Shown: one piece after another, positions 1 to 64,000 of the stretch
Layout of the letters: each line of letters starts with the position of its first letter
Numbering within the stretch: the first letter of the stretch is position 1
Assembly (NCBI GenBank): GCA_052034805.1
Contig: JBPOID010000003.1
Span: 3,502-67,501, forward strand
Origin: Candidatus Tayloriibacteriota bacterium
GTDB lineage: Bacteria; Patescibacteriota; Minisyncoccia; Phycocordibacterales; PALSA-1337
DNA: 64,000 nt
Reading direction: 5' to 3'
Notes under the pieces: model-generated
Database searches by the model: none
Seen by the model: the letters and a program-made list of their open reading frames with translations, nothing else
Told to the model about the DNA's origin: nothing
Made by a program: the position numbers and the translations under genes

Positions 1-2
1 TA

Positions 3-230
3 TTCTTAACACCAGTTATATATCCATCTAGTATTGCTGGTAAATATTCATGGATAATGGCTATAAATCCAATGACAGGTGTAATACAGAATGCACGTGC
101 CGCACTTATAGGAACAACACCTATTAATTGGATATTAATACTCATATCATTCATAGCATGTCTAATATTGATGCTGATAGGTATATATGTATTTAAAAAG
201 ATTGAAAGGTTCTTTGCAGATATAATATAA
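3..230 (+). CDS. wzm: ABC-2 type polysaccharide exporter permease (Wzm-like), C-terminal fragment; 5' end lies outside the window
   Basis: Frame-3 translation ...FLTPVIYPSSIAGKYSWIMAINPMTGVIQNARAALIGTTPINWILILISFIACLILMLIGIYVFKKIERFFADII* is the typical hydrophobic C-terminus of ABC-2 permeases. It lies immediately upstream of the Wzt-like ATPase, in classic wzm-wzt order. Confidence 0.7.
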   Translation, partial: FLTPVIYPSSIAGKYSWIMAINPMTGVIQNARAALIGTTPINWILILISFIACLILMLIGIYVFKKIERFFADII

Positions 231-234
231 AAAA

Positions 235-1497
235 ATGGAAAAAGAAACAGTTATAGAAATAAAGAATATAGGTAAAAAATATAGGATTAATCATGAATCT
301 GGTAGATATATTACTTTAAGAGATATTATTACAAACATAATAATTAGTCCTTTACAATTCCTAAAAAAGAAAACAAAACAAATAGTTGGGTTTGAAAAGA
401 AAGAAGAATTCTGGGCACTTAAAGATGTAAGTTTTAATGTAAAAAGAGGAGAAGTTATTGGGATCATAGGTAGAAATGGCGCTGGTAAATCTACCCTTCT
501 TAAAATACTTTCACAAATTACCCCACCAACTATAGGTGAAATAAAAATAGATGGAAAAGTTAGTAGTTTACTAGAAGTCGGAACAGGTTTTCATCCAGAA
601 CTTACTGGACGTGAAAATGTCTTTCTAAATGGCGCAATATTAGGAATGACAAAAAAAGAAATGGTAAGAAAATTCAATAAAATAGTAGAATTTGCTGGCG
701 TAGAGAAATTCATAGATACTCCAGTAAAATACTATTCTAGCGGTATGTATGTAAGACTAGCTTTCTCTGTAGCAGCACATATGGATCCAGATATACTTAT
801 AATAGATGAGGTCTTGGCTGTTGGAGATGCTGAATTCCAAAAAAGATGTTTAGAGAAAATGGAAGATATAACAAAAAGAGAGAAAAGGACTATATTATTT
901 GTAAGTCATAATCTAGCTACGGTACAAAAACTATGTAGTAGAGTTGTTCTACTTGAAAATGGTAAAGTAAAAAATATAGGTAATACCAGTAGCATGATAG
1001 ATTATTATTTAAATAATAGAAATGATGAAAAGATAACAAAAACCAATAGTAGTTCATCAAATAGTATTAAACTTACAGGTATTAAAATCTTTAATTCTGA
1101 AGATTCAACAAGAATTAAAAGTGGTGATAAATTAAAAATAATACTTTCTTACAGTAGTAATATTAAAACAGACATAGAGAATGTAAGAGTATACATAACT
1201 GTAATAAGTGCCCTATCAGGTAAAAATGTATTAAGACTAGATAGTTATGTAACATCAAAATCACTTGGTAATAAAATAACTCCTAATGGTGAAATAATCT
1301 GCGAGACAGATAATGCAAATCTTATAGATGGAGAATACTTAATCAATACAGATTTATGTGTTAATAATATAAATGTAGATCATATAGAAAAAGCTACAGG
1401 ATTTAATATTGAACCTAATAAAGAGAGGTTTGATTATAAAGAAGATCCAGACAAGAATGCATGCGATAATATGATAAAATTTAGCTTCAGACAATAG
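235..1497 (+). CDS. wzt: Polysaccharide/O-antigen ABC exporter ATP-binding protein (Wzt-like) with C-terminal carbohydrate-binding extension
   Basis: Walker A GRNGAGKSTLLKIL, signature YSSGMYVRLAF, Walker B ILIIDEVLAVGD, H-loop SHN. About 170 aa of non-ABC C-terminal domain, as in Wzt proteins that recognise a modified glycan terminus. Confidence 0.9.
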   Translation: MEKETVIEIKNIGKKYRINHESGRYITLRDIITNIIISPLQFLKKKTKQIVGFEKKEEFWALKDVSFNVKRGEVIGIIGRNGAGKSTLLKILSQITPPTIGEIKIDGKVSSLLEVGTGFHPELTGRENVFLNGAILGMTKKEMVRKFNKIVEFAGVEKFIDTPVKYYSSGMYVRLAFSVAAHMDPDILIIDEVLAVGDAEFQKRCLEKMEDITKREKRTILFVSHNLATVQKLCSRVVLLENGKVKNIGNTSSMIDYYLNNRNDEKITKTNSSSSNSIKLTGIKIFNSEDSTRIKSGDKLKIILSYSSNIKTDIENVRVYITVISALSGKNVLRLDSYVTSKSLGNKITPNGEIICETDNANLIDGEYLINTDLCVNNINVDHIEKATGFNIEPNKERFDYKEDPDKNACDNMIKFSFRQ

Positions 1498-1501
1498 AAA
1501 A

Positions 1502-4500
1502 ATGCATAAAAATGAAAATAAATTAATAAGCGTATGCATACCAACATATGAAATGTATGGTCATGGTCATATTTTCCTAGAACATAGTTTACAAATCTTA
1601 TCTAAACAAACATTCAAAAAATTTAATGTAATTATATCCGATTATTCAAAAGATAATCTTATAGAAAATGTCTGTAAAAAATATACTAATATATTAGATA
1701 TAAAATATATTAAGAATAATAATCCCGTAATCGGCATGTCATTGAATATAAATAATTCAATCTTTAATGCTGATGGTGATTTAATAAAAATATTATTTCT
1801 AGACGATTTTCTATATGATGATAAATCCCTAGAGAAAATAGCTAATAATTTCAATTTAAAAAAAGATAAGTGGATGGTAACAGCTTGTATACATTCAAAT
1901 GATGGTAAGACTTTTGAAAATATTCATTACCCACAAAATAATAAAAATATTCACCTAGGTAAAAATACCATAGGCTCACCTTCTGTATTGACCATCAGAA
2001 AAGACTGTTTGATAGATTTTGATACTAATTTAAAATGGTTTGTAGATTGTGACTATTATAAAAGATGTTATGAGAAATATGGTAATCCGAAAATATTAAA
2101 TGATATTACAGTAGTTATAAGAACTGGTGAACATCAAATAACAAACACTGAAGTAAATAATGAATTAAAAATAAAAGAATCAAATTATTTGAGAGAAAAA
2201 TATAATATTAAAAATAAAAGACTAAATTTAAACAATGTTACATTGGTTGCAGTATCAGGGATAAATCCAAAAAATGCAGTAAAAGCATTAGAAATATCAA
2301 TGGAAAATATCGATTATCATGAGATTTTACTTATTTCACACTATTCACCAGAAAATCTAGACAAAAGAATAACTTTCAAAAAATGTAAGGATACAGAATT
2401 AATGAATCGAGATCCAAAAAACACTAATGATTATAGTAAATTCATAGCTTATGATTTATATAAATATATAAATAGTGATTATGTACTTATAGTACATAAC
2501 GATGCTTATGTATTAAGACCACATAAATGGGATAATAGATTTTATGATTATGATTATATAGGTGCACCATGGCCTCCAAATATACATTATACAAATGAAG
2601 GGGAAAATATAAGAGTTGGTAATGGTGGATTTTCATTTCGAAGTAAAAAGATGTTAAATGCTCTTAATGAATTGAAATTACCTTTTACAGACAACGGTAC
2701 CGGATATTATAATGAAGATGGAATCATATGTGTATATTATAGAAAAAAGTTAGAAGAATACGGGATTAAATATGCTCCAGTATCAATAGCATCAATTTTT
2801 AGCCATGAATTAGATTGTAATGATTCAGAATCTAAACCATTTGGATTTCATAATAACAAAAAAGTTATACCATTTTTATTCTTACTTGTATTTAATATAA
2901 ATAAATTCAGAAAAAACAAAAAAATGATGATCAAAAATTATATAAAGAAAATCAAGATAATAGTTTGGCCCATAGTAAAAACTCTTAGAGCAATAAAAAA
3001 GAAAAAAAGGGAAACTTTTAATAAAAAAAGTATATCTAGATTATTTCCAAACGGAATAAAGACGATGATTGAAATAGGTACAGCAAACGGTGATGATACT
3101 TTAGATTTTCTAAAATTATTTAATTCTAAAGACTTTAAAATATTCGGCTTTGAACCAGAACCTAAAAATATTGAAATAATAAAAAATAATATAGAAGATC
3201 CTCGTTTCAAATTATTTGAAGGAGTGGTTTCCGATATTGATGGTAAATTAACATTTAATAGATCTAGAAATGATGATCCAAACGGCTTGTCTCTCTCTGG
3301 TTCGATAATGAAGCCTAAAAATCATTTAAAACTATGGAGTTCTATATATTTTGACCAAACAATTGATGTAAAATCAATAACACTTGATACTTTTGTTAAA
3401 GAAAATAATATAGATGAAATAGACTTTATCTGGTGTGATGTACAAGGTGCAGAAGAAAAAGTGATTCTAGGCGGAAAAGAGACTTTTAAAAATAAAGTTA
3501 AATATCTTTATACTGAATATTCTAATGACGAACAATATGAAAATCAGCCAAATAAAAATAAAATACTTAAATTACTTCCTGATTTCGAAATCGTGAAAGA
3601 TTTCGGTACTGATATTCTATTAAGAAATAAAAATATGATTTCTAATCGTTTTGAGAAATATCCAAAACTAACCCTAATAACATCCATATTAATAGTATTC
3701 ATTATATTAGATCTTATAATTGGAAGTATGTTCTTACCTAAAGGAATAAGATCTGATAATCGAGTAGAAAGTCCTTATTTTAATCATACACTTAATGCTA
3801 ATTATAATGGTAAAGATTCATGGACAGCCGGTGAATACCCTTTAATAACAAACAGTTTAGGTTTCAAAGATAGAATTGTAAGAAATATAAATTCAACAAC
3901 AACGAAAGAACGTATAATTTTTATTGGTGATTCTTTTACCGAAGGTATAGGAATACCTTATGAGGAAACATTTGTAGGCTTAATCGATAAAGAATTAGAT
4001 TCAAAAAAATATGAGGTGCTTAATGCTGGAGTAGTATCTTATTCACCCTATATATATTATTTAAAAACAAAATATCTTATAGAACATGGACTAAAATTTA
4101 ATGAATTGGTGGTATTTAATGATATATCTGATGTGCAAGATGAAATAACATATCAAGATTGGAAACCTTCTAATCCAAATCAAATCCAATTAATATGGAA
4201 TAGTATTATAAAGAATACAGATTTCTTCTTAGAACATCATTCATTAATATATTTACACGGCATTAGACCTATTATATTTGGCGTGCAGACAAAAAGAATT
4301 AAAAAAATTTTCCTAGGAGCAAAATCTGATACAGATAAGATAACAGAGAAAGATAAAGAATATCTTAACAATAGAGGACGATGGACATTTGATGATAAGG
4401 TTTATGAAGAATGGGGTAAAAAAGGATTAGATCTTGAGATCAAACACATGAATGAATTATATGAATTATGTAAAAAAAATAATATAAAATTATCAATAGC

Positions 4501-4756
4501 GGTTTATCCTTGGCCAGATCAAATCATAAATAATGATTTATATTCAAGACAGGTTACAGTTTGGGAGAAATTCGCCAAGAATCATAAAATTGATTTCTAT
4601 AACTTATTCCCTATCTTTATTGATAATGGTTTAGAGAAAAGCAAAACTGTAGAAAATTATTTCTTACCACACAATGATGTCCATTGGAATAGTTTCGGAC
4701 ATAGAATAGTTGCAAATGAATGGTTAAGACAATATATTATAAATAATAATAAATAA
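1502..4756 (+). CDS. 1084-aa multidomain glycan-modifying protein: N-terminal GT2-like domain, central GT/DUF domain (GNGGFSFRS motif), FkbM-family SAM methyltransferase domain, one TM helix, C-terminal SGNH/GDSL hydrolase-like domain
   Basis: N-terminus VCIPTYEM...DDF resembles GT2. Residues about 520-690 (MIEIGTANGDDTLDF...FGFEPEPKNIEII...ITLDTF...IDFIWCDVQGAE) match the FkbM methyltransferase family. Hydrophobic helix LTLITSILIVFIILDLIIGSMF. C-terminal IIFIGDSFTEGIG (GDS block) and DVHWNSFGH (DxxH block) match SGNH hydrolases. Confidence 0.65.
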   Translation: MHKNENKLISVCIPTYEMYGHGHIFLEHSLQILSKQTFKKFNVIISDYSKDNLIENVCKKYTNILDIKYIKNNNPVIGMSLNINNSIFNADGDLIKILFLDDFLYDDKSLEKIANNFNLKKDKWMVTACIHSNDGKTFENIHYPQNNKNIHLGKNTIGSPSVLTIRKDCLIDFDTNLKWFVDCDYYKRCYEKYGNPKILNDITVVIRTGEHQITNTEVNNELKIKESNYLREKYNIKNKRLNLNNVTLVAVSGINPKNAVKALEISMENIDYHEILLISHYSPENLDKRITFKKCKDTELMNRDPKNTNDYSKFIAYDLYKYINSDYVLIVHNDAYVLRPHKWDNRFYDYDYIGAPWPPNIHYTNEGENIRVGNGGFSFRSKKMLNALNELKLPFTDNGTGYYNEDGIICVYYRKKLEEYGIKYAPVSIASIFSHELDCNDSESKPFGFHNNKKVIPFLFLLVFNINKFRKNKKMMIKNYIKKIKIIVWPIVKTLRAIKKKKRETFNKKSISRLFPNGIKTMIEIGTANGDDTLDFLKLFNSKDFKIFGFEPEPKNIEIIKNNIEDPRFKLFEGVVSDIDGKLTFNRSRNDDPNGLSLSGSIMKPKNHLKLWSSIYFDQTIDVKSITLDTFVKENNIDEIDFIWCDVQGAEEKVILGGKETFKNKVKYLYTEYSNDEQYENQPNKNKILKLLPDFEIVKDFGTDILLRNKNMISNRFEKYPKLTLITSILIVFIILDLIIGSMFLPKGIRSDNRVESPYFNHTLNANYNGKDSWTAGEYPLITNSLGFKDRIVRNINSTTTKERIIFIGDSFTEGIGIPYEETFVGLIDKELDSKKYEVLNAGVVSYSPYIYYLKTKYLIEHGLKFNELVVFNDISDVQDEITYQDWKPSNPNQIQLIWNSIIKNTDFFLEHHSLIYLHGIRPIIFGVQTKRIKKIFLGAKSDTDKITEKDKEYLNNRGRWTFDDKVYEEWGKKGLDLEIKHMNELYELCKKNNIKLSIAVYPWPDQIINNDLYSRQVTVWEKFAKNHKIDFYNLFPIFIDNGLEKSKTVENYFLPHNDVHWNSFGHRIVANEWLRQYIINNNK

Positions 4757-4757
4757 A

Positions 4758-6581
4758 ATGAATATTCTCGGAATATCAGCTTATTATCACGATAGTGCAG
4801 CCTGTTTAATACAGAATGGTAAAATAGTAGCAGCTGCTCAAGAAGAACGTTTTACTAGAAAAAAACATGATGATAAATTTCCTAAAAATGCTGTTAATTA
4901 TTGTCTTGAGCAAGGTAAAATACATATATCTGATATAGATTATGTTGTCTTTTACGAAAAGCCCTTCTTAAAATTTGAAAGAATATTAGAAACATATTTA
5001 TCTGTGGCACCATTTGGTATTTCTTCTTTCATAAAAGCTATACCAACATGGTTGAAAAATAAATTATGGCTTAGATTAAATATAGCAAACGAATTAAATT
5101 ATAAAGGAAAAATACTCTTTACAGAACATCACGAATCACATGCCGGATCTGCATTTTTCCCTTCACCATTTGAAAGAGCGGCTTTCTTAACTCTTGATGG
5201 TGTAGGAGAACATACAACAACAAGTTATGGAGTAGGAGAAAAAAATAAAATAAAAATATTATCTGAATTAAGTTTTCCACATTCATTAGGAATGCTTTAT
5301 TCAGCTTTTACTTATTATACTGGTTTTAAAGTTAATTCTGGTGAATATAAAATTATGGGATTGGCACCATATGGTGAATCAAAATATGTAGATATTATCT
5401 TAGAAAATCTGATTGATTTAAAAGAAGATGGTTCTTTCCATTTAAATATGGATTATTTCAATTTTACCAAAGGTTTAACAATGACAAATAATAAATTTTC
5501 AAAATTATTTGGTGGAGATCCTAGAAAACCAGAATCCCCTCTTACTCAAAAAGAAATGGATATAGCCAAATCAATTCAAGATGTCACAGATATTATTTTA
5601 ATAAAAATAGCAAAACATATAAAAAAAGTTACCGGAGAAACAAATCTAGTACTTGCCGGTGGTGTAGCTTTGAATTGTGTTAGTAATGGTAAACTCTTAC
5701 GTTCTAATATATTCAAAAATATATGGGTGCAACCAGCATCAGGTGACGCTGGTGGAGCTTTAGGATCAGCTCTATTTGTATGGTATCAATATTTAAATAA
5801 TAAAAGAGATGTAGATGAAATAAATGATTCAATGAATGGTTCTTATTTAGGACCAGAATATTCTAATTCAGAAATTAAAAAATATTTAGAGACCAATTCT
5901 ATTCCTCACAGAGAACTTTCAGATGAAGATATTCCAGAAATAATATCTGATTTGATAAATAAACAAGGAGTAATCGGCTGGTTTCAAGGACGTATGGAAT
6001 TCGGACCAAGAGCTTTAGGTGCTCGTTCAATAATAGGTGATGCTAGATCTCCGAAGATGCAAGACACTATGAATCTAAAAATAAAATTTCGAGAAAGCTT
6101 TAGACCTTTTGCACCCTCAGTATTGAGAGAGAAAGTATCTGATTATTTCGAAATAGAAAAAAACTATAATAGTCCTTATATGCTTATTGTGGCTAATATT
6201 AGAAAAGAGCACCGTAAAAAAACAGTAGAAAATAAAAATAGACTTTTTGGTATTGATCTTCTGAATGTTGTACGTTCTGATATACCAGCAATAACACATG
6301 TAGATTATTCAGCTAGACTACAAACAGTGGACGATTCAACAAATCCTCTTTATTATAGAATGATATCAGCTTTCAATAGAAAATATAATTGTCCAGTTAT
6401 AATAAATACATCTTTTAACGTACGAGGTGAACCCATAGTGTGTACACCGAAAGATGCTTATATGTGTTTTATGAGAACAAATATAGATTATCTTATAATG
6501 GGCAATTATCTTGTAGATAAAAGTAAACAAGAAAAGATTGATAATGATTCCGATTGGAAAAGAGAATTTGTATTAGATTAA
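4758..6581 (+). CDS. Carbamoyltransferase, NodU/CmcH/SxtI family
   Basis: N-terminus MNILGISAYYHDSAACLIQNGKIVAAAQEERFTRKKHDDKFP and the overall 607-aa length are typical of YrdC/Kae1-like O-carbamoyltransferases. Confidence 0.88.
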   Translation: MNILGISAYYHDSAACLIQNGKIVAAAQEERFTRKKHDDKFPKNAVNYCLEQGKIHISDIDYVVFYEKPFLKFERILETYLSVAPFGISSFIKAIPTWLKNKLWLRLNIANELNYKGKILFTEHHESHAGSAFFPSPFERAAFLTLDGVGEHTTTSYGVGEKNKIKILSELSFPHSLGMLYSAFTYYTGFKVNSGEYKIMGLAPYGESKYVDIILENLIDLKEDGSFHLNMDYFNFTKGLTMTNNKFSKLFGGDPRKPESPLTQKEMDIAKSIQDVTDIILIKIAKHIKKVTGETNLVLAGGVALNCVSNGKLLRSNIFKNIWVQPASGDAGGALGSALFVWYQYLNNKRDVDEINDSMNGSYLGPEYSNSEIKKYLETNSIPHRELSDEDIPEIISDLINKQGVIGWFQGRMEFGPRALGARSIIGDARSPKMQDTMNLKIKFRESFRPFAPSVLREKVSDYFEIEKNYNSPYMLIVANIRKEHRKKTVENKNRLFGIDLLNVVRSDIPAITHVDYSARLQTVDDSTNPLYYRMISAFNRKYNCPVIINTSFNVRGEPIVCTPKDAYMCFMRTNIDYLIMGNYLVDKSKQEKIDNDSDWKREFVLD

Positions 6582-6591
6582 TAAAATAATT

Positions 6592-7014
6592 ATGATCGAA
6601 GAATTCAAAAAAATACAAAGCAATAAAAAAGATTTGAGAAACTTTGGCTTGTTAATTGGATCTATTCTATTTTTATTTGGTGTATATATCTATTACAAGC
6701 ATAATGTAAATTATATTTATATAATATCTCTCGGTTTACTGCTTATAATATTTGGATTAATAGTACCTAAAATTCTTAAACCATTTCAGAAAATATGGAT
6801 GGGTACTGCAATAATATTAGGTTTTATTATTACACATGTGATTCTTATTTTATTCTTTTATCTATGTGTTACACCACTTTCGCTTATTGCAAAAATATTT
6901 AATAAAAAATTCTCTGATTTATCATTCAAAAATAAGAAAAATAAATCTAATACATATTGGGAATGTAGAAAAGACAATGAAGACAGTGAAAATCGACTAG
7001 AAAAACAGTTTTAG
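6592..7014 (+). CDS. SxtJ-like small membrane protein (partner of carbamoyltransferases)
   Basis: 140 aa with 3 predicted TM helices, directly downstream of the carbamoyltransferase, as in sxtI-sxtJ-sxtK-type arrangements. Confidence 0.5.
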   Translation: MIEEFKKIQSNKKDLRNFGLLIGSILFLFGVYIYYKHNVNYIYIISLGLLLIIFGLIVPKILKPFQKIWMGTAIILGFIITHVILILFFYLCVTPLSLIAKIFNKKFSDLSFKNKKNKSNTYWECRKDNEDSENRLEKQF

Positions 7015-7038
7015 TTAATATATAATAGCTGATAAATT

Positions 7039-7197
7039 ATGAATAAAATCAACATATTAAAAGAATTATATAGTTTCTTAAAAGCAAGAAAAAAGTGGTG
7101 GCTTATACCAATAGCCATATTCTTGATCATTCTTAGTGCTTTTATATTTCTCTCACATGGTTCTGTACTTGCACCTTTCGTCTATACCCTATTCTAA
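7039..7197 (+). CDS. SxtK-like / DUF5989-family small membrane protein; 52 aa, not in the supplied ORF track
   Basis: ATG at 7039, TAA at 7195. Translation MNKINILKELYSFLKARKKWWLIPIAIFLIILSAFIFLSHGSVLAPFVYTLF carries the characteristic RKKWWL(I/L)P ... APF(I/V)YTLF pattern of small proteins found next to SxtJ/carbamoyltransferase genes. Confidence 0.6.
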   Translation: MNKINILKELYSFLKARKKWWLIPIAIFLIILSAFIFLSHGSVLAPFVYTLF

Positions 7198-7208
7198 ATC
7201 TAAATCAT

Positions 7209-8249
7209 ATGATCTGTAATGAATTATATAATGGTCAAGGATTAGGAAATCAATTATGGAATTATGTTTTAACCAGAATTATAGCGGATAAAAAAAATAT
7301 AGAATATTCTATTCTGGGAAAAGAAAAATTTAAAGGAGAAGAATTTATTGATATTGATTTTGGCCAGACCTTATCTTGTGGTTTTTCCCCTGAGGGAGGA
7401 CCACCTCATAGATTGCCGAAAGGAATTAAGAATTATTATAGAGAACGCAGAGAAAATCTATTAGATACTAAGATAGATATATCTAGAACTGATTATAAAT
7501 TATTTGATTTACCATTAAATACAAAATTCGACGGTAATTGTCAATCAACAAAATATCTAGAGGGGTATCGAGATAAAATACTATCATGGATAAAAATAAA
7601 AGATAATTACAAAATACAAAAATTAGTAGAAAATAATTGTGTAATACACATACGTTGTGGTGATTTTAAATCAATTAGAGATGTATTTTTACCAAAAGAA
7701 TACTACAAAATGTCTATGGATTATATTAGAAATATAAATCCTGAGGTTAAATTCTATTGCGTAACAGATGAAAAAGAGGAAGCAGAGAAAATATTATCAG
7801 GAATTGAAGTAATAGGTTCTTCTATAGTTAATACTCATGATAATAAAAGAGCATCTCATCATAAAGGTGGAAATATTGCTATTGATTTTTCTATATTAAT
7901 GAATGCAAAATATCTAATAATACCTAATTCTAGTTTCTCTTGGTGGGCAGCATATTTAAATACAAAGAAAAAATTAGTAATAGCTCCAAAATATTGGGCG
8001 GCATATAATAAATCTGATGGTTATTGGTCTACCGAAGATATCATAACTAATGACTTCTTATATATGGACAGAGAAGGTAAAATATATACAGCAAAACAAT
8101 GTTCTGAAGAAAAAGAAGAATATGAATCAAAACATCAAGAAATATTCGTGGAGGGAGATTTGGATAAAAGGAAAATAGTAAGTAAATCAAAAATAATTAA
8201 AAAAAAGATTAAAGATTTTTACTATAATAAAATCAGAAAATATATATGA
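7209..8249 (+). CDS. GT11-family (alpha-1,2-fucosyltransferase-like) glycosyltransferase
   Basis: N-terminal GQGLGNQLWNY, central HIRCGDF (HxRRGD-type motif) and C-terminal SSFSWWAAYLN match the three GT11 motifs. Confidence 0.65.
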   Translation: MICNELYNGQGLGNQLWNYVLTRIIADKKNIEYSILGKEKFKGEEFIDIDFGQTLSCGFSPEGGPPHRLPKGIKNYYRERRENLLDTKIDISRTDYKLFDLPLNTKFDGNCQSTKYLEGYRDKILSWIKIKDNYKIQKLVENNCVIHIRCGDFKSIRDVFLPKEYYKMSMDYIRNINPEVKFYCVTDEKEEAEKILSGIEVIGSSIVNTHDNKRASHHKGGNIAIDFSILMNAKYLIIPNSSFSWWAAYLNTKKKLVIAPKYWAAYNKSDGYWSTEDIITNDFLYMDREGKIYTAKQCSEEKEEYESKHQEIFVEGDLDKRKIVSKSKIIKKKIKDFYYNKIRKYI

Positions 8250-9358
8250 AAGTAAAGATATTTACGATCGCAAATATAAGACCAGATTTTATAGAAATTC
8301 AATATGAATCGATTAAAAAGTTTCTAAAAGATAAAGACTTTGAATTTATTGTCTACAATAATTCATTTAACAATAAAAAAAGATATGAGTTAATTGAAAA
8401 TATATGTAGAAAATTGAAAATAGAAAATATAAAAGTAAATCATTATAGAGATAATAAAAATGATGCTAGTTTAATAGTAGCTGATAGTTTAAATTATATT
8501 TGGAATAAATATCTAAAATATGAAAAAGATATTTTATTGTATATCGATTCAGATATGTTCTTGATAAAAGATACATCAGTGGAAGAATTAATGAGAAATT
8601 ATGATTTCGCTTTTATATCGAACTATCGTGGCAAAGACTTTGAAATAAAGTATCCATGGACTGGTTTTATGATATTTAATATGAATACATTACCCAATCC
8701 AATAGAATTAAAATGGGATACAGGAATAATATTTGGGAATAGAGTTGATGTGGGTGGACTCAATCATTATTATCTATCAAAATATGAAAATAGGATAAGA
8801 ATATTAAATCTGGAGATGTGGACATTAAATGATATAGATTATCGTGATAATAATATTAAAAATATAAAAGGTAGTATAAATGGTAATGCTCAATTATCTT
8901 TATCTATTGATAAAGATAATAAATTGATTGAATTTAATATAAATGATATACATTTATCAAGAAATAGATTATTCCCTTATCAGAAAGAAAATGAAAAATA
9001 TGGAGAAATAGTGAAAAATAATTATATAGAATTCGAAAAATATATTAAAGATAATAATCTAAATTTCCCTAAGCCTATATATATAGATTTGATAAAGACT
9101 TATGAATCAAAATTTAATGATTGTTTTATATTACATTATAAATCAGGCAGTAATTGGTTAAACTTTTCAACAAAAGAATATAATCATAAAAAAACTGAGG
9201 CATTAGTTTATCTTATGAAAAAATTAGGTGTAAATATTACAAAAAACAATATTTATGATGATAATGATCTTTATACTGATGATAAAAAATATATTTATTC
9301 AAGTAAAATGAAATTATATAATTTATATAGAAGAATAATAAATAAAATAATAAAATGA
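8246..9358 (+). CDS. Hypothetical protein, possible GT-A-fold glycosyltransferase (DSD motif)
   Basis: Long ORF co-directional with and overlapping neighbours by 4 nt. Contains YIDSDMF, resembling a DxD motif. No confident family assignment. Confidence 0.4.
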   Translation: MKVKIFTIANIRPDFIEIQYESIKKFLKDKDFEFIVYNNSFNNKKRYELIENICRKLKIENIKVNHYRDNKNDASLIVADSLNYIWNKYLKYEKDILLYIDSDMFLIKDTSVEELMRNYDFAFISNYRGKDFEIKYPWTGFMIFNMNTLPNPIELKWDTGIIFGNRVDVGGLNHYYLSKYENRIRILNLEMWTLNDIDYRDNNIKNIKGSINGNAQLSLSIDKDNKLIEFNINDIHLSRNRLFPYQKENEKYGEIVKNNYIEFEKYIKDNNLNFPKPIYIDLIKTYESKFNDCFILHYKSGSNWLNFSTKEYNHKKTEALVYLMKKLGVNITKNNIYDDNDLYTDDKKYIYSSKMKLYNLYRRIINKIIK

Positions 9359-10152
9359 ATAAAACATACGATATATTTTCATTTTTCAATGAATTAGATA
9401 TGTTAGAAATAAGATTGAATATCTTAGATAAATTTGTAGATTATTTCGTAATAGTAGAAGCAACAGAAACATTTACAGGTCAATCAAAGCCTCTTTATTA
9501 TAAAGAAAACAAAGAGAGATTTTCTAAATGGAATCATAAAATAATACATTATATAGTAGATGATTATCCAAATGATAAAAATATATGCGAATTAGCAAAT
9601 AAAAGTCCTAATGTACCTAAAGATGGACCAATACATTGGCATAGAGAATTTTATCAAAAAGAAAGTATAAAAAAAGCACTTATAGGATTAAATGATGAGG
9701 ATGTATGTTTTGTAGGAGATGTAGATGAGATATGGAATTATAATAAAGATTATCACCTATTAGATAATGATATATTTAAATTGAGATTAGAAGTATATTC
9801 ATACTATTTCAACAATCATTCAAATGAAGAATTTGCTGGAACAATAGTTACAAAATATAAAAATATAAAAAATAATTGCTTAAATCATCTCAGAACTCAT
9901 AATTTAAAATATTTAGACAATGGTGGTTGGCATTTCACTAATATTGGTGGATTAGAACAAATAAAGAAAAAATTAAATGCTTCTTATACGGAAGATAGTT
10001 ATAATACAGAAGATGTAAGAAAAAATCTAGAAAAAAGATTGAATGAAAATAAGGATTATATGGGAAGAAAATTCAAATTCACAATAAGCGAAAAAAACCT
10101 ACCTGTGTATTTATTAGAAAATAAAGAAAAGTATAGTAAACTCTTTAAATAG
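9355..10152 (+). CDS. GT17-like (GnT-III-like) glycosyltransferase
   Basis: N-terminus DIFSFFNELDMLEIRLNIL...VIVEATETFTGQSKPLYY matches the conserved start of Glyco_transf_17 family proteins. Confidence 0.6.
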   Translation: MNKTYDIFSFFNELDMLEIRLNILDKFVDYFVIVEATETFTGQSKPLYYKENKERFSKWNHKIIHYIVDDYPNDKNICELANKSPNVPKDGPIHWHREFYQKESIKKALIGLNDEDVCFVGDVDEIWNYNKDYHLLDNDIFKLRLEVYSYYFNNHSNEEFAGTIVTKYKNIKNNCLNHLRTHNLKYLDNGGWHFTNIGGLEQIKKKLNASYTEDSYNTEDVRKNLEKRLNENKDYMGRKFKFTISEKNLPVYLLENKEKYSKLFK

Positions 10153-10154
10153 AT

Positions 10155-10679
10155 ATGCCATTTTCCTTCAAAAAATTAAATATTCCAGATATTATCCTTA
10201 TAGAGCCTACAGTGATGAAAGATGAGCGTGGTTTCTTTATGGAAACATATAAATCGAGTATTTTTAAAGAGAATAATATACCTGAATTTGTACAAGAAAA
10301 TCACTCTTATTCAATTAAAGGTGTTATTAGAGGTATGCATTATCAGATAGCTCCAAAAGCACAAGGAAAATTAGTAAGATGCGTAAAAGGAGAGATACTT
10401 GACATAGCTCTTGATATAAGAGAAAATTCACCGACAAGATATTCATTTGTTAAGGTAATACTTTCAAGTGAAAATAGATTAGAATTATACATACCAGAAG
10501 GATTTGCACATGGATTCTGTGTATTGAGTGATGAAGCAGAAATAGTATATAAATGCACTTCAGAATATTCAAAAGAACATGAAAGAGGAATATTGTGGAA
10601 TGATAAGAAATTAAACATAGATTGGCCTATAAAAGATCCCGTAATATCAGAAAAAGATAAAATATATAAACCATTATGA
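10155..10679 (+). CDS. dTDP-4-dehydrorhamnose 3,5-epimerase-like cupin (RmlC family) sugar epimerase/isomerase
   Basis: RGMHYQ...QGKLVRCVKGEILDIALDIR...LYIPEGFAHGF is the RmlC cupin core. Confidence 0.8.
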   Translation: MPFSFKKLNIPDIILIEPTVMKDERGFFMETYKSSIFKENNIPEFVQENHSYSIKGVIRGMHYQIAPKAQGKLVRCVKGEILDIALDIRENSPTRYSFVKVILSSENRLELYIPEGFAHGFCVLSDEAEIVYKCTSEYSKEHERGILWNDKKLNIDWPIKDPVISEKDKIYKPL

Positions 10680-11695
10680 AAAAAGTAATAAAGGCAAATT
10701 CAGATCTAAATAATTATAAAGGTAAAAAAGTATTAATAACTGGTGGATTAGGTTTTATAGGTAGCAATTTGGCACATAAACTTGTAGAACTGGGCGCTGA
10801 AGTTACTGTAATAGATAATCTAGCACCTCTTTATGGTGGAAATGATTTCAATATTAAAGATATAAAAGATAAAATAAAAGTTATTATAGGAGATATAAGA
10901 GACTGGCAATTAATAGATAAAATAGTAATAGACAAAGATATTATATTTAATCTTGCAGCTCAAGTAAGTTATATAGATAGTATAAATATCCCCTTTGAAG
11001 ATCTAGATATAAACTGCAAGGGACATTTAACAATACTTGAAAGTTGTAGAAAGCTAAATAAGAATGTAAAAATAGTATTTTCTAGTTCTAGACTTGCATT
11101 AGGTAAAATAATAGAGAATCCTATAACAGAAGAACATCCAACAAATCCATTAAGTCTTTATGGTATACACAAATTAACAGCTGAAAAGTATTGTTATTTC
11201 TATTATAAAAATCATAATCTAAAAACAACAGTATTAAGAATTACTAATCCATACGGAAAAAGACAGCAAATAAAGCATAGTAAATATTCTATACCTGGAT
11301 GGTTTATGAGATTAGCTATGGAAGGTAAAACTATAAGTATTTTTGGTAAAGGTACTCAGAAAAGAGATTATATATACATAGATGATTTAGTAGATGCATT
11401 TCTTTATGCTGGAATATCAGAGAAAACAAATGGTCAAATATATAATTGCGGATCTGGTAAATCTATAGAATTTAGAAAAATGGTAGAAAATATTGTCAAA
11501 TTAGTAGGAAATGGCAAAGTTGAATATATACCATGGCCAGATAATTATGAAAAAGACGAAACAGCAGATAAAATAGAGACTAGTATTAAAAAAATCTATA
11601 AAGACACAGGTTGGAAACCTAAAACGGAATTAAAAAATGGTTTAAAAGAAATGTTCAATTATTATAAAAATAATAAGGATAAATATATCGACTAA
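10676..11695 (+). CDS. NAD-dependent nucleotide-sugar epimerase/dehydratase (extended SDR)
   Basis: Rossmann motif VLITGGLGFIGSNL at the N-terminus and YxxxK-type SDR architecture; 339 aa. Confidence 0.8.
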   Translation: MKKVIKANSDLNNYKGKKVLITGGLGFIGSNLAHKLVELGAEVTVIDNLAPLYGGNDFNIKDIKDKIKVIIGDIRDWQLIDKIVIDKDIIFNLAAQVSYIDSINIPFEDLDINCKGHLTILESCRKLNKNVKIVFSSSRLALGKIIENPITEEHPTNPLSLYGIHKLTAEKYCYFYYKNHNLKTTVLRITNPYGKRQQIKHSKYSIPGWFMRLAMEGKTISIFGKGTQKRDYIYIDDLVDAFLYAGISEKTNGQIYNCGSGKSIEFRKMVENIVKLVGNGKVEYIPWPDNYEKDETADKIETSIKKIYKDTGWKPKTELKNGLKEMFNYYKNNKDKYID

Positions 11696-11700
11696 ATAAT

Positions 11701-12453
11701 ATGTTAATAGTGAAATTAACTGGTGGATTAGGTAATCAGCTTTTCCAATATGCAAACGGTAGAGCTATTTCCATAAAAAATAAAACCCCCCTATTAATAG
11801 ATGCTAGTTGGTATAAAGGAAGAATAGATCGTCAATATCTTTTGGATAAATATAATATAAAAAGTAGAATAGCAACAAAATTAGAAATCTTCTTAACAAA
11901 AATATTTAATAAGAAAAATTATATTCAGGGAGATTTTCAAAGTGAAAAATATTTTGAAAATATAAAGAATATAATATCAGAAGATTATTCAATAAAAGAA
12001 CCAATAAAAGATAAGGAGGATTTGATAAATAAAATAAAATCTACAAATTCAGTAAGTATTCATATGAGAGGTGGTGATTATGTAAGAGGCAAAAGAAGTT
12101 CTTTCCATGGTACATGCTCACCTGAATATTACTATAAAGCAATAGAAGAAATTAAATTAAATATAGATTCTCCATTTTTCTTTATCTTTACAGATGATAT
12201 ACCATGGGCAAAAAATCATATAAAATTTCCTGAACCTAATATATTTATAAGTAATGAAGAAAATAAACCTTATGAAGAGATTATTCTTATGTCATATTGT
12301 AAGAATAATATTATAGCCAATAGTACTTTTAGTTGGTGGGGAGCATGGTTAAATAATAATAAAAATAAAATAGTAATTGCCCCTAAAAAATGGTTTAATA
12401 ATGATTCAATAGACACAAAAGATATATTACCTAAACAATGGATAAAAATATAA
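11701..12453 (+). CDS. GT11 alpha-1,2-fucosyltransferase-like glycosyltransferase
   Basis: MLIVKLTGGLGNQLFQYANG (GT11 motif I), HMRGGDY (HxRRGD), NSTFSWWGAWLN (motif III). Confidence 0.85.
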   Translation: MLIVKLTGGLGNQLFQYANGRAISIKNKTPLLIDASWYKGRIDRQYLLDKYNIKSRIATKLEIFLTKIFNKKNYIQGDFQSEKYFENIKNIISEDYSIKEPIKDKEDLINKIKSTNSVSIHMRGGDYVRGKRSSFHGTCSPEYYYKAIEEIKLNIDSPFFFIFTDDIPWAKNHIKFPEPNIFISNEENKPYEEIILMSYCKNNIIANSTFSWWGAWLNNNKNKIVIAPKKWFNNDSIDTKDILPKQWIKI

Positions 12454-13418
12454 GGATAATCGATATAGAACCAGAAATAAGTGTATTAATGCCTGTATAC
12501 AATGGTGATAAATATTTGAAAGAATCTATAGATAGTATACTTTCTCAAACTTTTACTAATTTTGAACTGATAATAGTAAACGATGGTTCTAAAGATAATA
12601 GTCTAGAAATATTGAAATCTTATTCTGATCCGAGAATCATCATTATAGATAATAAAGTAAATAAAGGACTCATAGAAAGTCTCAATATAGGCTTATCAAA
12701 ATGTCGTGGAAAATATACAGCCCGAATGGATCAAGATGATATTTCCCTACCAGACAGACTACAGATACAGTTTGATTTTATGGAAAAAAATAAAGAAATA
12801 GATCTAGTTGGCGGTTGGACAGAATGCATAAATAAAAATGGTGATTATATAAAGACGTCTAGAAGTCCAGAAAATCCATGGATTATACGTTATGAATTAA
12901 TATTTAATAATGTGATGTTCCATAGTTCAATATTTTTCAAAACAGATATTGTAATAAAAAATGGAGGCTATGATAAGAAAGCCACTCATTCAGAAGATTA
13001 TGATATGTATTCTAGACCAAATAAAGAATTGATGTGTAGTAATATACAAAGAGTATTATTCAAATATAGAATACATAACGAATCTATTACTGGCAGTACG
13101 AATACACAACAAATAGTGCATGAAAATGCTTTAAATGTAGCTTTTAGAAATATTAACAAGTATATAATAATGGATAGAAATACCTTTGATTATCTCAAAG
13201 ATGTCTTAATAATAAAAACACCTAGTGATAAAATAACCATTGATATATTAATAAAATCTATTAAAATTCTAAAAAAGATAACGGAGAACTTCATAAAGAT
13301 TAATAATCTAGATAAAAATAATAGGAAAAATATAATTGATAAATATAAAGGAAAAAGAAATTCATTTATTAAAAATTATTTTATTGGTAAATATCATAAA
13401 ATAATTAAATGGGTATAA
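12438..13418 (+). CDS. GT2-family glycosyltransferase
   Basis: ISVLMPVYNGDKYLKESIDSILSQTFTNFELIIVNDGSKDNS, DQDD motif. Confidence 0.88.
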   Translation: MDKNIRIIDIEPEISVLMPVYNGDKYLKESIDSILSQTFTNFELIIVNDGSKDNSLEILKSYSDPRIIIIDNKVNKGLIESLNIGLSKCRGKYTARMDQDDISLPDRLQIQFDFMEKNKEIDLVGGWTECINKNGDYIKTSRSPENPWIIRYELIFNNVMFHSSIFFKTDIVIKNGGYDKKATHSEDYDMYSRPNKELMCSNIQRVLFKYRIHNESITGSTNTQQIVHENALNVAFRNINKYIIMDRNTFDYLKDVLIIKTPSDKITIDILIKSIKILKKITENFIKINNLDKNNRKNIIDKYKGKRNSFIKNYFIGKYHKIIKWV

Positions 13419-13454
13419 TAAAAACAAATAGATACTATTTAGAAATATAAATAT

Positions 13455-14408
13455 ATGAATAAATTTAATACCCCTATTATATTTTTAATATTCAAAAGAA
13501 AAAAAGAAACTTCTTTGGTATTTGAGGAAATAAGAAAGATAAAACCCAGTAAACTCTTTATAGTAGCTGATGGACCTAGAAACGAGGAAGAGAAAATACT
13601 GTCATCTGAGACAAGAAAAATCGTAGATAAAATAGACTGGGAATGTGAAATTTATAGAAATTATTCAGATATAAATCTAGGATGTAGAGAAAGAGTAATA
13701 TCAGGTATTAATTGGGCTTTTGAGAAAATAGACCGAGCTATTATATTAGAAGATGACTGTTTGCCTAATCAAGATTTCTTTAGATTTTCTGAAGAAATGT
13801 TAGAGAAATATAAAGACAATGAGAATATAATGCATATAGGTGGTAGTAATTTCCAAGATAATAATAAAGAATTTATAAACTCAATCAAAGGAGATAGCTA
13901 TTATTTTTCAAATATAGCTCAGATATGGGGCTGGGCTACATGGAAAAAAGCTTGGAATAAATATGATTCTAATATGATCACTTGGGAAAAAATAAAAGAT
14001 AAAAAGGATTTTATAAAACATTTCCCTAATAAATATATATATCAATATTGGAAATATTTTTTCGAAAAGATGCATAGAAACGAATTTGATACTTGGGATA
14101 TAGCTTGGACATATACATGTTTCAAAGAAAATGGATTATGCATAATGCCAAAAGTGAATCTAATAGAAAATACAGGTAGTGATGCATCAACAGCAACACA
14201 TAAATCCAATAATCTAACTCATATAAAGACATCAGCATTAATATTCCCTCTCACACATCCCAATATAATTAAAGAGAATAGAATCGCAGATAAATATACA
14301 TATAAAAGAGTATATGGGGTTAATACCAATATTAGAAATGTATTAAAATCTTATATGAAACATTATTTACCTTCTCTTTTTGAGAAAATAAAATCTTTCA
14401 TGAAATAG
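13455..14408 (+). CDS. Putative GT-A-fold glycosyltransferase with GnT-I (GT13)-like EDD...DFF motif
   Basis: IILEDDCLPNQDFFRF resembles the EDDLEVAPDFF catalytic DxD block of GlcNAc-transferase I. Family assignment is tentative. Confidence 0.45.
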   Translation: MNKFNTPIIFLIFKRKKETSLVFEEIRKIKPSKLFIVADGPRNEEEKILSSETRKIVDKIDWECEIYRNYSDINLGCRERVISGINWAFEKIDRAIILEDDCLPNQDFFRFSEEMLEKYKDNENIMHIGGSNFQDNNKEFINSIKGDSYYFSNIAQIWGWATWKKAWNKYDSNMITWEKIKDKKDFIKHFPNKYIYQYWKYFFEKMHRNEFDTWDIAWTYTCFKENGLCIMPKVNLIENTGSDASTATHKSNNLTHIKTSALIFPLTHPNIIKENRIADKYTYKRVYGVNTNIRNVLKSYMKHYLPSLFEKIKSFMK

Positions 14409-15110
14409 ATTGGGAAATATTCCGAAAATTATTTCAAATATGGGTTGCAATAACATAGCTATTCTAGGTAATGACCATAATTTCGGTACAAATAAACCAT
14501 AACTGATTGAATCTAGTATTTCAAAATCATTCTTTAAAAGATTTTCATAGCTCTTATAATCCCAATAATCTTTCAGGATTTCCATATTCTTTAATTTTAA
14601 TTTGGCAAATAGAGAATTATTAGATACTAGAGATAATATAATCAAACTATTATTATCAGTATGTGACTTTATAAAATCAAATTCTTCTTCGAATATTCCA
14701 GGACTAACAAAACCTATAGCTAAAAGTATATTAGCTTTTATATCTTTATTTAATTCATCTTTAACAGAAAAAGATAATAGATTTTCTAATTCTGATTTCT
14801 TGGCTTTATCTATCATTAATGGAGATATATCAACACCAATAGCTTTAGATATATTCTTCTTAAATTTAGATACTAAGGTTCTAATAACGAATCCATCCGC
14901 ACATCCATCTTCGATAATAACAAGATCACTCTTGTTATTTATATATTTATCTATTTTATTTATTAATAATTTTAATCTTCTCTGAAAAAAGAATTTATTA
15001 TAAGTATTAGGTACGGTCAAATACCTTTTCTCTGAATAATTTCCACTTTCTTTATCATAAAACGATGTATCGAAAAAATTTATATTCATATATTCTATAA
15101 ATGATACCAA
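14367..15110 (-). CDS. Class I SAM-dependent methyltransferase
   Basis: LVIIEDGCADGFVIRTL (motif I) with downstream acidic motif II; 247 aa. Confidence 0.65.
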   Translation of the reverse strand: MVSFIEYMNINFFDTSFYDKESGNYSEKRYLTVPNTYNKFFFQRRLKLLINKIDKYINNKSDLVIIEDGCADGFVIRTLVSKFKKNISKAIGVDISPLMIDKAKKSELENLLSFSVKDELNKDIKANILLAIGFVSPGIFEEEFDFIKSHTDNNSLIILSLVSNNSLFAKLKLKNMEILKDYWDYKSYENLLKNDFEILDSISYGLFVPKLWSLPRIAMLLQPIFEIIFGIFPNLFHERFYFLKKRR

Positions 15111-16336
15111 CTATCTAATTTCTGTATATATTTATCTATAGTAAAATTATTAATTATTCTATCATAAGAATGATTACCAAAATCTCTAAGAGTTGAATCA
15201 TTTTCAATTAAAAATCTTATTTTATTTTCAAGATCTGATTTATTATTAGGATTCAATATAAAACCATTTTTATTATCTTCTATTATTTCCTTTGCACCGC
15301 CAAAGCAATTCCCTATTACAGGTCTCCTACATATCATTGATTCTAATATATTAGTAGGAAACCAATCAAAGCATAAAGAAGGCACTAGAGTTATAAAACA
15401 AGCATTATAAGCATATTTAATATATTTATTGTCTAACCAACCAGTAAATACTATATTCTTGTCTATACGCATTTTAACAGCTTTAAAAAGCATTTTATTA
15501 GCATATTCATCTTTATTACCTACAATAAGCAAGATTATATCCGGATAATCTTTTATTAAATTAACAATTATGTCTAGTATGATTTCACCGCCTTTTGCAC
15601 TACTTAATCTGCCACCGAAAAATATTACTCTTTTACCATTAAGATTAAATTTATTTATAAAATTATCAGCCTCTTTGATATCTATTTCCCATTTATTTAT
15701 ATCTATACCATTATTTATGACTTCTATATTATCTATACCATTATCATTCAGGGCATTCTTCAAGGCATTACTTACAGAAAAAATCTTATTAGCTTTCTTA
15801 AGATAAGATTTTATTATTATATTTCTAAAAGGATTATATCTTGATTTAAAATCTTTTAATTGTTTAATTGGCGATATTTTGTAATTTATAACATTACAAT
15901 CAGAAGAATTTACGTCATCAGGAAATAATTTACTATAATGAAAAGACATTGAATCATGAATTGTTACAAAAACAGATTTAGAATATTTCTTAGCTAAAGA
16001 AATAGAGTAATAAGATATATGATAATGAATATTATGGAAATGTACTATATCAAAAGTCTCATTTTTTAAAATAGCTTTTATTTTATATATAATAAAAGGA
16101 TTATATAAAGATAGATATGATCTGTATCTAGGATTATAATTTGAATATAATCTTATTATACGAATACCGTTTTCTATAGATTCACCTACTAATTCTCTTT
16201 TATCAACAGTAGTTACTACAGTTACCTTATAACCTATTTTAGACAAACCTATTGCATGAATATTGGTAATAACAGCGGCGCCACCACCTCTCTGAGATAT
16301 ATCATCTGTGATTATTAATATATTTTTTCTATTCAT
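15095..16336 (-). CDS. GT4-family (GT-B) glycosyltransferase
   Basis: C-terminal GGRLSSAKGGEIILD...ESMICRRPVIGNCFGGAKEII EX7E-type motif. Confidence 0.8.
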   Translation of the reverse strand: MNRKNILIITDDISQRGGGAAVITNIHAIGLSKIGYKVTVVTTVDKRELVGESIENGIRIIRLYSNYNPRYRSYLSLYNPFIIYKIKAILKNETFDIVHFHNIHYHISYYSISLAKKYSKSVFVTIHDSMSFHYSKLFPDDVNSSDCNVINYKISPIKQLKDFKSRYNPFRNIIIKSYLKKANKIFSVSNALKNALNDNGIDNIEVINNGIDINKWEIDIKEADNFINKFNLNGKRVIFFGGRLSSAKGGEIILDIIVNLIKDYPDIILLIVGNKDEYANKMLFKAVKMRIDKNIVFTGWLDNKYIKYAYNACFITLVPSLCFDWFPTNILESMICRRPVIGNCFGGAKEIIEDNKNGFILNPNNKSDLENKIRFLIENDSTLRDFGNHSYDRIINNFTIDKYIQKLDSWYHL

Positions 16337-16343
16337 TTAATTC

Positions 16344-17486
16344 TTATATTTTATCTTTAGACTTCTTATTCAATACATTCTCATATTGTTTTATAAATTT
16401 ATTGCCAATATTATCCCAAGTATGTTCTTTAGCATAAAGAAAACCTGATTGACCTAGAGATTCTCTTAGATTTTTATTATCTAATAATCTCTTAATAGCA
16501 TTATATGTTTCATCTATATCACCTTCTTTTACAACTAAACCTGTTTTATCTGGTATAACAGCATCTAAAGTACCACCAGAATTAGAAGCTATAACTGGTT
16601 TACGCGAAGCTCCAGCTTCTAGATATACTATGCCGAAACCTTCGAAATTCCAATTAATCATTACAGGAGTATGAATATAAATATCTATAGCAGAGAAATA
16701 CCTAGGCATATCATCATCAGATATTGAACCCGTAAATGTAACATTATCAGTTAGTCCATTATCACTTATAATACTGTCTAATCTATTCACATAATCATTC
16801 CTCTTCTCATTATTACCGACTATAAGATAATGGAAATCATTTCTCTCTTTTATTAATTTAGATAAGGCATTCAAAACAATATCATGCCCCTTTCTAGGCT
16901 TAATAGCACCTACAGTCATTAATAATTTCTTATTTTTATATTTTTCTTTTATATCAGCTGTTTGATATGTATCAGAAAATCTATCAAAATTAGTAGCGCA
17001 ATGTATTATATTTATAGGAGTCTTTGTACCTGAATATTTAATAACAGAATCAGCGGTAAATTTACTTATAGATATCATCGATGTTGCATGATTGTAAGCT
17101 CTTTTAAGAAAAAAAGAACTAGGAAATTCAAATAATGGTTTTACAGCATAGGTACCAGCAAGTCCTATTATAAGAGGTATATTATTATATCTAGAAATAT
17201 TATCAGCTATCAAAGCATAAGGAAATTCGAAAATAGAATGTACTATATCTGCATCAGTCTTATATTTAAAAAATAGATAATTAAATGCTTCTATATTTCT
17301 TAAATCAAAAATATATTTAGGTAGAATATATTCTACCTTATATGAAGTATATTCATAATGTTTCTCATCAATAGGAAGTAATAATGTTATATCTGCCTTA
17401 TCTTTAAGAAAACTACATAATTCATGGGTAAGATTACCCGTACCACTTTGAATATTATTGGTAGATGCGATGAGAAGTATTTTCAT
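16344..17486 (-). CDS. GT4-family glycosyltransferase
   Basis: KPRKGHDIVLNAL...FGIVYLEAGASRKPVIASNSGGTLDAV (EX7E). Confidence 0.85.
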   Translation of the reverse strand: MKILLIASTNNIQSGTGNLTHELCSFLKDKADITLLLPIDEKHYEYTSYKVEYILPKYIFDLRNIEAFNYLFFKYKTDADIVHSIFEFPYALIADNISRYNNIPLIIGLAGTYAVKPLFEFPSSFFLKRAYNHATSMISISKFTADSVIKYSGTKTPINIIHCATNFDRFSDTYQTADIKEKYKNKKLLMTVGAIKPRKGHDIVLNALSKLIKERNDFHYLIVGNNEKRNDYVNRLDSIISDNGLTDNVTFTGSISDDDMPRYFSAIDIYIHTPVMINWNFEGFGIVYLEAGASRKPVIASNSGGTLDAVIPDKTGLVVKEGDIDETYNAIKRLLDNKNLRESLGQSGFLYAKEHTWDNIGNKFIKQYENVLNKKSKDKI

Positions 17487-18118
17487 TTCTTTTTTAAAAC
17501 CATATAATATCCACTCACAAGTATTCCTGATTCTTTATTTTTCCTTGCTATATCACCATATTCTTCTTTTATAAACCAATTGAAATGACTCAATATATTA
17601 GCAAATAAGAAAAGTACAAATTTTGAGATCTTATTTATTTTTAATCTAGTTTGATAACCTATTCTCTGTAGAAGTACAGATATTGTAGAGAAATCCGTGG
17701 TTTCGGTTTCTAATTCCAATATTTCAAAATCTTTAAAAAGCTCCATTAATCCATATTTTGTAAATCTCCAAAAATCATTAGGCGAATCATGAATTGGAAA
17801 AATAAATCTAGTACAAAAGATCACCTTACCACCCTTTTTCAATACTCTTTTCATTTCAGAAGTTGCTTTTACTGGATCTTTGAGATGTTCAAATACATCA
17901 GTAGATAAAATAGAATCTACTTCACCATCTTTAAATGGAAGATTATGAGCATCAGCTATAATATCCGGCTTTCTATTCGGATCCATATCCACAGAAATAC
18001 GGTTTGGGAAGAATCTATGATATGAAGAATTTCCAGACCCTATATCGACTATTTTATCGTCTGTGGCATGCTTTCTCAAGAATTCATCTAGTCTTTTCCT
18101 AGTTATTTTGCTTATCAT
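17483..18118 (-). CDS. Class I SAM-dependent methyltransferase (Methyltransf_11-like)
   Basis: VDIGSGNSSY motif I, ILSTDVFEHL post-I region, LKKGGKVIF. Confidence 0.75.
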   Translation of the reverse strand: MISKITRKRLDEFLRKHATDDKIVDIGSGNSSYHRFFPNRISVDMDPNRKPDIIADAHNLPFKDGEVDSILSTDVFEHLKDPVKATSEMKRVLKKGGKVIFCTRFIFPIHDSPNDFWRFTKYGLMELFKDFEILELETETTDFSTISVLLQRIGYQTRLKINKISKFVLFLFANILSHFNWFIKEEYGDIARKNKESGILVSGYYMVLKKK

Positions 18119-18172
18119 ACAAGCATTATAACAGGTATAAATACTATTTCAAAAACATGATAGAATCACTAT

Positions 18173-19789
18173 ATGGCTATAAGAAACATAGAGGAATTAG
18201 CTTCTCTAAACAATAAAGACTTAATATATGATATTTGTATTGTCGGTACAGGACCGGCTGGTATGACATTATGTAGTGAATTATCAAATACAAATAAAAA
18301 GATTTGCGTATTAGAATCTGGAACTCTAGAAAAGAATGATTATGCTGATTCACTAAGAGAGACAGAAAGTGATGGTTTAATAAAAATCAGAAATTCCTCT
18401 AGAGAAAGAGTTTTCGGTGGTACATCTACAACTTGGTCAGGTCTATCATCTCCTATGGATAAAGTGGATTTTGAAAAATGGCCAATAAAAATAGAGGACT
18501 TGGAAAAGTATTATATAAAAACCAATAAATACGGTTTTCCTAAATTCGAAGATTTTAATAAATCAAATACAGATGAAATAAAAAATAAATCTGAATTAAA
18601 ATTAGAATCAGATAAATTAGAAGAGAAAATATTTATTGCTCTAGATCCTCCATGGAATTTCGCTAATAGATTAAAAGGAATTTTTAATAAAGATAATATA
18701 GATCTATATCTAGATGCTACAGTTATAAAAATAAACAAGAAAGATAATCAGAGTATAGATAATCTGGAAATTACTGATTCAAAAAATAATAAATACAAAG
18801 TAAATGCAAAAATCTTTGTATTAGCTGTAGGGGGTATAGAAAGTAGTAGATTATTATTATCAAGTAATATAGGAAATGAACATGATCAAGTAGGTAAATA
18901 CATAATGAATCATCCTAAAGACAATCATGGAATATTAATACTAAATAAACCAATAGAAAATGCTGATTATCTATTCGGCTATCTGAATAAAGGATTTGCA
19001 AAATATTCAGGATTTAGAATAAATGAAAATCTACAGAAAAAATTGAATATAATGAATAGTTATATGAGATTTGAACCAATATTCCCTTGGACAGATAGTA
19101 GGGGTGTGGCTGATCTCATCACAATAACAAAAAAAATGAAAATATTTCTTGATTGGTGGAAGAAAAAACAGAAAAATATAATACGCTTGAGAGATTGGAA
19201 TGAAACGGGTGATGATAGAAAACCTCAAAACAAAAAAATAAATAATTTTAAATGGAATATCGCTATATACAATATGATAAAAGATATAAGAAAAGTATTA
19301 TCATATACATTACATAGATTATTACATAATAAAAAATTGTTAATAAAAACAATAAGAATAAGAAATTTCATGGATATGGAACCTAGAGCAGAAAACAGAA
19401 TAATACTCAGTGATAAATTGGATATAAATGGTAATAGATTGCCTAAAATAATACTTAATATTTCAGATATAGATAAATATTCACTTATGAAACTTCATGA
19501 AATATTCAAAGAAGAAATAGAAAAAAATAATATAGGAATATTCCAAAGTAATTTAGATAAAAATAAATGGCCTATAATATCAGAAGCTAGTCATCATCTG
19601 GGTGGTACTATAATGGGAAATGATAATAAAAAATCTGTAGTAGACAGAGACTTGAAAGTCCATTCTATAGAAAATCTATATATATGTAGTAGTTCAGTAT
19701 TCCCTACTGCAGGATGTGCAAATCCAACATATACAATATGTGCTTTAGCGATAAGACTAGCGGATAAATTATCTAGTATAAAAATCTAA
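18173..19789 (+). CDS. GMC-family FAD-dependent oxidoreductase
   Basis: N-terminal DICIVGTGPAGMTLCSEL FAD fold, C-terminal HHLGGTIMG...NLYICSSSVFPT GMC signature region. Confidence 0.8.
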   Translation: MAIRNIEELASLNNKDLIYDICIVGTGPAGMTLCSELSNTNKKICVLESGTLEKNDYADSLRETESDGLIKIRNSSRERVFGGTSTTWSGLSSPMDKVDFEKWPIKIEDLEKYYIKTNKYGFPKFEDFNKSNTDEIKNKSELKLESDKLEEKIFIALDPPWNFANRLKGIFNKDNIDLYLDATVIKINKKDNQSIDNLEITDSKNNKYKVNAKIFVLAVGGIESSRLLLSSNIGNEHDQVGKYIMNHPKDNHGILILNKPIENADYLFGYLNKGFAKYSGFRINENLQKKLNIMNSYMRFEPIFPWTDSRGVADLITITKKMKIFLDWWKKKQKNIIRLRDWNETGDDRKPQNKKINNFKWNIAIYNMIKDIRKVLSYTLHRLLHNKKLLIKTIRIRNFMDMEPRAENRIILSDKLDINGNRLPKIILNISDIDKYSLMKLHEIFKEEIEKNNIGIFQSNLDKNKWPIISEASHHLGGTIMGNDNKKSVVDRDLKVHSIENLYICSSSVFPTAGCANPTYTICALAIRLADKLSSIKI

Positions 19790-19813
19790 AGAGATAATCT
19801 AAACATTATCTCT
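19790..19813. terminator. Bidirectional hairpin at a convergent gene junction
   Basis: AGAGATAAT-ctaaac-ATTATCTCT perfect 9-bp inverted repeat lies between the stop of the + strand GMC gene (19787-89) and overlaps the stop of the - strand MTase gene (19806-08). Flanked by A/T runs. Confidence 0.5.
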
Positions 19814-20714
19814 TTAAATAAAAGACAATCATAGAGAAATCTTTTTCATTGAAAAGTCTGTTTAATGGTTTGATTAATTTATCAAAACCATATAATAAAG
19901 TATAAATTGAAAAAGAAAATATCATAAAAAGCAAATCCTTAATATTTTTATTTTTCTTATATCTTTTCAATAAATGTAAAGAACCTAATTCATAAGCGAG
20001 TCTAGGTGGCTTCAAGAAAATCTCTTTTATATTGTCGAAGCCTTTATGCTCCATAAAAAGATCGAGATTGGCTATGGAAAATTGGAAAAGATGATAAGGA
20101 GGAGTTACAGATGACCAAGGTATATTGAATAATCTATATAAAATAAATGTCGATTTTGACCATATACAATCAAGATTAGGTGTTGATATAACAATAAGAC
20201 CATTTTTCTTTAGAATTCTTTTACATTCATTTATAAAATCATGAGGAGAATTAACATGTTCTATTATATCTCCAAGAAATATAATATCGAAAAATTCATT
20301 ATCGAATTTAATATCATGCAAGAAACCATTATAAACATTTGGATTATTAGATTTGGCTATTTCTGCTGTCCTACGATTAAGTTCAATACCATAAGTATCA
20401 AAACCTCTTTTTCTAGCAAAATACATAAACTCACCACTAGAACATCCAACATCCAATAATTTACCTGAATCAAATTTATTTTTTATTATTTCTATAATTC
20501 TTTCTGTTTTTCTATCTGGATATTCTCCATAATTACCCTTTTTATTACTTTGATAACCTGATTCATAAGAATACACTTCATCTTTCAAGAATTCAGGCTT
20601 TGGTTGTGGATATACGAATACCAATGAACATGAATTACATTTATACAAATCAAAACCATCTTTCTTCATTAGAAATTCTGACTTTATATTACATATAATA
20701 CATTCTGGTTTCAT
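19806..20714 (-). CDS. SAM-dependent methyltransferase with N-terminal CxxC...CxxC zinc ribbon
   Basis: MKPECIICNIKSEF...YKCNSCSLVF zinc ribbon; LLDVGCSSGEFMYFA motif I; LKKNGLIVISTPN. Paralogous to the C-terminal half of the 25011..26588 product. Confidence 0.75.
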   Translation of the reverse strand: MKPECIICNIKSEFLMKKDGFDLYKCNSCSLVFVYPQPKPEFLKDEVYSYESGYQSNKKGNYGEYPDRKTERIIEIIKNKFDSGKLLDVGCSSGEFMYFARKRGFDTYGIELNRRTAEIAKSNNPNVYNGFLHDIKFDNEFFDIIFLGDIIEHVNSPHDFINECKRILKKNGLIVISTPNLDCIWSKSTFILYRLFNIPWSSVTPPYHLFQFSIANLDLFMEHKGFDNIKEIFLKPPRLAYELGSLHLLKRYKKNKNIKDLLFMIFSFSIYTLLYGFDKLIKPLNRLFNEKDFSMIVFYLKR

Positions 20715-20718
20715 AAAT

Positions 20719-21702
20719 CTATTCTATTATACTCATAACTCTAGATCTAGTATTATGATCCATTAAAATCTTTTCATATTCTATAATCATAGAATCTTGA
20801 TTATATGATTTTCTTATATAATCTCCTAATTCTATTAATCTTTTTTCAAATCCTTCTAAATCATTAAATTCATATATTCTACTATAATCAAAATTCTTAC
20901 CTTCTGGAGCTTTTATATCTATCTTTTCCGTAAGTAAAATACAATTATTACCCAATACTTCCCAGAATCTAGCCGTATCGAATCCACCACCACCTATAGA
21001 TATACCTATTTTTGTTCTTGCTAGAATATTATAGAATTCATCTCTACCCGCAATCTTTGTCGAATCATCAAAATTAAAACCATTGGTTCTTTTTGCCATA
21101 CAAGTAAAACCATTTTTCTTACAAAATTTTTCTAGCATAATCCTAGCCTCCTTTCTCATTTTAGGATAATCTTCTTGACCGAAGATACAAGTAAAATCAA
21201 TATCTTTTTTTATATTCTTATTAAAAAATTTTGTATATCGAGACTCAATACCGAATGGTAATGGTTTTATTCCATTTATATATGGTTTCTCTCTTCTAAA
21301 ATATGATTTGCATTTATCCAACATATCTTTATTTATTGCGCCTATACCATCATATTTACCCTCTATTATTTTATTCTGTATAACTTGATCAAATCTATTA
21401 TTCTTTCCTGTTTCAGAACCATCTATGAAAATAGTCTTATCCCATCTATTTATCTTTTCTGCCAAATCAAAATTAGTACTATTTTTACCCCAAGCTAGAA
21501 TAATAATATCTGAATCTTTTGCATATTCTATAAATTCATTATTCCCTAATATATATTTTCCAATATTAAAAGGTGTTGGATAATTATCTGTAACTCTAAA
21601 ATCAAGATAAGATTCATTTTCTAATATTATCAAACCATCTAATATGGTATTTGCTAAATAATCACTTTTAGCTATTGGTGTTATAACTGCTATTTTTTTC
21701 AT
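20719..21702 (-). CDS. Hypothetical protein within glycan cluster
   Basis: 327-aa ORF, co-directional and overlapping neighbouring GT genes by 4 nt. No recognisable motif. Confidence 0.4.
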   Translation of the reverse strand: MKKIAVITPIAKSDYLANTILDGLIILENESYLDFRVTDNYPTPFNIGKYILGNNEFIEYAKDSDIIILAWGKNSTNFDLAEKINRWDKTIFIDGSETGKNNRFDQVIQNKIIEGKYDGIGAINKDMLDKCKSYFRREKPYINGIKPLPFGIESRYTKFFNKNIKKDIDFTCIFGQEDYPKMRKEARIMLEKFCKKNGFTCMAKRTNGFNFDDSTKIAGRDEFYNILARTKIGISIGGGGFDTARFWEVLGNNCILLTEKIDIKAPEGKNFDYSRIYEFNDLEGFEKRLIELGDYIRKSYNQDSMIIEYEKILMDHNTRSRVMSIIE

Positions 21703-22826
21703 TTTTTTAATATAGATAATATAGTCTTTCTAACAGTATTTTCATGTCCAAATCTATTTTGTAGAAAAACTTTTGTATTAGATTTCATTTTATTATAAAG
21801 AGAATTATCATTCTTTAATTTTAGTATGGAATCTGATATTGCATTAGCATTTCTCTCGTCGACAACGAAACCAGTTTTACCATCTTCTATCGCTTCAGGT
21901 ATACCACCACTTCTTGTACCTATAACTGGCAGACCATACAATTGAGCTTCCAATAAAACCAAACCCAAACCTTCGAAATCACCTTCATTCTCTATAGTAT
22001 ATGATACCAAAGAACCGACTTTTGCTATGGAATAATATATAGACAGATCAGGAACTTTTCCTACAAAGATAACTCTGTCTTTTAAATCATATTTATCTTT
22101 TATTAATTCTAGATTTTTTCTCTCTGGACCATCACCAACTACAATCAATTTAATATTCTTATCCTTTATTAAAGAAATGGCTTCTATAAGATATTCCACT
22201 CCTTTTCTTTTAACCAATCTACATACCGTAACTATTACAAAATCATCATTATCTATATTCAATCTTCTCTTTTCTTCTTCTACTTTTTTATAGTCTATAT
22301 TATGAACCATATCCAATCTAGGAAGTATAGGATATATTACTTTTATATTATTTTTATTAGATAAATTATATCTCTGTATTACTTTGTTTTTTGTAAATTC
22401 ACTTATAGTTATAGCTATTGTGGCTCTTTTTATACTGAAAGATTGAAGTAATACCACTTTTCTAGTAGTACGAGTATCACAAGCATCTGCACCATAAAAT
22501 GTTATAACTGATTTTTTAAAGAAAATCTTTGACCAGAATACTGTCCAAAATCCAATAGGAAATAGATTCATAGCATAGAAATAATCAGCATTCAAATTCT
22601 TCACAAAATCCATAAAGATAATGAATCCAACATAGAAAAAGTTAACAGACCTTAAAGTCTCTAAAGATAAATTATTTATTTTTTCTTTTCTTGGATTCTT
22701 GTTGCCAAAAATCTTTACTTTACCGTTTATATCTTCTAGAGAAAAAGCATTGAGCCATTCTCTTGTATATGTGGCTATACCTCCATTTGTTGGTATATAA
22801 TCTGAACCGAAAAATATTATTTTCAT
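21699..22826 (-). CDS. GT4-family glycosyltransferase
   Basis: KRKGVEYLIEA...GLGLVLLEAQLYGLPVIGTRSGGIPEAIEDGKTGFVV. Confidence 0.85.
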   Translation of the reverse strand: MKIIFFGSDYIPTNGGIATYTREWLNAFSLEDINGKVKIFGNKNPRKEKINNLSLETLRSVNFFYVGFIIFMDFVKNLNADYFYAMNLFPIGFWTVFWSKIFFKKSVITFYGADACDTRTTRKVVLLQSFSIKRATIAITISEFTKNKVIQRYNLSNKNNIKVIYPILPRLDMVHNIDYKKVEEEKRRLNIDNDDFVIVTVCRLVKRKGVEYLIEAISLIKDKNIKLIVVGDGPERKNLELIKDKYDLKDRVIFVGKVPDLSIYYSIAKVGSLVSYTIENEGDFEGLGLVLLEAQLYGLPVIGTRSGGIPEAIEDGKTGFVVDERNANAISDSILKLKNDNSLYNKMKSNTKVFLQNRFGHENTVRKTILSILKK

Positions 22827-23962
22827 GATAATGGTTTTATAAAATCAGCTATGCCTTTCGCTCTATTTTCCCAAGTCAGACTCGATACTTTTTTTAATGC
22901 TTCACCACTAATTCTATGAGACAATTCTTCATTATTAAATAATATATGAATAGATTTAGAAAGACTTTCTATATCATTAGATTTGAAAAATACAGAATTA
23001 TTTTCATTCAATATTTCTCTTAATGAAGGTAAATCTGAAGCTACTATAGGTCTGTCACTTGCCATGTATTCGAATAATTTCAATGGTGAAGTATAAAGTC
23101 TAGAAATAATTTCTTTATCACTATTAGGCAATACTAGTACATCAGCAGATTTAAGGAATAGTGGTATTTCACTATGTTTTCTATTACCTATTATTATAAT
23201 AGTATTATTCTGAATACCTTCTCTATACTTATCTTTAAATAAAGACACATCTTGTTCTGTACCGCCCACAAATACAGCACATTCATCTTTATCAAAATAT
23301 TTCATAGCTGTATTGGCGAGAGTATCCGCACCTTTCCAATCATATAAATGACCAGAATATAAAGCTATTTTTTTATCTTTTGGTAAATTCAATATATCTC
23401 TACATATTGATTTACTTTTATTAATAGAAAACTCTTTTATATCTACAGCATCTGGAGAAATAAGGGATTTATCTTTATCTTTTAAATACTTTGAATACAG
23501 ATCAGAAAGACCTTTGCTTATTGATACCAATTTCGCCTTCTTTAATAAATTTCTAATTATAAAATTATTATTACCTTGATGAGCTTCATAAACTAGATTT
23601 GGATGAATTAAAATCATATTAAAGAGAATTATTTCATCTCTAGAATAAACAATATCTGGCTTTATTTTCCTCATTTCTATTGATACCTTCTCAGCAAAAA
23701 TCCAAGATTGCATAAGAAACCCTATTCTACCCAAAGCCAATAAATTATGAAAAATATTTATAGTCGGTATTTCTATTATCTTAAAATTATTCTTTATAGA
23801 ATAAAATTCATATGGATTATCTTTTATTTTACTCTTTCTTTTTGAAACTATCAGAGTGACCTCATGTCCCAAAGATGCAAAAGCCTCACACATTTTCATT
23901 ATCTGTATTCCATGAGCTTTCTCTGTGGGTATTCTTATATTAGCTATATAGCAGATTTTCAT
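22823..23962 (-). CDS. GT4-family glycosyltransferase
   Basis: GT-B architecture; C-terminal LKLFEYMASDRPIVASDLPSLREIL. Confidence 0.75.
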   Translation of the reverse strand: MKICYIANIRIPTEKAHGIQIMKMCEAFASLGHEVTLIVSKRKSKIKDNPYEFYSIKNNFKIIEIPTINIFHNLLALGRIGFLMQSWIFAEKVSIEMRKIKPDIVYSRDEIILFNMILIHPNLVYEAHQGNNNFIIRNLLKKAKLVSISKGLSDLYSKYLKDKDKSLISPDAVDIKEFSINKSKSICRDILNLPKDKKIALYSGHLYDWKGADTLANTAMKYFDKDECAVFVGGTEQDVSLFKDKYREGIQNNTIIIIGNRKHSEIPLFLKSADVLVLPNSDKEIISRLYTSPLKLFEYMASDRPIVASDLPSLREILNENNSVFFKSNDIESLSKSIHILFNNEELSHRISGEALKKVSSLTWENRAKGIADFIKPLS

Positions 23963-24990
23963 TATTTTGAAGTATATTTTATTATATTATCTTTCGTAAA
24001 GATAAATCTGAAAAATGAATCAATTCTTAGGTATTTTTCAAAAGCTTCCCTAGCACGTCTTTGCATATTAATCCATTCCTCATTTGAAATCTTATCATAA
24101 AAATCAGAAATTATTTTGTCTATATTTTTTATATCTTTATATGAAACTTTTATAATAAACTTTGAATAATCAATATCTTTATCCAAAGGTAATGGACAAT
24201 CTGTATCTATAAGTATTGGTATTCTACCTAGACTTAATATTTCATAAAATCTAACAGAGAAATTACCATCTCCCTTAGGGGCTAATACAAAATCACTATC
24301 TTTTATATTCTCTATATATTCATGTCTAGCCTTAATAGGATCTATGCTTATAGTATTTTTATTAGCGCTATATGATGATCTAATAATAAAGTTATTTTTT
24401 ACTAATTTGGATTTATTTAAAAGTTTAATCATTTTAATTCTAAAATAAAGACCCAATCGATGAGTACCTTTTAATATAAAAGTATTTTTAAACCAAAAAA
24501 TAATTTTATTAAAAAGACCATTAACACTAGCCCAACCACAAAAGCCGATAATGGGTATTTTTCTCTTTTCTCTATACATAATCTCATTACCATAAGACAG
24601 ATCAGTAGAATAAGCAGGCATTATTATTTCATTATCTTTTTTACGAGATAAATATTGAGACATTCTGAATATAATACTATTCGGAATATTTATATAAGAA
24701 GTAGAATCATTAGTTGAAAATATAATAATTTTTTTATTAAACTTATTAGATAAATCTACAAATTCTTTTATATAATCATCTACTTTATCTATATAATAAT
24801 AATTATGAGGAATAATAATAAAGTCACATAATTCTGGATTATCGACTATTTCTAATACAGATTTATTAAAATCATCAAAGATATCCTTATCACCAAATAC
24901 ATTATTTCTTTCTCTAAAGCCAAGATTTGGATTTAATATCTCTAAATATCTTTTATCTTTGTATAATTTACCGTAATAAACTTTTAACAT
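23962..24990 (-). CDS. Exostosin (GT47)-like glycosyltransferase domain protein
   Basis: APKGDGNFSVRFYEILSLGRIPILIDTDCPLP resembles the exostosin C-terminal block (R.YEAL..GCIPVI). Confidence 0.45.
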   Translation of the reverse strand: MLKVYYGKLYKDKRYLEILNPNLGFRERNNVFGDKDIFDDFNKSVLEIVDNPELCDFIIIPHNYYYIDKVDDYIKEFVDLSNKFNKKIIIFSTNDSTSYINIPNSIIFRMSQYLSRKKDNEIIMPAYSTDLSYGNEIMYREKRKIPIIGFCGWASVNGLFNKIIFWFKNTFILKGTHRLGLYFRIKMIKLLNKSKLVKNNFIIRSSYSANKNTISIDPIKARHEYIENIKDSDFVLAPKGDGNFSVRFYEILSLGRIPILIDTDCPLPLDKDIDYSKFIIKVSYKDIKNIDKIISDFYDKISNEEWINMQRRAREAFEKYLRIDSFFRFIFTKDNIIKYTSK

Positions 24991-25010
24991 AATTTGATTA
25001 TATTATAGAT

Positions 25011-26588
25011 TTATTTCAATTTGGCTATAATAAACATATTATCTCTTAGATTTATAGGTATGGATAAATGACCTAGTTTAGGATTCTTATTCATAAATGA
25101 AGCAATATTAAAGAAAAATCTAAATTTCAACCATTTACCAAGAGTGAGAAATACATATTCTAATGTGAATTTCTTTCCTATTGTAGTTGAAACAATAACC
25201 TCAAGACCTTCTTTATCTAGGAGTTTAGATATTGTATCTCTATTAAAATAATGAATATGTTCTGGTGGAACAATAAGATGCCATTTTTTACCTAGAATAC
25301 GAGCATAAAGACTTCCGGAATCGGGTGTATTTATTACAACAAGACCATTCTTTGTTAACATTTTCTTTGATTTATTTATAAGTATTCTAGGATCATCTAC
25401 ATGCTCTATCACATCAAGCATAGTGATAATATCAAATTTTTTATTTTTATTATCAAAATCTTCTATAGTTCCATTAAATATATTTAAACCTTTTTCAATA
25501 CCCTTTCTTGAAGCATCAGATGAAACTTCTATTCCATAGACTTCATAATCAAAATCTTTTGCAATCTTCATAAAATATCCAGTAGCGGCACCTATATCCA
25601 ATAGACTTTTATTATTTTTCTTATTCAAAATACCCTCTATTCTATTCATATAACCGACAAAGACATTCTTCATAGCTTCTTTATCCTTATCATAATCAAC
25701 ATAACCGAAACCATGCGAAGCTCCGGAAAAATAATCCTTATTGTAAATATCTTTATTATCTTTAGGTAATGGATGTATTTTCAATATTCCACATTCTTTG
25801 CATTTATATATATCATGACCATTCTTATTAGAATATTTTTTATGAATAGTTTTCTTATCACATATGAGACAATATATATCTTTTATAGGTTTACGAAAGA
25901 TAAGTCTCCAAGGAGCTTTTATACCTTCACCTATTATATGATTTGATATCTTTGATTCGCCTCCAATTCTATTTTTAAAAATAATTGGAATTTCAGTCAT
26001 TTTCGCTCCAGATTTATATAAACAATATTTCAATTCTATAAGAAAAGCATAACCAGAACTTCCAATACTATCGAGATCAATACGTCTCAATTTATCAGTA
26101 GAAATAGTACCAAAACCTGCCGTTATATCATTTAAAGGTATGCGAGTTATAGTACGAGTATACATATTACCGAAGAAACTCAATAGTCTCCTCCATAATT
26201 CCCAACCCTCTGTTCCACCACCTCTTATATATCTAGAACCAACTATAAAATCATATTTATCTCTTTTTTGAAGCATAATAGGTATATATTTCGGATCATG
26301 AGAAAAATCCGCATCCATTGTAATAACAGTAGAAACTTCAGGATTCTTTAATACTTCTATAAATGCAGATGTATAGGCCTTACCTAGTCCTTCTTTTCCC
26401 TTTCTTCTCATAATTGAGAGATTAGGGAATTCATTCATTAGTCTCTCTACTATTTTCTGTGTTCCATCTGGAGAATTATCATCAACAATCAAAATATTTA
26501 TATCTGGATTATGTTCAAAAACTTTTCTGACTATAATCTCGACGGTATCTTTTTCATTATATGTCGGTATAATAACAATATTTTTCAT
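25011..26588 (-). CDS. Fusion protein: GT2 polyprenyl-phosphate sugar synthase (DPM1/GtrB-like) + zinc ribbon + class I SAM methyltransferase
   Basis: N-terminus IVIIPTYNEKDTVEIIVRKVFEHNPDINILIVDDNSPDGTQ (DPM1-like). Middle CLICDKK...YKCKECG zinc ribbon. C-terminus LLDIGAATGYFMKIA...LTKNGLVVINTPD methyltransferase. Confidence 0.8.
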   Translation of the reverse strand: MKNIVIIPTYNEKDTVEIIVRKVFEHNPDINILIVDDNSPDGTQKIVERLMNEFPNLSIMRRKGKEGLGKAYTSAFIEVLKNPEVSTVITMDADFSHDPKYIPIMLQKRDKYDFIVGSRYIRGGGTEGWELWRRLLSFFGNMYTRTITRIPLNDITAGFGTISTDKLRRIDLDSIGSSGYAFLIELKYCLYKSGAKMTEIPIIFKNRIGGESKISNHIIGEGIKAPWRLIFRKPIKDIYCLICDKKTIHKKYSNKNGHDIYKCKECGILKIHPLPKDNKDIYNKDYFSGASHGFGYVDYDKDKEAMKNVFVGYMNRIEGILNKKNNKSLLDIGAATGYFMKIAKDFDYEVYGIEVSSDASRKGIEKGLNIFNGTIEDFDNKNKKFDIITMLDVIEHVDDPRILINKSKKMLTKNGLVVINTPDSGSLYARILGKKWHLIVPPEHIHYFNRDTISKLLDKEGLEVIVSTTIGKKFTLEYVFLTLGKWLKFRFFFNIASFMNKNPKLGHLSIPINLRDNMFIIAKLK

Positions 26589-26624
26589 AGATATTTAGAG
26601 TATAACTTATTTATCGAAAGCAAG

Positions 26625-28544
26625 CTATTTCTTCTTTAAGAATTGATATTTACCAATAGAATTATACAAAACATAGCCATTATGGCTCAATTCATTTATT
26701 GATTTTATATAATCAGGATTAGAATTTATAGCAATAATATCTGATAGTTTATTAGTTATTCTATTCAACGACTTTTCTCCAACTTTTATGGTCTCTGTAA
26801 TATCCATAAATTGTGAATAATTTTCACTCTTTATAAATGTTACAAGTTCTGGAGCTTGGTAAACAAATATTTCTTTATTTGAAGGTATTTCTCTTATAAA
26901 ATTCTCAAGTGATTTACTTTGATCACTATTTTTATAATGAGATATCCAGCTACCAAAAACTAATTGATAGAATTGCATAATTATTAAAATAATAACTATT
27001 ACTAAAGACAATATTTTGGCTTTATTATTATTTAATATATTTGTAGATAAATAATACAAATTATATGGAAGCATAATAATTGTAATAAATTCTCCCAAAA
27101 AGAAATACCTATAATAACCAACTGTGCGAAGATAAGCTAAAATTATTAGTATATTAAAAATAAATAGAATAATTTCAGATAATTTTATATTATCTTTCCT
27201 CTTTATTCTTATATATAAGACCAAGGTCCAGACAAGAGTAAGTATAAGAGTATAAATAGGTTGAACTTCTGTTATAAATCTTTTCATATTAAGGATAATA
27301 GATTTTGTCAGATCTGTACTATGAGGATTAGCATAGATAGATAATATATATCCCAATGATTCACCATGGAATTGGAATATAATCCATAAAAATATAGGGA
27401 TAATAAAAGCAATTAAACCAAAAAGAAAATTAATAATAAAGATTTTTTTATTATTTAAAATAAATATTTTATTTTTATAAAGATAATATATTAAGACAAT
27501 AAAGAAAGCCGGCAGAATCAATATAAAAATAGGTTTTGTAACTACAACAATCCCTATCAATAAAGAAGTTATAATTGTATTGAATATCTTTCTTTTATTT
27601 GTAGATACGGGATCAATATATATTCTATAAGTAAATTCTAAACTCAACATAGATAAAAATAAGAAAAATAATCCTGGAATTTCACCTAATACATTCTTTC
27701 CATGACCATAGAGTGGTGGAAAAGTTATTATTAAAAACAAAGTGATAATAGAAATCCAAATATTATTTGAAATACTTTTCCTAAACCATAATAAAGAAAA
27801 AATGATTAATAAAATTATAAAAATGACCATAACAATACGGGCGTGAAATAAATCATTAGCAAATAAATCAAAAGATATAGCTATGGGTAAGGTTACTGGA
27901 TAACTAGTGGTTACATAGCCAGAAGATACAATAGTCTGTGGATCTATACGAATACCAGAATATCCTGAAACAGAAAGATTCCTAGCTGTTTGAATGATAA
28001 TACCCTCATCCATCCATGTCGGTGGTGATTCTGTAAGATTAGAAAGAGAAAAATATAATAAGAAAATAATACCTATAGTAAATAATATTATTATAAATAT
28101 TTTTCTTAAATTATATTTAAAATCTATTGTGTTTACAGATGAATCATTTCTCTTAAATATAAATAATCTATATATGAAAAAAGATTCAATAGCGACTATT
28201 ATTCCAGAGATAATTTGAGCTATTACTACTGGTTTTAGAAACAAAAATCCATTAACTATATTAGAAGATAATAATAAATGAATTATAGTTGTATTTATAA
28301 AAACATTTATAATCGAAACAATTAAATACATTAGAGCTTGATGATGTGTTTTCCCGTGATCAGCATCTTTGAATGTCCAATATTTTTGCAGAGAAAAACT
28401 AACACCGAATGCAATAATAAAAGCAATATTAACACTTAAAATATAATGTATTCCTAAATTATCTAAAAAATGAAGAGAAATAAGATCAACGAGTGCTGCC
28501 GTTCCACCTGAAATAATATATTTAATTATAGTGAATATATCCAT
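26625..28544 (-). CDS. Fusion membrane protein: GtrA-like flippase domain + GT-C-fold (PMT/ArnT-like) polyprenyl-phosphate-sugar-dependent glycosyltransferase
   Basis: N-terminal ~130 aa IIKYIISGGTAALVDLISLHFL... with 4 TM helices matches the GtrA family. It is followed by ~500 aa with more than 10 TM helices typical of GT-C enzymes (GT39/GT83-like). Confidence 0.6.
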   Translation of the reverse strand: MDIFTIIKYIISGGTAALVDLISLHFLDNLGIHYILSVNIAFIIAFGVSFSLQKYWTFKDADHGKTHHQALMYLIVSIINVFINTTIIHLLLSSNIVNGFLFLKPVVIAQIISGIIVAIESFFIYRLFIFKRNDSSVNTIDFKYNLRKIFIIILFTIGIIFLLYFSLSNLTESPPTWMDEGIIIQTARNLSVSGYSGIRIDPQTIVSSGYVTTSYPVTLPIAISFDLFANDLFHARIVMVIFIILLIIFSLLWFRKSISNNIWISIITLFLIITFPPLYGHGKNVLGEIPGLFFLFLSMLSLEFTYRIYIDPVSTNKRKIFNTIITSLLIGIVVVTKPIFILILPAFFIVLIYYLYKNKIFILNNKKIFIINFLFGLIAFIIPIFLWIIFQFHGESLGYILSIYANPHSTDLTKSIILNMKRFITEVQPIYTLILTLVWTLVLYIRIKRKDNIKLSEIILFIFNILIILAYLRTVGYYRYFFLGEFITIIMLPYNLYYLSTNILNNNKAKILSLVIVIILIIMQFYQLVFGSWISHYKNSDQSKSLENFIREIPSNKEIFVYQAPELVTFIKSENYSQFMDITETIKVGEKSLNRITNKLSDIIAINSNPDYIKSINELSHNGYVLYNSIGKYQFLKKK

Positions 28545-28554
28545 AAATCTTATA

Positions 28555-29607
28555 TTATTCTCTAATCTTATCTGAAATATTTTTTATAAGACTTTTTGAA
28601 TTAAAATCTTTATTCACTTTATCAAATAAATATTTATTTATAGTATTATCCTTAATATCTATATAATTTGATTTCAATTCTAGTATCTTTTCTGCCAAAT
28701 CTTCTGAATTCCTATATTCAAAAATCAATTTATCATTATAATTACCAAAAATTTCCCTAAAAGTTGTATTTGATACTAATGGTAAACAAGAAGAGGCTAT
28801 ACCTTCTAAAATAACTTTATCTACCCCACCTGTTGGAGAAAGATTTATATTTATATCACTATTCCAATAATATTCTCTTATATTTTCATTTGATACCGCA
28901 TCTTTAAAGAAAATATTTTCCATTAATCTGTTTTCTTTTATTAATTTAGTCAATTCATCATAATAAATATTATCATCTGGAGTAACTCTTGGACCTATTA
29001 TATTACATATGAAATCATGATTTTGTCTCTTTAGAATTAAACATGTCTTTATCAAAGTCTCTAAATTCTTTATACGAGTTATTCTTCCAACACTCAATAT
29101 TGTAAATCTTTTATGTGGAAAATCGTCTTTCTTTTCAAATTTAGAAATATCTATACCGTGACCCATAATAGCAACTTTATTACTTTTAATATTGAAACTA
29201 TCTTTCGATGCAGTAAAGATTTTATTTGAAAAAATAGTAGCAATACGTAAACCCATACTTACAGCTCTATGTGTATACCATAAAGTTATTTTCTTTTTCC
29301 ATATTTTCCATAGAAATCCAGCTAATACAACATATATTTGATTCATATGAACGAATACCGCATCATAATTCTTTCTTTCATACCAAATATACCAATAAAA
29401 ATGTATTAAATATTGAAGTCTTGATTGTCTTTCTTCTTTTCCCAGAGATAAAACTTTTACATTAAAAGGTAAATCGGAATTACCCTTAAAAAGACATACT
29501 ACAATTACTGATTCAAAATTCTTTGAAAATTCTATAATCCAATTATGGAAAAATCCTAAAATTGGATCATCTTTATCTACTTTTTGTGTACAAATTAAAA
29601 GTTTCAT
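28555..29607 (-). CDS. GT-B-fold (GT1/GT4-like) glycosyltransferase
   Basis: Two-Rossmann-domain organisation; C-terminal ...GGVDKVILEGIASSCLPLVS. Confidence 0.6.
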   Translation of the reverse strand: MKLLICTQKVDKDDPILGFFHNWIIEFSKNFESVIVVCLFKGNSDLPFNVKVLSLGKEERQSRLQYLIHFYWYIWYERKNYDAVFVHMNQIYVVLAGFLWKIWKKKITLWYTHRAVSMGLRIATIFSNKIFTASKDSFNIKSNKVAIMGHGIDISKFEKKDDFPHKRFTILSVGRITRIKNLETLIKTCLILKRQNHDFICNIIGPRVTPDDNIYYDELTKLIKENRLMENIFFKDAVSNENIREYYWNSDININLSPTGGVDKVILEGIASSCLPLVSNTTFREIFGNYNDKLIFEYRNSEDLAEKILELKSNYIDIKDNTINKYLFDKVNKDFNSKSLIKNISDKIRE

Positions 29608-30287
29608 TATTTATTTTCAGTAATATCAAATAAATATTTATACATCTCTTCGCCACGCCATTCTTTCTGTTTCTTATCTGGATATTTGAAATCTGTATTA
29701 TTAATGGCTACCACATAAAGATGTGGAGCAATAAAACTGGCAATAGCATCTAAAAATCTATTTGAAAATATGAAAGGTCTTATAGATACAATATTCCATC
29801 CAGCAAACAATACTGTATACTTTAAAGATTCTTTAGTGAAAAAACTAATATGATTCGAAGCCAGAGTTCCTCTGAATTTCGATAATCTAATCAAAGAAGA
29901 TATTTTCGGTATAACTGGCACTCCTAATATTATAATGGTTTTGGAATCTGATATTTTCTTTAATTTTATTAAAAATGAATGCGGAGATAATAGATGTTCG
30001 AGAAGATTATTGGCCCAAATAGCTTCAAAATTATTTAATTTCAATAAAGTATTATAGTCTTCAATATTACCTTTTATTATATTTAGATTATTCTTCTTAC
30101 CATAATCAACTTCATCATCTGTAGTTGTAATACCTACACTATTTTTACCAAAACATGATAAATATTCACCGTATCCACAACCTATATCTAATACTTTCTT
30201 ATTTTTTAGATTTAATATAGATAATATTCTATTAAATACTCTTGAATTAGATACTCTTATAAATCTTTCTTTTATTTTATCATTCAT
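29607..30287 (-). CDS. Class I SAM-dependent methyltransferase
   Basis: VLDIGCGYGEYLSCF motif I, ...NNLLEHL. Confidence 0.75.
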   Translation of the reverse strand: MNDKIKERFIRVSNSRVFNRILSILNLKNKKVLDIGCGYGEYLSCFGKNSVGITTTDDEVDYGKKNNLNIIKGNIEDYNTLLKLNNFEAIWANNLLEHLLSPHSFLIKLKKISDSKTIIILGVPVIPKISSLIRLSKFRGTLASNHISFFTKESLKYTVLFAGWNIVSIRPFIFSNRFLDAIASFIAPHLYVVAINNTDFKYPDKKQKEWRGEEMYKYLFDITENK

Positions 30288-30294
30288 ATATATA

Positions 30295-31449
30295 CTATAA
30301 TAGATTAATAATCTCTCTGGCTATATTATTCGTATCAAAATCAACTATTTTTGCACCGACTTCTCTCGCAATACCGACATCAGTGGATATTATATTACAT
30401 TTTGAAGCTTCGGCTTCTTTTAGAGTCATTCCGTAGCCTTCATACCATGAAGTATTCAAGAAAATATCACATGTTTTATAATATGAAGCCAAAACGATAG
30501 GATCTTTTTGCCAATCTTCAAAGATAATAGAATCTTTTAGACCTAATTTGATTGATAATTTAATCAAATTGTCTTTTTCTTGACCATTTCCAACTATAAT
30601 AAGACCTATATTAATATTTTTATTATTAAATAGTTTTTCTTTTGCAATTTTGAAAGATTCTATAGCTCCATCTATATTTTTCTCTTTACCGAGACGAGAA
30701 ATCATAAGAATAATCTTTGAAAATTGAGGGTATTTATTATGTAAATTATTTTCAGATTTTATTTGTTCAAAAGATAAACTTTTTATACTATTTTCTCCGA
30801 TATCTATAGGTCTTACTGTTATTTTTGATTCATCAATATAATTTTTTATATATTCTTTTATCTTTTCTGATACAACTCTTACACTATCAGCTCTAGTCAA
30901 AGTATATTTTGAAATAATAGTTCTGATTTTATTCAATAGATTAAAGTTTTGGAAATATTTGCTACCTATATCAGTATGTATTTGTAATTCTAATTCAGGA
31001 GATAAACCTGTGGACTTTATCTTGTATCTATTCTTAACCAAAGTACCTACGAGACCAGTTTCAAAAGGATCTTGGCATGTTATATGGGTTATATTTCTCC
31101 TTTCTGATATAAATCTACCTAGTCTTAAAGCATTAAAAATATAACCTAATCTTGAATTAGAATTAGTAGGATATACAAAAACATTGTTAGATAATGACAT
31201 TTCTTTCCACTTATTTTCCCCAGAGTATTCCACATTATTATGGCTTTTATCCACATCATTTATAGACTTATCCACAGTTTTTCCACATTCTTTATTACAA
31301 TCAACATCATTTCCACAACTTTTCCCCTTTTTAGTAAAAACTATTATATTCACCTCTTCATAATTTTTTGCATAATCTATTTGCCTTCGTGCTACTGCAC
31401 TATTTTTATCAAAAATATTTCTATCTGTAGATATCATTAAAAGTCTCAT
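30295..31449 (-). CDS. GT4-family glycosyltransferase with Cys/Asp-rich N-domain insertion
   Basis: C-terminal YEGYGMTLKEAEASKCNIISTDVGIAREV (EX7E). Insert KSCGNDVDCNKECGKTVDKSINDVDKSHNNVEY within the N-terminal Rossmann domain. Confidence 0.7.
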   Translation of the reverse strand: MRLLMISTDRNIFDKNSAVARRQIDYAKNYEEVNIIVFTKKGKSCGNDVDCNKECGKTVDKSINDVDKSHNNVEYSGENKWKEMSLSNNVFVYPTNSNSRLGYIFNALRLGRFISERRNITHITCQDPFETGLVGTLVKNRYKIKSTGLSPELELQIHTDIGSKYFQNFNLLNKIRTIISKYTLTRADSVRVVSEKIKEYIKNYIDESKITVRPIDIGENSIKSLSFEQIKSENNLHNKYPQFSKIILMISRLGKEKNIDGAIESFKIAKEKLFNNKNINIGLIIVGNGQEKDNLIKLSIKLGLKDSIIFEDWQKDPIVLASYYKTCDIFLNTSWYEGYGMTLKEAEASKCNIISTDVGIAREVGAKIVDFDTNNIAREIINLL

Positions 31450-31452
31450 ATT

Positions 31453-32490
31453 TTATTGTTTTCTATTTATTTTATTGAAAATATCTAAAATTTCTTTGGA
31501 GATTTCGGTATATGTATGAGTAAAATTGAAATTCTTTATTTTTTCTACTTGCATATCATAATTATTTTTATCAGAAAGCCATAATACTTTTTCTCTTATA
31601 TCATTTATATCTTTTGGATTAATTGTGATAGCAATATCCTTTATTCTATTCATCAATCCATTTTCTTCTGTAATTATAAAAGGTTTATTATATTTTATTG
31701 AATCAAGAATCATATTTGGACTTATATCTCCGAGAGAAACTAGTATAACAGCATAAGAATTAGAGATTATATTCATAAAATCATCATAATCCAGACTATC
31801 TGTATTTAATATTAAACCTTTTCTTTTTATTTCTTCAGAATCAAAACTTTTTTTCAAAAGATCAATATTTTTCCATTTCAAAACTCTAGTACTTGCTATA
31901 AAATCCTTTTGATTTGGATTAAAGGACTTTTCTTTTTCTCCATATTTATTTTCTATAATAGAAATAGGTACATTTTCCAGAGAATATGGTTTCATCCATA
32001 TATTTTTCTGCCATTCTGTACTGAATATTAGATTATCTACGCGATGAAATGTCCATTTCATCAAATTAAATATTGTTTTATCTTTATTTGACCATTTTTT
32101 ACCATAATTATTATTGGAAATTTCATTTTCTTTGTAGAAATCACGCAAAAGTACTAATTCCCCTGTTCTTTCTACATAATTTTCCCATAGGAAATCACCA
32201 CCGGTTCTCATTATTATTTTTTTACCAAGAATTTTAGCTAATATAGTCGCTGGGATACCTGTACTGAATGTGTCTAAAGCAAATATGAAATCAGATTTTA
32301 TTGCTTTAGGTATTATTTTAAATAAATAGAATAAATGCCTAATAACAGTAGGTAAATTGTTTTCAATATTAAAAGTCTTTATATATACGGTATGTCCTAA
32401 TTTCTCCCATTCTGACTTTATTTGTTCGGCGTATTTAGCGGGACCACCTATAGCTGGAGGATAAATACCTGTAGCAATAAGGATTTTCAT
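31453..32490 (-). CDS. GT-B-fold glycosyltransferase (GT4-like)
   Basis: MKILIATGIYPPAIGGPAKYAEQI N-terminus typical of GT4/GT-B enzymes. Confidence 0.65.
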   Translation of the reverse strand: MKILIATGIYPPAIGGPAKYAEQIKSEWEKLGHTVYIKTFNIENNLPTVIRHLFYLFKIIPKAIKSDFIFALDTFSTGIPATILAKILGKKIIMRTGGDFLWENYVERTGELVLLRDFYKENEISNNNYGKKWSNKDKTIFNLMKWTFHRVDNLIFSTEWQKNIWMKPYSLENVPISIIENKYGEKEKSFNPNQKDFIASTRVLKWKNIDLLKKSFDSEEIKRKGLILNTDSLDYDDFMNIISNSYAVILVSLGDISPNMILDSIKYNKPFIITEENGLMNRIKDIAITINPKDINDIREKVLWLSDKNNYDMQVEKIKNFNFTHTYTEISKEILDIFNKINRKQ

Positions 32491-32514
32491 GGGAATATTC
32501 TAACATAAATTAAG

Positions 32515-32542
32515 AAAAATAGCCTGTATTCAGGCTATTTTA
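32515..32542 (-). terminator. Rho-independent terminator downstream of groEL
   Basis: AAATAGCCTG-tatt-CAGGCTATTT 10-bp perfect stem. On the minus strand it is followed by TTTTTCTTAATTT, 26 nt after the groEL stop. Confidence 0.7.
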
Positions 32543-32567
32543 TAATATTATATTATTATGATTAATC

Positions 32568-34211
32568 TTAGTATTCCATTCCCCCCATACCTGTATTATT
32601 TGAAACTGGTTTTTCTTCTTTTGGCTCCTCTGCTATTGCAACTTCTGTTGTAAGCAATATAGCCGCCGCGGAACATGCATTCTGCACACCTAATCTAGTA
32701 ACCTTTACAGGATCTACGATGCCGGCGATTATCATATCGGCTATCATTTCATCTTTTAATGCATCATAACCCATATTTCCCTTTCCATTTTTTATTTTTT
32801 CTATTATTACAGATCCATCATCCTTGCCAGCATTTATTGCTATTTGACGAAGTGGTGACTCTAGAGCCTTTAGTACTATTTTATACCCTAATTCAAATTC
32901 TTTCGTGAAATTCTTCTTAAGAGATAGTGTTTTTTCTACTTCTAATATTGTTTTTATAAGTGCTACGCCACCACCCGCGACAATTCCTTCTTCTATTGCG
33001 GCTTTTGTAGCATTTACAGCATCTTCTATCTTTAATTTCAAATATTTCATTTCAGTTTCTGTAGCTGCTCCTACCTTTATCACAGCTACGCCACCAGAAA
33101 GCTTTGCAATTCTTTCGTCTAATTTCTCTTTATCAAATTTTGAATCATTATTGTCTTTTTGTTTCTTTATTTGAGCAATTCTTGATTCTATATCTGATTT
33201 TTTACCCTTTCCTCCAACAATTATTGTATTATCTTTCTTTGAAATAACCTTTCTTGCGCGACCTAGCATTGTAATATCTGTATTCTCTAACTTTATTCCT
33301 ATATCTTCAGATATAACCTTTGCACCTATTGTTATAGCTATATCTTCTAATATTTCCTTTTTCCTATCGCCATATCCAGGTGCCTTTATGGCAAGAACGT
33401 TAAAGCCACCACGTAGTTTATTTACTATGAAAGTAGCCAAAGCTTCTCCATCAACATCTTCTGCAATTATAACTAATTCCTTTTTGCCTTGATGTGCAAG
33501 CTTTTCTAATAAAGGTAAAACTTCTTTTATTGATGAAATCTTCTTATCTGTAATGAGAATTGGAGTATCTTCGTATTCTGCTTCCATTCGATCTGCATTT
33601 GTAATCATATATGGAGATATATAACCCTTATCGAATTCCATACCCTCTACAACTTCGGAATCCAATCCGATTGTTTGTGATTCCTCTACAGTAACAACAC
33701 CATCTTTTCCAACTTTTCTTATAGTATCAGCTATAATAGTTCCTAATTCTACTGATTCTGCAGAAATAGTAGCCACCTGTCTTATTTCTTCATCTGTTTT
33801 TATAGGTTTTGCGAGTTTCTTCAATGCTTCTACAACATCTTTTGAGGCTGTATCTATACCGAACTTAACACCCATAGGATTTACACCCATAGTAGTTTGT
33901 TTTAATCCTTCTGTAACTATCGCTTGAGTGAGTATTACAGATGTAGTAGTTCCATCTCCAGCTAAATCATTTGTTTTTGTGGCAACTTCCTTTATGATCT
34001 CTGCACCCATATTTTCTATCTTATCTGCAAGAGTTATCTCTTTTGCTATAGAAACACCATCGTTGGTAATGGTTGGATTTCCATATCCTTTGTCTAAAAC
34101 AACATTTCTACCGCGAGGTCCTACTGTTATCTTTACAGCATTTGCCACAGCATCTATACCTTTCTTTAGAGACTTTCTAGCCTCTTCATTATATAAGATT
34201 CTCTTTGCCAT
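32568..34211 (-). CDS. groEL: Chaperonin GroEL (Cpn60)
   Basis: MAKRILYNEEARKSLKKGIDAVANAVKITVGPRGRNVVL..., AGDGTTT, C-terminal GMGGMEY. Confidence 0.97.
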   Translation of the reverse strand: MAKRILYNEEARKSLKKGIDAVANAVKITVGPRGRNVVLDKGYGNPTITNDGVSIAKEITLADKIENMGAEIIKEVATKTNDLAGDGTTTSVILTQAIVTEGLKQTTMGVNPMGVKFGIDTASKDVVEALKKLAKPIKTDEEIRQVATISAESVELGTIIADTIRKVGKDGVVTVEESQTIGLDSEVVEGMEFDKGYISPYMITNADRMEAEYEDTPILITDKKISSIKEVLPLLEKLAHQGKKELVIIAEDVDGEALATFIVNKLRGGFNVLAIKAPGYGDRKKEILEDIAITIGAKVISEDIGIKLENTDITMLGRARKVISKKDNTIIVGGKGKKSDIESRIAQIKKQKDNNDSKFDKEKLDERIAKLSGGVAVIKVGAATETEMKYLKLKIEDAVNATKAAIEEGIVAGGGVALIKTILEVEKTLSLKKNFTKEFELGYKIVLKALESPLRQIAINAGKDDGSVIIEKIKNGKGNMGYDALKDEMIADMIIAGIVDPVKVTRLGVQNACSAAAILLTTEVAIAEEPKEEKPVSNNTGMGGMEY

Positions 34212-34216
34212 ATATT

Positions 34217-34531
34217 TTATTTTATTATAGCTAATAATTCACTCTCTTTTACTAGATAAAATTCTTCATTGTCTATCTTTATTTTATCTCCCCATTGGAA
34301 TAACACGGTATCACCTATTTTTACAGAAATAGGGATTAATTTGCCATCTTCATAATGTCCATTACCTATGGCAACTATTTCACCCTTTTTACTACCCTTA
34401 TCTTCATCTACAGTTATGGGGATAATAATTCCTGATGCGGTTTTACGTTCTTTATTTTCTATTTCTTCTTTTATGAGCACTCTGTCCTGCAATGGTCTAA
34501 TTCTTTTTGAAATATCAATATTTTTTGACAT
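34217..34531 (-). CDS. groES: Co-chaperonin GroES (Cpn10)
   Basis: 104 aa, IRPLQDRVLIK...GEIVAIGNG...; 5 nt upstream of groEL. Confidence 0.95.
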   Translation of the reverse strand: MSKNIDISKRIRPLQDRVLIKEEIENKERKTASGIIIPITVDEDKGSKKGEIVAIGNGHYEDGKLIPISVKIGDTVLFQWGDKIKIDNEEFYLVKESELLAIIK

Positions 34532-34698
34532 ATTTTTGTATTATATATTAGTGCTAATAATAATTTCACTTAATTTGATAATAACCCCATCTAATTTGGT
34601 ATTAATTTGTATTATATACTAAAAAGATAAAATTTTTACAACTTCTCTTTATATTCAATATATTATCTATTATTTATTTTATATTTTCTGCTATATTC

Positions 34699-34971
34699 TT
34701 GCATTTCCTAATAGATATGATATATTGGCTTCTAATGAAAGCTATTCAATCTATACTTCCGTATATACAGCTTTTCCTAGCGGTAATCCTAGTGGGAGCA
34801 ATACTATTACAGAGAACTGGAGCGCAGATTGGTGGCGCCTTTGGAGGAAGTGACAATTTCAGCTCGGCATATCATACTCGTCGTGGTTTCGAAAGAACAC
34901 TTTTCATTGTAACTATTGTTATATCTATTATATTTGCCCTTTCTGCATTGCTAAATCTGGTAGTTGTATAA
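34699..34971 (+). CDS. secG: Preprotein translocase subunit SecG (true start may be an internal Met)
   Basis: LFLAVILVGAILLQRTGAQIGGAFGG...FERTLFIVTIVISIIFALSAL is the two-TM SecG pattern with a Gly-rich loop. Confidence 0.7.
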   Translation: MHFLIDMIYWLLMKAIQSILPYIQLFLAVILVGAILLQRTGAQIGGAFGGSDNFSSAYHTRRGFERTLFIVTIVISIIFALSALLNLVVV

Positions 34972-35058
34972 TTAAATCTTGATTAAATAAAATAGAATTT
35001 ATTAAATAATTATTATAGTAATCTAGCTTATATTGCTTAAATTTCTGTATATACTATC

Positions 35059-36789
35059 GTGAATGATTCAAAAAAAGAATTCCATATAAAAGGAGGAGAG
35101 AAAATTCAAAATATAATAAAGAATTTTTCATCTACTGAGAAATTCGTATTTGCCATATTTACCATAATTGCATTGATAAGCTCTATGGTTATGGCCTTAT
35201 CTATAAACAATATGTTCCTAGTGCCAATACCGAATCATGGAGGAAAAATGGCAGAAGGCGTAGTAGGTTTGCCTAGATATATAAATCCTGTACTAGCCAT
35301 AACAGATGTAGATAAAGATCTGTCCAATCTTATATATTCTGGTTTAATGAAATATGATAAAGATGGAAGATTAGTAACTGATATGGCAGAAAAGTACAAT
35401 GTATCAGATGATGGTTTGATATATTCATTTACTCTAAAGAGTGATTTACGTTTTCATGATGGAATACCCGTAACTACAGATGATGTAGAATTTACTATAC
35501 AAAAAATAGAAGATGCAATAATAAAAAGTCCAAAAAGAGCTGATTGGGCAAATATAGGTATAAAGAAAATAAATTCAAGAGAAATTCAATTTATATTAAA
35601 GCAACCATATACACCTTTCCTTTCAAATACTACAGTTGGAATATTACCTAAACATATATGGAGCAAGGTTTCTCCAGAACAATTCATATTCAGTCAATAC
35701 AATCTAGAACCAATAGGTACAGGACCATATAGACTTGGAAATATAAAAAGAGATAAAGGAGGAATACCAGAATATTATGGGCTTTATTCATTCAGTCGTT
35801 ATGATGGTGGAGAAGCTTATATAAATGAATTTGATATGTATTTCTATCCAAATGAAAAATTAGCTACAGATGCATATAAATCAGATACCATACAAGCAAT
35901 AGCGAGAATATCACCCACAGAAGCAAGCAGTATAGCAACTACTTCTTCTAATATACATATATTACATTATCCTTTGCCTAGAATATTTGGAATATTTTTT
36001 AATCAAAATCAAGCACCCATTTTTACAAATGATTCAGTAAGAAAAGCTTTGAATATTTCTGCACCTAAAGACAAAATAATAGATGATGTATTACATGGAT
36101 ACGCTATACGTAGTGATAGTCCTTTACCCATAGACAATATTCCAAAATTAGAGAAAGAAAATCAGGAACAGAATATATCAACTGCAAAAGATATTTTAAC
36201 CAAAGATGGCTTTTCTCTTGGAAGTGATGGGGTTATGGAGAAAAAAGATAAAAAAGGCACTATCAGATTAGAATTCTCTATAGCTACAGTTGATTCTCCA
36301 GATCTAAAACAAGTAGCAGAAATAATAAGAAATGAATGGATAAAAATAGGTGTAAAAGTAAATATAAAAGTATTTGAATATGGTGATCTATACCAGAATA
36401 TTATAAGTATGAGAAAATATGATGCTTTGCTATTCGGAGAAACTATAGGAAAAGATGTTGATCTATATGCATTCTGGCATTCATCACAGAGAAATGCCCC
36501 AGGATTGAATATTGCTATGTACGTTAATAGTAAAGTAGATAAATTATTAGAAGATGCTAGAGAAAGTCTAGATGAGAAAATAAAAGCAGATAAATATTCA
36601 CAATTCGAAACGATTATAAAGAATGAAACACCAGCAATATTCCTATATTCCCCAGAGTTTATATATATAGTTTCTGATAAAGTAAAAGGATTAAATATAA
36701 ATGAATTAAATAGCCCTTCAGATAGATTTTATGGAATAAACAAATGGTATACAGAAACAGAAGATGTATGGAAAATATTTGTAAAATAA
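35059..36789 (+). CDS. ABC transporter peptide/oligopeptide substrate-binding protein (SBP family 5), membrane-anchored
   Basis: N-terminal TM helix, then YINPVLAITDVDKDLSNLIYSGLMKYDKDG...DDVEFTIQ typical of OppA/DppA-type binding proteins. Confidence 0.75.
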   Translation: MNDSKKEFHIKGGEKIQNIIKNFSSTEKFVFAIFTIIALISSMVMALSINNMFLVPIPNHGGKMAEGVVGLPRYINPVLAITDVDKDLSNLIYSGLMKYDKDGRLVTDMAEKYNVSDDGLIYSFTLKSDLRFHDGIPVTTDDVEFTIQKIEDAIIKSPKRADWANIGIKKINSREIQFILKQPYTPFLSNTTVGILPKHIWSKVSPEQFIFSQYNLEPIGTGPYRLGNIKRDKGGIPEYYGLYSFSRYDGGEAYINEFDMYFYPNEKLATDAYKSDTIQAIARISPTEASSIATTSSNIHILHYPLPRIFGIFFNQNQAPIFTNDSVRKALNISAPKDKIIDDVLHGYAIRSDSPLPIDNIPKLEKENQEQNISTAKDILTKDGFSLGSDGVMEKKDKKGTIRLEFSIATVDSPDLKQVAEIIRNEWIKIGVKVNIKVFEYGDLYQNIISMRKYDALLFGETIGKDVDLYAFWHSSQRNAPGLNIAMYVNSKVDKLLEDARESLDEKIKADKYSQFETIIKNETPAIFLYSPEFIYIVSDKVKGLNINELNSPSDRFYGINKWYTETEDVWKIFVK

Positions 36790-36820
36790 AAATATAAAAA
36801 TAAAATAATAAATTAAAAAA

Positions 36821-38665
36821 ATGACAATAATCAAACCAATTCACAAAAAAGAACCAGCAACGCATAGTTCTCATAGCTCTCATGATAAACCTTATAGACC
36901 ATCTAAAAGATTTTCTACAAGACAAACTTCTGCAAAACCAATGACTCAGATTCACAAGAAAGTTGAGGATAGTATACCTCCTTTCGAAAGTGATTCTGTA
37001 CGTATAATACCTCTAGGAGGAGTAGAAGAAATAGGAAAAAACATGACAGCCATAGAATATGGTGATGATATTATTGTTATAGATATAGGTTTCCAATTCA
37101 AAGATGAAAATACTCCAGGTATAGATTATATATTACCGAATACAAAATACCTCGAAGAAAGAAAAGATAAAGTAAAAGCTGTTATAATCACCCACGGTCA
37201 CTTGGACCATATAGGTGGAATACCTTATGTTATGCCAAGAATAGGAAATCCTCCAATTTATACAAGAATGCTTACATCAGTGATGGTGAAGAAGCGTCAA
37301 GAAGAATTCCCACATCTAGAAGCTCTAGATATAAAGGTAGTCGAAAAAAATGAAACCATAACGATAGGAAAATTAAAGATAAATTTCTTTGCGGTAACAC
37401 ATACAATACCAGATGCTATGGGAGTTATAATCGATACTCCTTATGGTTCTATAGTTCATACAGGAGATCTTAAACTTGATCATATAGATGGAATACCGAC
37501 AGAAGATGAAGAAGCAGAATACGATAGAGTATTTAAAAATAGAAAAGTACTTTTGCTTATGGCTGATTCTACAAATGTAGAAAATCCAGGATTCTCTATT
37601 CCAGAAAAAACAGTTCATAAAAACATAGAAGATATAATAAAAAATACAAAAGGCAGATTAATAATAGCTACTTTCGCATCTTTACTTGAAAGAATGTTGA
37701 AAATAATAGAATTCGCAGAAAAATATGGCAAAAAAGTAGTTGTGGAAGGACGTAGTATGAAAACAAATATAGAAATTTGTAGAAATCTTGGCATACTTAA
37801 ACCTAAAAAAGATACATTGATAACAGTAGAAGCTATGGGTCAATTCCCTCCAGAAAGAATTATAATACTTGCTACAGGAGCTCAAGGAGATGAATTCGCA
37901 GCGATGATGCGTATGTCGAATAAAACTCATAAATACGTAAAGATTACCAAACGCGATACTGTATTGTTATCATCATCTATAGTTCCAGGAAATGAAAGAG
38001 CTGTACAGAAATTAAAAGATAATCTTTCTAGACAAGGTGCTCATATAATACATTATAGAATTGCAGATGTTCACTCTTCAGGACATGCCAATCGTGATGA
38101 AACTGCATGGATACATAAAAAGATACATCCAAAATTCTTTATACCTGTTCATGGATATCATTATATGCTTCGTGTTCATGGAGATATAGCGAGAGAAGCC
38201 AATAATTTGCCTGAAGATAATATAGTAATACCAGATAATGGTTCTATTATAGAAATAAAGAGTAGTGGAGAAAAAATAGTTAAATTAAAAGAAAAAGCAC
38301 CTTCAGGAATAGTGATGGTTGATGGATTCTCTATAGGAGATATACAAGACGTTGTTATTCGTGATAGACAAATGCTTGCTCAAGATGGAATATTTATTGT
38401 TTTCGCTATTATAAATGCTCAAACAGGAAAATTAAAAAAGAGTCCAGATATAATATCTCGTGGTTTCGTATATCTAAGAGAATCTCAGGATCTATTGCAT
38501 CATGCTCGTATGATAATAAAGAATACAGTAGAAGAATCTACAAAAGGCATGAATCCTATAAATGTAGAATTTGTAAAAGCGAATATCTCCGACAATGTAA
38601 GTAAATTCTTATTACAAAAAACAGCAAAAAGACCTATTGTTATACCAGTACTATTGACGATATAA
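36821..38665 (+). CDS. rnj: Ribonuclease J (metallo-beta-lactamase/beta-CASP) with ~55-aa basic N-terminal extension
   Basis: VRIIPLGGVEEIGKNMTAIEY, HGHLDHIGG metal-binding motif, beta-CASP motifs, C-terminal domain. Confidence 0.88.
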   Translation: MTIIKPIHKKEPATHSSHSSHDKPYRPSKRFSTRQTSAKPMTQIHKKVEDSIPPFESDSVRIIPLGGVEEIGKNMTAIEYGDDIIVIDIGFQFKDENTPGIDYILPNTKYLEERKDKVKAVIITHGHLDHIGGIPYVMPRIGNPPIYTRMLTSVMVKKRQEEFPHLEALDIKVVEKNETITIGKLKINFFAVTHTIPDAMGVIIDTPYGSIVHTGDLKLDHIDGIPTEDEEAEYDRVFKNRKVLLLMADSTNVENPGFSIPEKTVHKNIEDIIKNTKGRLIIATFASLLERMLKIIEFAEKYGKKVVVEGRSMKTNIEICRNLGILKPKKDTLITVEAMGQFPPERIIILATGAQGDEFAAMMRMSNKTHKYVKITKRDTVLLSSSIVPGNERAVQKLKDNLSRQGAHIIHYRIADVHSSGHANRDETAWIHKKIHPKFFIPVHGYHYMLRVHGDIAREANNLPEDNIVIPDNGSIIEIKSSGEKIVKLKEKAPSGIVMVDGFSIGDIQDVVIRDRQMLAQDGIFIVFAIINAQTGKLKKSPDIISRGFVYLRESQDLLHHARMIIKNTVEESTKGMNPINVEFVKANISDNVSKFLLQKTAKRPIVIPVLLTI

Positions 38666-38672
38666 TATATAG

Positions 38673-39851
38673 ATGCGACATCGCATAACTTCTCTCAAAA
38701 GTAATACTATTTATACTATTGCTATAGTTGGATTTATATCTACTATACATTTAGTTTTACCTACATATTCTAATTCTAGTTTCCTATCGACTTTTATACC
38801 AGAAGATATGGTTGGTATTATCTATATGATAAGTTCAGCCATAACTATACTTAGTTTTCTAATAATACCTAGTATATTAAAGAAAGTTGGGAATTATATA
38901 ACAGCATTATGGTTAATAGTATTACAAATAATATTATTTTACGGTTTAGTAACAACAAAAGATCCTATATTATTGACCTTATTCTTTTCATTACAGACTG
39001 CAATAATCGCACTCATAGGATATTGTATAGATATATTTTTGGAAGTTTATTCTGATGCTGAACACGCTGGAGTAACTAGAGGTATGTATCTTACAACTAT
39101 AAACAGTGCATGGCTCATAGCACCACTTATAGGTAGTATGATAATAGGTGGTAATAATAATTATCATAATGTATATATAGCATCATTGTTAATGCTATTT
39201 CCTTTATTCTATTTGGTATACAAAAATTTCAAAAACTTCAAAGATCCTCATTATGGACATCTATCATTATGGAAGAATATCGTGCATATGAAGAAGAATA
39301 GTGATTATGTAAAATTATTTACAGCAAATACAATACTTCAGATCTTTTATTCATGGATGGTTGTATATAGTATAGTTTATTTAAATAAAGTTATAGGTTT
39401 TGATTGGGCAAGTATAGGTATTATACTCACCGTTATGCTCATACCATTCCCTATTATAGAATGGCCATTAGGTAAATTAGCCGATATGAAGTATGGAGAG
39501 AAAGAAATGATGACGATGAGTTTCGCGCTTCTAGGACTATCTACAATGGCTTTAGCCACAATAACGTCTAATAATCTATTCTTATGGTCATTAGCATTGT
39601 TTATAACTCGTATAGGAGCTGCTGGAGCAGAGATTATGATAGAGACTTATTTCTTCAAAACTGTTAAACCCGAAGATTCTGGATTGCTTGGATTCTTCCG
39701 TATTACTCGTTCTCTTTCATATTTTATAGCTCCATTAGTGACTGGAATAAGTTTAATCTTTTCTAAAGATCAATCATTTATTTTTATAATACTTGGTATT
39801 ATATGTCTTCTAGCTATGATACCTAGTTGGACAATAAGAGATACGAAATAA
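38673..39851 (+). CDS. MFS-type transporter
   Basis: 392 aa, ~12 predicted TM helices, two 6-TM halves. Confidence 0.6.
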   Translation: MRHRITSLKSNTIYTIAIVGFISTIHLVLPTYSNSSFLSTFIPEDMVGIIYMISSAITILSFLIIPSILKKVGNYITALWLIVLQIILFYGLVTTKDPILLTLFFSLQTAIIALIGYCIDIFLEVYSDAEHAGVTRGMYLTTINSAWLIAPLIGSMIIGGNNNYHNVYIASLLMLFPLFYLVYKNFKNFKDPHYGHLSLWKNIVHMKKNSDYVKLFTANTILQIFYSWMVVYSIVYLNKVIGFDWASIGIILTVMLIPFPIIEWPLGKLADMKYGEKEMMTMSFALLGLSTMALATITSNNLFLWSLALFITRIGAAGAEIMIETYFFKTVKPEDSGLLGFFRITRSLSYFIAPLVTGISLIFSKDQSFIFIILGIICLLAMIPSWTIRDTK

Positions 39852-39878
39852 TCATAATAATATTGAGATAATAGAAAA

Positions 39879-39900
39879 GGGGGTGACATAAATCACCCCC
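39879..39900. terminator. Bidirectional GC-rich hairpin terminator
   Basis: GGGGGTGA-cataaa-TCACCCCC 8-bp perfect stem in an AT-rich context. On the minus strand it is followed by TTTTCTATT. Lies between the convergent MFS gene (+) and the 39907..40254 ORF (-). Confidence 0.7.
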
Positions 39901-39906
39901 CTTAAA

Positions 39907-40254
39907 TCAATCCCACCCTTTGTTTTTTGCCTTCTCTTTTTTCTCCTTGTATTCGATGAACCTACACCGAATATTGTCAACAAGAAGTATTGCCCATATT
40001 CCAGGACCTACCGCAATGTACAGAATGATTGGAAAATCTAAAGTCTTTTCTCCAAACACCTTCCACCCACAATCCGTACCGCTTAAAAAGACAAAAGCGA
40101 TTCCGAAGATTGTCCAAACGATCAACACCATACAGATGTTGGTAACGTTAATATCAATGCCGATACCCATATTGGTCTCCTTCTCTTTTTGTTGTTGTTT
40201 TGTTGCTACTACTATATCCTTATATAGCTTACTATATATATGAAATAATGTCAA
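39907..40254 (-). CDS. Small hypothetical membrane protein
   Basis: 115-aa ORF with 2 hydrophobic helices. Its stop is 7 nt from the hairpin terminator. An overlapping + strand ORF (39920..40243) is considered less likely. Confidence 0.4.
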   Translation of the reverse strand: MTLFHIYSKLYKDIVVATKQQQKEKETNMGIGIDINVTNICMVLIVWTIFGIAFVFLSGTDCGWKVFGEKTLDFPIILYIAVGPGIWAILLVDNIRCRFIEYKEKKEKAKNKGWD

Positions 40255-40270
40255 TAGGTGTTGTATTTGC

Positions 40271-41560
40271 CTATTTTAAAGCATTATTTTCTATAATCTC
40301 TTTCTTTAAGAAGATCGAACCTATATACCTTATAAGCAATATTCCACTTGTAGATAGAAATATCCCTATAGCCCATCCAGCTATAACATCTGATGCCCAA
40401 TGAACATTGAGTATTATTCTACTTAACCCTATTAGGAATGAACATAAAAAACATAAAACTATTAATGATTCTCTTGTAATCCAATTCTTTATTTTGGGAG
40501 CTAATATATAGGCTAAAGATAAAAAGAAAGCGGCAGAGATTGCGGCGTGACCGCTAGGGAAACTTGGATCTGTTAATATTTGAAAAGCATTATTTGGTCT
40601 AGAACGTAAAAATAAGTCTTTAAGCAAAACAACAGATCCAGCTGTGGATATTACAGAAAAAAGCATTATAGCTCCCCTTCTCCATTTATGTTTATACATA
40701 AAATAAAGACCTATAACAGTGCCTATAGATATAATCGGTATTGTACCCCCGATTGTACTAATAAAATGAAATATTTTTATTGATAATTGATTCGCATACT
40801 CTACAGATAATAGATTTGCCCATATATCAAAATTCTTCATAAAAGAACTTATAGATAAACCGTCTTGTATAGTCTTTGCCAATACCCATACAGAAAGTAG
40901 ATTAAGTATTAATACAAAAATTTCATATTTTTTGAATATATGGAAACGTAAATTTACAAAACGATAACCCCATAATATAAGTATTGAAGCTATAAAAGCC
41001 ACCAAGAAAAATTCTCCGAGATATTTCGCACCTATATTATAACTAGCACCAAAGACATATCCAACCATAACAGAAAGATATACCCATAGTGAACCACCTA
41101 AAATATTATAAAACCAGAATGTTTTTGGATGTATGCCATTTGCACCTACCATATAAGGTATAAGTGGACGAGTAACCGGACTAAATTTACCTATTATAAT
41201 AGCCTTGCCTGTATGATTATCTATAATATTTTTTGCTTTATCTATATGATGTTCTTTCAGGAAAACATATTTAGTCAATCTTTGCAAAAATGGATAACCT
41301 TTTTTCTTACCAAAAAGATATCCTATTATATCTGCAATAGCCGAAGCGGTAATACATATAATTAAAACTATAAAAAGATTAAGTATTCCAAATTTTGCTA
41401 AAAATCCACTACAAATTATAGCGATATGACCAGGTATAAATGATCCTAATATAGGTAAACCTTCAAAAAAGACAATAATGAATAAAAGCCAATATCCTCC
41501 AGTAGCTATCAGTTCAGGAAAATTCTGTATAATATGCGAAAAATATGTAGTTAAATGCAT
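40271..41560 (-). CDS. DedA-family membrane domain fused to PAP2-family phosphatase (undecaprenyl-diphosphate phosphatase-like)
   Basis: N-terminal half GYWLLFIIVFFEGLPILGSFIPG (DedA/SNARE-associated). C-terminal half PSGHAAISAAFF and SRIILNVHWASDV (PAP2 motifs PSGH and SRxxxxxHxxxD). Confidence 0.8.
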   Translation of the reverse strand: MHLTTYFSHIIQNFPELIATGGYWLLFIIVFFEGLPILGSFIPGHIAIICSGFLAKFGILNLFIVLIICITASAIADIIGYLFGKKKGYPFLQRLTKYVFLKEHHIDKAKNIIDNHTGKAIIIGKFSPVTRPLIPYMVGANGIHPKTFWFYNILGGSLWVYLSVMVGYVFGASYNIGAKYLGEFFLVAFIASILILWGYRFVNLRFHIFKKYEIFVLILNLLSVWVLAKTIQDGLSISSFMKNFDIWANLLSVEYANQLSIKIFHFISTIGGTIPIISIGTVIGLYFMYKHKWRRGAIMLFSVISTAGSVVLLKDLFLRSRPNNAFQILTDPSFPSGHAAISAAFFLSLAYILAPKIKNWITRESLIVLCFLCSFLIGLSRIILNVHWASDVIAGWAIGIFLSTSGILLIRYIGSIFLKKEIIENNALK

Positions 41561-41634
41561 ATAGATTATAATTATAACACATAGATAGGATCTCTTATAT
41601 TGAATTAATTACATTATTACTATACAATTCGGCC

Positions 41635-42303
41635 ATGAAAATCTTAATTATTGAGGATGATCCTGATATATCACTATTCATAAAAGTAGGTTTTGAAACC
41701 GAAGGATATGTAGTGGATAGATCATTTGATGGAAAAGAAGGTTCATACATGGCAAGAACAAATAAATACGATGTAATCATTCTAGATAATTCTCTACCAT
41801 TAAAGAACGGTCTAGAAGTATGCGATGAAATAAGGGGTTCTGGCTCAACTGTACCCATTATTTTCTTATCTGTTATAGGAGATACAAATAGGAAAATATT
41901 AGCTTTAGAAAAAGGAGCTGATGATTATATGACAAAACCATTTTCATTCGAAGAATTAAAAGCAAGAATAAAAGCACTTACAAGACGACCTAGGAAAATA
42001 GAAAGTCCAATTATAAAGGTTGGAGAATTGTCTTTGGATATAGAAAAACAAATAGCCTATAGAAATGATAAAGCTATATATTTAACAAGAAAAGAATATA
42101 ATTTATTAGAATATCTGATCAGAAATCATGGAATGGTTGTATCTAGAGGTATGATAATGGAACATGTATGGGATGCAAATAGTGATCCATTTTCAAATAC
42201 TATAGAGGCACATATAGTAAATCTCAGAAAGAAAGTAAATATCGATAATAAGAAAGACATTATAAGAAATGTACCTGGACGAGGTTATATTATTGATGCA
42301 TAA
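41635..42303 (+). CDS. OmpR-family response regulator
   Basis: MKILIIEDDPDI...DVIILDNSLP (receiver Asp) and C-terminal winged-helix ...VWDANSD...RKKV...PGRGY. Confidence 0.9.
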   Translation: MKILIIEDDPDISLFIKVGFETEGYVVDRSFDGKEGSYMARTNKYDVIILDNSLPLKNGLEVCDEIRGSGSTVPIIFLSVIGDTNRKILALEKGADDYMTKPFSFEELKARIKALTRRPRKIESPIIKVGELSLDIEKQIAYRNDKAIYLTRKEYNLLEYLIRNHGMVVSRGMIMEHVWDANSDPFSNTIEAHIVNLRKKVNIDNKKDIIRNVPGRGYIIDA

Positions 42304-42484
42304 CTATAAATTTTATCATTTCTTTATTATTTTTTTATAATTTCTTTATCTGTTATATGTACAATAATCCCAATTATGAAGGTCGACATAATTATCCATT
42401 AAATATTTATAAGACTGTTAGATTATTATTGTTATGGGTATTGGGAATAAACAATAATTACAGTCTTATTTATATTTAATTATA

Positions 42485-43387
42485 TTGATAAATAATATGA
42501 AGGATTTATTAACTTATATACCAATATTAATATTTATAATAATATTATTTAAACTATCTGATAGAGAAATAAAGAAAAGCCTAAATAAAGCAAAAGCATC
42601 AGAAAAACTATTATTATTACAAAAGAAGCAATTAGAAATAGAAATAGGAGAAGAAGCAAATAAACTCAGAGAAAATAGATTTCAGAGAATGAATGAGTTA
42701 TCGAAAGCTGCAGAATTTGGAAAATTGGCTCAAGGCATATTCCACGATCTTATGACTCCCCTAACATCTATAATACTTCATACAGAAAGGTTAGATAAAA
42801 CATCAATAAAAGACATAGAAACAATAAACAATACATTAAAGAAAACAGCTGAGGCCTCACATAAAATGGCTCAGTATATAGAAAATATAAAATCATCCAT
42901 AAGAAATGAGCAAATGAAAAAAGAATGCTTCATTGAACAAGAAATAAATGATGTATTAGATATATTAGGATACAAAATAAGACAAGCAAATATATCTATA
43001 AATAAGAATGTATCAGATAAATATTCTCTGTATGCAGATCAAATAAAGATAAGACAAATTCTATTAAATATAATCTCAAATGCCATAGATTCATATAATG
43101 ATACAGATAAAGAAGATAGAACCATCAATATAAATGTAAGCAAAATAGATAATAATCTAATTATAAAAATAAAAGATAATGGATGTGGTATAAAAAAAGA
43201 AAATATTGATAAAATATTTCAACCATTCTTTTCAACAAAAGATAAAGAGAAAGGTATCGGCATCGGATTAACTACAGTAAAGAAAATAGTGGAGGAGGAT
43301 TTATATGGAAAAATATATGTATATAGTGAAGAAAATAATGGTACCTCTTTAAATATAGAAATACCTCATACAATATATAAATCTTGA
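42485..43387 (+). CDS. Sensor histidine kinase (single TM, HisKA + HATPase_c)
   Basis: H-box GIFHDLMTPL; N/G boxes NIISNAIDS, DNGCGI, GIGIGL. Confidence 0.85.
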   Translation: MINNMKDLLTYIPILIFIIILFKLSDREIKKSLNKAKASEKLLLLQKKQLEIEIGEEANKLRENRFQRMNELSKAAEFGKLAQGIFHDLMTPLTSIILHTERLDKTSIKDIETINNTLKKTAEASHKMAQYIENIKSSIRNEQMKKECFIEQEINDVLDILGYKIRQANISINKNVSDKYSLYADQIKIRQILLNIISNAIDSYNDTDKEDRTININVSKIDNNLIIKIKDNGCGIKKENIDKIFQPFFSTKDKEKGIGIGLTTVKKIVEEDLYGKIYVYSEENNGTSLNIEIPHTIYKS

Positions 43388-43400
43388 TTGATTATATAGA

Positions 43401-44270
43401 TTACACAATATATAAATCTTGATTCATTTCTCCAGAACCTATATACAAAGCCTCCCCTCTTAATATCTTTTCGAATGGTTTACAATAAAAACAACCTTTA
43501 TCACCATTTGGACATAGGAAAACTTCATCTGGAGAAGTATTAGAAGCTTCTTCTCTAGCTTGTTTTACTTTCATCGCTACCTTCATTACTCTATTATAAG
43601 ATTCATCTTTATCTGGTAATAAAACTTCTATAGGTTTATTATCTCTATCTATATACCAATAACTCGCACCATTGACCTTTCTCTTTTGTAAATTTTCAAG
43701 AAGTAATCTATATATAGGTAATTGAAGAGATTCTCCATCTTCTTCATTTTTACCAGTTTTGAAATCTAGAATATGAACACTATCGTCTTCTGGTCTATAT
43801 ATTAGCCAATCTATTTTTCCACAAAGTATTATATTTTCTTCTTCAGATAAAAGAAAATTTGGCGGTAAACCATTTTCCCCATCATTTAATTTCACTGTTT
43901 TATGCAATAAAGGTTCTGGATTATTCTCAACTCTAGACAACATATTCTCTGCCCTTTTCTTTACTTCTATTTCTTCATCTTTATTCAAGAATCCACCATT
44001 TTTACCTGATACTTTTTGCCATACTTTATCTAATATTTCTTTTAATGGCTTTTTGAATCTATCTTCTGCTTTTATTCTATTCTTTGCTAACCCTTCCAAT
44101 ACTTCATGTACAGCAATACCTAGAGAAAGTGCAGGATTAACAATACTTATCTTTCTTCTTGAGTTTTTGTCTTTATATATATTATGTAGATAATACAAGC
44201 GTGGGCATTTCAAAAAATCACCCATTGAAGAATGTGATACCCATACTGCATTATATTTATCCTTATGCAT
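43401..44270 (-). CDS. PD-(D/E)XK nuclease with Cas4/AddB-type Fe-S cysteine cluster (stand-alone Cas4-like)
   Basis: One N-terminal Cys (KCPRLYY). Nuclease motifs GKIDWLIY...HILDFKTGK. C-terminal CPNGDKGCFYCKPF gives the 1+3 Cys arrangement. Confidence 0.65.
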   Translation of the reverse strand: MHKDKYNAVWVSHSSMGDFLKCPRLYYLHNIYKDKNSRRKISIVNPALSLGIAVHEVLEGLAKNRIKAEDRFKKPLKEILDKVWQKVSGKNGGFLNKDEEIEVKKRAENMLSRVENNPEPLLHKTVKLNDGENGLPPNFLLSEEENIILCGKIDWLIYRPEDDSVHILDFKTGKNEEDGESLQLPIYRLLLENLQKRKVNGASYWYIDRDNKPIEVLLPDKDESYNRVMKVAMKVKQAREEASNTSPDEVFLCPNGDKGCFYCKPFEKILRGEALYIGSGEMNQDLYIV

Positions 44271-44278
44271 TTATTCTA

Positions 44279-44956
44279 CTATTCTACTGTGACTTTGTTT
44301 ATTATAATTTTTTCTACTGGTCTATCGTTTTCACCTGTCTTTGTATTTGCTATTGCATCTACAGTCTCTATACCCTCGAGAACATGACCGAAAATAGTGT
44401 AATTATGAGGCAAAGGATAATCTGCATGCATTATAAAGAATTGACTACCATTGGTATTGGGACCAGCATTTGCCATAGCTACAACTCCCCTCTTATAACC
44501 TATTTTATATGATTCTGTATTTGGATTAAGTTCGTCTTCAAATGTGTATCCTGGACCACCCATACCTGTACCAGTAGGATCACCGCCCTGTATCATAAAT
44601 CCTTTTATAACTCTATGGAATATAACTCCATTATAAAAACCCTTATTTGCTAAATCTATAAAATTTTTTGCGGTCTTTGGAGCATCAGAATTATATGTTT
44701 CAAAAACGATTTTACCTTTATTTGTATCTAATGTTATTTTATTCATATTCTTATTTATTATATTATCTGATTTTGTGCTTGTACTTATATTTATATTATT
44801 ATTTTCTATTGTTGTAGTGAATTCATTTTCTTTTATTATATTGATTTCATTATTTTTCTTAATATTCGTTGAGAAATAATAAATACCTAGAATTACAAGA
44901 ATAATAATTATAATAATACCTATATAAAATGGTGCTTGTGATTTTTGTTCATTCAT
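44279..44956 (-). CDS. Cyclophilin-type peptidyl-prolyl cis-trans isomerase, N-terminally membrane-anchored
   Basis: FHRVIKGFMIQGGDP...GYKRGVVAMANAGPNTNGSQFFI. N-terminal TM helix. Confidence 0.9.
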   Translation of the reverse strand: MNEQKSQAPFYIGIIIIIILVILGIYYFSTNIKKNNEINIIKENEFTTTIENNNINISTSTKSDNIINKNMNKITLDTNKGKIVFETYNSDAPKTAKNFIDLANKGFYNGVIFHRVIKGFMIQGGDPTGTGMGGPGYTFEDELNPNTESYKIGYKRGVVAMANAGPNTNGSQFFIMHADYPLPHNYTIFGHVLEGIETVDAIANTKTGENDRPVEKIIINKVTVE

Positions 44957-44958
44957 AA

Positions 44959-45966
44959 TTAGAGATTATATAACAACTTTGCAGTTTCAACTACTTTACT
45001 TAAAGCTTGTTCTAATGGCATAGACAATACAGCACCAGCAGCTGCTGTATGTCCACCTCCACCCAAAGCTTTTGCTAATAAAGATACATTATATTTATCT
45101 GAATCCCTTGTTCTTAGACTTATTTTAACAATATTAGGTTTAACTTCTACCATAGAGATTCCTATATTCCAACCTATAACTGATTTCAATATATTAGATA
45201 CATCATGAACACTTATTAGATTTATATCTATATTCTTACTTTTCAAATCATCATTTGATACCATAGATACAGCGATATTATCATTAAAATAAGTCTTTAT
45301 AGAGTTTAAAGCTAATGCTTTGAAATATATAGATTCTTTATTTTCACTATTTTCCATAATAAAAATAGTTTTATGATAATCTGGAGCTATTTTTGCAAGC
45401 TCACTAACTATTTCTAATGTGCGATAATCTGTTAATTGATATTTGAATCCTCCAGTATCTGTATATATACCCATAAATAAGTTCAGAGCAATAGAATAAT
45501 CTATTTTTATATTCCATTCCTTGAATAAATCAAATAACATTTGAGATGTAGCTGGATAATCGGAATCTACAAAATTTATATCTCCATATTTAGTATTGGT
45601 TAAATGATGATCTATTACAATACTTTTTATTGATAATGGAAATATTGGAGTCTTTATACCAGATATCATTTCTCTTGTAGATGAATCTAATATTATAAAT
45701 AAATCAAAGTCTTCTATATTTATTTCACTAAAATTCTTTTGAAGAATATCTTTGGCGCCAGGAAAATGCATAAAAGCTTGTGGTATTTCTGAATCACCTT
45801 TTATGACAGTAACTTTTTTATTTAGCCCTTCTAATGCAAACTTCATAGCCAAAGCAGATCCCATACTATCTGGATCTGGAGAAGGATGACAATGTAGAAG
45901 TATTGATTTTGACTTATTTATTTCATCTAAAATCTGTTTTGAAATCTCTTTTATATTATTTTCCAT
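44959..45966 (-). CDS. nrnA: DHH/DHHA1 phosphoesterase (NrnA-like oligoribonuclease/pAp phosphatase)
   Basis: LLHCHPSPDPDSMGSALAM (DHH motifs) and C-terminal GGGHTAAAG (DHHA1). Confidence 0.8.
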   Translation of the reverse strand: MENNIKEISKQILDEINKSKSILLHCHPSPDPDSMGSALAMKFALEGLNKKVTVIKGDSEIPQAFMHFPGAKDILQKNFSEINIEDFDLFIILDSSTREMISGIKTPIFPLSIKSIVIDHHLTNTKYGDINFVDSDYPATSQMLFDLFKEWNIKIDYSIALNLFMGIYTDTGGFKYQLTDYRTLEIVSELAKIAPDYHKTIFIMENSENKESIYFKALALNSIKTYFNDNIAVSMVSNDDLKSKNIDINLISVHDVSNILKSVIGWNIGISMVEVKPNIVKISLRTRDSDKYNVSLLAKALGGGGHTAAAGAVLSMPLEQALSKVVETAKLLYNL

Positions 45967-46023
45967 ATCTTTATATTCTATCTTTAACTAAATTAATTCT
46001 ATAATCTAATCAATAAATCAAAT

Positions 46024-46099
46024 TGGAGCCGATGATCGGGATCGAACCGATGGCCTCCCCATTACCAATGGGGTGCTCTACCAACCGAGCTACATCGGC
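46024..46099 (-). tRNA. tRNA-Thr (anticodon GGT), CCA encoded
   Basis: Reverse complement GCCGATGTAGCTCGGTTGGTAGAGCACCCCATTGGTAATGGGGAGGCCATCGGTTCGATCCCGATCATCGGCTCCA: 7-bp acceptor, D arm GCTC/GAGC, anticodon loop TTGGTAA, T arm ATCGG-TTCGATC-CCGAT. Confidence 0.85.
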
Positions 46100-46152
46100 G
46101 ATATAAACCTTATATTACAATAAAATATAAAAATTAACTATCTTTTAATATC

Positions 46153-47472
46153 CTATTTAGGCAATTCAACTGTAACTGTTGTACCAACATTTAATTCTGA
46201 AGAAAGAAAGATTGTACCTCCATGAAGTTCTATTATTTTCTTTGATATATATAGACCTATACCACTTTCATTTGGTTCTATAGATATAGCATTCTTCGAT
46301 CTATGAAGTCTATAGAAAACATAAGGCAAATCACCTGAAGCAATACCTATTCCGGTATCTCTAACAGTAATTCTTACAAAAGAAGGTATTTCTTCTACTG
46401 TAATAGTTACATGACCTTTCGGAGAATACTTTATTGCATTATCTATTATATTTGCAAGAGCAGGTCTCATTTTCTCTCTATCTGCATTTATAAGGAAAGA
46501 GCTAGGAGCAATGAAAGAAACTTTAACTGATTTCTTTATTATAAGGAAATTTAATTCAGCAATGATAGATTGTATTATTCCGACAATATCTACTTTTTCT
46601 ATATATATTTTTACCGAATTCTCTGTATCTTCTGCGGTTTTTAGCATTTGATTCACAACTTCTATAGCACCTTTTATTCTATCCATACCAGCATCTATAA
46701 GAGATATAGTCTCTTGTGGTAGGGATTGTGAGGACTTTATCATTTCTAATGTCCATTTTACAGCTGATAAAGGTGTACGTAATTGATGTTGTGCAACGCT
46801 CAAGAAATCCCCTTTCAGGCTATCTATTTGTACAGTTTCTGCTAATTTCTTTGCAGTCTCTTCATTTCTATATTTATGATACATTATTTCTATAATCAAA
46901 CTATATACAAAATAAGATATAACACCTATAAGAAATGTTTCTATTATATGTTTAGCAATAAGTGCAGAATCAATACTCGCAGATGGAGTGAAAACTATCA
47001 TAAAAGCAAAAGCTATAGTTATGACCATGCCCATTATTCTGGTATATATTCTATCCAAGAATACAGAAGTAGATATTATAGGAAAAAATAAAGTAAATAT
47101 AAAAGAACTATTAGTACCGCCTGTTATATATATTACATATAAGAAAAATAATACATAAGCATATATAGCAAGTACAAATAATGCATTCTTTTTCAAGAAT
47201 TCATTTAATGTAACTAATATAAAATACACTATACCTATCGCAAATAAAGCCATAACAGCATTATCTATATTCTCATTAAGCCATGTAAAGTATTGAGGGA
47301 GAAAATAAACAAAAAAACCAACAACAACTGGTATAAGTGCCCCCATCAAGCCTAGAGCATAATAATATTTCTTGAGTTGTAGGGCCGATAATTCTTGTGA
47401 GCTTTTATTAACTTTATTATCTGTATTTTTTACTATCTCATTATTTATATTATTTTTATTTAAAGGTTCCAT
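46153..47472 (-). CDS. Sensor histidine kinase with ~6 N-terminal TM helices
   Basis: H-box SVAQHQLRTPLSAV; ATP-binding NIIDNAIKYS, DTGIGI, GIGLYISKKIIELHGG. Confidence 0.85.
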   Translation of the reverse strand: MEPLNKNNINNEIVKNTDNKVNKSSQELSALQLKKYYYALGLMGALIPVVVGFFVYFLPQYFTWLNENIDNAVMALFAIGIVYFILVTLNEFLKKNALFVLAIYAYVLFFLYVIYITGGTNSSFIFTLFFPIISTSVFLDRIYTRIMGMVITIAFAFMIVFTPSASIDSALIAKHIIETFLIGVISYFVYSLIIEIMYHKYRNEETAKKLAETVQIDSLKGDFLSVAQHQLRTPLSAVKWTLEMIKSSQSLPQETISLIDAGMDRIKGAIEVVNQMLKTAEDTENSVKIYIEKVDIVGIIQSIIAELNFLIIKKSVKVSFIAPSSFLINADREKMRPALANIIDNAIKYSPKGHVTITVEEIPSFVRITVRDTGIGIASGDLPYVFYRLHRSKNAISIEPNESGIGLYISKKIIELHGGTIFLSSELNVGTTVTVELPK

Positions 47473-47500
47473 TTATATTTTTACTAAAATTTGTACTATG

Positions 47501-47575
47501 CGCGGTCGACGGGACTCGAACCCGCAACCTCTCCCGTGACAGGGGAGTGCTCTAACCAAATTGAGCTACGACCGC
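47501..47575 (-). tRNA. tRNA-Asp (anticodon GTC)
   Basis: Reverse complement GCGGTCGTAGCTCAATTTGGTTAGAGCACTCCCCTGTCACGGGAGAGGTTGCGGGTTCGAGTCCCGTCGACCGCG; anticodon loop CTGTCAC. Confidence 0.85.
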
Positions 47576-47659
47576 ATAATAAAACTAATAAAATAAGCTC
47601 ATGAACAGAGCAATATCTTATTTTTGTTATTATACACGATTCTATGAATTTTTAAAGGG

Positions 47660-47733
47660 TGTCGGCGGAAGGGATCGAACCTTCGACCTTGGGCTTATGA
47701 GTCCCACGCTCTAGCCAACTGAGCTACGCCGAC
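47660..47733 (-). tRNA. tRNA with CAT anticodon (Met/fMet, or Ile2 if lysidinylated)
   Basis: Reverse complement GTCGGCGTAGCTCAGTTGGCTAGAGCGTGGGACTCATAAGCCCAAGGTCGAAGGTTCGATCCCTTCCGCCGACA; anticodon loop CTCATAA. Three consecutive G-C pairs in the anticodon stem hint at an initiator type. Confidence 0.75.
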
Positions 47734-47755
47734 ATATGAATTGTTGAAATAATTG

Positions 47756-47827
<72 letters not shown>

Positions 47828-47923
47828 ATAAGGCATAGTGTAACATAAAAAATATATAACGCAAGGGGTTCGCAATATCAGAATAGCTTGGAATAAGCTA
47901 ATAATTTACTGATTTACTAGGTA

Positions 47924-48529
47924 TTAAATAGATATATGATAAAATTCTTCGAATACTTTTTTATAAAGATCTATAACCTTTTTTGCTTCTAATTGATTCA
48001 AAGAGAAATCAGAGCCACCATGGGCTATAGCATTTCTTATTTTATGAGCTTCCCAAGCTTCATCTAATGATTTAAAATCACCCTTATTTACCCTTTTTAA
48101 TTTTTCACCCAAACTCTCTCCCCTATAACCAAGTTTAGTAATTAAATTATCCAATATTGTATCAGCATCTATAATAGCCTGTTTCCAATCATTCTGATTC
48201 GGAGAGTCTATATGACTTAATACTTTATTCCAACGCTTACCCAACTCTTCATCTATTTCTTTATCTTCTGTATAAGCTATTTCAATAGGTTTATTATATA
48301 TTTCATCCTCTTTCTTTCTAACATTCTTTATACCTTCAACTGATATTATTATTCCAATTAAAAATACAACAGATAATATTATACATATAGCCAAAACCCA
48401 ACCCTTTATAGAGTTTATGAAATAAAAAGCGCTGGGATAAGAACCTGTTAAGAAATTTAAAAGATTTTTAAAATAATAAGGTACATCTATACTAGGTACA
48501 CTTATTATTTCATTTACTTCTGCTAACAT
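47924..48529 (-). CDS. Membrane-anchored hypothetical protein with C-terminal R-x4-H (HEPN-like RNxxAH) motif
   Basis: TM helix GWVLAICIILSVVFLIGIIISV. C-terminal domain contains EAWEAHKIRNAIAHGG. Confidence 0.45.
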   Translation of the reverse strand: MLAEVNEIISVPSIDVPYYFKNLLNFLTGSYPSAFYFINSIKGWVLAICIILSVVFLIGIIISVEGIKNVRKKEDEIYNKPIEIAYTEDKEIDEELGKRWNKVLSHIDSPNQNDWKQAIIDADTILDNLITKLGYRGESLGEKLKRVNKGDFKSLDEAWEAHKIRNAIAHGGSDFSLNQLEAKKVIDLYKKVFEEFYHISI

Positions 48530-48547
48530 GTATATATTATAGCAAGT

Positions 48548-49984
48548 TTATTGCTCGTCTAGGAAGTCTTTACCTATTTCAAAAAGAGTATTTTCATCAC
48601 CATGACGAGCAGTCATCTGTATTCCTAGGGGTAATTTCTTCCCTTCTATCTCTGAATATCCTGATGGTATAGATATAGCAGGCATACCTGTAAGATTCGC
48701 TGTAACAGTGAATATATCTTCCAAATACATAGCAACTGGATCAGATGTCTTTTCTCCAATTTTGAAAGCTGGAGCTGGAGTAGTAGGTGTAAGAACTATA
48801 TCAACTTCTTTGAATGCTTTTATAAAATCTTCTGTAATAACTCTTCTTAATGCATTTGCGCGATTATAATATGCATCATAATATCCCGAAGAAAGAACGT
48901 ATGTTCCTAAAAGAATTCTTCTTCTCGCTTCTTTACCGAATCCAACACCTCTAGTTTCAAAATAATCTCTAACTATATCTTTTCCATCTTTATGTAAACC
49001 ATATTTTACTCCATCAAAGCGAGCTAGATTGGAAGAAACTTCAGCTGGCATTATCACATAATACACAGGTAATGAATAAGCGATATTTGGTAGATTTATA
49101 TCTTTTATTTCATAACCTTTTTTCTTGAATGTATTTTCAATTCCTTTAAAATTATTTAGAACATCTTTATTTATTCCTTCACCACCAAGAAAATGTCTGG
49201 GTATACCTATAATCGGTTTCTTTTTGCCTAATCTATCTATACTGTATGTATTAGGAGATATAGTAGTACCATCATGAATATCTTTACCCTTTATAGTATT
49301 AAAAACTATTTCTGTATCTGAAACTGTTTTTGCTATTGGACTTATTTGATCCAATGATGAACCCATAGCCATAACACCATAACGCGAAACTTGTCCATAT
49401 GTAGGTTTCAATCCTACTAGACCACAGAGACTTGCTGGCTGTCTGATAGAACCTCCGGTGTCTGATCCGAGTGAAACAAGCGCTCCATCCATAGCCACGG
49501 CTGCGGCAGAACCACCTGAAGAACCCCCCGCCACGCGCGTGGTATCGTGAGGATTTTTCGTAACACCGAAAGCAGAATTTTCTGTTGAACCACCCATGGC
49601 GAATTCATCCATATTTGTTCTACCGATAAATATTGCACCCTGTTCTTTTAACCTAATAATAACAGTAGCGTCATAAGTAGCATGATAATCATCTAGAATC
49701 TTGGAAGCAGAAGTTACTTTTTTACCTTTTATAAGAATATTGTCTTTTATGGCAAAAGGTATACCAGTAAGAAGATTGGCTTTACCAGATTTTATTTTCT
49801 TATCTGCTTCTTTTGCTTGTTCTAGAACATCATCGTAAACTTCTAAATAAGCATTTATATCTTTATTTTTCTTAGAAATGATATCTAGATAAGCTTTGAC
49901 CAAATCAACCGAAGTGAAATCCCCTTTTACAAGAGATGAATGGGCTTTCTTTATGGTTAAATTCTTCAAGTCTATATTTACCAT
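48548..49984 (-). CDS. gatA: Glutamyl-tRNA(Gln)/aspartyl-tRNA(Asn) amidotransferase subunit A
   Basis: Amidase signature GGSSGGSAAAVA, LTGIPFAIKDNI, 478 aa. Confidence 0.88.
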   Translation of the reverse strand: MVNIDLKNLTIKKAHSSLVKGDFTSVDLVKAYLDIISKKNKDINAYLEVYDDVLEQAKEADKKIKSGKANLLTGIPFAIKDNILIKGKKVTSASKILDDYHATYDATVIIRLKEQGAIFIGRTNMDEFAMGGSTENSAFGVTKNPHDTTRVAGGSSGGSAAAVAMDGALVSLGSDTGGSIRQPASLCGLVGLKPTYGQVSRYGVMAMGSSLDQISPIAKTVSDTEIVFNTIKGKDIHDGTTISPNTYSIDRLGKKKPIIGIPRHFLGGEGINKDVLNNFKGIENTFKKKGYEIKDINLPNIAYSLPVYYVIMPAEVSSNLARFDGVKYGLHKDGKDIVRDYFETRGVGFGKEARRRILLGTYVLSSGYYDAYYNRANALRRVITEDFIKAFKEVDIVLTPTTPAPAFKIGEKTSDPVAMYLEDIFTVTANLTGMPAISIPSGYSEIEGKKLPLGIQMTARHGDENTLFEIGKDFLDEQ

Positions 49985-50085
49985 ATATTTTATATTAACA
50001 ATATATCATAAAAAGAAAAAACCGCCATTTCTAGCGATTTATTCTATTAAATATTTTCAATCAATTAAATAACCAGAGAGTAATA

Positions 50086-51120
50086 TTATACAGTTGATGA
50101 ATATACATCTTTTTCAACACGTAAAGCTATTCTAGTCATCATTTCTACTGATTCTACAGGATAATCACCCAAAGTTGTCTCTTCAGAAAGCATTACGGCA
50201 TCTGTACCGTCTATAATAGCATTAGCAACATCAGAAACTTCTGCACGTGTTGGCACTGGACTCTTTATCATTGATTCTAACATTTGTGTAGCTGTGATAA
50301 CCGGCTTATTCATTGCATTACATTTCTGTATTAACATTTTCTGAACCATAGGCACTTCTTCTGCTGGTATTTCTATACCTAGATCTCCACGAGCGATCAT
50401 CACACCATCAGTAAGTCTTATAATCTCATCTATATTATCTAGAGCTTCTGGAGTTTCTATTTTCGCTATTATGCGAGCATTTGATCCTTCTCTTTTTAAT
50501 ATATCTCTTAATTCTAGAATATCTGATGGTCGTCTTATGAATGAAAGTGCAAAATAATCTACTTTATTCTTTATACCGAATATCAAATCACTTTTATCTT
50601 TTTCTGTAATAGAACTTATAGATAAATAAGCTCCAGGAATATTAACTCCTCTTTTACTCTTTATATCTCCACCAATAATAACCTTTGTTATTATTTTATT
50701 TCCATCAATACCGGTAATCTGTAATTTCTTTTTTCCATCATGAAGAAGTATATAACCACCAACTCTTACTTCTTCAGGTAATAGAGGATAATTCACATTA
50801 ACTATATTTTCATTTCCTATAATATTATCAGTAGTCAATACGAATTCATGACCAGGTTTTAGATTTATAGAACCATTTTCGAATTCTCCTATTCTTATTT
50901 TAGGACCACTTAAATCTTGTATTATTTCTATATTCTTATTTGTATTCTTCATTACTGTTCTCATATTATCAACACGATGTTGATGCTCTGAGAAATCACC
51001 ATGAGAGAAATTCAAACGCATAATATTCATACCTGCATTTACAAGTGCTGTGAGCTTCTCTATTGAACTAGTAGCTGGTCCTATCGTACAGACTATCTTT
51101 GTTTTCTTTTTAGAAATCAT
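50086..51120 (-). CDS. pyk: Pyruvate kinase, short form lacking the C-terminal regulatory domain
   Basis: [12 protein letters not shown]...[12 protein letters not shown]...GPKIRIG...[12 protein letters not shown]. The 344-aa protein ends after the A-domain. Confidence 0.85.
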
Positions 51121-51222
51121 ATATAAATTAAGCTTTATTAATAATCCAATATCATGAATAATCTGAATTTATAGGGTCCATTCATTTCAAAATATGGATT
51201 TATAAATATATCATAAAAAAGA

Positions 51223-51246
51223 AAAATCGCCAATAGTGGCGATTTT
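51223..51246 (-). terminator. Rho-independent terminator immediately downstream of the 16S rRNA transcription unit
   Basis: AAAATCGCCA-atag-TGGCGATTTT perfect 10-bp stem. On the minus strand it is followed by TTTTCTTTTTTATGAT. Located 12 nt past the 3' half of the rRNA processing stem. Confidence 0.7.
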
Positions 51247-51258
51247 CTTTTACTGTAC

Positions 51259-51276
51259 TTTATTTTGTTCCGTTCA
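51259..51276 (-). other. 3' half of the pre-16S rRNA processing stem (pairs with 53065..53082)
   Basis: TTTATTTTGTTCCGTTCA is the exact reverse complement of TGAACGGAACAAAATAAA at 53065..53082. The two flank the 16S gene in a single transcript orientation, typical of an RNase III processing helix. Confidence 0.7.
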
Positions 51277-51439
51277 CTCGGAGAGTATCTCTATAGAGGA
51301 TACCCTCCTGTGCCCTTTATCTTGCGGGCTAAGTGTTCACTTTAAAGATGTAGAACAATAATCTTTGCTTGTGATAAATAAATATCAACAAAAATCGACT
51401 CGGTCAGATAATCTGAGTAAACTCAGACATATCGTATGA

Positions 51440-53060
51440 TCAAATTGAAATAATCCACGAGCAGCTTCCGCTACCCGTGCCTTGTTACGACTTACTCCCT
51501 GTCATTGAGCTTACCTTAGGCCGCGACAAGCGCGGACTTCGGGTACTCCCAACTCCCTTGAGTTGACGGGCGGTGAGTACAAGACTTGAGAACGTATTCA
51601 CCTCGGTATAGCTGACCCGAGATTACTAGCAATTCCGGTTTCATGAGGTCGAGTTGCAGACCTCAATCCAAACTGACGCACCCTTTATAAGGATTTGCTC
51701 CGCCTTTTATCGGCATTGCTTCCCGTTGTAGGTGCGATTGTATCGCGTGTGTAGCCCAGGGTATCAGAGGGACATGCTGACCTGGCGTCATCCTCACCTT
51801 CCTCCCACGACGCAGAGCACAATTATATATTGAAAAATGAATCTCTAAGAAAATTGGTTCGCTTCTCTTGCGGTCGGGAGACCTTTTCGGTCCGCTTTCG
51901 CTCTCGAAAAGGCTCCCTCCCCGGAAGCTCACACAATTTTCTAAATATAATTCCGCGCTATGTCGTGGGCAGTCTCGCCTGACAAATATAACAGGCAACG
52001 AGGGTTGCGTTCGTTACCCCACTGAAGGGAACAACTCAAGCCACGAACTGACGACGGCCATGCATCACCTGCCTAACTGTCTTGCGACGACCAAAGTTTC
52101 TTCTGGTCTTCAGCTAGGTTTCAAACCCTGGTAAGGTTCTTCGTTTGTCATCGAATTAAACCACATGATCCACTGCTTGTGCAAGTCCCCGTCTATTCCT
52201 TTGAGTTTTAACCTTGCGGTCGTACTACCCAGGCGCTTCTCTTAACGCGTTAGCTAAGCCTCTCAGAGGGTCGATACTCCGAAAAGCGAGAGAAGATCGT
52301 TTAGGGCGTGGACTACTGGGGTATCTAATCCCATTCGCGACCCACGCTTTCATGTTTCAGTGTCAGGAGTGCTCCAGTTTCTTGCCTTCGCTTTTGGTGT
52401 TCCCCATAATATCAACGCATTTCACCGCTACACTATGAGTTCCAGAAACCCCTCGCATCCTCTAGTTGTACCGTTTCCTTTGCATGTCCCCGGTTAAGCC
52501 GAAGAATTTAACAAAAGACTAATACAACCACCTACACATCCTTTACGCCCAATGATTCCGGATAACGCTTGAGGCACTCGTATTACCGCTGCTGCTGGCA
52601 CGAGTTTAGCAACCTCTTATTCGCCAAGTACTATCAATAAACTTTCTCCCTGGCAAAAGGTTTTTACGTCCCTAGGGACTTCATCAACCACGCGGCGTCG
52701 CTCCGTCAGGCTTTCGCCCATTGCGGAAGATTCTCGACTGCGGCCACCCGTAGGTGTATGGACCGTCTCTCAGTTCCATCGGTGGGGGTCACCCTCTCAG
52801 GTCCCCTAAGCGTCTTAGCCTTGGTAGGCCATTACCCTACCAACTAGCTGATACTGAACAGGCCCATCCAAAAGCGATAAATCTTTACTCTTTCGAGACC
52901 ATCAAGTATTAACTCATCTTTCGATGAGGTATCCCTGACTCTTGGGTTGGTACCTGCTTATTACTACCTCGTCTGCCACTGTGTATTGCTACACCGTTTG
53001 ACTTGCATGCCTTATCCACGCCGCCAGCGTTCATCCTGAGCTAGGATCAAACTCTTAACT
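51440..53060 (-). rRNA. rrs: 16S ribosomal RNA (about 1.62 kb, with internal expansion and atypical 3' tail; boundaries approximate)
   Basis: Reverse complement contains the 5' end AGAGTTTGATCCTAGCTCAGGATGAACGCTGGCGG (53035..53055), the 806R site GGACTACTGGGGTATCTAATCC, decoding-centre GTACTCACCGCCCGTCA, the 1492 region AAGTCGTAACAAGG, and helix 45 with GGAA loop. No 23S/5S follows. Confidence 0.92.
51806..51968 (-). other. ~160-nt AT-rich expansion/insertion in 16S helix 40 region
   Basis: Conserved flanks ...GACGCCAGGTCAGCATG/GGAGGAAGGTGAGGATGAC and ...GAGACTGCCCACGAC are separated by ~165 nt, against ~12 nt (CCGGTGACAAACC) in typical 16S. The flanks CCACGAC...GTCGTGG can pair to extend the helix. 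Confidence 0.6.
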
Positions 53061-53064
53061 AAAA

Positions 53065-53082
53065 TGAACGGAACAAAATAAA
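53065..53082 (-). other. 5' half of the pre-16S processing stem
   Basis: Exact 18-nt complement of 51259..51276; lies ~5 nt upstream of the mature 16S 5' end. Confidence 0.7.
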
Positions 53083-53347
53083 AAACAGTAATACTTTTAG
53101 GAATTATTATCTTATATTTTGAATTCTTTTAGATGCTATAGAGTTTGAAACAGCTCATGTTAATGTGAATATATTAACTTGGAATCATTGTTTCAAAATA
53201 AACATTAAACTTGCACATATTCAATCAAAAGTTGAATTCGAATACGTTCTTTCTAATGCATAACTTAAACTTAATAAATTTTCAAAAAACATGCTCTTCT
53301 TGGAGCGTAGATACCATTCTACTTATAGATAGAATAAAGTCAAGTAC

Positions 53348-54610
53348 TTAACGACTTTCTAGAGAATTTACCTCATTTTCCTTGATTTTCTTTATAATTC
53401 TCCATCTATGTCTGAAATGGCTTATTGTTACATAACTTATAAATGCCAATGCCAATACTATATAAACGATATAATCTATTACAAATCTAATAAGTGAAAA
53501 AGATGATCTTATTTCTATTGATTCATCTCTTATATTGCCCGCCTTATCTATAGCACGCACTATAACCTGTAAATTACTAGTATCAGTTACTGGTACTTGG
53601 AATGGACTTTCTGTTTGTATAAATACTGGGGAAACAGTTAGAGGTTGAGACTTATCTATAATACCAACTTCATAATGATCAATGCCAGAAAGATTATCTG
53701 TGGTAAAGAAAGAAACTAGGGTTCTTTGTGAAAGTATTGTCGCCGCTAATAAATAATTAGCTTCGGGTTTAAAATCTGCAGGAGGAGCAGTATCTATCCT
53801 TATTAGGAAATGTCCTGTACTTCCCCATTCACCCTTCGCTCCACCCTTGTGAGCCTTCACGTGGAAATACCATAGACCATCCGCCAAATCAGTAAATCCT
53901 TTACTCGTATCATTAGAATTTATTACACTATCTGGAATAGTAGAAAATTTATTATCTAAAACATAACTAAAACCATCTACATCTGTATCACGATCCCATG
54001 ATACAACCGGACTATTATTATTATACCAATCATCTTGTACTGGATGTGTTTCTGAGAAAATTCTCACACCATCTGGAGCCTTGGTAATTATTTCATAATT
54101 AGCTCTGCCTAGATCTGCAACAGCTTCAGTACCCATACCATCATTCAAAAGTATTTTTGAATCCGAACGAATACTTACTGTAGCATTACCTGTTTTCAAT
54201 GCCTTAAATGTTATAGTACCAATAAGACCTGATTTTGTAGTTATACCATCAGGTATAACTCCAACATATCTAGCCATACCTCTTTCATTATCATATTTTG
54301 GTGGTTCAACCCATATACCGATAATCGATTTACCTCCAGATGGTTTTATTATTGATAATTTATTTTTATCAAAATTAACTACTATTTCTACACCATTTAT
54401 ACTAGAATTTTTTGTATTTATAATAATAGGAACTTCAAATGTCGAACCTTCAACGAAACTCCCAGAACGAGGAGATAATGATACTTCAACTTTCGGAAGT
54501 AATTTCATAGCATTTACTGTTACTGTTTCTGCATGAAGAGGTAGAGAAAATGACATTGATATAGTCAATGCAATAATTAAAAATAAATATGATTTAATTC
54601 TATTAATCAT
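53348..54610 (-). CDS. Cell-surface protein: signal peptide, cohesin-like beta-sandwich module, second conserved domain, C-terminal TM anchor
   Basis: Signal peptide MINRIKSYLFLIIALTISMSFSLPLHA. Module VEVSLSPRSGSFVEGSTFEVPIIINT...IGTITFKALKTGNATVSIRSDSKILLNDGMGTE has cohesin-like periodicity. C-terminal helix FVIDYIVYIVLALAFISYVTISHF + RHRWR. Paralogous to the next two genes. Confidence 0.55.
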   Translation of the reverse strand: MINRIKSYLFLIIALTISMSFSLPLHAETVTVNAMKLLPKVEVSLSPRSGSFVEGSTFEVPIIINTKNSSINGVEIVVNFDKNKLSIIKPSGGKSIIGIWVEPPKYDNERGMARYVGVIPDGITTKSGLIGTITFKALKTGNATVSIRSDSKILLNDGMGTEAVADLGRANYEIITKAPDGVRIFSETHPVQDDWYNNNSPVVSWDRDTDVDGFSYVLDNKFSTIPDSVINSNDTSKGFTDLADGLWYFHVKAHKGGAKGEWGSTGHFLIRIDTAPPADFKPEANYLLAATILSQRTLVSFFTTDNLSGIDHYEVGIIDKSQPLTVSPVFIQTESPFQVPVTDTSNLQVIVRAIDKAGNIRDESIEIRSSFSLIRFVIDYIVYIVLALAFISYVTISHFRHRWRIIKKIKENEVNSLESR

Positions 54611-55764
54611 TATAATTCAATGTCTCTAATCTCTCTACCTATAGTTCTTTCAGCAGAATTTATATCTTTCTTTAATAAGGATTTATCTTCTATATCTTCT
54701 CGGAGAATATCAAAGGATTTATGTACTATATCTTCTACTTTATGCATCTCTCTTTTATATTTTCCATTACTATTTGTCTTTCTTTTTTCATCTTTATCTT
54801 CTGTATATATATGTATTATTAAATAAACAATAATAAGTATTAGTATTAACAATATAATCCATATTTGCCATGGAATATCAGAGAAAAAATTACCTATATT
54901 TATAATTATTTTATTTGATTCATTACTATGAGTACCATCACTCTTTATCATAATAGCTGTTACTGTATATTCACCAGACTTTAGAGAATTAGGTACTGGT
55001 AAATTGAAATTTCCATTATCTTCAGCTATATCAGTTATAAATATCTTAGTACCTTTTTCAGAGATAAAAGTTATTAATACTTGTGCTTTAGAATAATCAG
55101 ATATTCCTATAATAGATGGCTGATTATACTTTATTCCATATACTATCTCTGGCGACTTTAGAGTTAAAGGTTTCTCTATCACAGGTGCTGGTACTACTTC
55201 TGGAGTATTTTCTTTTATCTCTTTAATTGGTTCCGGCTTTACACTGGCTTCTTTTATAGAAAACATTGCCCCTGATAGATTGCCAGTTATGTCTGTGCCT
55301 TCTCCATCATTTGCAAGTATTTGACCAGATTGAAAAGAAATATTAGCTGAACCGATCTTTAATGGTCTTATAACTATAGTAAGAATATTACCGATTGAAC
55401 CACCTTTATATCCACCGAGTGCAACTCCTTCGAAACGGACTGTACCGTTTGATCTAGAAAGAGTTGGTTCTGTTACCCAAAAATTCAAAGCGGAACCAGA
55501 TTTTGAAACAGATTCAATAGAAAATAATGATGTTGGAATATTTATAACAGAAGATACAGCATTAAAAGCTATATCACTAGTAACATTTACCTTTAATATT
55601 ATAGAACTACCAACTTCATAACTACCAGAAGATGGACTGATGGATAGTGTCGCAGCAAAAACTGTATTAGAAAATAATGGTACAAAAAAGAATATTAAAG
55701 ATAACAATACTAGCGGATAAATATTGATTTTATTTTCTTTTTTGAAAAAATCACAAATGTACAT
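54610..55764 (-). CDS. Cell-surface cohesin-like module protein (paralog 2) with C-terminal TM anchor and ~70-aa charged cytoplasmic tail
   Basis: Signal peptide, LSISPSSGSYEVGSSIILKVNVTSD...ILTIVIRPLKIGSANISFQSGQILANDGEGTD, TM helix IWIILLILILIIVYLIIHIY. Confidence 0.55.
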   Translation of the reverse strand: MYICDFFKKENKINIYPLVLLSLIFFFVPLFSNTVFAATLSISPSSGSYEVGSSIILKVNVTSDIAFNAVSSVINIPTSLFSIESVSKSGSALNFWVTEPTLSRSNGTVRFEGVALGGYKGGSIGNILTIVIRPLKIGSANISFQSGQILANDGEGTDITGNLSGAMFSIKEASVKPEPIKEIKENTPEVVPAPVIEKPLTLKSPEIVYGIKYNQPSIIGISDYSKAQVLITFISEKGTKIFITDIAEDNGNFNLPVPNSLKSGEYTVTAIMIKSDGTHSNESNKIIINIGNFFSDIPWQIWIILLILILIIVYLIIHIYTEDKDEKRKTNSNGKYKREMHKVEDIVHKSFDILREDIEDKSLLKKDINSAERTIGREIRDIEL

Positions 55765-56600
55765 ATTACTAAAATTATAGCAAGAATTATGTAATGTTCA
55801 TACCATGGAATATTCTTCGGATTAACCATAACTACTCTTATATTGTTTGATTTATCAACAGCTTTTACATAAATCTTGGTTCTTAATTCTTGATCCTTCA
55901 AAAGATATGGGCTTGTAGCCTCTATACAATCAGATTCAATACCCTCACAAATCTCATAATGATCAATACCAGAAATCTTATCTTGAGTATTAAATACTAT
56001 AAAATATTTATCATCAAAAATATTAGGGTCTTTATTTATTTCTGGAACAAATGTTTCCGGCAAATCTTTATCTAAAATATTATATTCACTAGGTATATAA
56101 TCCTTATTAGTTTTATTAAAAATATTTAATTGTAAATTCTTTATTTTGGCTTTTATTTCTGTACCCTTTCCATCATTACGGAATAATTGTGATTTGATTA
56201 CCTTTAGAGATGTATTACCAGACTTCTTTATCTCAAAAATAATCCTTATAATATTTCCCTTATCTCCATTATATCCACCAGGAGTTATACCAGAAAGATA
56301 TATTTCACCATCTTTTAATATATTTGGTTTATCTATCCAAATATTAACTATAGAATCGCCTGTGTATATATTTTTAAAATCAAGTATATCGCTAGGATAA
56401 GAAATGGTACTTGCTATAGTGTTTATAGATTCATTTTGTGTATTCAAATATAAATCTACAGATATAATATCTCCAACTCTTAAAATATCATTAGAAGGAT
56501 TAACAATACTTAATTCAGCAGCATAAACAGTATTACTAAATAGTAATACTGTAATTAAAAATAAAATTGTAATAATTATTTTCTTCATTATCCTGTCCAA
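55710..56600 (-). CDS. Cell-surface cohesin-like module protein (paralog 3) with C-terminal TM anchor
   Basis: Signal peptide MKKIIITILFLITVLLFSNTVYA. LSIVNPSNDILRVGDIISVDLYLNT...IIRIIFEIKKSGNTSLKVIKSQLFRNDGKGTE. Shares SGIDHYE...VKAVDKSNNIR with paralog 1. TM HYIILAIILVICTFVIF. Overlaps the downstream paralog by 55 nt in a different frame. Confidence 0.55.
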   Translation of the reverse strand: MDRIMKKIIITILFLITVLLFSNTVYAAELSIVNPSNDILRVGDIISVDLYLNTQNESINTIASTISYPSDILDFKNIYTGDSIVNIWIDKPNILKDGEIYLSGITPGGYNGDKGNIIRIIFEIKKSGNTSLKVIKSQLFRNDGKGTEIKAKIKNLQLNIFNKTNKDYIPSEYNILDKDLPETFVPEINKDPNIFDDKYFIVFNTQDKISGIDHYEICEGIESDCIEATSPYLLKDQELRTKIYVKAVDKSNNIRVVMVNPKNIPWYEHYIILAIILVICTFVIFSKKKIKSIFIR

Positions 56601-57955
56601 TTAAATGCCATAATACTGAAATCTATAAGATCTATTTTTGCATCACCATTCAATCTTTCTTTTTCTATAAGCTTAAATGATTCACTGAGTATATGTTTAT
56701 ACCAAAAAGCAGCAATAGAGAAGTCTACAAGATTAACTCTGCCATCTTTATTCAAATCTCCTCTCAAAATTTTATTTGCCAAAGAGACTGCGGCAACATT
56801 TTTATTACCGACAATAAAACCTAAAGAATTACTGAAAGGACTTATTTCACCATTGATTGCTGCTTTTAATTTTGTAGAATGTTGACCCATTTCGAGAGGA
56901 GTAGTATCAAAATTATATAAATATATACCATTCTTATCAGAATTAGTTTTAGAGAAAATAGTTTCATTAGAATTAACTTGAATAGTTAAATCTCCATTGC
57001 CAACAGATTGTCCAAATATGGCTATATTATCACCTCTCTTAACTTCACTTTTATCTAAAGAAATCGTAGGAGTTATGAATATACCACCAACACTAGTTAT
57101 AACACCTCTTGTTACAAATATCTGAAATGTAAAAGGACTAGATTTCACATTTCTATTATCTTCACCGTAAACACCAAAAATATAACTACCTGGTGAAAGA
57201 TTGGTTATTCTTGCTGTAAAATTACTATCGGGACCAGCAATTGTATTAAGTATTAATTGTCCATCTTTTAGAAATCCTACCTTACTTAAAGGATAAGCTC
57301 TCCCAGAAAGGACAACTCCTGTATCTCCAGAATCAGTATCACCACCCCCACCTCCTCCTCCGCCCCCGCCACCACCTCCCCCTCCTCCGCCACCACCTCC
57401 ATTATTATTGTTTGAAGATACTGGTGTAGAAGATATTTGACTTGAAGAAGCTATAGCGTTACCAAAAATATCTTTAACAACTATAACGAAATAATAAGTA
57501 GTATTATTAGTCAAACCAGAAATACTAGAAGATGTGACATTACCGAGAGAAGTATAAGTATATGGACCTCCTGACACAGTCGATCTAGCTATATTATAGC
57601 CAGATGGAGTCCAGCCTAAAAATCCAGATGAATTTGTCCATGATAAACTAATAGAAGAATCGCCTGGTGTAGCAGAAACCACAGGTGAAGATACGAATGG
57701 ATAGAATAATGAACCCGCATTCAATTTATAATCTGTTGCACTACTAGTACCAATACTCATTTGCGATAGACTACTCCATAATTGAAAACTCGTAGAAGTA
57801 GCGTAATTAGCGGAAAACATAACTGGATCTACAACTTGATAAGATCCTGATGTGTATTCATCAGCATTAGATACAAAGACAATAGAAAGGAATAGGAATA
57901 ACGCCAGTGTTAAAGCTCTTAGATATCTAATGCCTTTATATACATCTTTTGTCAT
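56588..57955 (-). CDS. Secreted dockerin-containing protein: signal peptide, Fn3-like domain, 22-Gly linker, Ig-like domain, C-terminal type-I dockerin
   Basis: Signal peptide ...LFLFLSIVFVSNA. Fn3-like SATPGDSSISLSWTNSSGFLGWTPSGYNIARS...TTYYFVIVVKD, G22 run. C-terminal GDLNKDGRVNLVDFSIAAFWYKHIL...LNGDAKIDLIDFSIMAFNW has two Ca-binding DxNxDGxVNxxD-type dockerin repeats. Confidence 0.7.
   Translation of the reverse strand: MTKDVYKGIRYLRALTLALFLFLSIVFVSNADEYTSGSYQVVDPVMFSANYATSTSFQLWSSLSQMSIGTSSATDYKLNAGSLFYPFVSSPVVSATPGDSSISLSWTNSSGFLGWTPSGYNIARSTVSGGPYTYTSLGNVTSSSISGLTNNTTYYFVIVVKDIFGNAIASSSQISSTPVSSNNNNGGGGGGGGGGGGGGGGGGGGDTDSGDTGVVLSGRAYPLSKVGFLKDGQLILNTIAGPDSNFTARITNLSPGSYIFGVYGEDNRNVKSSPFTFQIFVTRGVITSVGGIFITPTISLDKSEVKRGDNIAIFGQSVGNGDLTIQVNSNETIFSKTNSDKNGIYLYNFDTTPLEMGQHSTKLKAAINGEISPFSNSLGFIVGNKNVAAVSLANKILRGDLNKDGRVNLVDFSIAAFWYKHILSESFKLIEKERLNGDAKIDLIDFSIMAFNWTG
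57341..57410 (-). repeat. 70-nt near-100% G+C (CCN)n tract encoding a 22-residue poly-glycine linker
   Basis: ACCACCCCCACCTCCTCCTCCGCCCCCGCCACCACCTCCCCCTCCTCCGCCACCACCTCC in a ~28% GC genome; mixed GGN codons. Confidence 0.8.
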
Positions 57956-57979
57956 TTTCTAATAAACCTCTATTGTCAA

Positions 57980-58363
57980 TTATTGGCCGATCTTTAGAGT
58001 TGCAACTTCAACTATTATATTAGACTTATCATCATATATAAGTGCTGTCTTGGATACAGGATAGACTATAAGATAATCACCTACCTTTGCTTTAACGAAA
58101 AATGGATTATTAACAAAAGGTTTAGTATCAGAAATCATAGCCACTACTGGTTTCTCATTTGTTGGTAAAGCTATTAATTTACCAACTTTATCTATAAGCA
58201 TAGTTACTTTTGCTTCATTTTCTTTATCTTGATTCTGTTTTAGAGAAACGGTTTTACTGTAGAAATAAAATAAAGATACTGATGCAATAATTATAAGTAT
58301 GATTATCACTAGAATTGGTTTAGTGAGAAACTTTGTTTTTGTATTGTTTGTATTAGGTTCCAT
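57980..58363 (-). CDS. Small N-terminally membrane-anchored protein, paralog A of a tandem triplet
   Basis: 127 aa. TM ILVIIILIIIASVSLFYF, then conserved LIALPTNEKPVVAMISDTKPFVNNPFFVKAKVGDYLIVYP...EVATL. Confidence 0.55.
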   Translation of the reverse strand: MEPNTNNTKTKFLTKPILVIIILIIIASVSLFYFYSKTVSLKQNQDKENEAKVTMLIDKVGKLIALPTNEKPVVAMISDTKPFVNNPFFVKAKVGDYLIVYPVSKTALIYDDKSNIIVEVATLKIGQ

Positions 58364-58373
58364 ATTTTTTTAA

Positions 58374-58751
58374 TTATTTTGAAGAATTTTTATTTGTTGT
58401 TTCCAAATTTATCTTGGCTACTTCCAGAATCTTATTTGCTACTGGATCATAAAGATATATTTTGCCAGTATTTTTATAAAAGACTACATTATCACCATTT
58501 TTTGCTTTTGCGAAAAATGGGTCCTTATTCAACTTTTCTATATCATTTACAACCATTATAACAGGTGTTTCATCTTCTGGTAGAATTATCAATTTACCTA
58601 ATCTAGAAACCAAATCCTCAGTTTGTTGTTCTACTGAACTCTGTGGATTATCTTTAATGTTTCCTGCTTTCTTGTAAAAGTTAAACGCAAAGCCACTTAT
58701 GATAATAAACACAACTAAAAGTAAAAAGAAAATTTTATTTCTGTAATTCAT
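58374..58751 (-). CDS. Small N-terminally membrane-anchored protein, paralog B
   Basis: 125 aa; LIILPEDETPVIMVVNDIEKLNKDPFFAKAKNGDNVVFY...EVAKI aligns with paralogs A and C. Confidence 0.55.
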   Translation of the reverse strand: MNYRNKIFFLLLVVFIIISGFAFNFYKKAGNIKDNPQSSVEQQTEDLVSRLGKLIILPEDETPVIMVVNDIEKLNKDPFFAKAKNGDNVVFYKNTGKIYLYDPVANKILEVAKINLETTNKNSSK

Positions 58752-58816
58752 AATGACAATTATAAACTATTGATAGTTATTAAAGCAAATCTATTATCCA
58801 CAAAATAGCCAGTAAA

Positions 58817-59221
58817 TTAGCGATTTGTTGTGGAATTTATATCTGTTGTTTTATTTGCAGAAACAGAAGATATTTCTATAATTTTCTTTATGGAAGGCCT
58901 CCATAATATAGCCTTTTGAGATGTTTGATATATAAGAACCTTATCCCCCACTTGTGCATTAGCAAAGAATTTCTGATCTTTTAATTTTGATGGGTCTGAT
59001 ACTGTCGCCAAAGTTGGTGTTTCATCTTTTGGTAATACTATAAATACACCTATATCTTTAACTATTTGATTTGTTTCTCTAGAAATAGCTTCACCAGGAT
59101 TCTCTAGATTACGTATTTTATTTATAAAAATAATATTAGATACTATAAGACCAATAATTATTATAATAAGACTTATAATAAAAACTTTTATTCTTGATGG
59201 TAATAAATTAAATGTTTTCAT
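58817..59221 (-). CDS. Small N-terminally membrane-anchored protein, paralog C
   Basis: 134 aa; VFIVLPKDETPTLATVSDPSKLKDQKFFANAQVGDKVLIYQ...EISSV. Confidence 0.55.
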   Translation of the reverse strand: MKTFNLLPSRIKVFIISLIIIIIGLIVSNIIFINKIRNLENPGEAISRETNQIVKDIGVFIVLPKDETPTLATVSDPSKLKDQKFFANAQVGDKVLIYQTSQKAILWRPSIKKIIEISSVSANKTTDINSTTNR

Positions 59222-59245
59222 ATCTAGAGTATATCATAATTTATT

Positions 59246-62200
59246 CTATTGATTAGAGCTTGTATCAGAAGTTGCTGGTACGGTAACTACCGCTTCTGGT
59301 ACTGGAACAGAAGCAGATGTATCAGGAGTTATAGATACTGGAGCTACTTCTGTATTTGTCTGTACTGAATTATTTGTATTAGATATTGTATTGGTATTTG
59401 TATTAACATTATTATCTGTATTTATTACAGTATTTGTCTCTGTCTGATTTTCAGTATTAGGTACTGATGTATTTACTTCTGTATTATTAGAAGAACCAGA
59501 AGATTGACTTGTATTAGGCGTTATAACTGGAGTTGAAGTTGGAGTAGATGTTGAAATAGTTGTAGTTATAGTATTTAATATTGGAGAAACTATTTCTGTA
59601 TTTCCAATATAAGGAGTTGTTGTTGATATTGTTGGTGTTGTTATTATTGGATTTACTATAACTGTACTTGTTGCTGTTGAAGTAGCATTTAATGTATTTG
59701 CTTCTGTATTTACCATATCAGAATCTTTTGAAGTAAATAACTTTGCATTCTTCACAGCGAATGCTGTCCAACTAAATTCTATATCAACAGGTGCTGGTCT
59801 ATTTAGAATAATTGTGAATCCTTTTACACTTCTCTTTGTTATTAGAGATCTTATATCCTTATCAAATATTATATCTTCAATAGATTCTGTAGAAGTAGCT
59901 TCGTCTACACTAATCGAAGCATTAACGATAGGAGTATCTATATATTCTCTATCAAAGACAATATCGACTTTCTTTGCACCCTTCTTTATAAGAGCATTGC
60001 CTGCAGTATCGACGGTAAAGTATGGTCTTCCAAAGAAGATAGTATCAGAAAGTATAGATACCATAGTTGAAGTGGCACCTATAGAATCAACTAACAATCC
60101 TCCAGAGAATAGAGCTTGTTTGCTTATATTTATAGAATCAAATGCTGCAATATTTGCTGTTATAGAACCCTTGAATAAAGCATTTCCAATATTATCAAAT
60201 GACAACAATACAGTCTTTGTAGATGTAGCTATTGTAGGCAATGTAGATGTAGCTTCTGTAGAAGTTGATGAGTCTGTATTTATATCTACAACTGAAGCTA
60301 ATATATTCTTGCTCAAAGAGAATATACCATCATTTCCTAATTCCATAACTATAGAACCATTCTTTATAATAGATGTTTCAAGTGTATTTGTCTTTATGTT
60401 CTTAGCAGATATAGTTATACCTTCTACTGATTCTGATTTTAATATTCTAGTTATAACATTTGAACTTAGAACATCTGATACTGCTGTAATTTTATCTGCA
60501 AATACTTCAGATCTAGCAGAAGCCATGGTATCTCTCTGTTTCTTTACATTTGAAAGATAAGATAAGAGATCTGCTTGATGTGAATCATATATTCCAGAAG
60601 CAAATCCTGCTAATTCATTTGTAGAAGTAGCTATGTCTTGAGGATTAATATCTGAATTAATATTTGAATTAGTATTTGAATCTAGAAGAGATTTCAATTG
60701 ATCACCATTCAAAGCTAGAGAATCATCAGCGGAATCTCCTAGATAATCAACTAGATTTACGAACATTGTTATAGTTGTACATTTTCTATTTGGTATTGCA
60801 ATTCCACCCGCTGGACAATCGACTAGATTTGCAGTGTCAATACCAGATAATGCTTTTCCTATAACATGACCAGCTAAAGTTGCCTTCATAGCATAACCAG
60901 GAATACTTGATGGAGTAAGTTTATCACCTTGTCTTATCATTCCATTTTCTGTTGTAACCTTTACAGGTACACGACCTATAAGAGCTATTGGATAAGAATT
61001 CTCTGTATATGCACCAGCTACGAATCCAGGATCAGTTGAAACAACTCCCATTACATCTCCTTGATATTGATATGTCGTTTTCTTTACACCATGATTATTC
61101 TGTGGATCTATAGCTACAACATCTCCGAAATCTAATTCTTCTTGTGATGTATATCTTTCTGCAAGATCGGCACCAGAAGTATTGAATGTTCCTCCAGTCT
61201 GAGCAAATATATCTCCAGCAGAACTTACGCGGAACATAGATAATCCATCTGATTGCAAATCAATAAGATCTTTATCTTTTGTAACCTTGTATTCATACAA
61301 TACTGGAGTTATAACAGGTCTCTGAGGATAAGCCATAGCAGAACCACCATTGTTATTCCATGTATCAGTATATATACCTCCATAAGATGGGAATGATCTT
61401 CGGAAATTAAAGTTTATAGAAAGCCAAGTATCATTTGGTCCTGGATTTATAAGTCCACCCGATTTTGCAATTTCTCTTGTTGTAGATGTTGACAATGCAG
61501 CTTGAGTAGGAGCGGTTCTAACCTCTGCAGATATACCTCCTAGAGCAGTCATACCGACATTTGACTTCCATACCAAGGTAGAATTTGAATCAAGTTTTGT
61601 ACCCACAGGAGAAAGGTCAAATTGTTCAGATTTATATATACCACTAGGTACCCAACCAGCATCATATGTTTGAACAAGACTAGTTGCAGAAGTTGTAGCA
61701 CCTCCCAATATAATTACGAATTTTCCATCAGATCTTTGGAATGCAACTCCTCCAGAGTTAGCAGTAGCAGAGTTTGCAAGAGTAGGTCCAGCTACAAACG
61801 ATCCTATAGTTGATTGTGGTCCCAAAGCAGTAAGAGCACCAGCCTGTTCTATATAAATATTTGTAGTGTTCTGACCAGCTAGAGCGGCAGTACCAGCACC
61901 TTCTACTATGAGCCATGAACCATCTGGACGAGGTAATGCATAACCACCCAATCCTACTCCATTACTTGATGTAAATGCAGGACCAGTTGTTGTTATTTGG
62001 TTTTGAATAGGATTGTAAACACCAGTACCAGTTGAACCTGCACAAGAAGCAGCTGTAGCACCTCCACGAACTATAATCCATTGTCCATCAGATCTTTGGA
62101 ATGCAAATGCTCCTGGTCCAGTACCTCCAGTGTTTGTAGGAGCTCCAGTAAATGTGAAATCCATAGTATAAGGATCGAAGTTATTCGTAATAGTGTTAGG

Positions 62201-64000
62201 AGTAGGACAAGTTTTACCTCGAGGATATGTAGGCATACCAGGAATAAATAGATATGTACCATTTGGACGAGGCACCCATAGAGATCCAGGACCAACAGCA
62301 GCAAATGTTGCAGCAGTTGTCAGAGGACGAGGTCCAACTGTCATAGTATTATTCACAGGATCATATATAGAAGAATTACTTGTAAGACCTCCATGCATTA
62401 TAAGTACACGTCCATTAGGAAGTGGTATAGCAGAAGCACCGATACCAGCACCAGTTGTACCAGATACACTGGCTAAGTTCGGACCATCTATAAATGTATT
62501 TGCTACTGGATCATATATATTTGTTGTAGAAGTCGCAGCGAAACTACCTTCACCAAGAATAATTAAGAATTTGCCATCTGGCCTCTTGAATGCAAATCCT
62601 CCTGTACCTATAGGTGCTGTAGGAGAAACTGTATTTAGAGTTGTTGTACCAGTTGCTTCATCATATATTTGAGAGTTTGGAATAGATGAACTTGCAGATA
62701 TAATTACGAATTTTCCATCAGGCCTCTTCATAACTATAGTAGTTGAAGCTGTAGGAACATAAAGTCTTGGGGCATTCTGGAATGAGCCATTGTAGAAATT
62801 AGGATTTGTAGCATTTATAGTAGAGCCATATCCAACACCAGCAGCCAAAGCCAATGCATTTGCACGATTCTTATCATTTGTAATATTTATAGCAGCAGGA
62901 CCAGAATCTGGAGCAGTTGAAGAAGATACGGCATTTCCAAAATCAAATTGAGTTCTATGAAGTGATGTACTATTATCTACAACAATTGATGATATAGTTG
63001 GATCAGCATTCACACGACGATATCTGGTTATACCTCCCTTTCTTAATCCCCATTCTTGATCAAGGAATCTCGGTAATTCACGTTGGAATGTAAATTTGAA
63101 TTGAATAAGATTGTCAGCTGTTGTAGTTGCACGTATAAGATCTCCACTATTTCCTATTGGTCTATATTCTGCAGAAGAACAGGAAGATGGACTTGTAGCT
63201 GTTCTTACATAAACTTTAATAGTTCCTTCACTATTTGTAGTCCAATTCAAAGTAGAATCAGGAGAAAGATTTGTACTACTTATACATTCACTTTCATAAT
63301 ATGCATCTTGTTGATTGGCACGATTAGTACCTGTAATAAAGTTCATATCATATATATCCATGGTGTTCTTGAATCCACCATTTATAACAGCATATCTACC
63401 ATCAGGTAACATAAATGCAGTTAGACCATAACCACCAGTATTAGATAGAGTCAAACTAGTATTAGAGAATTGTGGTGCAAGATAATTACTTGTACCAGGT
63501 ATACCAGATCCAGCATCTATAACATTTATCATATTTCCTACTGTGGTACTTGCTGAAAGTAATAGATAATTACCATCTTGTCTCCATATAGATTGAGCCC
63601 CATCAGAAAGTATAGATGTAGGTCCAACACCTAGATCACCAGAGAATCCTCCTGTTGAACCAGTTGTTGTTCCGACAGGTTTGTAAATAAATGATTGAGA
63701 AGCAGGACCTGGTAATGTAAGGAATGTACCATCTTGTCTTCTTATAGAGAATGCTCCATTAGCTATTCTTACTGGCGTAGTAGGTCCTGTAAGCATAGTA
63801 CCTGTAATAATGTTTGAGGCAACTGTGTTTCCAGAATAAGGATTATATACATATGTTGTATTAGTACCTCCTTGATAAATAAGGAAAGTACCATCATCTC
63901 TTTGTAATGCATGTGTACCAGCACCCCAAGTACCAGTTATACCTATACTTACATTTGTATATCCTGCATTTGTTGCAGCAGAAGGGTTATATATACCCCA
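59246..64000 (-). CDS. Giant (>1580 aa) Kelch-type beta-propeller repeat surface protein with Thr/Ser/Asn-rich C-terminal tail; 5' end beyond window edge
   Basis: At least 12 repeats of ~45-50 aa with YDP/YNP...N and R.DG..L(I/V)..GG hallmarks (e.g. FAFQRSDGQWIIVRGG, NIYDPVANTF, SSIYDPVNNTM). The frame stays open upstream of the first Met (63796) to position 64000 and continues in Kelch-like sequence (LQRDDGTFLIYQGG). Last ~170 aa are TSTPTSTPVITPNTSQSS...NTNTNTISNTNN low complexity. Confidence 0.75.
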   Translation of the reverse strand, partial: WGIYNPSAATNAGYTNVSIGITGTWGAGTHALQRDDGTFLIYQGGTNTTYVYNPYSGNTVASNIITGTMLTGPTTPVRIANGAFSIRRQDGTFLTLPGPASQSFIYKPVGTTTGSTGGFSGDLGVGPTSILSDGAQSIWRQDGNYLLLSASTTVGNMINVIDAGSGIPGTSNYLAPQFSNTSLTLSNTGGYGLTAFMLPDGRYAVINGGFKNTMDIYDMNFITGTNRANQQDAYYESECISSTNLSPDSTLNWTTNSEGTIKVYVRTATSPSSCSSAEYRPIGNSGDLIRATTTADNLIQFKFTFQRELPRFLDQEWGLRKGGITRYRRVNADPTISSIVVDNSTSLHRTQFDFGNAVSSSTAPDSGPAAINITNDKNRANALALAAGVGYGSTINATNPNFYNGSFQNAPRLYVPTASTTIVMKRPDGKFVIISASSSIPNSQIYDEATGTTTLNTVSPTAPIGTGGFAFKRPDGKFLIILGEGSFAATSTTNIYDPVANTFIDGPNLASVSGTTGAGIGASAIPLPNGRVLIMHGGLTSNSSIYDPVNNTMTVGPRPLTTAATFAAVGPGSLWVPRPNGTYLFIPGMPTYPRGKTCPTPNTITNNFDPYTMDFTFTGAPTNTGGTGPGAFAFQRSDGQWIIVRGGATAASCAGSTGTGVYNPIQNQITTTGPAFTSSNGVGLGGYALPRPDGSWLIVEGAGTAALAGQNTTNIYIEQAGALTALGPQSTIGSFVAGPTLANSATANSGGVAFQRSDGKFVIILGGATTSATSLVQTYDAGWVPSGIYKSEQFDLSPVGTKLDSNSTLVWKSNVGMTALGGISAEVRTAPTQAALSTSTTREIAKSGGLINPGPNDTWLSINFNFRRSFPSYGGIYTDTWNNNGGSAMAYPQRPVITPVLYEYKVTKDKDLIDLQSDGLSMFRVSSAGDIFAQTGGTFNTSGADLAERYTSQEELDFGDVVAIDPQNNHGVKKTTYQYQGDVMGVVSTDPGFVAGAYTENSYPIALIGRVPVKVTTENGMIRQGDKLTPSSIPGYAMKATLAGHVIGKALSGIDTANLVDCPAGGIAIPNRKCTTITMFVNLVDYLGDSADDSLALNGDQLKSLLDSNTNSNINSDINPQDIATSTNELAGFASGIYDSHQADLLSYLSNVKKQRDTMASARSEVFADKITAVSDVLSSNVITRILKSESVEGITISAKNIKTNTLETSIIKNGSIVMELGNDGIFSLSKNILASVVDINTDSSTSTEATSTLPTIATSTKTVLLSFDNIGNALFKGSITANIAAFDSINISKQALFSGGLLVDSIGATSTMVSILSDTIFFGRPYFTVDTAGNALIKKGAKKVDIVFDREYIDTPIVNASISVDEATSTESIEDIIFDKDIRSLITKRSVKGFTIILNRPAPVDIEFSWTAFAVKNAKLFTSKDSDMVNTEANTLNATSTATSTVIVNPIITTPTISTTTPYIGNTEIVSPILNTITTTISTSTPTSTPVITPNTSQSSGSSNNTEVNTSVPNTENQTETNTVINTDNNVNTNTNTISNTNNSVQTNTEVAPVSITPDTSASVPVPEAVVTVPATSDTSSNQ

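Follow-up and report, generated by a model that had tools for sequence, protein, structure and literature searches.

Extent and host of the glycan locus

Which surface glycan does this locus build, and how is the product exported and attached? The window, meaning the whole 64,000-nucleotide stretch of DNA analysed here, contains at positions 1–32490 a gap-free run of 29 glycan-related ORFs, as judged from the ORF list and from Pfam and NCBIfam scans, which confirms the contiguous 32-kb glycan island named in a preliminary description of the sequence. GroEL/GroES follow at 32568–34531. At its other end the locus is clipped by the window edge, and its true span is ~35.5 kb; the sequence upstream of base 1 is supplied by an independent assembly (L001) that is 99.78% identical to the window. 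A plus-strand block (1–14408, cassette A) and a mostly minus-strand block (14367–32490, cassette B) are transcribed convergently. The host is a Paceibacteria-type, monoderm-type CPR bacterium, and the product is therefore not an LPS O-antigen; to our knowledge, CPR bacteria have no LPS acceptor. The surface locus once described as adjacent starts at 53348, ~21 kb away. Its Thr/Ser-rich stalks, put forward as substrates, come down to one protein with a Ser/Thr-rich tail, and nothing links that locus to the island. On balance, we lean towards an ABC-transporter-dependent, ligase-finished surface-glycoconjugate locus that forms one version of a variable region beside a conserved ligase gene.

A conserved, probable ligase gene with a variable flank

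This probable ligase gene, found 0.7 kb before window base 1 and divergent from wzm, encodes a 778-aa protein with a Wzy_C (O-antigen-ligase family) domain and TPR repeats. Wzm and Wzy_C-TPR are found directly upstream in four independent contigs. The earlier statement that Wzx, Wzy, Wza and Wzc are all missing stands for Wzx, Wza and Wzc, which were not found among the scanned window ORFs of at least ~125 aa, and needs correcting for a Wzy_C-family gene just outside the window. The ligase step was also absent from the pathway drawn at that time. Full-length homologues of Wzy_C-TPR number more than 4000, and most are 45–55% identical to it. The AF2 model (pLDDT 81) shows 12 TM helices, a 13th TM and then the TPR domain, whose predicted position is outside the membrane. 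A conserved Arg/His loop is located between TM9 and TM10, and the alignment shows no variation in the motif H386-N-x9-G-xx-G. Foldseek returned TPR matches only. The most likely role for the protein is that of the ligase completing the pathway, with the reservation that Wzy_C sequence alone cannot separate ligase, O-OTase and polymerase. The Wzy_C proteins WsaB and WsfB act as O-OTases, and WsfB and PglL bear a C-terminal TPR (PMC2943079).

Nine annotated neighbourhoods extend at least 8 kb on the 5' side of the ligase gene, and every one of them has a glycan cluster directly against that gene. The clusters differ in content and exporter (Wzx, PglK-type ABC, TagF-like, NeuB and heptose genes). 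In a tenth neighbourhood, L172, the 5' flank is just 1.2 kb long and shows one SDR epimerase. The metagenomic set comprises 41 loci whose 5' flank reaches 6 kb or more; 34 of them carry at least two recognisable glycan genes, and of the 41, long-form Wzt occurs in 12 and PglK-type ABC in 7. The peptidoglycan gene murB follows the ligase in 28 of the 41. Even the closest ligase, at 76% identity, has an unrelated cassette beside it; its sample also contains this organism.

Could Wzy_C-TPR instead be a Wzy-type repeat-unit polymerase, making this a mixed Wzy-dependent/ABC locus? With the NCBIfam model TIGR04370 ('oligosaccharide repeat unit polymerase') the protein reaches 33 bits, short of the 40-bit cut-off, and in one relative a Wzx flippase immediately adjoins Wzy_C-TPR. 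However, the protein is kept across the host's group at 35–55% identity while the adjoining glycan genes change completely, and Wzy polymerases change along with the repeat unit that they join. In 19 of the 41 loci it stands beside ABC exporters, which deliver complete chains, and no chain-length regulator (Wzz/Wzc) is present in the window. We regard a polymerase as improbable.

Another relative has three TagF-like teichoic-type polymerase genes beside the ligase, evidence against protein as the sole kind of acceptor. Like the murB neighbour and a CPR host without an LPS acceptor, these genes also favor a product of another kind, a peptidoglycan-anchored secondary cell-wall polymer (rhamnan- or teichoic-like, as in streptococci and Bacillus) with TagGH/RgpCD-like ABC export and attachment by an LCP enzyme encoded elsewhere, Wzy_C-TPR having another role. 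We consider this rather unlikely. The adjacency of Wzy_C-TPR and a glycan cluster, whatever the exporter type, is difficult to account for unless the two are functionally linked, and neither the scanned window ORFs nor the upstream 4.3 kb yielded an LCP (LytR_cpsA_psr) gene.

The Wzm/Wzt exporter

The window opens on the 3' end of wzm, the ABC-2 permease gene (1–230, plus strand; ORF 3–230 in translation), with the last 75 codons and the stop. The gene starts ~0.6 kb upstream of the window. The 75-codon fragment gave no Pfam detection, and the full gene in L001 (3712–4536) encodes 274 aa matching PF01061 at 69.6 bits. The wzt gene (235–1497, plus strand) encodes an ABC ATPase (PF00005, ABC_tran, 83 bits) with a C-terminal Wzt_C-type domain (residues ~271–397) whose PF14524 score of 30.6 bits is barely above the 30.4-bit cut-off. 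The exporter proposed earlier is thus confirmed for Wzt within the window and for Wzm through L001, and with both proteins present and no Wzx, Wza or Wzc in the locus, the ABC-transporter route is supported. The top PDB match of Wzt is the full-length O-antigen exporter Wzt of A. aeolicus (8dku/7k2t, E 9e-63). TarH and TagH structures are also close, and the best NCBIfam models are TagH teichoic-acid exporters (204 and 189 bits, under cut-off) and galactan Wzt, matches that count for the wall polymer.

[quoted passage not shown] Such fast divergence fits what would be predicted for a domain that reads the substrate or its cap. A sequence search with the isolated C-terminal domain matched no solved carbohydrate-binding domain.

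A two-glycosyltransferase enzyme encoded after wzt

The next gene (1502–4756, plus strand) encodes a 1084-aa multidomain glycosyltransferase/methyltransferase, described here from Pfam, NCBIfam, AF2 and Foldseek. Its domain order is GT-A (GT2), a second GT-A-like domain (DUF5672), a 40-residue helix, an FkbM methyltransferase and an SGNH/GDSL-like C-terminus. NCBIfam gives FkbM at 83 bits and a weak GDSL match. DUF5672 looks like a second GT-A by its modelled fold; in the AF2 model (pLDDT 71) the SGNH/GDSL-like domain is poorly modelled. The top Foldseek matches are the two-GT-A polymerases PmHS2 and K4CP (440–500 columns, E ~1e-15). We regard the protein as a candidate chain-extending and capping enzyme.

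In the slg cluster of G. stearothermophilus, the stop and start codons of wzm-wzt-wsaE overlap, and WsaE, a methyltransferase with two GT domains, produces a 2-O-methyl cap (PMC2943079). As with Geobacillus WsaE in S-layer glycan synthesis, the gene after wzt here combines two GT-A domains with a methyltransferase, and the whole locus resembles the S-layer glycosylation clusters of Gram-positive bacteria. The idea that a methyl cap is read by Wzt gains from this enzyme and from the divergent C-terminal domain. However, in L087 and L088 the cassette of GT-GT-MT, carbamoyltransferase, GT11 and GT17 genes goes with an exporter of PglK type. The same chemistry can thus do without Wzt reading a cap, and such reading stays a prediction rather than a finding.

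Genes of the plus-strand block

The remaining genes of cassette A, all on the plus strand, begin with an O-carbamoyltransferase of the NodU/CmcH family (4758–6581; PF02543 328 bits, PF16861 243 bits; NodU model 130 bits, under its cut-off). It is followed by its SxtJ-like partner, a small membrane protein with three hydrophobic segments (6592–7014; PF19588 29.4 bits) that keeps its position in L087 and L170, and by a 52-aa DUF5989 (SxtK-like) ORF (7039–7197), absent from the ORF list and recognised by translation, which aligns to the equally placed DUF5989 gene of both. Next comes a GT11 enzyme (7209–8249; PF01531 46 bits); GT11 is a family of alpha-1,2-fucosyl/6-deoxyhexosyl transferases. A GT17-type enzyme, one ~642-aa protein in relatives, is here split into two ORFs, an N-terminal half (8246–9358) and a catalytic half (9355–10152; PF04724 82.5 bits). 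In tblastn, residues 1–329 of the 642-aa L170 and L087 proteins map to the first ORF and residues 382–642 to the second, in a different frame. The split is also present in L001.

The rmlC gene for dTDP-4-dehydrorhamnose 3,5-epimerase (10155–10679) scores 245.5 bits with TIGR01221 (cut-off 155.75) and 231 bits with PF00908. The SDR nucleotide-sugar epimerase/dehydratase/reductase beside it (10676–11695; PF16363, PF01370) is below cut-off for every NCBIfam equivalog. A second GT11 (11701–12453; PF01531 108 bits) and a GT2 (12438–13418; PF00535 126 bits) precede a 317-aa protein (13455–14408) with no Pfam or NCBIfam match. Its EDD motif and an N-terminus that appears GNT-I-like by eye suggest a candidate GT-A. 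A 50% identical counterpart occupies the same position in L170, and similar ORFs adjoin the ligase in several loci.

Genes of the minus-strand block

Cassette B starts beside groEL and reads towards lower coordinates. Its first gene encodes a sub-threshold GT4-like protein (31453–32490; PF13439 20 bits, PF00534 18 bits) that is kept beside groEL in L005 and L009 at 67–69% identity. Six GT4 glycosyltransferases score well with PF00534: 30295–31449 (87.8 bits), 28555–29607 (73.6 bits), 22823–23962 (72 bits; missing from the related L009 island), 21699–22826 (152 bits), 16344–17486 (129 bits) and 15095–16336 (94.5 bits, with PF13439). A GT47/exostosin-type enzyme is encoded at 23962–24990 (PF03016 42 bits, cut-off 33.4). 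SAM methyltransferases occur at 29607–30287 (PF13489 43.8 bits; missing from L009), 19806–20714 (PF13489 74 bits) and 17483–18118 (PF08241 56.8 bits). A probable one at 14367–15110 is weak (Methyltransf_25 20 bits, under cut-off), and its positional orthologue in L170, 42% identical, has significant PF13489 (Methyltransf_23) matches. The 327-aa protein at 20719–21702 has a weak GT-B-like C-terminus (PF13524 15.9 bits, E 0.013) and a 77% identical counterpart in L009. One plus-strand gene stands inside the block, for a GMC-family, pyranose-oxidase-like FAD oxidoreductase (18173–19789; PF05199 69 bits, PF00732; TIGR02462 68.7 bits, under cut-off).

Two proteins point beyond the cytoplasm. A GT2-methyltransferase fusion (25011–26588, minus strand; PF00535 91 bits, PF13489 101 bits) has AglJ, PpgS, ArnC and dolichyl-P-hexose transferase as its top NCBIfam models, all under cut-off, and its GT2 part most resembles polyprenyl-phosphate-sugar synthases. 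Beside it, 26625–28544 (minus strand) encodes GtrA639, a GtrA domain (4 TM; PF04138 67 bits) joined to a ~500-aa polytopic GT-C of PMT_2/GT39-GT83 (ArnT/PMT) type, with ~14 hydrophobic segments in all. The GT-C assignment comes from homologues only, which at 35–47% identity match PF13231 or PF02366 and in some cases are fused to GtrA or GT2. The fusion suggests an extra decoration outside the membrane, and its place in the opposite-strand half (14.4–32.5 kb) points to a second, polyprenyl-phosphate-sugar-dependent glycosylation there.

A more radical version, possible though doubtful, holds that the locus contains two independent systems, a Wzm/Wzt-exported glycan from cassette A and a separate GtrA-GT-C-centred cassette B that could serve either a second polymer or direct, PMT-like O-glycosylation of secreted proteins rich in Ser/Thr. 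The convergent transcription and the PMT_2/GT39-like family of GtrA639 agree with it. So does the occurrence of cassette A alone and colinear in L170, L087 and L088, and of cassette B genes without it in L009 (beside groEL) and L146 (beside the ligase). Yet apart from the GtrA domain, cassette B lacks its own exporter and its own initiating enzyme, and its seven GT4-type cytoplasmic enzymes require a lipid-linked or soluble acceptor. The two cassettes are also enclosed by the same conserved anchors, and genes of either kind adjoin the ligase in other lineages.

Enzyme content of the island

Thirteen proteins exceed Pfam gathering scores for glycosyltransferases (three GT2, six GT4, two GT11, GT17 and GT47). 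With the sub-threshold GT4-like protein, the GT-C, DUF5672 and up to three unassigned proteins as further candidates, the count of ~15 was fair. 'At least 7 families' was slightly generous: five are firm, PMT_2 makes six, and a seventh is reached only if DUF5672 counts. The six methyltransferase modules divide into five firm and one weak. The carbamoyltransferase, GMC oxidoreductase, RmlC and SDR all hold by profile scores.

It seems very unlikely that the glycan is an exopolysaccharide or capsule that is released or bound only loosely, with no covalent attachment. ABC-dependent capsules exist, and both the acceptor and the attachment enzyme proposed here are putative. Against this, domain scans of the island found no KpsE/KpsD/Wza-type export or KpsS/KpsC lipid-anchor genes, and a gene of the ligase family stands alongside. 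The usual ABC-dependent glycan has a repeat of one to three sugars (PMC4483657). The presence of at least 15 glycosyltransferases is atypical for such simple repeats and speaks for a product of greater complexity, or for two or more products.

Proposed pathway

The locus most likely builds a methylated, carbamoylated, rhamnose-type surface chain that is exported by the ABC transporter and attached by the conserved ligase. No initiating phosphoglycosyltransferase (PF00953/PF02397) was found in the scanned ORFs of the 64-kb window or in the three genes of the upstream 4.3 kb, and we expect one encoded elsewhere to prime undecaprenyl phosphate. Cytoplasmic GT2, GT4, GT11, GT17 and GT47 enzymes would then assemble a heteroglycan on Und-PP, containing an L-rhamnose-type 6-deoxyhexose partly supplied by RmlC and the SDR. 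Five or six methyltransferases would add O-methyl groups to the chain, the NodU-type enzyme would carbamoylate it together with SxtJ and SxtK, and the GMC flavoenzyme may oxidise it; such heavy methylation and carbamoylation is plausible from gene content. The 1084-aa enzyme, with two GT-A domains and its FkbM methyltransferase, may extend the chain and then cap it. The Wzt C-terminal domain would recognise the finished end, Wzm/Wzt would export the lipid-linked glycan, and Wzy_C-TPR would move it from Und-PP to a conserved surface acceptor. By likeness to WsfB (S-layer O-oligosaccharyltransferase) or PglL, this putative acceptor is most likely a protein. Finally, the GT2-methyltransferase protein may make a polyprenyl-phosphate sugar that GtrA-GT-C flips and transfers outside the membrane, to a side branch or to a protein directly.

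The pathway type is already well known, and different sets of sugar genes stand at the same ligase in related genomes. In the explanation that we favor, the locus would be one allele of a region that varies in serotype-like fashion next to the ligase gene across the group.

Gene content of the island

Window positions 1-32490 are filled without a break by tightly packed ORFs with a GC content of 26%. Pfam and NCBIfam profile scans of the listed window ORFs confirm the glycan-gene island that the preliminary description had placed at 1-32500. A look-up of the exact Wzt protein returned four independent contigs. One of them, L001, matches the window over 11.5 kb at 99.78% identity (25 mismatches, 0 gaps) and reaches 4.3 kb further upstream, where it carries three genes: full-length wzm, a divergent gene for a 778-aa Wzy_C-TPR protein, and a murB-like gene. 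Counting this upstream part, the locus comprises 31 genes in about 35.5 kb.

The plus-strand half of the island (cassette A, 1-14408) opens with the last 75 codons of wzm (3-230, read from the translation), which encodes an ABC-2 permease. The 75-aa fragment is invisible to Pfam and its family was settled through L001, where Wzm is complete (274 aa; PF01061, 69.6 bits). It is followed by wzt (235-1497), with ABC_tran PF00005 at 83 bits and Wzt_C PF14524 barely over threshold (30.6 bits against a cut-off of 30.4). The next gene (1502-4756) starts 4 bases past wzt and encodes a 1084-aa protein in which Pfam and NCBIfam find a GT2 domain, DUF5672, an FkbM methyltransferase and a weak GDSL/SGNH-like tail. 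A carbamoyltransferase (4758-6581; Pfam, 328 and 243 bits), an SxtJ-like membrane protein (6592-7014; Pfam) and a 52-aa DUF5989 (SxtK-like) ORF (7039-7197) come after it. This last ORF is absent from the ORF list and matches the gene after SxtJ in relatives. The trio of carbamoyltransferase and two small membrane proteins (4758-7197, plus strand), known from the saxitoxin cluster, is also present in the relative loci L087 and L170, and in a glycan context it suggests a membrane-associated carbamoylation module.

Downstream of a Pfam-assigned GT11 gene (7209-8249), a GT17-type gene (8246-10152, plus strand) is split into two ORFs in different frames with a 4-base overlap. The first (8246-9358) has no family assignment and is recognized as the N-terminal part by comparison with 642-aa relatives; the second (9355-10152) is assigned to GT17 by Pfam. 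In L170 and L087 the gene encodes a single 642-aa protein. An assembly error is an unlikely cause of the split, which is identical in the independent assembly L001. The cassette ends with rmlC (10155-10679), an SDR gene (10676-11695), a second GT11 (11701-12453) and a GT2 (12438-13418), these three assigned by Pfam, and an ORF without a family match in the Pfam and NCBIfam scans (13455-14408). With 245 bits, RmlC passes the 156-bit cut-off of the equivalog model TIGR01221. The adjacent SDR falls below every NCBIfam equivalog cut-off. Of the dTDP-L-rhamnose pathway, rmlC alone is present in the island, with rmlA, rmlB and rmlD not among its genes. In L170, genes for an NTP-transferase, an SDR, RmlC and an SDR lie upstream of the same cassette and form an apparent rmlA-D set, judged from Pfam domains only. 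The remaining rml genes may be located elsewhere in this genome.

Cassette B (14367-32490) lies mostly on the minus strand. By Pfam, its minus-strand order is a weak methyltransferase, two GT4 genes and a methyltransferase up to an embedded plus-strand GMC oxidoreductase gene (18173-19789; Pfam); then a methyltransferase, an unassigned ORF, two GT4 genes, a GT47 and a GT2-methyltransferase fusion; and finally a 639-aa GtrA-domain membrane protein (GtrA639), a GT4, a methyltransferase, a GT4 and a sub-threshold GT4-like gene. In the profile scans groEL and groES (32568-34531) border the island.

Thirteen island proteins exceed Pfam GT cut-offs. The expectation of at least seven GT families was slightly generous: five are firm, the GT-C of GtrA639 makes six, and seven is reached only if DUF5672 is counted. 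Of the six methyltransferase modules, five are firm and the sixth is a weak match. The profile scans also bear out the carbamoyltransferase, GMC enzyme, RmlC and SDR. Recent paralogue expansion is ruled out, as the GT4 and methyltransferase paralogues are just 21-32% identical, and by this divergence they appear to be old. A foreign origin of the island is unsupported: its GC3 of 0.161 does not differ from the 0.168 of its flanks (p = 0.37). Its total GC content, 0.261, lies below the value of about 0.31 found outside it.

Exporter and candidate cap enzyme

Export by an ABC transporter, as initially proposed, agrees with the presence of both Wzm and Wzt and with the lack of Wzx, Wzz, Wzc and Wza Pfam families among scanned ORFs of the island and the remaining window. 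The accompanying statement that there is no Wzy calls for qualification, because L001 places a Wzy_C-family gene next to wzm, just outside the window. The pathway thereby gains a candidate last step. An initiating phosphoglycosyltransferase of the WecA/WbaP type (PF00953, PF02397) was not found in scanned ORFs of the 64-kb window or in the three upstream genes (4.3 kb). In known systems the initiator and the rml genes are often encoded elsewhere, so this lack is compatible with an ABC-dependent pathway. Likewise, no LCP enzyme was found in scanned window ORFs and the 4.3 kb upstream.

The nearest solved structures to Wzt are full-length Aquifex aeolicus Wzt (8dku, 7k2t; E ~1e-62), followed by TarH and TagH. 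The alignment to A. aeolicus Wzt enters the C-terminal domain (CTD) and ends at residue 347 of 404. A search of the isolated CTD against PDB sequences gave no significant match and no solved carbohydrate-binding domain; its putative membership of the carbohydrate-binding family hangs on the threshold Pfam score. Compared with 17 Wzt proteins of related loci, the nucleotide-binding domain (NBD) is 50-76% identical (67-76% in 15 of the 17), while the CTD is only 9-21% identical. In O8/O9a Wzt the CTD sets substrate specificity (refs 90, 91 in PMC2943079), and the contrast between the two domains is the signature described there, which fits substrate specificity residing in the CTD.

The 1084-aa enzyme was modeled with AF2 at a mean pLDDT of 71, with high confidence for residues 1-715 and poor confidence beyond about 740. 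The top Foldseek matches of the model are the bifunctional two-GT-A polymerases PmHS2 and K4CP (440-500 aligned columns, E ~1e-15); then come GT-A enzymes with one domain, among them WrtF, an O-antigen fucosyltransferase. Given the matches to two-GT-A enzymes, DUF5672 most likely represents another GT-A domain, which agrees with its occurrence elsewhere in fusions with GT2, GT4, GT9 and GT25. A 40-residue helix (458-498) joins DUF5672 to the FkbM methyltransferase in the model. The four-domain form occurs in one other protein cluster only (71% identity), and a 700-aa three-domain form occurs in about 10 clusters. A 682-aa GT2-DUF5672-FkbM homologue (P0246, 60% identity) bears the NCBI label 'Candidatus Altiarchaeales archaeon A3'; either a binning error or gene exchange of an archaeon with CPR bacteria would account for this label.

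The closest described analogue would be WsaE of Geobacillus stearothermophilus, which combines a methyltransferase with two rhamnosyltransferase domains, is encoded right after wzm-wzt, and makes the repeat and its 2-O-methyl cap (PMC2943079). The FkbM methyltransferase of the 1084-aa enzyme is a candidate chain terminator that would add a cap at the non-reducing end. It is plausible by analogy that Wzt reads the product of the 1084-aa enzyme, but not more than plausible, because L087 and L088 pair the same enzyme type with a PglK-type exporter. ABC-dependent glycans usually have very simple repeats (PMC4483657). Set against this, 15 or more GTs point either to two products or to a structure in which adaptor, repeat and branches are complex.

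Wzy_C-TPR, a probable ligase

The 778-aa protein encoded beside wzm contains a Wzy_C domain (PF04932, 66 bits) and C-terminal TPR repeats. Its AF2 model (pLDDT 81, pTM 0.77) shows 12 TM helices, a 13th helix and the TPR region (532-770). A conserved loop at about 308-387, which bears the invariant R322, R336, R384 and H386, lies between TM9 and TM10, as in WaaL. In a 24-sequence alignment that has many invariant positions, R259, R322, R336, R384 and H386 are invariant, and the motif H-N-x9-G-xx-G, which is of the WaaL type, is present. If the N-terminus is cytoplasmic, the model would place the TPR outside the membrane together with the catalytic loop, and such a position would suit acceptor binding. 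The S-layer O-oligosaccharyltransferase (O-OTase) WsfB and PglL likewise have a C-terminal TPR (PMC2943079). Sequence, profile and fold searches of the PDB returned TPR proteins only and added nothing on the membrane domain. Full-length homologues number more than 4000, mostly at 45-55% identity, with metagenomic relatives down to 35%.

A variable region at a fixed address

Nine annotated neighborhoods have a 5' flank of 8 kb or more, and every one of them shows a glycan cluster directly next to the ligase gene on that side, with a different content each time. In a tenth (L172) the 5' flank is just 1.2 kb and holds one SDR epimerase. One neighborhood has NeuB, methyltransferases and a PglK-type ABC transporter beside the ligase; another (L086) has Wzx, FkbM methyltransferases, GT2, GT-D, GT10 and GT11. 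L087 carries the same cassette as the window, with the GT-GT-MT enzyme, carbamoyltransferase, SxtJ, GT11 and GT17, and a PglK-type ABC instead of Wzm/Wzt. L088 carries that cassette without carbamoyltransferase and SxtJ, again with a PglK-type ABC. Three TagF-like genes lie beside the ligase in one neighborhood, heptose genes and a PglK-type ABC in one more, and other mixes in further ones.

A scan of metagenome contigs added 80 ligase loci, and counts were made on the 41 of them whose 5' flank measures 6 kb or more. At least two recognizable glycan genes are present on the 5' side in 34 of the 41. Wzm/Wzt occurs in 12 of these loci, every Wzt being of the long form (423-461 aa), and a PglK-type ABC in seven. 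Downstream of the ligase, murB is found in 28 and secA in 24 of the 41. A response regulator follows the ligase in one relative.

The conserved Wzy_C gene beside a wholly variable donor pathway bears on its function. From this context one would take Wzy_C-TPR for a ligase or an oligosaccharyltransferase that acts on a conserved acceptor; a repeat-unit polymerase would not be expected to behave in this way.

The sister lineage with the closest ligase (76% identical) is L171 (Logan SRR12487013, 396-11052), from a sample that also holds the present organism (contig L002). Its cassette is unrelated to that of the window and consists of a CTP-transferase, an SDR, a PglK-type ABC, GT4, GT2 and methyltransferases. 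The co-occurring relatives thus have different surface-glycan alleles.

At the other border, the MFS-RNase J-SBP5-groES-groEL block is syntenic across related genomes, and glycan genes downstream of groEL are found in the closest relatives only; relatives with 78-83% GroEL identity have none there. L009 has eight genes in common with the island (60-77% identity) and lacks two, and the L005 contig ends there. Cassette A alone is colinear with L170 (42-80% identity), cassette B genes alone lie beside groEL in L009, and similar genes lie beside the ligase in L146. By these gene arrangements cassette B (14.4-32.5 kb) is separable from cassette A.

A gene at 40271-41560 (minus strand) encodes a fusion of DedA (VTT) and PAP2 phosphatase, which would combine flipping of Und-P with Und-PP phosphatase activity in carrier-lipid recycling. 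DedA-PAP2 fusions have already been described (PMC10127716). In four of the 80 metagenomic loci a DedA-PAP2-like gene follows the Wzy_C-TPR ligase gene at a distance below 1 kb, and in L086 one is about 6 kb away.

GtrA-GT-C and the distant surface locus

GtrA639 has a GtrA domain followed by about 10 more hydrophobic segments. After the first of these comes 'WMDEG', in keeping with the acidic motif that PMT/ArnT-type proteins have in their first outward loop. It has no PDB sequence match and no direct Pfam PMT_2 match, and its family was therefore set through homologues (35-47% identity over about 75% of the query) that carry PF13231 or PF02366 (PMT_2/PMT; GT39/GT83, ArnT/PMT type). These occur alone, fused to GtrA or fused to GT2. 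The GT2 part of the neighboring GT2-methyltransferase fusion is nearest to the polyprenyl-phosphate-sugar synthases AglJ, PpgS and ArnC, all below cut-off. By sequence, the two proteins resemble a three-component system in fused form, with synthase, flippase and GT-C. A system of that kind adds sugar outside the membrane, to an exported glycan or directly to protein.

The genes for cohesin-, Ig-, fn3- and dockerin-like proteins had been described as an adjacent surface locus whose Thr/Ser-rich stalks could be substrates. They begin at 53348, about 21 kb from the island, only one protein has a Ser/Thr-rich tail, and nothing ties the locus to the island. The run (53348-64000, minus strand) encodes secreted or membrane-anchored cohesin-like, Ig-like and fn3/dockerin-like proteins, including three paralogous single-TM proteins of about 125-134 aa (57980-59221). 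Surface-locus proteins have signal peptides, and three have C-terminal anchors. The largest (59246-63796) exceeds 1516 aa, has no Pfam match and runs in frame past the window end; the Ser/Thr/Asn-rich tail, the C-terminal ~60-140 residues, is found in this protein only. An S-layer gene was not recognized among the window ORFs scanned, nor in the 4.3 kb upstream. Wzy_C-TPR and GtrA-GT-C are better candidates for any protein glycosylation.

Host and other features of the window

The host is a CPR bacterium. The window contains a bacterial 16S gene and tRNAs, and the related GroEL proteins in the genome collection, with up to 89% identity, are from Patescibacteria (Nomurabacteria, Zambryskibacteria, Paceibacteria and similar bins). 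Such a bacterium would not be expected to make an LPS O-antigen. The 16S rRNA gene (51443-53062, minus strand) is 1620 nt long against a 1533-position model, which suggests an insertion of about 90 nt. No 23S or 5S gene was found across the 64-kb window and pyruvate kinase is encoded just downstream of 16S, so the rRNA genes are apparently unlinked. Between the island flank and the tRNA/rRNA region lie genes for an OmpR-type response regulator and a short histidine kinase (41635-43387, plus strand) and for a second histidine kinase (46153-47472, minus strand).

Comparison with known systems

From gene content and order we infer a glycoconjugate pathway of the ABC-transporter-dependent kind. 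Among described systems, the S-layer glycan (slg) clusters of Bacillales, as in G. stearothermophilus NRS 2004/3a and Paenibacillus alvei CCM 2051T (PMC2943079), would be closest to the locus. The two share a monoderm-type envelope, wzm-wzt followed by a multidomain enzyme with a methyltransferase and two GTs (WsaE there), a Wzy_C transferase beside the cluster (WsfB, with a C-terminal TPR), an rml gene, GC below that of the flanks and a methyl cap proposed to be read by Wzt. However, the locus described here is 3-4 times larger, with at least 15 GTs, and has a carbamoyltransferase trio, a GMC oxidoreductase and a fused GtrA-GT-C. It has no WsaP/WbaP-type initiator or S-layer gene in or beside it and, unlike the slg clusters, is known from its genes alone. 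Relative to WsaE the domain order is reversed (GT-GT-MT) and an SGNH-like domain is added.

With Escherichia coli O8/O9a and A. aeolicus WzmWzt (7k2t/8dku) the locus shares Wzm, a Wzt whose C-terminal extension (PF14524) diverges faster than the NBD, a methyltransferase-bearing terminator candidate and the lack of Wzx. It differs in a host without LPS, lipid A-core or outer membrane, in a CTD match at threshold, in far more GTs than the typical one to three multidomain GTs, and in a ligase with TPR.

Helicobacter pylori O-antigen and general O-glycosylation systems combine a PglK/Wzk-type ABC flippase with a ligase of the WaaL/PglL family. A similar pairing of Wzy_C-TPR with a PglK-type half-transporter, with GT10, GT11 and NeuB-type genes adjacent, is seen in six relative loci (L085, L087, L088, L089, L171 and L173), which fits a donor-promiscuous ligase; the window locus itself uses Wzm/Wzt.

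Three-component extracytoplasmic glycosylation is represented by GtrA/GtrB/GtrC, ArnC/ArnT, GacI-L and PMT/GT39 protein O-mannosylation. The GtrA domain, the PMT_2-type GT-C and the adjacent GT2 resembling polyprenyl-P-sugar synthases match this scheme, but here a single polypeptide contains both GtrA and GT-C, and the GT2 shares its chain with a methyltransferase.

Hypervariable O-antigen and capsule loci lie between conserved genes, such as galF-gnd in Enterobacteria. The present region has a comparable fixed address, with ligase-murB-secA on one side and often groESL or SBP5-RNase J-MFS on the other, and comparable wholesale cassette replacement, even among close relatives. In contrast to those loci, the anchor is the ligase itself, and three export mechanisms alternate at one address.

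Significance

Searches of the literature for O-antigen ligases, S-layer glycosylation or DUF5672 in Patescibacteria gave no relevant paper and no description of a ligase-anchored variable locus in this group. For one Parcubacterium, many GTs and rml genes are noted in a general remark only (PMC5220378). No new mechanism is demonstrated here, and every part comes from a known family. We propose a concrete pathway of an exporter, a candidate cap enzyme, a ligase and a GT-C step outside the membrane. The locus that encodes it is one allele of a region that varies beside a ligase gene that is conserved. Through the ligase, surface-glycan loci can therefore be located and typed across thousands of CPR metagenome bins, and the ligase is also a candidate enzyme for glyco-engineering tests.

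CPR/Patescibacteria are mostly uncultured, have genomes of around 1 Mb and are thought to live attached to other cells, so that the surface is where their biology happens. For so small a genome, about 35 kb and 31 genes are a large investment. Wzy_C-TPR may define a CPR-wide general glycosylation system with serotype-like cassettes. We consider it possible, at somewhat less than an even chance, that Wzy_C-TPR is a lineage-wide, donor-promiscuous ligase/O-OTase and the core of a general surface-glycosylation system of Paceibacteria. It would transfer Und-PP glycans delivered by Wzm/Wzt, a PglK-type ABC or Wzx to one conserved acceptor by way of its outward TPR, with the cassette exchanged in a serotype-like manner even between co-occurring sister species. 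If true, this would give episymbiotic, tiny-genome bacteria a rapidly diversifying glycan coat.

Follow-up and report, generated by a model that had tools for sequence, protein, structure and literature searches.

A rare four-module fusion of a GT2-DUF5672-FkbM protein with a membrane-anchored SGNH-fold module, encoded directly after wzm-wzt

The reading frame directly after wzm-wzt in the window (the whole stretch of 64,000 nucleotides analysed here) encodes a real, uninterrupted 1084-aa protein that, judged from alignments, is a fusion of neighbouring genes of a surface-glycan locus (Table 1). Taken as a whole, the explanation we consider probable is that two genes have naturally fused, the end of one with the start of the other, with a predicted three-module glycan synthase (part A, aa 1-710) inside the membrane and an SGNH-fold enzyme (part B, aa 711-1084) outside it.

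Table 1. Features of the fusion gene and its surroundings, in window coordinates.
Feature	Position	Strand	Basis
wzm (ABC-2 permease) 3' end, cut by the window edge	3..227	+	Frame-3 translation open to the stop at 227
wzt: ABC ATPase with C-terminal Wzt_C (carbohydrate-binding-type) extension	235..1497	+	Pfam, NCBIfam
Four-module fusion ORF	1502..4756	+	1084 aa; independent copies and orthologue
Module 1: GT2-family GT-A glycosyltransferase (predicted), aa 1-235	1502..2206	+	Glycos_transf_2; putative DxD = D101-D102
Module 2: DUF5672 (PF18922), second GT-A-fold putative glycosyltransferase, aa 236-455	2207..2866	+	Pfam and AF2/Foldseek
Linker, basic, poorly conserved, aa 456-515	2867..3046	+	Identity to L002 orthologue
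Module 3: FkbM-family SAM-dependent methyltransferase (predicted), aa 516-708	3047..3625	+	Methyltransf_21, TIGR01444
Fusion junction, M711 = probable former SGNH-gene start	3632..3634	+	Alignment with split homologues
Single transmembrane (TM) helix, aa 723-741	3668..3724	+	Hydropathy; AF2 long helix
Module 4: SGNH-fold hydrolase/transferase-like, aa 746-1084	3737..4753	+	S811 (GDS), N841, D1059-x-H1061; predicted extracytoplasmic
NodU/CmcH-type O-carbamoyltransferase (sxtI-like)	4758..6581	+	Carbam_trans_N 328 bits, Carbam_trans_C 243 bits
SxtJ-family small membrane protein	6592..7014	+	PF19588 29.4 bits, cutoff 24.4; 3 predicted TM helices
DUF5989 (SxtK-like), 52 aa, single TM	7039..7197	+	PF19451 75.6 bits, cutoff 27
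GT11-like, 370-aa and GT17-like genes; conserved partners of the GT2-DUF5672 gene	7209..10152	+	Pfam, synteny

The frame starts with an ATG 4 nt behind the end of wzt, as the preliminary description had placed it, and runs through 1084 codons without interruption. A Logan contig carries an identical sequence (9204 nt, 0 mismatches), a 99%-identical 1084-aa variant with 10 substitutions and the frame kept is present in ENA ERZ4216102 and Logan SRR12487013, and GCA_964925275.1 (locus L002) encodes a 71%-identical orthologue of equal length in which every module is conserved (66-84% identity). Nothing beyond the general prior that very long multi-domain ORFs of MAGs can be chimeric suggests a chimera or an overlooked frameshift, and this extremely improbable explanation is essentially refuted: three or more sequencing runs have yielded the ORF on assembly, the fusion junction recurs with strain-level differences in assemblies from SRR34217545, SRR12487013 and ERZ4216102 (32x coverage), and the L002 orthologue shows the same junction. 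Within the reach of sequence data, an artefact is excluded. Among 1.84 billion representatives, only one 50%-identity cluster spans residues 1-1084, and the full-length fused proteins are P0001, P0241 and P0002 only. The fused architecture is very rare and essentially undescribed, as had been surmised; the same fusion was found elsewhere in the 99% variant and the L002 orthologue.

All five parts read earlier from the letters alone (GT2, a GT-like region, FkbM, a TM helix and SGNH) are borne out by Pfam, TIGR01444, hydropathy and AlphaFold (AF2)/Foldseek analyses, from which we infer the functions of the modules. Glycos_transf_2 (PF00535) matches aa 10-147 with 32.4 bits (cutoff 23.3); D47, D101 and D102 (FLDD) of this module are invariant across nine homologues, and its match in the PDB is a weak one to GalT1 (5hea). 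The region described only as GT-like is DUF5672 (aa 306-450, 77.9 bits, cutoff 24.4), and its AF2 model adopts a GT-A fold with high confidence (pLDDT 92.9). The best PDB match of the model in Foldseek is the GT6 enzyme BoGT6a (E 7e-7, TM 0.55), followed by SpsA (GT2), WrtF, GTA/GTB and EXTL2; for the matches to GT6, SpsA, WrtF and GT64 the E values run from 7e-7 to 4e-5, at TM values of about 0.5-0.55 that are moderate only. Residues D334, D351, Y352, G354, A355, G373, N374 and H450 are invariant. A full-text literature search found no functional study of DUF5672, its sole match being unrelated; on the strength of the model we regard the module as a putative GT-A glycosyltransferase. The linker, the sole non-domain stretch (~60 aa), is 42% identical to its counterpart in the L002 orthologue, the modules reaching 66-84%, and its hydropathy (0.86-0.88, Kyte-Doolittle) is too low for a TM helix. 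The third module matches Methyltransf_21/FkbM (PF05050) over aa 524-693 with 63.4 bits (cutoff 22.7) and TIGR01444 with 83 bits (cutoff 37.7), and features the glycine-rich SAM motif E524-I-G-x-A-x-G-x-D532-T, which is invariant in the aligned homologues.

Part B begins with the only predicted TM helix. Residues 723-741 (Kyte-Doolittle 2.71) are the sole segment above 1.6, the runner-up reaching 0.88, and AF2 models this region as one long helix (model residues 13-36). While Glycos_transf_2 and Methyltransf_21 score above cutoff as foreseen in the preliminary description, the SGNH region fails the Pfam model Lipase_GDSL_2 (14.7 bits, cutoff 32.9); other profile and fold evidence supports SGNH. 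The region belongs to a family with >2400 homologues, some matching PF13472 or PF16822, whose profile retrieves solved SGNH hydrolases from the PDB (4hf7 at E 1.5e-6, and others), and the module matches the NCBIfam SGNH model LA_2486 (E 4e-8). Its AF2 model (pLDDT 92.6) finds CgnD, acetyl-xylan esterases, TesA and PatB in Foldseek, with target-normalised TM values of 0.6-0.73 against SGNH esterases. Across 121 aligned family members no variation occurs at G809-D-S811 or H1061, and N841, G815/G817 and D1059 are conserved in at least 90%; the block V motif G-D-V-H-W-N has DxH spacing (D1059-x-H1061) instead of the canonical DxxH. Profiles, model and conserved Ser/Asn/His residues together argue for an SGNH/GDSL superfamily fold. 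From hydropathy and the cytoplasmic nature of transferase substrates we infer that the three transferase modules should lie inside the membrane and the SGNH domain outside; the lone TM helix stands between FkbM and SGNH, which would therefore be on opposite membrane faces.

Both parts also occur as separate proteins. The stand-alone GT2-DUF5672-FkbM proteins P0003-P0006 and P0008-P0010 (~700 aa), 42-60% identical over aa 1-710, have the three modules and the GT11/GT17 neighbours of the window locus but neither TM helix nor SGNH domain, their functions being only predicted; in the alignment such three-module homologues stop at ...LLRNKNL*, exactly where the SGNH proteins begin. The latter start with M..NRFEK; they are represented by the TM-anchored proteins P0121-P0240 (~370 aa, 38-62% identity over aa 711-1084), which carry both the GDS...N...DxH signature and the N-terminal anchor of the fusion and include NCBIfam LA_2486-like SGNH/GDSL esterases, though unlike the fused module they are separate proteins, with a role that is predicted only. 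The sister loci L003 and L173 carry this region as two abutting genes, one of ~715 aa (GT2-DUF5672-FkbM) and one of ~370 aa (TM-SGNH), and both keep the gene order of the window. In L003/L004 genes of 717 aa and 372 aa stand in succession, the second being the SGNH gene (53% identity over the full length, E 2e-144), and at the L003 junction the two genes, in different frames, overlap in an ATGA stop/start. In L173 the genes encode 714 aa (58% identical) and 370 aa (62% identical) and are joined by TAA, 1 nt and ATG. The L002 junction (NKNLVKSNRFEK) contains no ATG, GTG or TTG; the frame is kept, and the SGNH domain is 73% identical to that of the window protein.

The O-carbamoyltransferase (CarbT), SxtJ and DUF5989 genes of the window are adjacent to one another; the DUF5989 ORF is missing from the public gene calls of L001/L171. 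Among ~24 loci with a GT2-DUF5672 core, SGNH is confined to those that have CarbT and SxtJ (window/L001, L002 and L003/L004); L173 was found separately. L005, L006 and L011 have neither SGNH nor CarbT/SxtJ, and GT11 directly follows their three-module gene. The Paceibacterota locus L009 (SGNH, CarbT, SxtJ and DUF5989) and the Bacteroidetes locus L008 (SGNH, CarbT and DUF5989) are without the synthase. CarbT is found in 11 of 80 SGNH-anchored metagenome loci versus 0 of 80 controls (Fisher p 7e-4), and any cassette gene in 16 of 80 versus 0 of 80 (Fisher p 1e-5), with the gene order permuted among these loci; in the broad SGNH family the cassette accompanies only ~20% of loci, the remaining contexts being heterogeneous. 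SGNH thus co-varies with the carbamoyltransferase-SxtJ-DUF5989 genes and not with the synthase. The most fitting reading of the fused fourth module is an adjacent cassette's first gene that became joined, because it is predicted to be membrane-separated, is split off in sister loci, linked to the cassette and without an MBOAT/AT3 partner (none in the scanned ORFs, most of those of >=100 aa, over 1-32.5 kb of the window).

The surroundings are those of an ABC-transporter-dependent glycan locus. A complete wzm (a 274-aa ABC2_membrane gene) lies at the matching place in L001, with a Wzy_C+TPR gene upstream of it. The wzt product matches ABC_tran (83.2 bits), TagH/Wzt-like models of NCBIfam and, over aa 271-397, Wzt_C with a marginal score (30.6 bits, cutoff 30.4). 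The GT2+DUF5672-GT11-GT17 synteny recurs in >20 loci, mostly Patescibacteria MAGs, and several further methyltransferases in the island could also make a cap.

Multi-domain terminators of ABC-dependent O-antigen chains, such as WbbB of Klebsiella O12/Raoultella and WbdD of E. coli O8/O9a, combine polymerisation with termination, and the carbohydrate-binding module of Wzt reads the terminal modification. WbbB combines a GT99 Kdo transferase with GT1/GT25, WbdD a kinase with a class-I methyltransferase, and in both enzymes long coiled coils set the chain length. The window protein differs in that its linker has only ~60 aa with no long coiled-coil "ruler" evident, and neither WbbB nor WbdD has an extracytoplasmic domain like the predicted SGNH domain. 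When aa 1-710 were compared by phmmer with every PDB chain (E<=1), neither WbdD nor WbbB was returned, only GalT1-type GT2 matches. The kinship with multi-domain ABC-pathway synthases and terminators drawn in the preliminary description is nevertheless apt, and by analogy the closest characterised counterpart of aa 1-710 appears to be WsaE from the S-layer glycan cluster of Geobacillus stearothermophilus NRS 2004/3a, which likewise belongs to an ABC-transporter-dependent pathway, has its gene immediately behind wzm-wzt and consists of two glycosyltransferase domains and an O-methyltransferase domain for which a role in capping and ending the chain has been proposed (PMC2943079). The window locus resembles this slg cluster, which contains wzm-wzt-wsaE, rml genes and the Wzy_C oligosaccharyltransferase WsaB (PMC2943079); in L001 it is a Wzy_C+TPR gene that precedes wzm. 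The likeness of the proteins, two glycosyltransferases plus a methyltransferase in one polypeptide right after wzm-wzt, is drawn from the published description, and there are differences: in WsaE the methyltransferase is N-terminal, so that the domain order is reversed, the domain families are others than the FkbM and DUF5672 of the window protein, and the protein is soluble, with neither TM helix nor SGNH domain.

We propose that two adjacent genes were joined within the wzm/wzt surface-glycan locus of a low-GC bacterium, probably one of the Patescibacteria to judge from the MAG labels of homologues, when a small indel where stop and start codon met restored a common frame. By analogy to WsaE, WbbB and WbdD, part A would be a cytoplasmic three-module enzyme whose two GT-A domains (GT2 and DUF5672), aided by the conserved partners GT11 and GT17, extend a lipid-linked glycan, after which its FkbM SAM-methyltransferase would O-methylate a sugar, plausibly as a non-reducing-end cap that may be read by the C-terminal domain of Wzt before export. 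Part B, a type-II-anchored SGNH-fold enzyme that is normally a stand-alone protein of ~370 aa, would descend from the first gene of a cassette comprising SGNH, O-carbamoyltransferase, SxtJ and DUF5989. The single TM helix would tether the synthase to the membrane's inner face and display the SGNH domain, with its catalytic residues intact, on the outer face. The most likely task of that domain concerns an ester or carbamate substituent of the exported glycan, which it would hydrolyse (editing) or transfer.

The preliminary description had instead suggested that polymerisation, methyl-capping and O-acyl modification of the glycan may all be the work of one polypeptide. Such a model would be a single cytoplasmic assembly line whose four modules act in sequence, acylating or de-acylating before export. 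The position directly after wzm-wzt agrees with this, as does the presence of all modules in one polypeptide, each under purifying selection, but we judge it very unlikely. The predicted opposite membrane faces speak against a single-compartment line, SGNH is stand-alone and signal-anchored in >2400 homologues, it is split off in L003/L173, it follows the cassette and not the synthase, three-module genes exist without any SGNH (L005, L006, L011), and no acyl donor system (MBOAT/AT3) was found in the scanned ORFs of the island. That point also separates part B from AlgJ/AlgX, PatB, OatA-C and DltD, which have an SGNH-like fold with a Ser/His/Asp triad, act on exported glycopolymers and, several of them, sit at the membrane's outer face behind an N-terminal anchor: those systems depend on a partner of the MBOAT or AT3 type, and the likeness of the SGNH family to AlgJ is weak (profile E 1.7e-3), with PatB ranking 41st among the structural matches. 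The fusion might also be a neutral formality, the SGNH domain being made mainly separately from an internal ATG or the fusion being cleaved, so that the locus works much like the split loci. The stand-alone SGNH proteins begin at the position aligned with M711, and the A-rich stretch upstream of M711 resembles other gene starts of this genome, in which Shine-Dalgarno signals are absent; M711 could serve the window strain as an internal start. Yet the L002 junction keeps frame and SGNH identity without a start codon, and the 99% variant also keeps the frame, which makes this explanation rather unlikely.

The Dlt system brings together an adenylating enzyme of the cytoplasm, membrane proteins of small size and an SGNH-like protein held by an anchor, and a comparable Dlt/Alg-like trans-membrane relay could be formed by SGNH, carbamoyltransferase, SxtJ and DUF5989, with SGNH acting as a carbamoyl transferase and not an esterase. 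The parallel to DltA/DltB/DltX/DltD in outline, the conservation of the four-gene cassette across phyla in permuted order, the faint AlgJ similarity and the PF16822 (ALGX) matches of some family members are consistent with it. We nonetheless find a relay quite unlikely: SxtJ (3 TM) and DUF5989 (1 TM) are far smaller than MBOAT/AT3 channels, nothing points to a carbamoyl carrier, NodU/CmcH-type enzymes pass the carbamoyl group directly to a bound acceptor, and the cassette is missing from ~80% of the SGNH family loci. A parallel to the gene set is offered by the cyanobacterial saxitoxin clusters, in which sxtI (an O-carbamoyltransferase, ~610 aa), SxtJ (~135 aa), SxtK (~54 aa) and the GDSL-type lipase SxtL are consecutive and SxtL is proposed to be a decarbamoylase (PMC2679770, PMC2684587). 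In gene content the SGNH-CarbT-SxtJ-DUF5989 set equals sxtI-J-K-L, SGNH and SxtL being likened by description; the sxt substrate, by contrast, is an alkaloid and not a glycan, and the sxt lipase is unfused. It is a speculative and rather improbable idea that SGNH, O-carbamoyltransferase, SxtJ and DUF5989 (SxtK) form a widespread four-component machine that installs or edits the carbamoyl groups of surface glycans across the membrane and was the evolutionary source of sxtI-J-K-L in the saxitoxin clusters. If true, the fusion would be a "Rosetta stone" in which the carbamoyl machine is physically coupled to an ABC-pathway glycan synthase/terminator, and SxtJ, SxtK and SxtL would gain their first testable roles.

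The fusion ORF begins 4 nt after the end of wzt, and rml/epimerase genes lie downstream within the window. The preliminary description had reckoned with a chimeric mis-assembly; this is now excluded by an identical contig, a close variant and an orthologue of equal length. A Logan contig from SRR34217545 is identical to the window across 9204 nt, and a variant at 99% identity, differing by 10 substitutions and no indels and flanked by the same neighbours, is present in ENA ERZ4216102 (a 55.8-kb contig at 32x coverage) and in Logan SRR12487013. The orthologue at locus L002 (GCA_964925275.1) is exactly 1084 aa long and 71% identical, the identity falling to 42% in the inter-domain linker (aa 456-515). 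Just upstream of the left edge of the window, the overlapping public contig L001 carries, divergently from wzm, a gene for a Wzy_C protein with weak TPR matches at its C-terminus, which is similar to the PglL/WsfB-type O-oligosaccharyltransferases of protein glycosylation systems.

All five parts named in the preliminary description were recovered, three by Pfam and NCBIfam models, the membrane helix by hydropathy, and the SGNH domain by profile, structural model and motif. The protein has exactly one TM-grade segment; a second TM helix at aa 446-464 was ruled out, since the hydrophobic patch there scores 0.88 and its hydrophobic run spans only ~12 residues. The FkbM motif scored significantly, whereas the Pfam GDSL model stayed below its cutoff on the C-terminal region (14.7 vs 32.9 bits), so that the SGNH call needed independent support. 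Used as a query, aa 709-1084 retrieved more than 2400 homologues, some with PF13472 or PF16822; a 121-sequence family profile of this part matches solved SGNH hydrolases (E 1.5e-6), and its AlphaFold model (pLDDT 92.6) resembles SGNH esterases with target-side TM-scores of 0.6-0.73. The expected Ser, Asn and His are conserved in the family alignment, in which G809-D-S811 and H1061 are invariant and N841 and D1059 at least 90% conserved, with a block-V motif of D-x-H (GDVHWN) instead of the canonical DxxH. The SGNH assignment is thus upheld by family profile, model and residues. The best structural match is CgnD, an SGNH-like hydrolase whose cluster also codes for a carbamoyltransferase (PMC10070186), a parallel that we treat as a lead only.

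The second region, called "GT-like" in the preliminary description, proved to be DUF5672. Its model (pLDDT 92.9) has a GT-A fold, the nearest structures being the GT6 enzyme BoGT6a (E 7e-7, TM-score 0.55), SpsA, the fucosyltransferase WrtF and GT64, and suggests a putative second GT-A glycosyltransferase. A literature search for DUF5672 surfaced one paper, which was irrelevant. The domain is found most often in uncharacterised ~760-aa proteins of Betaproteobacteria/Casimicrobiaceae (P0023-P0120) with many TPR repeats, a SEC-C motif and often GT9 (heptosyltransferase-family), an architecture quite unlike that of the window protein.

Features of the fusion gene, its product and the surrounding island (nucleotide positions are those of the window unless marked L001; aa, residues of the fusion protein; identities are to the L002 orthologue)
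Feature	Position	Strand	Size	Score or remark
wzm (ABC-2 permease), last 75 codons	3..227			whole gene present on L001
Wzt-type ABC ATPase	235..1497			ABC_tran 83 bits; Wzt_C 30.6 bits (cutoff 30.4, marginal)
Fusion ORF	1502..4756	+	1084 codons	unbroken frame
Glycos_transf_2 (GT2)	aa 10-147			Pfam, 32.4 bits (cutoff 23.3); 66% identity
DUF5672	aa 306-450			Pfam, 77.9 bits; 71% identity
FkbM methyltransferase	aa 524-693			Pfam PF05050 63.4 bits; NCBIfam TIGR01444 83 bits; 84% identity
M711, probable former start codon	3632-3634
TM helix	aa 723-741			hydropathy score 2.71 (runner-up 0.88); TM region 68% identity
SGNH domain				73% identity
DUF5989 (SxtK-like) ORF	7039..7197	+	52 aa	single TM; 75.6 bits
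SGNH/carbamoyltransferase/SxtJ/DUF5989 cassette	3626-7197
Wzy_C protein	L001 383-2719	-	778 aa	66 bits
GT2 + Methyltransf_23 fusion	25011-26588	-	525 aa	91 and 101 bits
GtrA/DPMS-domain protein	26625-28544	-	639 aa
DedA/UptA-like protein	40271-41560	-	429 aa
16S rRNA gene	51443-53062	-	~1620 nt	complete
Large ORFs	53348-63796	-	1516, 455, 420, 384 and 296 aa; three of ~130 aa

The preliminary description had proposed a search for the same fusion in other genomes. Among 5.8 billion clustered proteins, the full-length architecture was found solely in P0001, with its cluster-mate P0241, and in P0002, and an exhaustive HMMER search of 1.84 billion 50%-identity representatives gave no other representative with both halves among the best 150 matches listed. 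The GT2-DUF5672-FkbM arrangement alone occurs in about ten ~700-aa proteins with 42-60% identity to the window protein, and these end at ...LLRNKNL, the exact point where the window protein carries on. In the sister loci L003/L004 a 717-aa gene overlaps the next gene, of 372 aa, by an ATGA stop/start, the latter gene matching window aa 711-1078 over its full length with 53% identity (E 2e-144); in sister locus L173 a 714-aa gene (58% identical) and a 370-aa gene (62% identical) are separated by 1 nt. Because these split loci carry the missing part as the next gene and share with the window the onward order carbamoyltransferase, SxtJ, DUF5989, GT11 and GT17, the window protein is, judged by sequence comparison, an end-to-start fusion of two adjacent genes, which a small frame-restoring change at the stop/start junction would have joined. 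M711 is probably the former start codon of the SGNH gene; Shine-Dalgarno motifs, by which internal initiation there might be judged, are absent at every gene of this genome. At L002 the junction (NKNLVKSNRFEK) has no start codon, so that the SGNH module there is obtainable only within the fusion. The modules individually come from known superfamilies, and the presence of a TM-anchored extracytoplasmic SGNH domain on such a synthase is confined to one narrow lineage; to our knowledge, there is no precedent for joining such a domain to a WsaE/WbbB/WbdD-like synthase. The window protein would be an example of ABC-pathway multi-domain glycan synthases acquiring parts by neighbour fusion.

The GT2-DUF5672 core, with or without FkbM and followed by GT11 and GT17 genes, was found in more than 20 loci, in many of which wzt lies just upstream. 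Most are in Patescibacteria MAGs (Nomura-, Vogel-, Kerfeld-, Paceibacterota- and Saccharibacteria-labelled bins), which makes DUF5672 a central element of a glycan locus shared by many members of a group whose surface glycans are, as far as we know, almost unstudied. In L012-L036, a two-domain GT2+DUF5672 gene forms a conserved block with GT11-like and GT17-like genes in many Patescibacteria MAGs and in a few Proteobacteria and Verrucomicrobia, and the C-terminal fusion partners of the core vary by lineage (FkbM, a spermine-synthase-like methyltransferase, an epimerase or DUF3431). An unannotated 352-aa gene of L005 was tested as a diverged SGNH and as the window's 370-aa unknown, and rejected as both. 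Contig MTER01000057.1 (L011), labelled Candidatus Altiarchaeales archaeon A3, carries wzt, GT2-DUF5672-FkbM, GT11 and GT17 at ~60% identity to the window; it was not taken as evidence for an archaeal origin, given its length of 5.7 kb and its bacterial wzt-GT11-GT17 order, and the contig is probably mis-binned or horizontally transferred. The nearest homologous loci are overwhelmingly from Patescibacteria MAGs, labels by which the source of the window would probably belong to that group. The window itself has a GC content of ~26% and carries genes for bacterial 16S rRNA, RNase J, GroES/EL and two-component systems.

In the GT2-DUF5672 core loci, an SGNH gene is restricted to those with a NodU/CmcH-type carbamoyltransferase and SxtJ; three-module loci L005, L006 and L011 have neither SGNH nor carbamoyltransferase/SxtJ, and GT11 directly follows the three-module gene. 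SGNH, carbamoyltransferase, SxtJ and DUF5989 stand together with no synthase in Paceibacterota L009/L010, as do SGNH, carbamoyltransferase and DUF5989 in Bacteroidetes L008. The carbamoyltransferase is immediately downstream in all close relatives (at least 48% identity, readable flanks), and it was present in 11 of 80 SGNH-anchored metagenome loci vs 0 of 80 controls (Fisher p = 7e-4), with at least one cassette gene in 16/80 vs 0/80 (Fisher p = 1e-5). The order is permuted in L111 (CarbT-SGNH-SxtJ-DUF5989, where CarbT is the O-carbamoyltransferase), L125 (SxtJ-DUF5989-CarbT-SGNH) and L138 (SGNH-SxtJ-DUF5989); a constant set of genes in shuffled order is a pattern typical of functional coupling. 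The link does not hold everywhere: ~80% of the wider SGNH family stands in unrelated, heterogeneous contexts, and the family loci without carbamoyltransferase show no consistent partner, their mixed neighbours including an epimerase with a WecA-like GT, a histidine kinase, Sel1 and FG-GAP proteins, and NAD(P)HX repair. The window carries the whole set, including a DUF5989 ORF that the public annotation of the identical contigs L001, L171 and L172 does not call. The cassette recurs in several phyla, at L003, L009, L111, L113, L125, L138, L151, L164, L166, L169 and L173.

In saxitoxin clusters, sxtI (carbamoyltransferase), sxtJ, sxtK and sxtL (a GDSL lipase and proposed decarbamoylase) are consecutive, the roles of SxtJ and SxtK being listed as unknown in these 2009 papers (PMC2679770, PMC2684587). 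The cassette equals sxtI-J-K-L in gene content; that it is a machine for handling carbamoyl groups across the envelope, from which sxtIJKL descends, appears unlikely to us. Literature searches that paired SxtJ with polysaccharide, or that looked for carbamoylated O-antigen clusters, gave nothing useful. The split and fused forms tie an uncharacterised TM-SGNH family to the carbamoyltransferase-SxtJ-SxtK gene set, and we regard this four-gene cassette in glycan loci as a more interesting by-product than the fusion itself. Short of a demonstration of the cassette chemistry, none of these findings alters current concepts.

WsaE is encoded right after wzm-wzt and combines two GT domains with an O-methyltransferase proposed to cap the chain, in a cluster that also has rml genes and a Wzy_C oligosaccharyltransferase (PMC2943079). 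The present locus resembles that cluster in having a synthase after wzm-wzt, rml/epimerase genes and, on L001, a Wzy_C+TPR gene ahead of wzm. Its three-module part varies the WsaE/WbbB/WbdD theme in a new combination; no sequence relationship to either WbdD or WbbB was detected, and a coiled-coil ruler is not obvious. By analogy, aa 1-710 probably works like WsaE of G. stearothermophilus, and the Wzy_C+TPR protein hints that the finished glycan would be transferred to protein or another acceptor in a cell without LPS. As GT2, DUF5672 and FkbM depend on nucleotide sugars and SAM, aa 1-710 should be cytoplasmic and, with one TM helix, the SGNH domain extracytoplasmic, in agreement with the short basic N-tail that precedes the anchor in stand-alone SGNH proteins. 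The protein is thus predicted to span the membrane, with the biosynthetic modules inside and the modifying module outside.

The preliminary description suggested that this polypeptide may polymerise, methyl-cap and O-acyl-modify the glycan, an interpretation that the analysis supports in part. Polymerisation and capping accord with the WsaE-like reading, and a methyl cap could plausibly signal export, given the C-terminal extension of Wzt, although the Wzt_C match is marginal and the island encodes other methyltransferases. No MBOAT or AT3 partner was found in the scanned ORFs of the island, which argues against a classical Alg/Pat/Oat-type O-acetylation system. Most likely the outward SGNH domain acts together with the carbamoyltransferase, SxtJ and DUF5989 on an ester or carbamate group of the exported glycan, which it would hydrolyse or transfer. 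The fusion itself may be of advantage simply through membrane tethering and stoichiometric coupling.

Elsewhere in the window, the 16S rRNA gene is longer than its 1533-position model, so an insertion is probable, and with no 23S rRNA gene beside it the rRNA genes are unlinked. At ~48 gene starts examined, the upstream sequence is A/T-rich with no Shine-Dalgarno-like motifs, many having TATAAT-like hexamers ~10 nt from the ATG or nearer, which suggests leaderless or non-SD initiation in this genome. The run of large ORFs at 53348-63796, with the three of ~130 aa, gave no Pfam match except a cohesin domain and weak Ig-like matches, and may encode cell-surface or appendage proteins. The GT2-Methyltransf_23 protein, a second glycosyltransferase-methyltransferase fusion in the same island, is another candidate capping enzyme. 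In another protein, an N-terminal GtrA/DPMS TM domain is followed by ~500 residues with no family match. A further protein matches DedA/UptA undecaprenyl-phosphate transporter models in its N-terminal half and could bear on the recycling of the lipid carrier for the glycan island.

Follow-up and report, generated by a model that had tools for sequence, protein, structure and literature searches.

Two adjacent fusion genes from Patescibacteria suggest a GtrABC-type glycosylation module combined with a methyltransferase

Background

Three-component systems for extracytoplasmic glycosylation are known as GtrA-GtrB-Gtr* from phage, Shigella and Salmonella, and as CsbB/GtcA/YfhO and GtlA/GtcA/GtlB from Gram-positive bacteria (PMC8035078, PMC11127046). 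The term flippase, as used for GtrA proteins, denotes a proposed activity. Polyprenyl-phosphate-linked monosaccharides can be tailored before flipping, as by ArnD and DprE1/E2; ArnD deformylates the undecaprenyl-phosphate sugar at this stage. Two further systems bear on the role of GtrA. [quoted passage not shown] In P. aeruginosa, the GtrA-like protein PsPA7_6247 physically binds the GT-C enzyme TfpW, as judged by bacterial two-hybrid assay (bioRxiv 10.1101/2020.04.19.049825).

Here we describe two neighbouring fusion genes of an uncultivated, very small bacterium (Patescibacteria, Paceibacteria-like), found within a 64,000-nucleotide stretch of DNA (hereafter the window). On balance, we lean towards reading the pair as a GtrA/GtrB/Gtr*-type three-component extracytoplasmic glycosylation module plus a methyltransferase (MT), housed in two polypeptides. 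The system itself is ordinary and known; it is the fusion architecture that differs.

Results

Two fusion genes within a glycan-assembly array

The two genes are separated by 36 nt, with coordinates exact in the ORF list, and belong to a larger array:

19806..32490, minus strand: glycan-assembly array of eleven tightly packed, co-directional genes (from ORFs, Pfam and an order shared with relatives)
25011..26588, minus strand: GT2 synthase–zinc ribbon–class I methyltransferase fusion, 525 aa (ORF, Pfam, homologs, AF2)
26625..28544, minus strand: GtrA–GT-C fusion, 639 aa (ORF, identical copies, AF2)

As listed, genes 1–6 encode a 345-aa protein, a GT4, an MT, a second GT4, the GtrA–GT-C fusion and the GT2–zinc-ribbon-MT (GT2–ZnMT) fusion; genes 7–11 encode a GT47-like protein, two GT4s, a 327-aa protein and a Zn-ribbon MT paralog. 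A terminator-like hairpin (32541..32516) sets the array apart from groEL, and relatives keep the same gene order. Besides the fused ZnMT, the operon holds three further MTs. One of these, the standalone paralog (19806..20714), has the same 4-Cys ribbon and is 31% identical to the fused copy, with no synthase adjoining it. An ABC-transporter ATPase of the Wzt type, bearing a Wzt_C domain, is also encoded in the window. Across many genomes, the 327-aa protein, the GT47-like protein and GT-C are retained as a unit.

The GT2–ZnMT protein

The 525-aa protein is differentiated into a synthase domain, a small zinc-binding element and a methyltransferase:

25893..26588, minus strand: GT2 (GT-A fold) polyprenyl-phosphate sugar synthase domain, residues 1–232 (Pfam, PDB sequence, Foldseek)
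26307..26315, minus strand: DXD metal/nucleotide-sugar motif of the GT2 domain, D92-A93-D94 (conservation)
25773..25883, minus strand: 4-Cys zinc ribbon, residues 236–272, with C240, C243, C263 and C266 (Cys conservation, AF2)
25194..25622, minus strand: class I SAM-dependent methyltransferase core, residues 323–465 (Pfam, profile against PDB, invariants)
25014..25169, minus strand: MT C-terminal tail, residues 474–525 (AF2 secondary structure, hydrophobicity and moment)

An AF2 model (pLDDT 93.2, pTM 0.77) contains no TM helix. More than 75 full-length homologs exist, 77 of which were aligned, and a protein from public data (P0121) is 100% identical. The GT2 domain is confirmed as DPMS/ArnC/GtrB-like, of the polyprenyl-phosphate sugar synthase type: Pfam Glycos_transf_2 (PF00535) covers residues 5–146 (E 9e-26), the top PDB sequence match is PfDPMS (5mlz; residues 1–230, E 1e-26) and Foldseek again ranks 5mlz first (E 5.6e-18, 28% identity, RMSD 2.6 Å), with ArnC and GtrB next. 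D92 and D94 are invariant and A93 is at least 90% conserved (n = 78 sequences). Amphipathic, interface-type helices lie at residues 127–148 and 216–231.

In the ribbon, modelled with β-strands and β-hairpins, C240, C243 and C266 are invariant and C263 at least 90% conserved among the 78 homologs. The core matches Methyltransf_23 (PF13489; residues 323–465, E 8e-29), with motif I (D331-x-G333-A-A335-T-G337), D392 and E395-H396 conserved in homologs. Profile matches in the PDB include 3cc8 (4e-21), TcaB9 (1.3e-11, residues 87–253) and KijD1 (1.3e-10). The tail contributes hydrophobic, aromatic-rich helices (476–487 and 490–501), with K472, F474 and Y478 conserved nearby, and may form a membrane-interface element. 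The original prediction had described this ORF as a DPM1-like GT2 synthase fused to a zinc ribbon and a class I MT, a description borne out by Pfam, 5mlz, cysteine conservation and the AF2 model.

The GtrA–GT-C protein

The second protein is modelled with similar confidence (pLDDT 92.6, pTM 0.87) and is built as follows:

28155..28544, minus strand: GtrA-family four-helix TM domain, residues 1–130 (Pfam, identity to L005, profile, Foldseek)
28128..28154, minus strand: basic cytoplasmic linker, residues 131–139 (DNA and protein junction comparison with L005)
26937..28127, minus strand: GT-C transmembrane core, residues 140–536 (Foldseek, Pfam of homologs)
28002..28010, minus strand: D179-E180-G181, start of the first extracytoplasmic loop (conservation, AF2 position)
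26628..26936, minus strand: C-terminal extracytoplasmic α/β domain of GT-C, residues 537–639 (AF2, pLDDT >94)

Pfam GtrA_DPMS_TM (PF04138) covers residues 8–130 with a score of 67.1 bits (cut-off, 26.1). The domain carries S12-G13, L52-Q53-K54-x-W56-T57-F58, Q69 and N84, forms four helices in AF2, and matches the GtrA that a relative (L005) encodes as a free-standing protein at 71% identity. It shares a WTFKD motif with the PfDPMS TM domain (profile E 1.2e-6); Foldseek aligns it to 5mlz at 24% identity (RMSD 3.3 over 131 columns).

The remainder is more divergent. Residues ~135–639 have no direct match in Pfam (even at E<=10), NCBIfam or PDB sequences, a 118-sequence profile of the GT-C part finds no sequence match in the PDB, and the protein falls below the gathering threshold of PF13231 (PMT_2) and PF02366 (PMT). 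Among its GT-C homologs (E 1e-75 to 1e-125), most have PF13231 (84 of 120 by manual count among homologs listed) and some also PF02366, which marks the protein as a divergent relative. Foldseek returns only GT-C enzymes in the top 17, with ArnT (5f15, E 1.9e-7) first, followed by ALG12, DPY19, AglB, PglB, STT3 and Pmt4. D179-E180-G181, R236 and K337 are invariant in 118 sequences. In the AF2 model the acidic triplet directly follows TM helix 140–167, and with this predicted outward topology it is the putative catalytic motif of GT-C. Despite the lack of a family-model match, we regard the GT-C assignment as secure, given transitive homology, predicted fold and conserved motif. The GtrA–GT-C fusion proposed from the sequence thus holds at its N terminus by the PF04138 match and at its C terminus by homologs, conservation and fold; the expected PMT/PMT_2 match is absent from the protein itself and present in its homologs.

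Could the fusions be artefacts of assembly, frameshift error or a mis-called ORF, the true genes being separate? In the closest relatives gtrA and GT-C are indeed two genes, with a 14-nt overlap between their ends, such that a single indel error could yield an apparent fusion. Independent assemblies from ENA, Logan and NCBI, however, give the identical 639-aa protein on 8 contigs, which excludes misassembly as the source of the GtrA–GT-C fusion. Compared with the split relative, the junction moreover shows many differences and not just one indel, more distant lineages hold independent GtrA–GT-C fusions, and GT2–ZnMT has its >75 full-length homologs. We consider the artefact explanation barely credible and effectively refuted by the identical contigs, the junction differences and the distant fusions. 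Where gtrA and GT-C of L005 meet in a stop/start overlap, the window has a continuous reading frame, and the linker derives from what was once the C-terminal tail of GtrA together with the overlap of the two genes.

Fusion permutations in relatives

We compared 76 species-level GT-C loci. In the closest relative, GtrA is followed by GT-C and then by GT2–ZnMT, with gtrA and GT-C as separate, overlapping genes. An orthologous GT2 lies within 6 kb in 32 of the 76 loci. Every ZnMT in the species sample is joined to or beside that GT2 (26/26; 5 fused, 21 directly adjacent), and in most species representatives the two are overlapping genes, their stop and start codons suggesting translational coupling.

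Other arrangements include GT-C–GT2 (P0217/L085, with ZnMT following in L085), GT2–GtrA–ZnMT (P0165/L084), GT2–GtrA followed by GT-C (L016) and GtrA–GT4 (L007, L008). By the sole criteria of length and match position, six proteins with a ~240-aa N-terminal extension ahead of GT-C (P0266, P0284, P0290, P0300, P0319 and P0350) and two with GtrA at the C terminus (P0342, P0345) are candidate fusions; P0098 and P0217, of a size like the extended candidates, are Pfam-confirmed GT2+PMT_2 proteins. The fusions are recent, recurrent mergers of adjacent, overlapping genes, evolutionarily labile and not fixed in the lineage. That related genomes fuse the domains differently indicates that the parts work together. 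Conserved gene order and these permutations support the original prediction that both polypeptides form one GtrABC-type module, and its fusions do recur elsewhere, GtrA–GT-C independently in distant lineages and GT2–ZnMT in more than 75 homologs. The locus has a GT2 with DXD, a GtrA module and a GT-C with an acidic loop motif, all genetically linked. The features of most interest are that synthase and methyltransferase stay paired across relatives and that GtrA is fused promiscuously, to varied partners.

Target of the methyltransferase

The pairing bears on what is methylated. An alternative to a lipid- or nucleotide-linked monosaccharide is a finished glycan (with an O-methyl group that ends the chain or decorates it, for instance) or another molecule, the MT lying beside or fused to GT2 for co-expression and membrane localization only. 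The Wzt ATPase is in keeping with this, its Wzt_C domain being one that in O-antigen systems recognizes terminal caps such as methyl groups, as are the three other operon MTs, including the Zn-ribbon paralog away from any synthase, and the want of a recognizable sugar-nucleotide-binding C-terminal domain in the MT. Four loci (L020, L030, L048, L076) have an orthologous GT2 with no adjoining ZnMT scoring at least 150 bits, and in L009 the locus end falls inside the ZnMT region; methylation would there be dispensable or performed elsewhere. Against this, all 26 ZnMTs of the species sample are fused or adjacent to GT2, the overlapping codons suggest coupling, several fusion arrangements arose (GT2–ZnMT, GT2–GtrA–ZnMT), and the closest characterized relatives, TcaB9 and KijD1, act on NDP-sugars. 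A finished-glycan target is unlikely, and we tentatively favour a monosaccharide still linked to lipid or nucleotide.

Flippase or hub

The GtrA domain might serve mainly as a membrane anchor, docking the TM-less GT2–ZnMT (in relatives, GT4) beside GT-C in the manner of the TM domain of type-III DPMS, with translocation left to another protein or to GT-C itself. We hold this to be possible, if on the less probable side. The GT2–ZnMT has no TM helix while its closest solved homolog, PfDPMS, has a GtrA-like TM domain, and the same GtrA subfamily is fused to GT2 (L016, P0165), GT4 (L007, L008) and GT-C; joined to a soluble-type GT4, a scaffold fits better than a pure flippase. A GtrA-like hub has been proposed in the TfpW system (bioRxiv 10.1101/2020.04.19.049825), and GacJ/GacI shows a GT2 synthase being stimulated by a small membrane partner (bioRxiv 10.1101/180810), the latter a different family and an analogy only. 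GtrA-family proteins are nevertheless genetically required in many extracytoplasmic glycosylation systems, where the flippase step is usually ascribed to them (PMC8035078), and in one crystal state of PfDPMS the GtrA-like domain contains Dol-P-Man in a head-down position (PMC12992685).

In a profile alignment to 5mlz, the polar-pocket and gate residues to which flipping is attributed in PfDPMS are mostly not conserved in the window's GtrA domain: N277, F338 and R341 (chain number minus 22 gives the native number) align by manual reading to Ser, Ala and Glu/Ser, and the counterpart of N248 is Asn in most fused homologs and Asp in the window. Hub and flippase roles are not mutually exclusive.

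The acceptor

GT-C had been suggested to glycosylate Thr/Ser-rich surface proteins of the window, or lipids. As a protein O-glycosyltransferase, it would resemble PMT or streptococcal PgtC2/PgfM1 and act on the Ser/Thr-rich products of 56588..57955 and 59246..63796, secreted-looking proteins with 21–23% S+T (up to 50% per 60-aa window). GT-C homologs bear PMT_2 and PMT domains, and a streptococcal GtrB with GT-C glycosylates Ser/Thr-rich regions (PMC11092751). PMT_2 is, however, not specific for protein acceptors, and the best structural match is the lipid-A-modifying ArnT, not Pmt. The candidates are ~30 kb distant with unrelated housekeeping genes between, whereas the module sits in a conserved array of cytoplasmic GT4s, GT47-like enzymes and MTs, and retention of the unit of 327-aa protein, GT47-like protein and GT-C in many genomes is expected of glycan assembly. 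A protein acceptor therefore seems quite improbable. Of the earlier suggestion, the protein half has only the presence of such proteins ~30 kb away, while the operon (GT4s, GT47-like, other MTs, Wzt ABC island) is at least as suggestive of a glycan or glycolipid acceptor.

Proposed mechanism

We propose four steps, in which sugar, methylated substrate and acceptor are all inferred. By homology, the TM-less GT2 would load polyprenyl phosphate at the cytoplasmic face with a hexose-type sugar taken from a nucleotide sugar, using D92-A-D94 while sitting on the membrane via its amphipathic helices. In the second and weakest step, the fused zinc-ribbon methyltransferase may methylate the still phosphate-linked sugar, either as the nucleotide-sugar donor or, more likely, as the polyprenyl-phosphate-sugar product, giving a lipid-linked donor bearing a methyl-sugar. 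The four-helix GtrA domain, going by its family, would then move or hand the lipid-linked sugar across the membrane and, being covalently joined to the transferase, could deliver it directly to GT-C; the predicted topology fits, the GtrA C terminus and basic linker being cytoplasmic and GT-C TM1 placing D179-E180 outside. Finally, as fold and conserved motif suggest, GT-C would transfer the sugar to an extracytoplasmic acceptor, most likely a glycan or glycolipid made by the operon's GT4, GT47-like and MT enzymes.

Comparison with known systems

Like three-component systems, the locus brings together a GT2 polyprenyl-phosphate-sugar synthase, a small GtrA TM module and a GT-C with an outward acidic motif in one neighbourhood. 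Unlike them, its GtrA is covalently fused to GT-C, its synthase is without TM helices and carries a zinc-ribbon methyltransferase absent from the classical systems (in relatives, one follows), and its GT-C has no direct match to curated GT-C family models.

PfDPMS (5mlz, 9ep0; PMC5526996, PMC12992685) is the best GT2 match by both sequence and structure, yet at only 28% identity (RMSD 2.6 Å), and the window's sugar is not deducible from sequence. Its GtrA-like four-helix domain is homologous to the window's GtrA (profile E 1.2e-6), although here that domain lies on the neighbouring GT-C protein and not on the synthase; PfDPMS-like GT2–GtrA single chains exist among natural relatives (L016, P0165).

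The methyltransferase resembles the NDP-sugar C3-methyltransferases TcaB9, KijD1 and MtmC (3ndi, 5t64, 4rv9) in its N-terminal 4-Cys zinc domain and class I core; these are its closest functionally characterized relatives by profile (E 1.3e-11) and among the top Foldseek matches, at an identity of only 11–15% and an RMSD of 7–9 Å. It lacks their large (about 160 aa) C-terminal sugar-nucleotide-binding domain, with only about 55 residues after the core; Pfam found that domain family in none of 33 members. It also matches Methyltransf_23, not the C-methyltransferase Pfam families.

PsPA7_6247 and TfpW likewise pair GtrA with GT-C, an association that covalent fusion would make permanent, but are separate proteins of a pentofuranose (D-Araf) pathway with a pilin acceptor.

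The Arn pathway of lipid A (ArnC, ArnD, ArnE/F, ArnT) also combines a GT2 synthase, a small-TM flippase (a pair in Arn) and a GT-C, ArnC being among the top GT2 fold matches and ArnT the best GT-C fold match. The parts differ in being fused, as do sugar and acceptor, the host being a CPR organism of monoderm type that lacks lipid A. The proposed tailoring is methylation, not deformylation, and ArnD would be its closest precedent.

Gene pair and operon context

The original prediction placed two reading frames exactly where ORF calling finds them, 36 nt apart in AT-rich DNA (G+C ~26% around the pair).

Features: the gene pair
26625..28544, minus strand: GtrA-GT-C gene, 639 aa, upstream member of the pair (ORF call)
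25011..26588, minus strand: GT2-ZnMT gene, 525 aa, GT2 synthase, zinc ribbon and class I methyltransferase (ZnMT, zinc-ribbon methyltransferase), downstream member of the pair (ORF call)

Both lie in a run of 11 co-directional genes (32490..19806, spacing −4 to +36 nt) that begins past a terminator-like hairpin downstream of groEL. A promoter scan of the AT-rich window DNA was uninformative (102 sites vs 121 expected). The operon also holds a conserved unit, '327-aa / GT47-like / GT-C', kept by many Paceibacteria genomes, including those in which GtrA and GT2 lie elsewhere (relatives' loci L009–L012, L015, L020, L033, L043, L048, L065, L071, L076 and L077), and ends with a free-standing paralogue of the fusion's methyltransferase half (31% identity, ribbon included). 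Several relatives have a methyltransferase similar to this paralogue, flanked by the genes for the 327-aa and GT47-like proteins.

Features: neighbours in the operon
23962..24990, minus strand: GT47/exostosin-like protein
20719..21702, minus strand: 327-aa protein, no family match
19806..20714, minus strand: zinc-ribbon plus Methyltransf_23 paralogue, operon end

GtrA fused to a divergent GT-C transferase

Residues 8–130 of the 639-aa protein match Pfam GtrA_DPMS_TM (67.1 bits, threshold 26.1). A profile of this domain (fused and free homologues) matches the transmembrane domain of Pyrococcus furiosus dolichyl-phosphate mannose synthase (PfDPMS; E 1.2e-6), with a WTFKD motif common to both, and the GtrA part of our model aligns structurally with the same PfDPMS domain (24% identity, RMSD 3.3 Å). 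The residues proposed as the Dol-P-Man flipping pocket of PfDPMS have been named (PMC12992685, 2026); judged from the profile alignment, most are not conserved in the window domain. It is thus homologous to the PfDPMS 'flipping' type yet not of it, and reads as classical GtrA-type rather than as the type-III DPMS variety.

Residues ~135–639 have no direct match in Pfam (E ≤ 10), NCBIfam or the PDB (phmmer; 118-sequence profile), so GT-C was assigned via the precomputed domains of homologues and the predicted fold. Homologues at E 1e-75 to 1e-125 carry mostly PF13231 (PMT_2) and some PF02366 (PMT; 84 of the 120 listed). The model (pLDDT 92.6, pTM 0.87) has only GT-C proteins as top matches: ArnT, ALG12, DPY19, AglB, PglB, STT3 and Pmt4. 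D179-E180-G181 is invariant in 118 sequences, as are R236 and K337, and sits immediately past the first GT-C helix, the location of the catalytic acidic motif in GT-C enzymes. Topology in the model is self-consistent, with four GtrA helices, a basic linker (residues 130–139, two Lys/Arg) and an outward GT-C TM1. The predicted GT-C identity therefore stands despite the missing direct hit; this part is a divergent PMT_2-type relative that curated models miss.

Eight contigs, drawn from independent assemblies, encode the identical 639-aa protein. The closest relative, 60% identical over the GT-C part and 71% over GtrA, keeps gtrA as its own 152-aa gene, and the stop codon of this gene overlaps the start of GT-C by 14 nt (junction DNA ...AAATGAATCTAATTAAG...; GtrA ends ...NESN at its stop, GT-C begins MNLIKKY...). 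The window junction is uninterrupted (...KYNLRKIF...), the former start methionine being a tyrosine. Together, the eight contigs and this comparison rule out an assembly artefact. Read-through at an overlap like that of the relative shows that two overlapping genes merged recently in the window. Distant lineages have their own GtrA-GT-C fusions, with GtrA domains merely 32–55% identical (41–55% for the fused homologues among the top 20 listed, P0008, P0014, P0017 and P0018). Some six 50%-identity clusters, of 1.84 billion representatives, span the junction; the fusion recurs, as a minority form.

The same genome encodes a VTT/DedA-family domain (residues 42–168, E 9e-17) fused to a PAP2 phosphatase (residues 297–405, E 6e-21) in a 429-aa protein (40271..41560, minus strand). 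DedA proteins have been proposed to recycle undecaprenyl phosphate, and some PAP2 enzymes are Und-PP phosphatases. Two successive steps of the lipid-carrier cycle may be joined in this protein, which would make it the second such fusion in the genome.

A predicted polyprenyl-phosphate sugar synthase joined to a methyltransferase

Pfam assigns Glycos_transf_2 to residues 5–146 (E 9e-26) and Methyltransf_23 to residues 323–465 (E 8e-29) of the 525-aa protein, whose N-terminal 230 residues match the PfDPMS catalytic domain (5mlz, E 1e-26). An AlphaFold2 model with 78 homologues as input (pLDDT 93.2, pTM 0.77) superposes best on DPMS (28% identity, RMSD 2.6 Å), followed by ArnC and GtrB, all of which are polyprenyl-phosphate sugar synthases. 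Conserved in the family alignment are D92-A-D94, the ribbon cysteines C240, C243, C263 and C266, and SAM motif I. There is no transmembrane helix; conserved amphipathic helices (127–148, 216–231) are placed as the interface helices of DPMS/GtrB, and the C-terminal end forms two hydrophobic, aromatic-rich helices (476–501).

A profile built from the zinc-ribbon and methyltransferase half and its free-standing ~296-aa homologues matches three uncharacterized methyltransferase structures at the top, then the NDP-sugar C3-methyltransferases TcaB9 (E 1.3e-11) and KijD1. These also possess an N-terminal four-cysteine zinc domain and are among the best Foldseek matches of the 525-aa model. The likeness is weak (11–15% identity) and their large C-terminal sugar-binding domain is absent from our protein, which excludes a TcaB9-type C-methyltransferase; we treat the match as a lead to substrate class, not as family membership.

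Linkage and domain permutation across relatives

We fetched 78 loci from species-representative genomes, nearly all labelled Patescibacteria/Parcubacteria/Paceibacteria, and mapped domains onto their ORFs; 76 contain GT-C. L083, a partial match and the weakest of all, carries a Bacteroidota label. Many TPA_asm MAGs with the Paceibacteria-type cluster (L006–L083) bear the labels 'uncultured Candidatus Saccharibacteria' or 'Gammaproteobacteria', which look like unreliable taxonomy.

An orthologous GT2 lies within 6 kb of GT-C in 32 of the 76 loci; downstream of more distant GT-C genes comes a different, weaker-matching GT2 without a methyltransferase. Every ZnMT occurrence (≥150 bits, 26/26) is tied to the orthologous GT2, five by fusion and 21 by direct adjacency, including one pair overlapping by 25 nt in different frames (L017).

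Domain arrangements in the window and in relatives' loci. [X-Y], one fused chain; [X][Y], separate genes.
[GtrA-GT-C][GT2-ZnMT]: window
[GtrA][GT-C][GT2-ZnMT]: L006
[GtrA-GT4][GT-C][GT2-ZnMT]: L007, L008
[GT-C][GtrA][GT2][ZnMT]: L028, L037, L047, L062; GtrA–GT2 gap of ~1 kb in L042, L059
[GT2-GtrA][GT-C]: L016
[GT-C-GT2][ZnMT]: L085
[GT2-GtrA-ZnMT]: L084, with two unannotated flanking proteins of nine hydrophobic (TM-like) segments each

Such permutations are classical Rosetta-stone evidence and argue for one functional unit. With the conserved GT2/ZnMT/GT-C linkage, they support the proposal that the pair encodes a single GtrABC-type module in two polypeptides. Both fusions were also found elsewhere, GtrA-GT-C in distant lineages and GT2-ZnMT in the five fused occurrences.

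Next to the GT2-GtrA-ZnMT and GT-C-GT2 fusions lie large proteins of 581–612 aa without a Pfam match (L084 4150..5988 and 7992..9737; L085 9001..10764; 9–10 hydrophobic, TM-like segments). An N-terminal motif, '...DDLYYYARxKEV..G.PFIGNPYF', is common to two of these proteins, and they are possibly another unrecognized GT-C-like family.

A proposed route with donor methylation

By homology, the GT2 domain would make a polyprenyl-phosphate sugar at the cytoplasmic face. Family and fold suggest that GtrA would translocate or hand over this donor, and that GT-C would move the sugar onto an acceptor outside the membrane. The weakest step is methylation, which would act on the NDP-sugar or, more plausibly, on the lipid-linked product. 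Methylation of the finished glycan is a plausible alternative; the near-constant tie of methyltransferase to synthase, and nearest characterized relatives that act on nucleotide-linked sugars, make the phosphate-linked stage the most likely. Comparable tailoring is that of undecaprenyl-P-Ara4FN by ArnD and of decaprenyl-P-ribose by DprE1/E2. We tentatively propose, while considering it rather unlikely, that the synthase–methyltransferase pair yields a methylated donor before crossing and that a roving GtrA may be the physical hub uniting synthase, tailoring enzyme and transferase in a single membrane machine. To our knowledge, such donor modification is undescribed in any three-component glycosylation system. 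If true, it would be a new route to methylated surface sugars, in which the carrier-bound sugar is methylated and not the completed polymer.

GtrA as a mobile fusion partner

Depending on the genome, GtrA is fused to GT-C, GT2 or a soluble-type GT4.

Features: GtrA-GT4 fusions
L007 4515..6002: GtrA-GT4 fusion, GtrA N-terminal (GT-C identity 56% in L007, 46% in L008)
L008 4460..5935: frame of the GtrA-GT4 fusion, GtrA match at 4475..4855

In both, the GT4 is the orthologue of window gene 28555..29607, and the fusion lies directly upstream of the unfused GT-C. GtrA-GT4 fusions are hard to reconcile with a flippase-only GtrA; a pure-flippase view predicts neither GT4 nor GT2 fusions, and both fit a hub or anchor role. 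One report describes an interaction between a GtrA-like protein and the GT-C TfpW (bioRxiv 10.1101/2020.04.19.049825). Rv3632 and GacJ, small membrane proteins that stimulate GT2 synthases, were rejected as GtrA precedents; they are in fact DUF2304 and so serve as analogy only.

If the reading holds, GtrA fusions are Rosetta-stone evidence of physical contact between GtrA proteins and partner enzymes, bearing on the old question of GtrA-type function, as flippase, as scaffold or as both at once. A hub would offer a handle on the passage of polyprenyl-P-monosaccharides through the membrane, and single-chain GtrA-GT-C proteins are attractive structural targets for this step.

Acceptor

Around the pair, the operon holds three GT4s, the GT47-like enzyme, the conserved 327-aa protein and further methyltransferases. 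Upstream lies an ABC-transporter glycan island (Wzt/Wzt_C, carbamoyltransferase, GT11 and GT17 enzymes, dTDP-sugar genes), three genes of which suggest a terminally modified glycan that depends on an ABC transporter.

Features: genes of the glycan island
235..1497, plus strand: Wzt-type ABC-transporter ATPase with Wzt_C cap-recognition domain
1502..4756, plus strand: GT2-DUF5672-FkbM methyltransferase protein, 1084 aa
4758..6581, plus strand: carbamoyltransferase

A block of secreted-looking proteins occupies 53348..63796 (minus strand).

Features: secreted-looking block
53348..54610, minus strand: Cohesin-domain protein, secreted-looking
56588..57955, minus strand: Ser/Thr-rich protein, no family match, 21% S+T
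59246..63796, minus strand: Ser/Thr-rich protein, 1516 aa, no family match, 23% S+T (up to 50% in a 60-aa stretch)

The original prediction named Ser/Thr-rich surface proteins, or lipids, as possible acceptors. The former do exist in the window, and a streptococcal GtrB/GT-C pair O-glycosylates Ser/Thr-rich protein regions (PMC11092751), but these proteins lie 30 kb off, show no link with the module and carry no informative domains. From the operon context, a glycan or glycolipid is the likelier acceptor, leaving protein acceptors a minority view; the predicted domains are confirmed and the module reading is supported, whereas the Ser/Thr-rich acceptor was speculative.

Comparison with known systems

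The exact proteins and many homologues are already public, uncharacterized, under generic names ('GtrA family protein'; 'bifunctional glycosyltransferase/class I SAM-dependent methyltransferase'). The literature that we searched yielded nothing on GtrA-GT-C fusions, synthase–methyltransferase fusions or the system in Patescibacteria/CPR. We take it to be a known kind of system in a new architecture. A type-III DPMS is ruled out because the transmembrane domain belongs to the other protein and lacks most of the pocket residues. All sequence-testable defining features of three-component (GtrABC-type) extracytoplasmic glycosylation systems (PMC8035078, PMC11127046) are present, and the module probably is one. 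It is otherwise an ordinary glycan-modification module, as one would expect in a cell whose surface glycan is elaborate; its notable aspects are near-obligate synthase–methyltransferase coupling and promiscuous GtrA fusions. If this is correct, Patescibacteria decorate their envelope by the lipid-carrier route of other bacteria, with two differences: a methyltransferase coupled to the donor-making synthase, and natural fusions of the parts.
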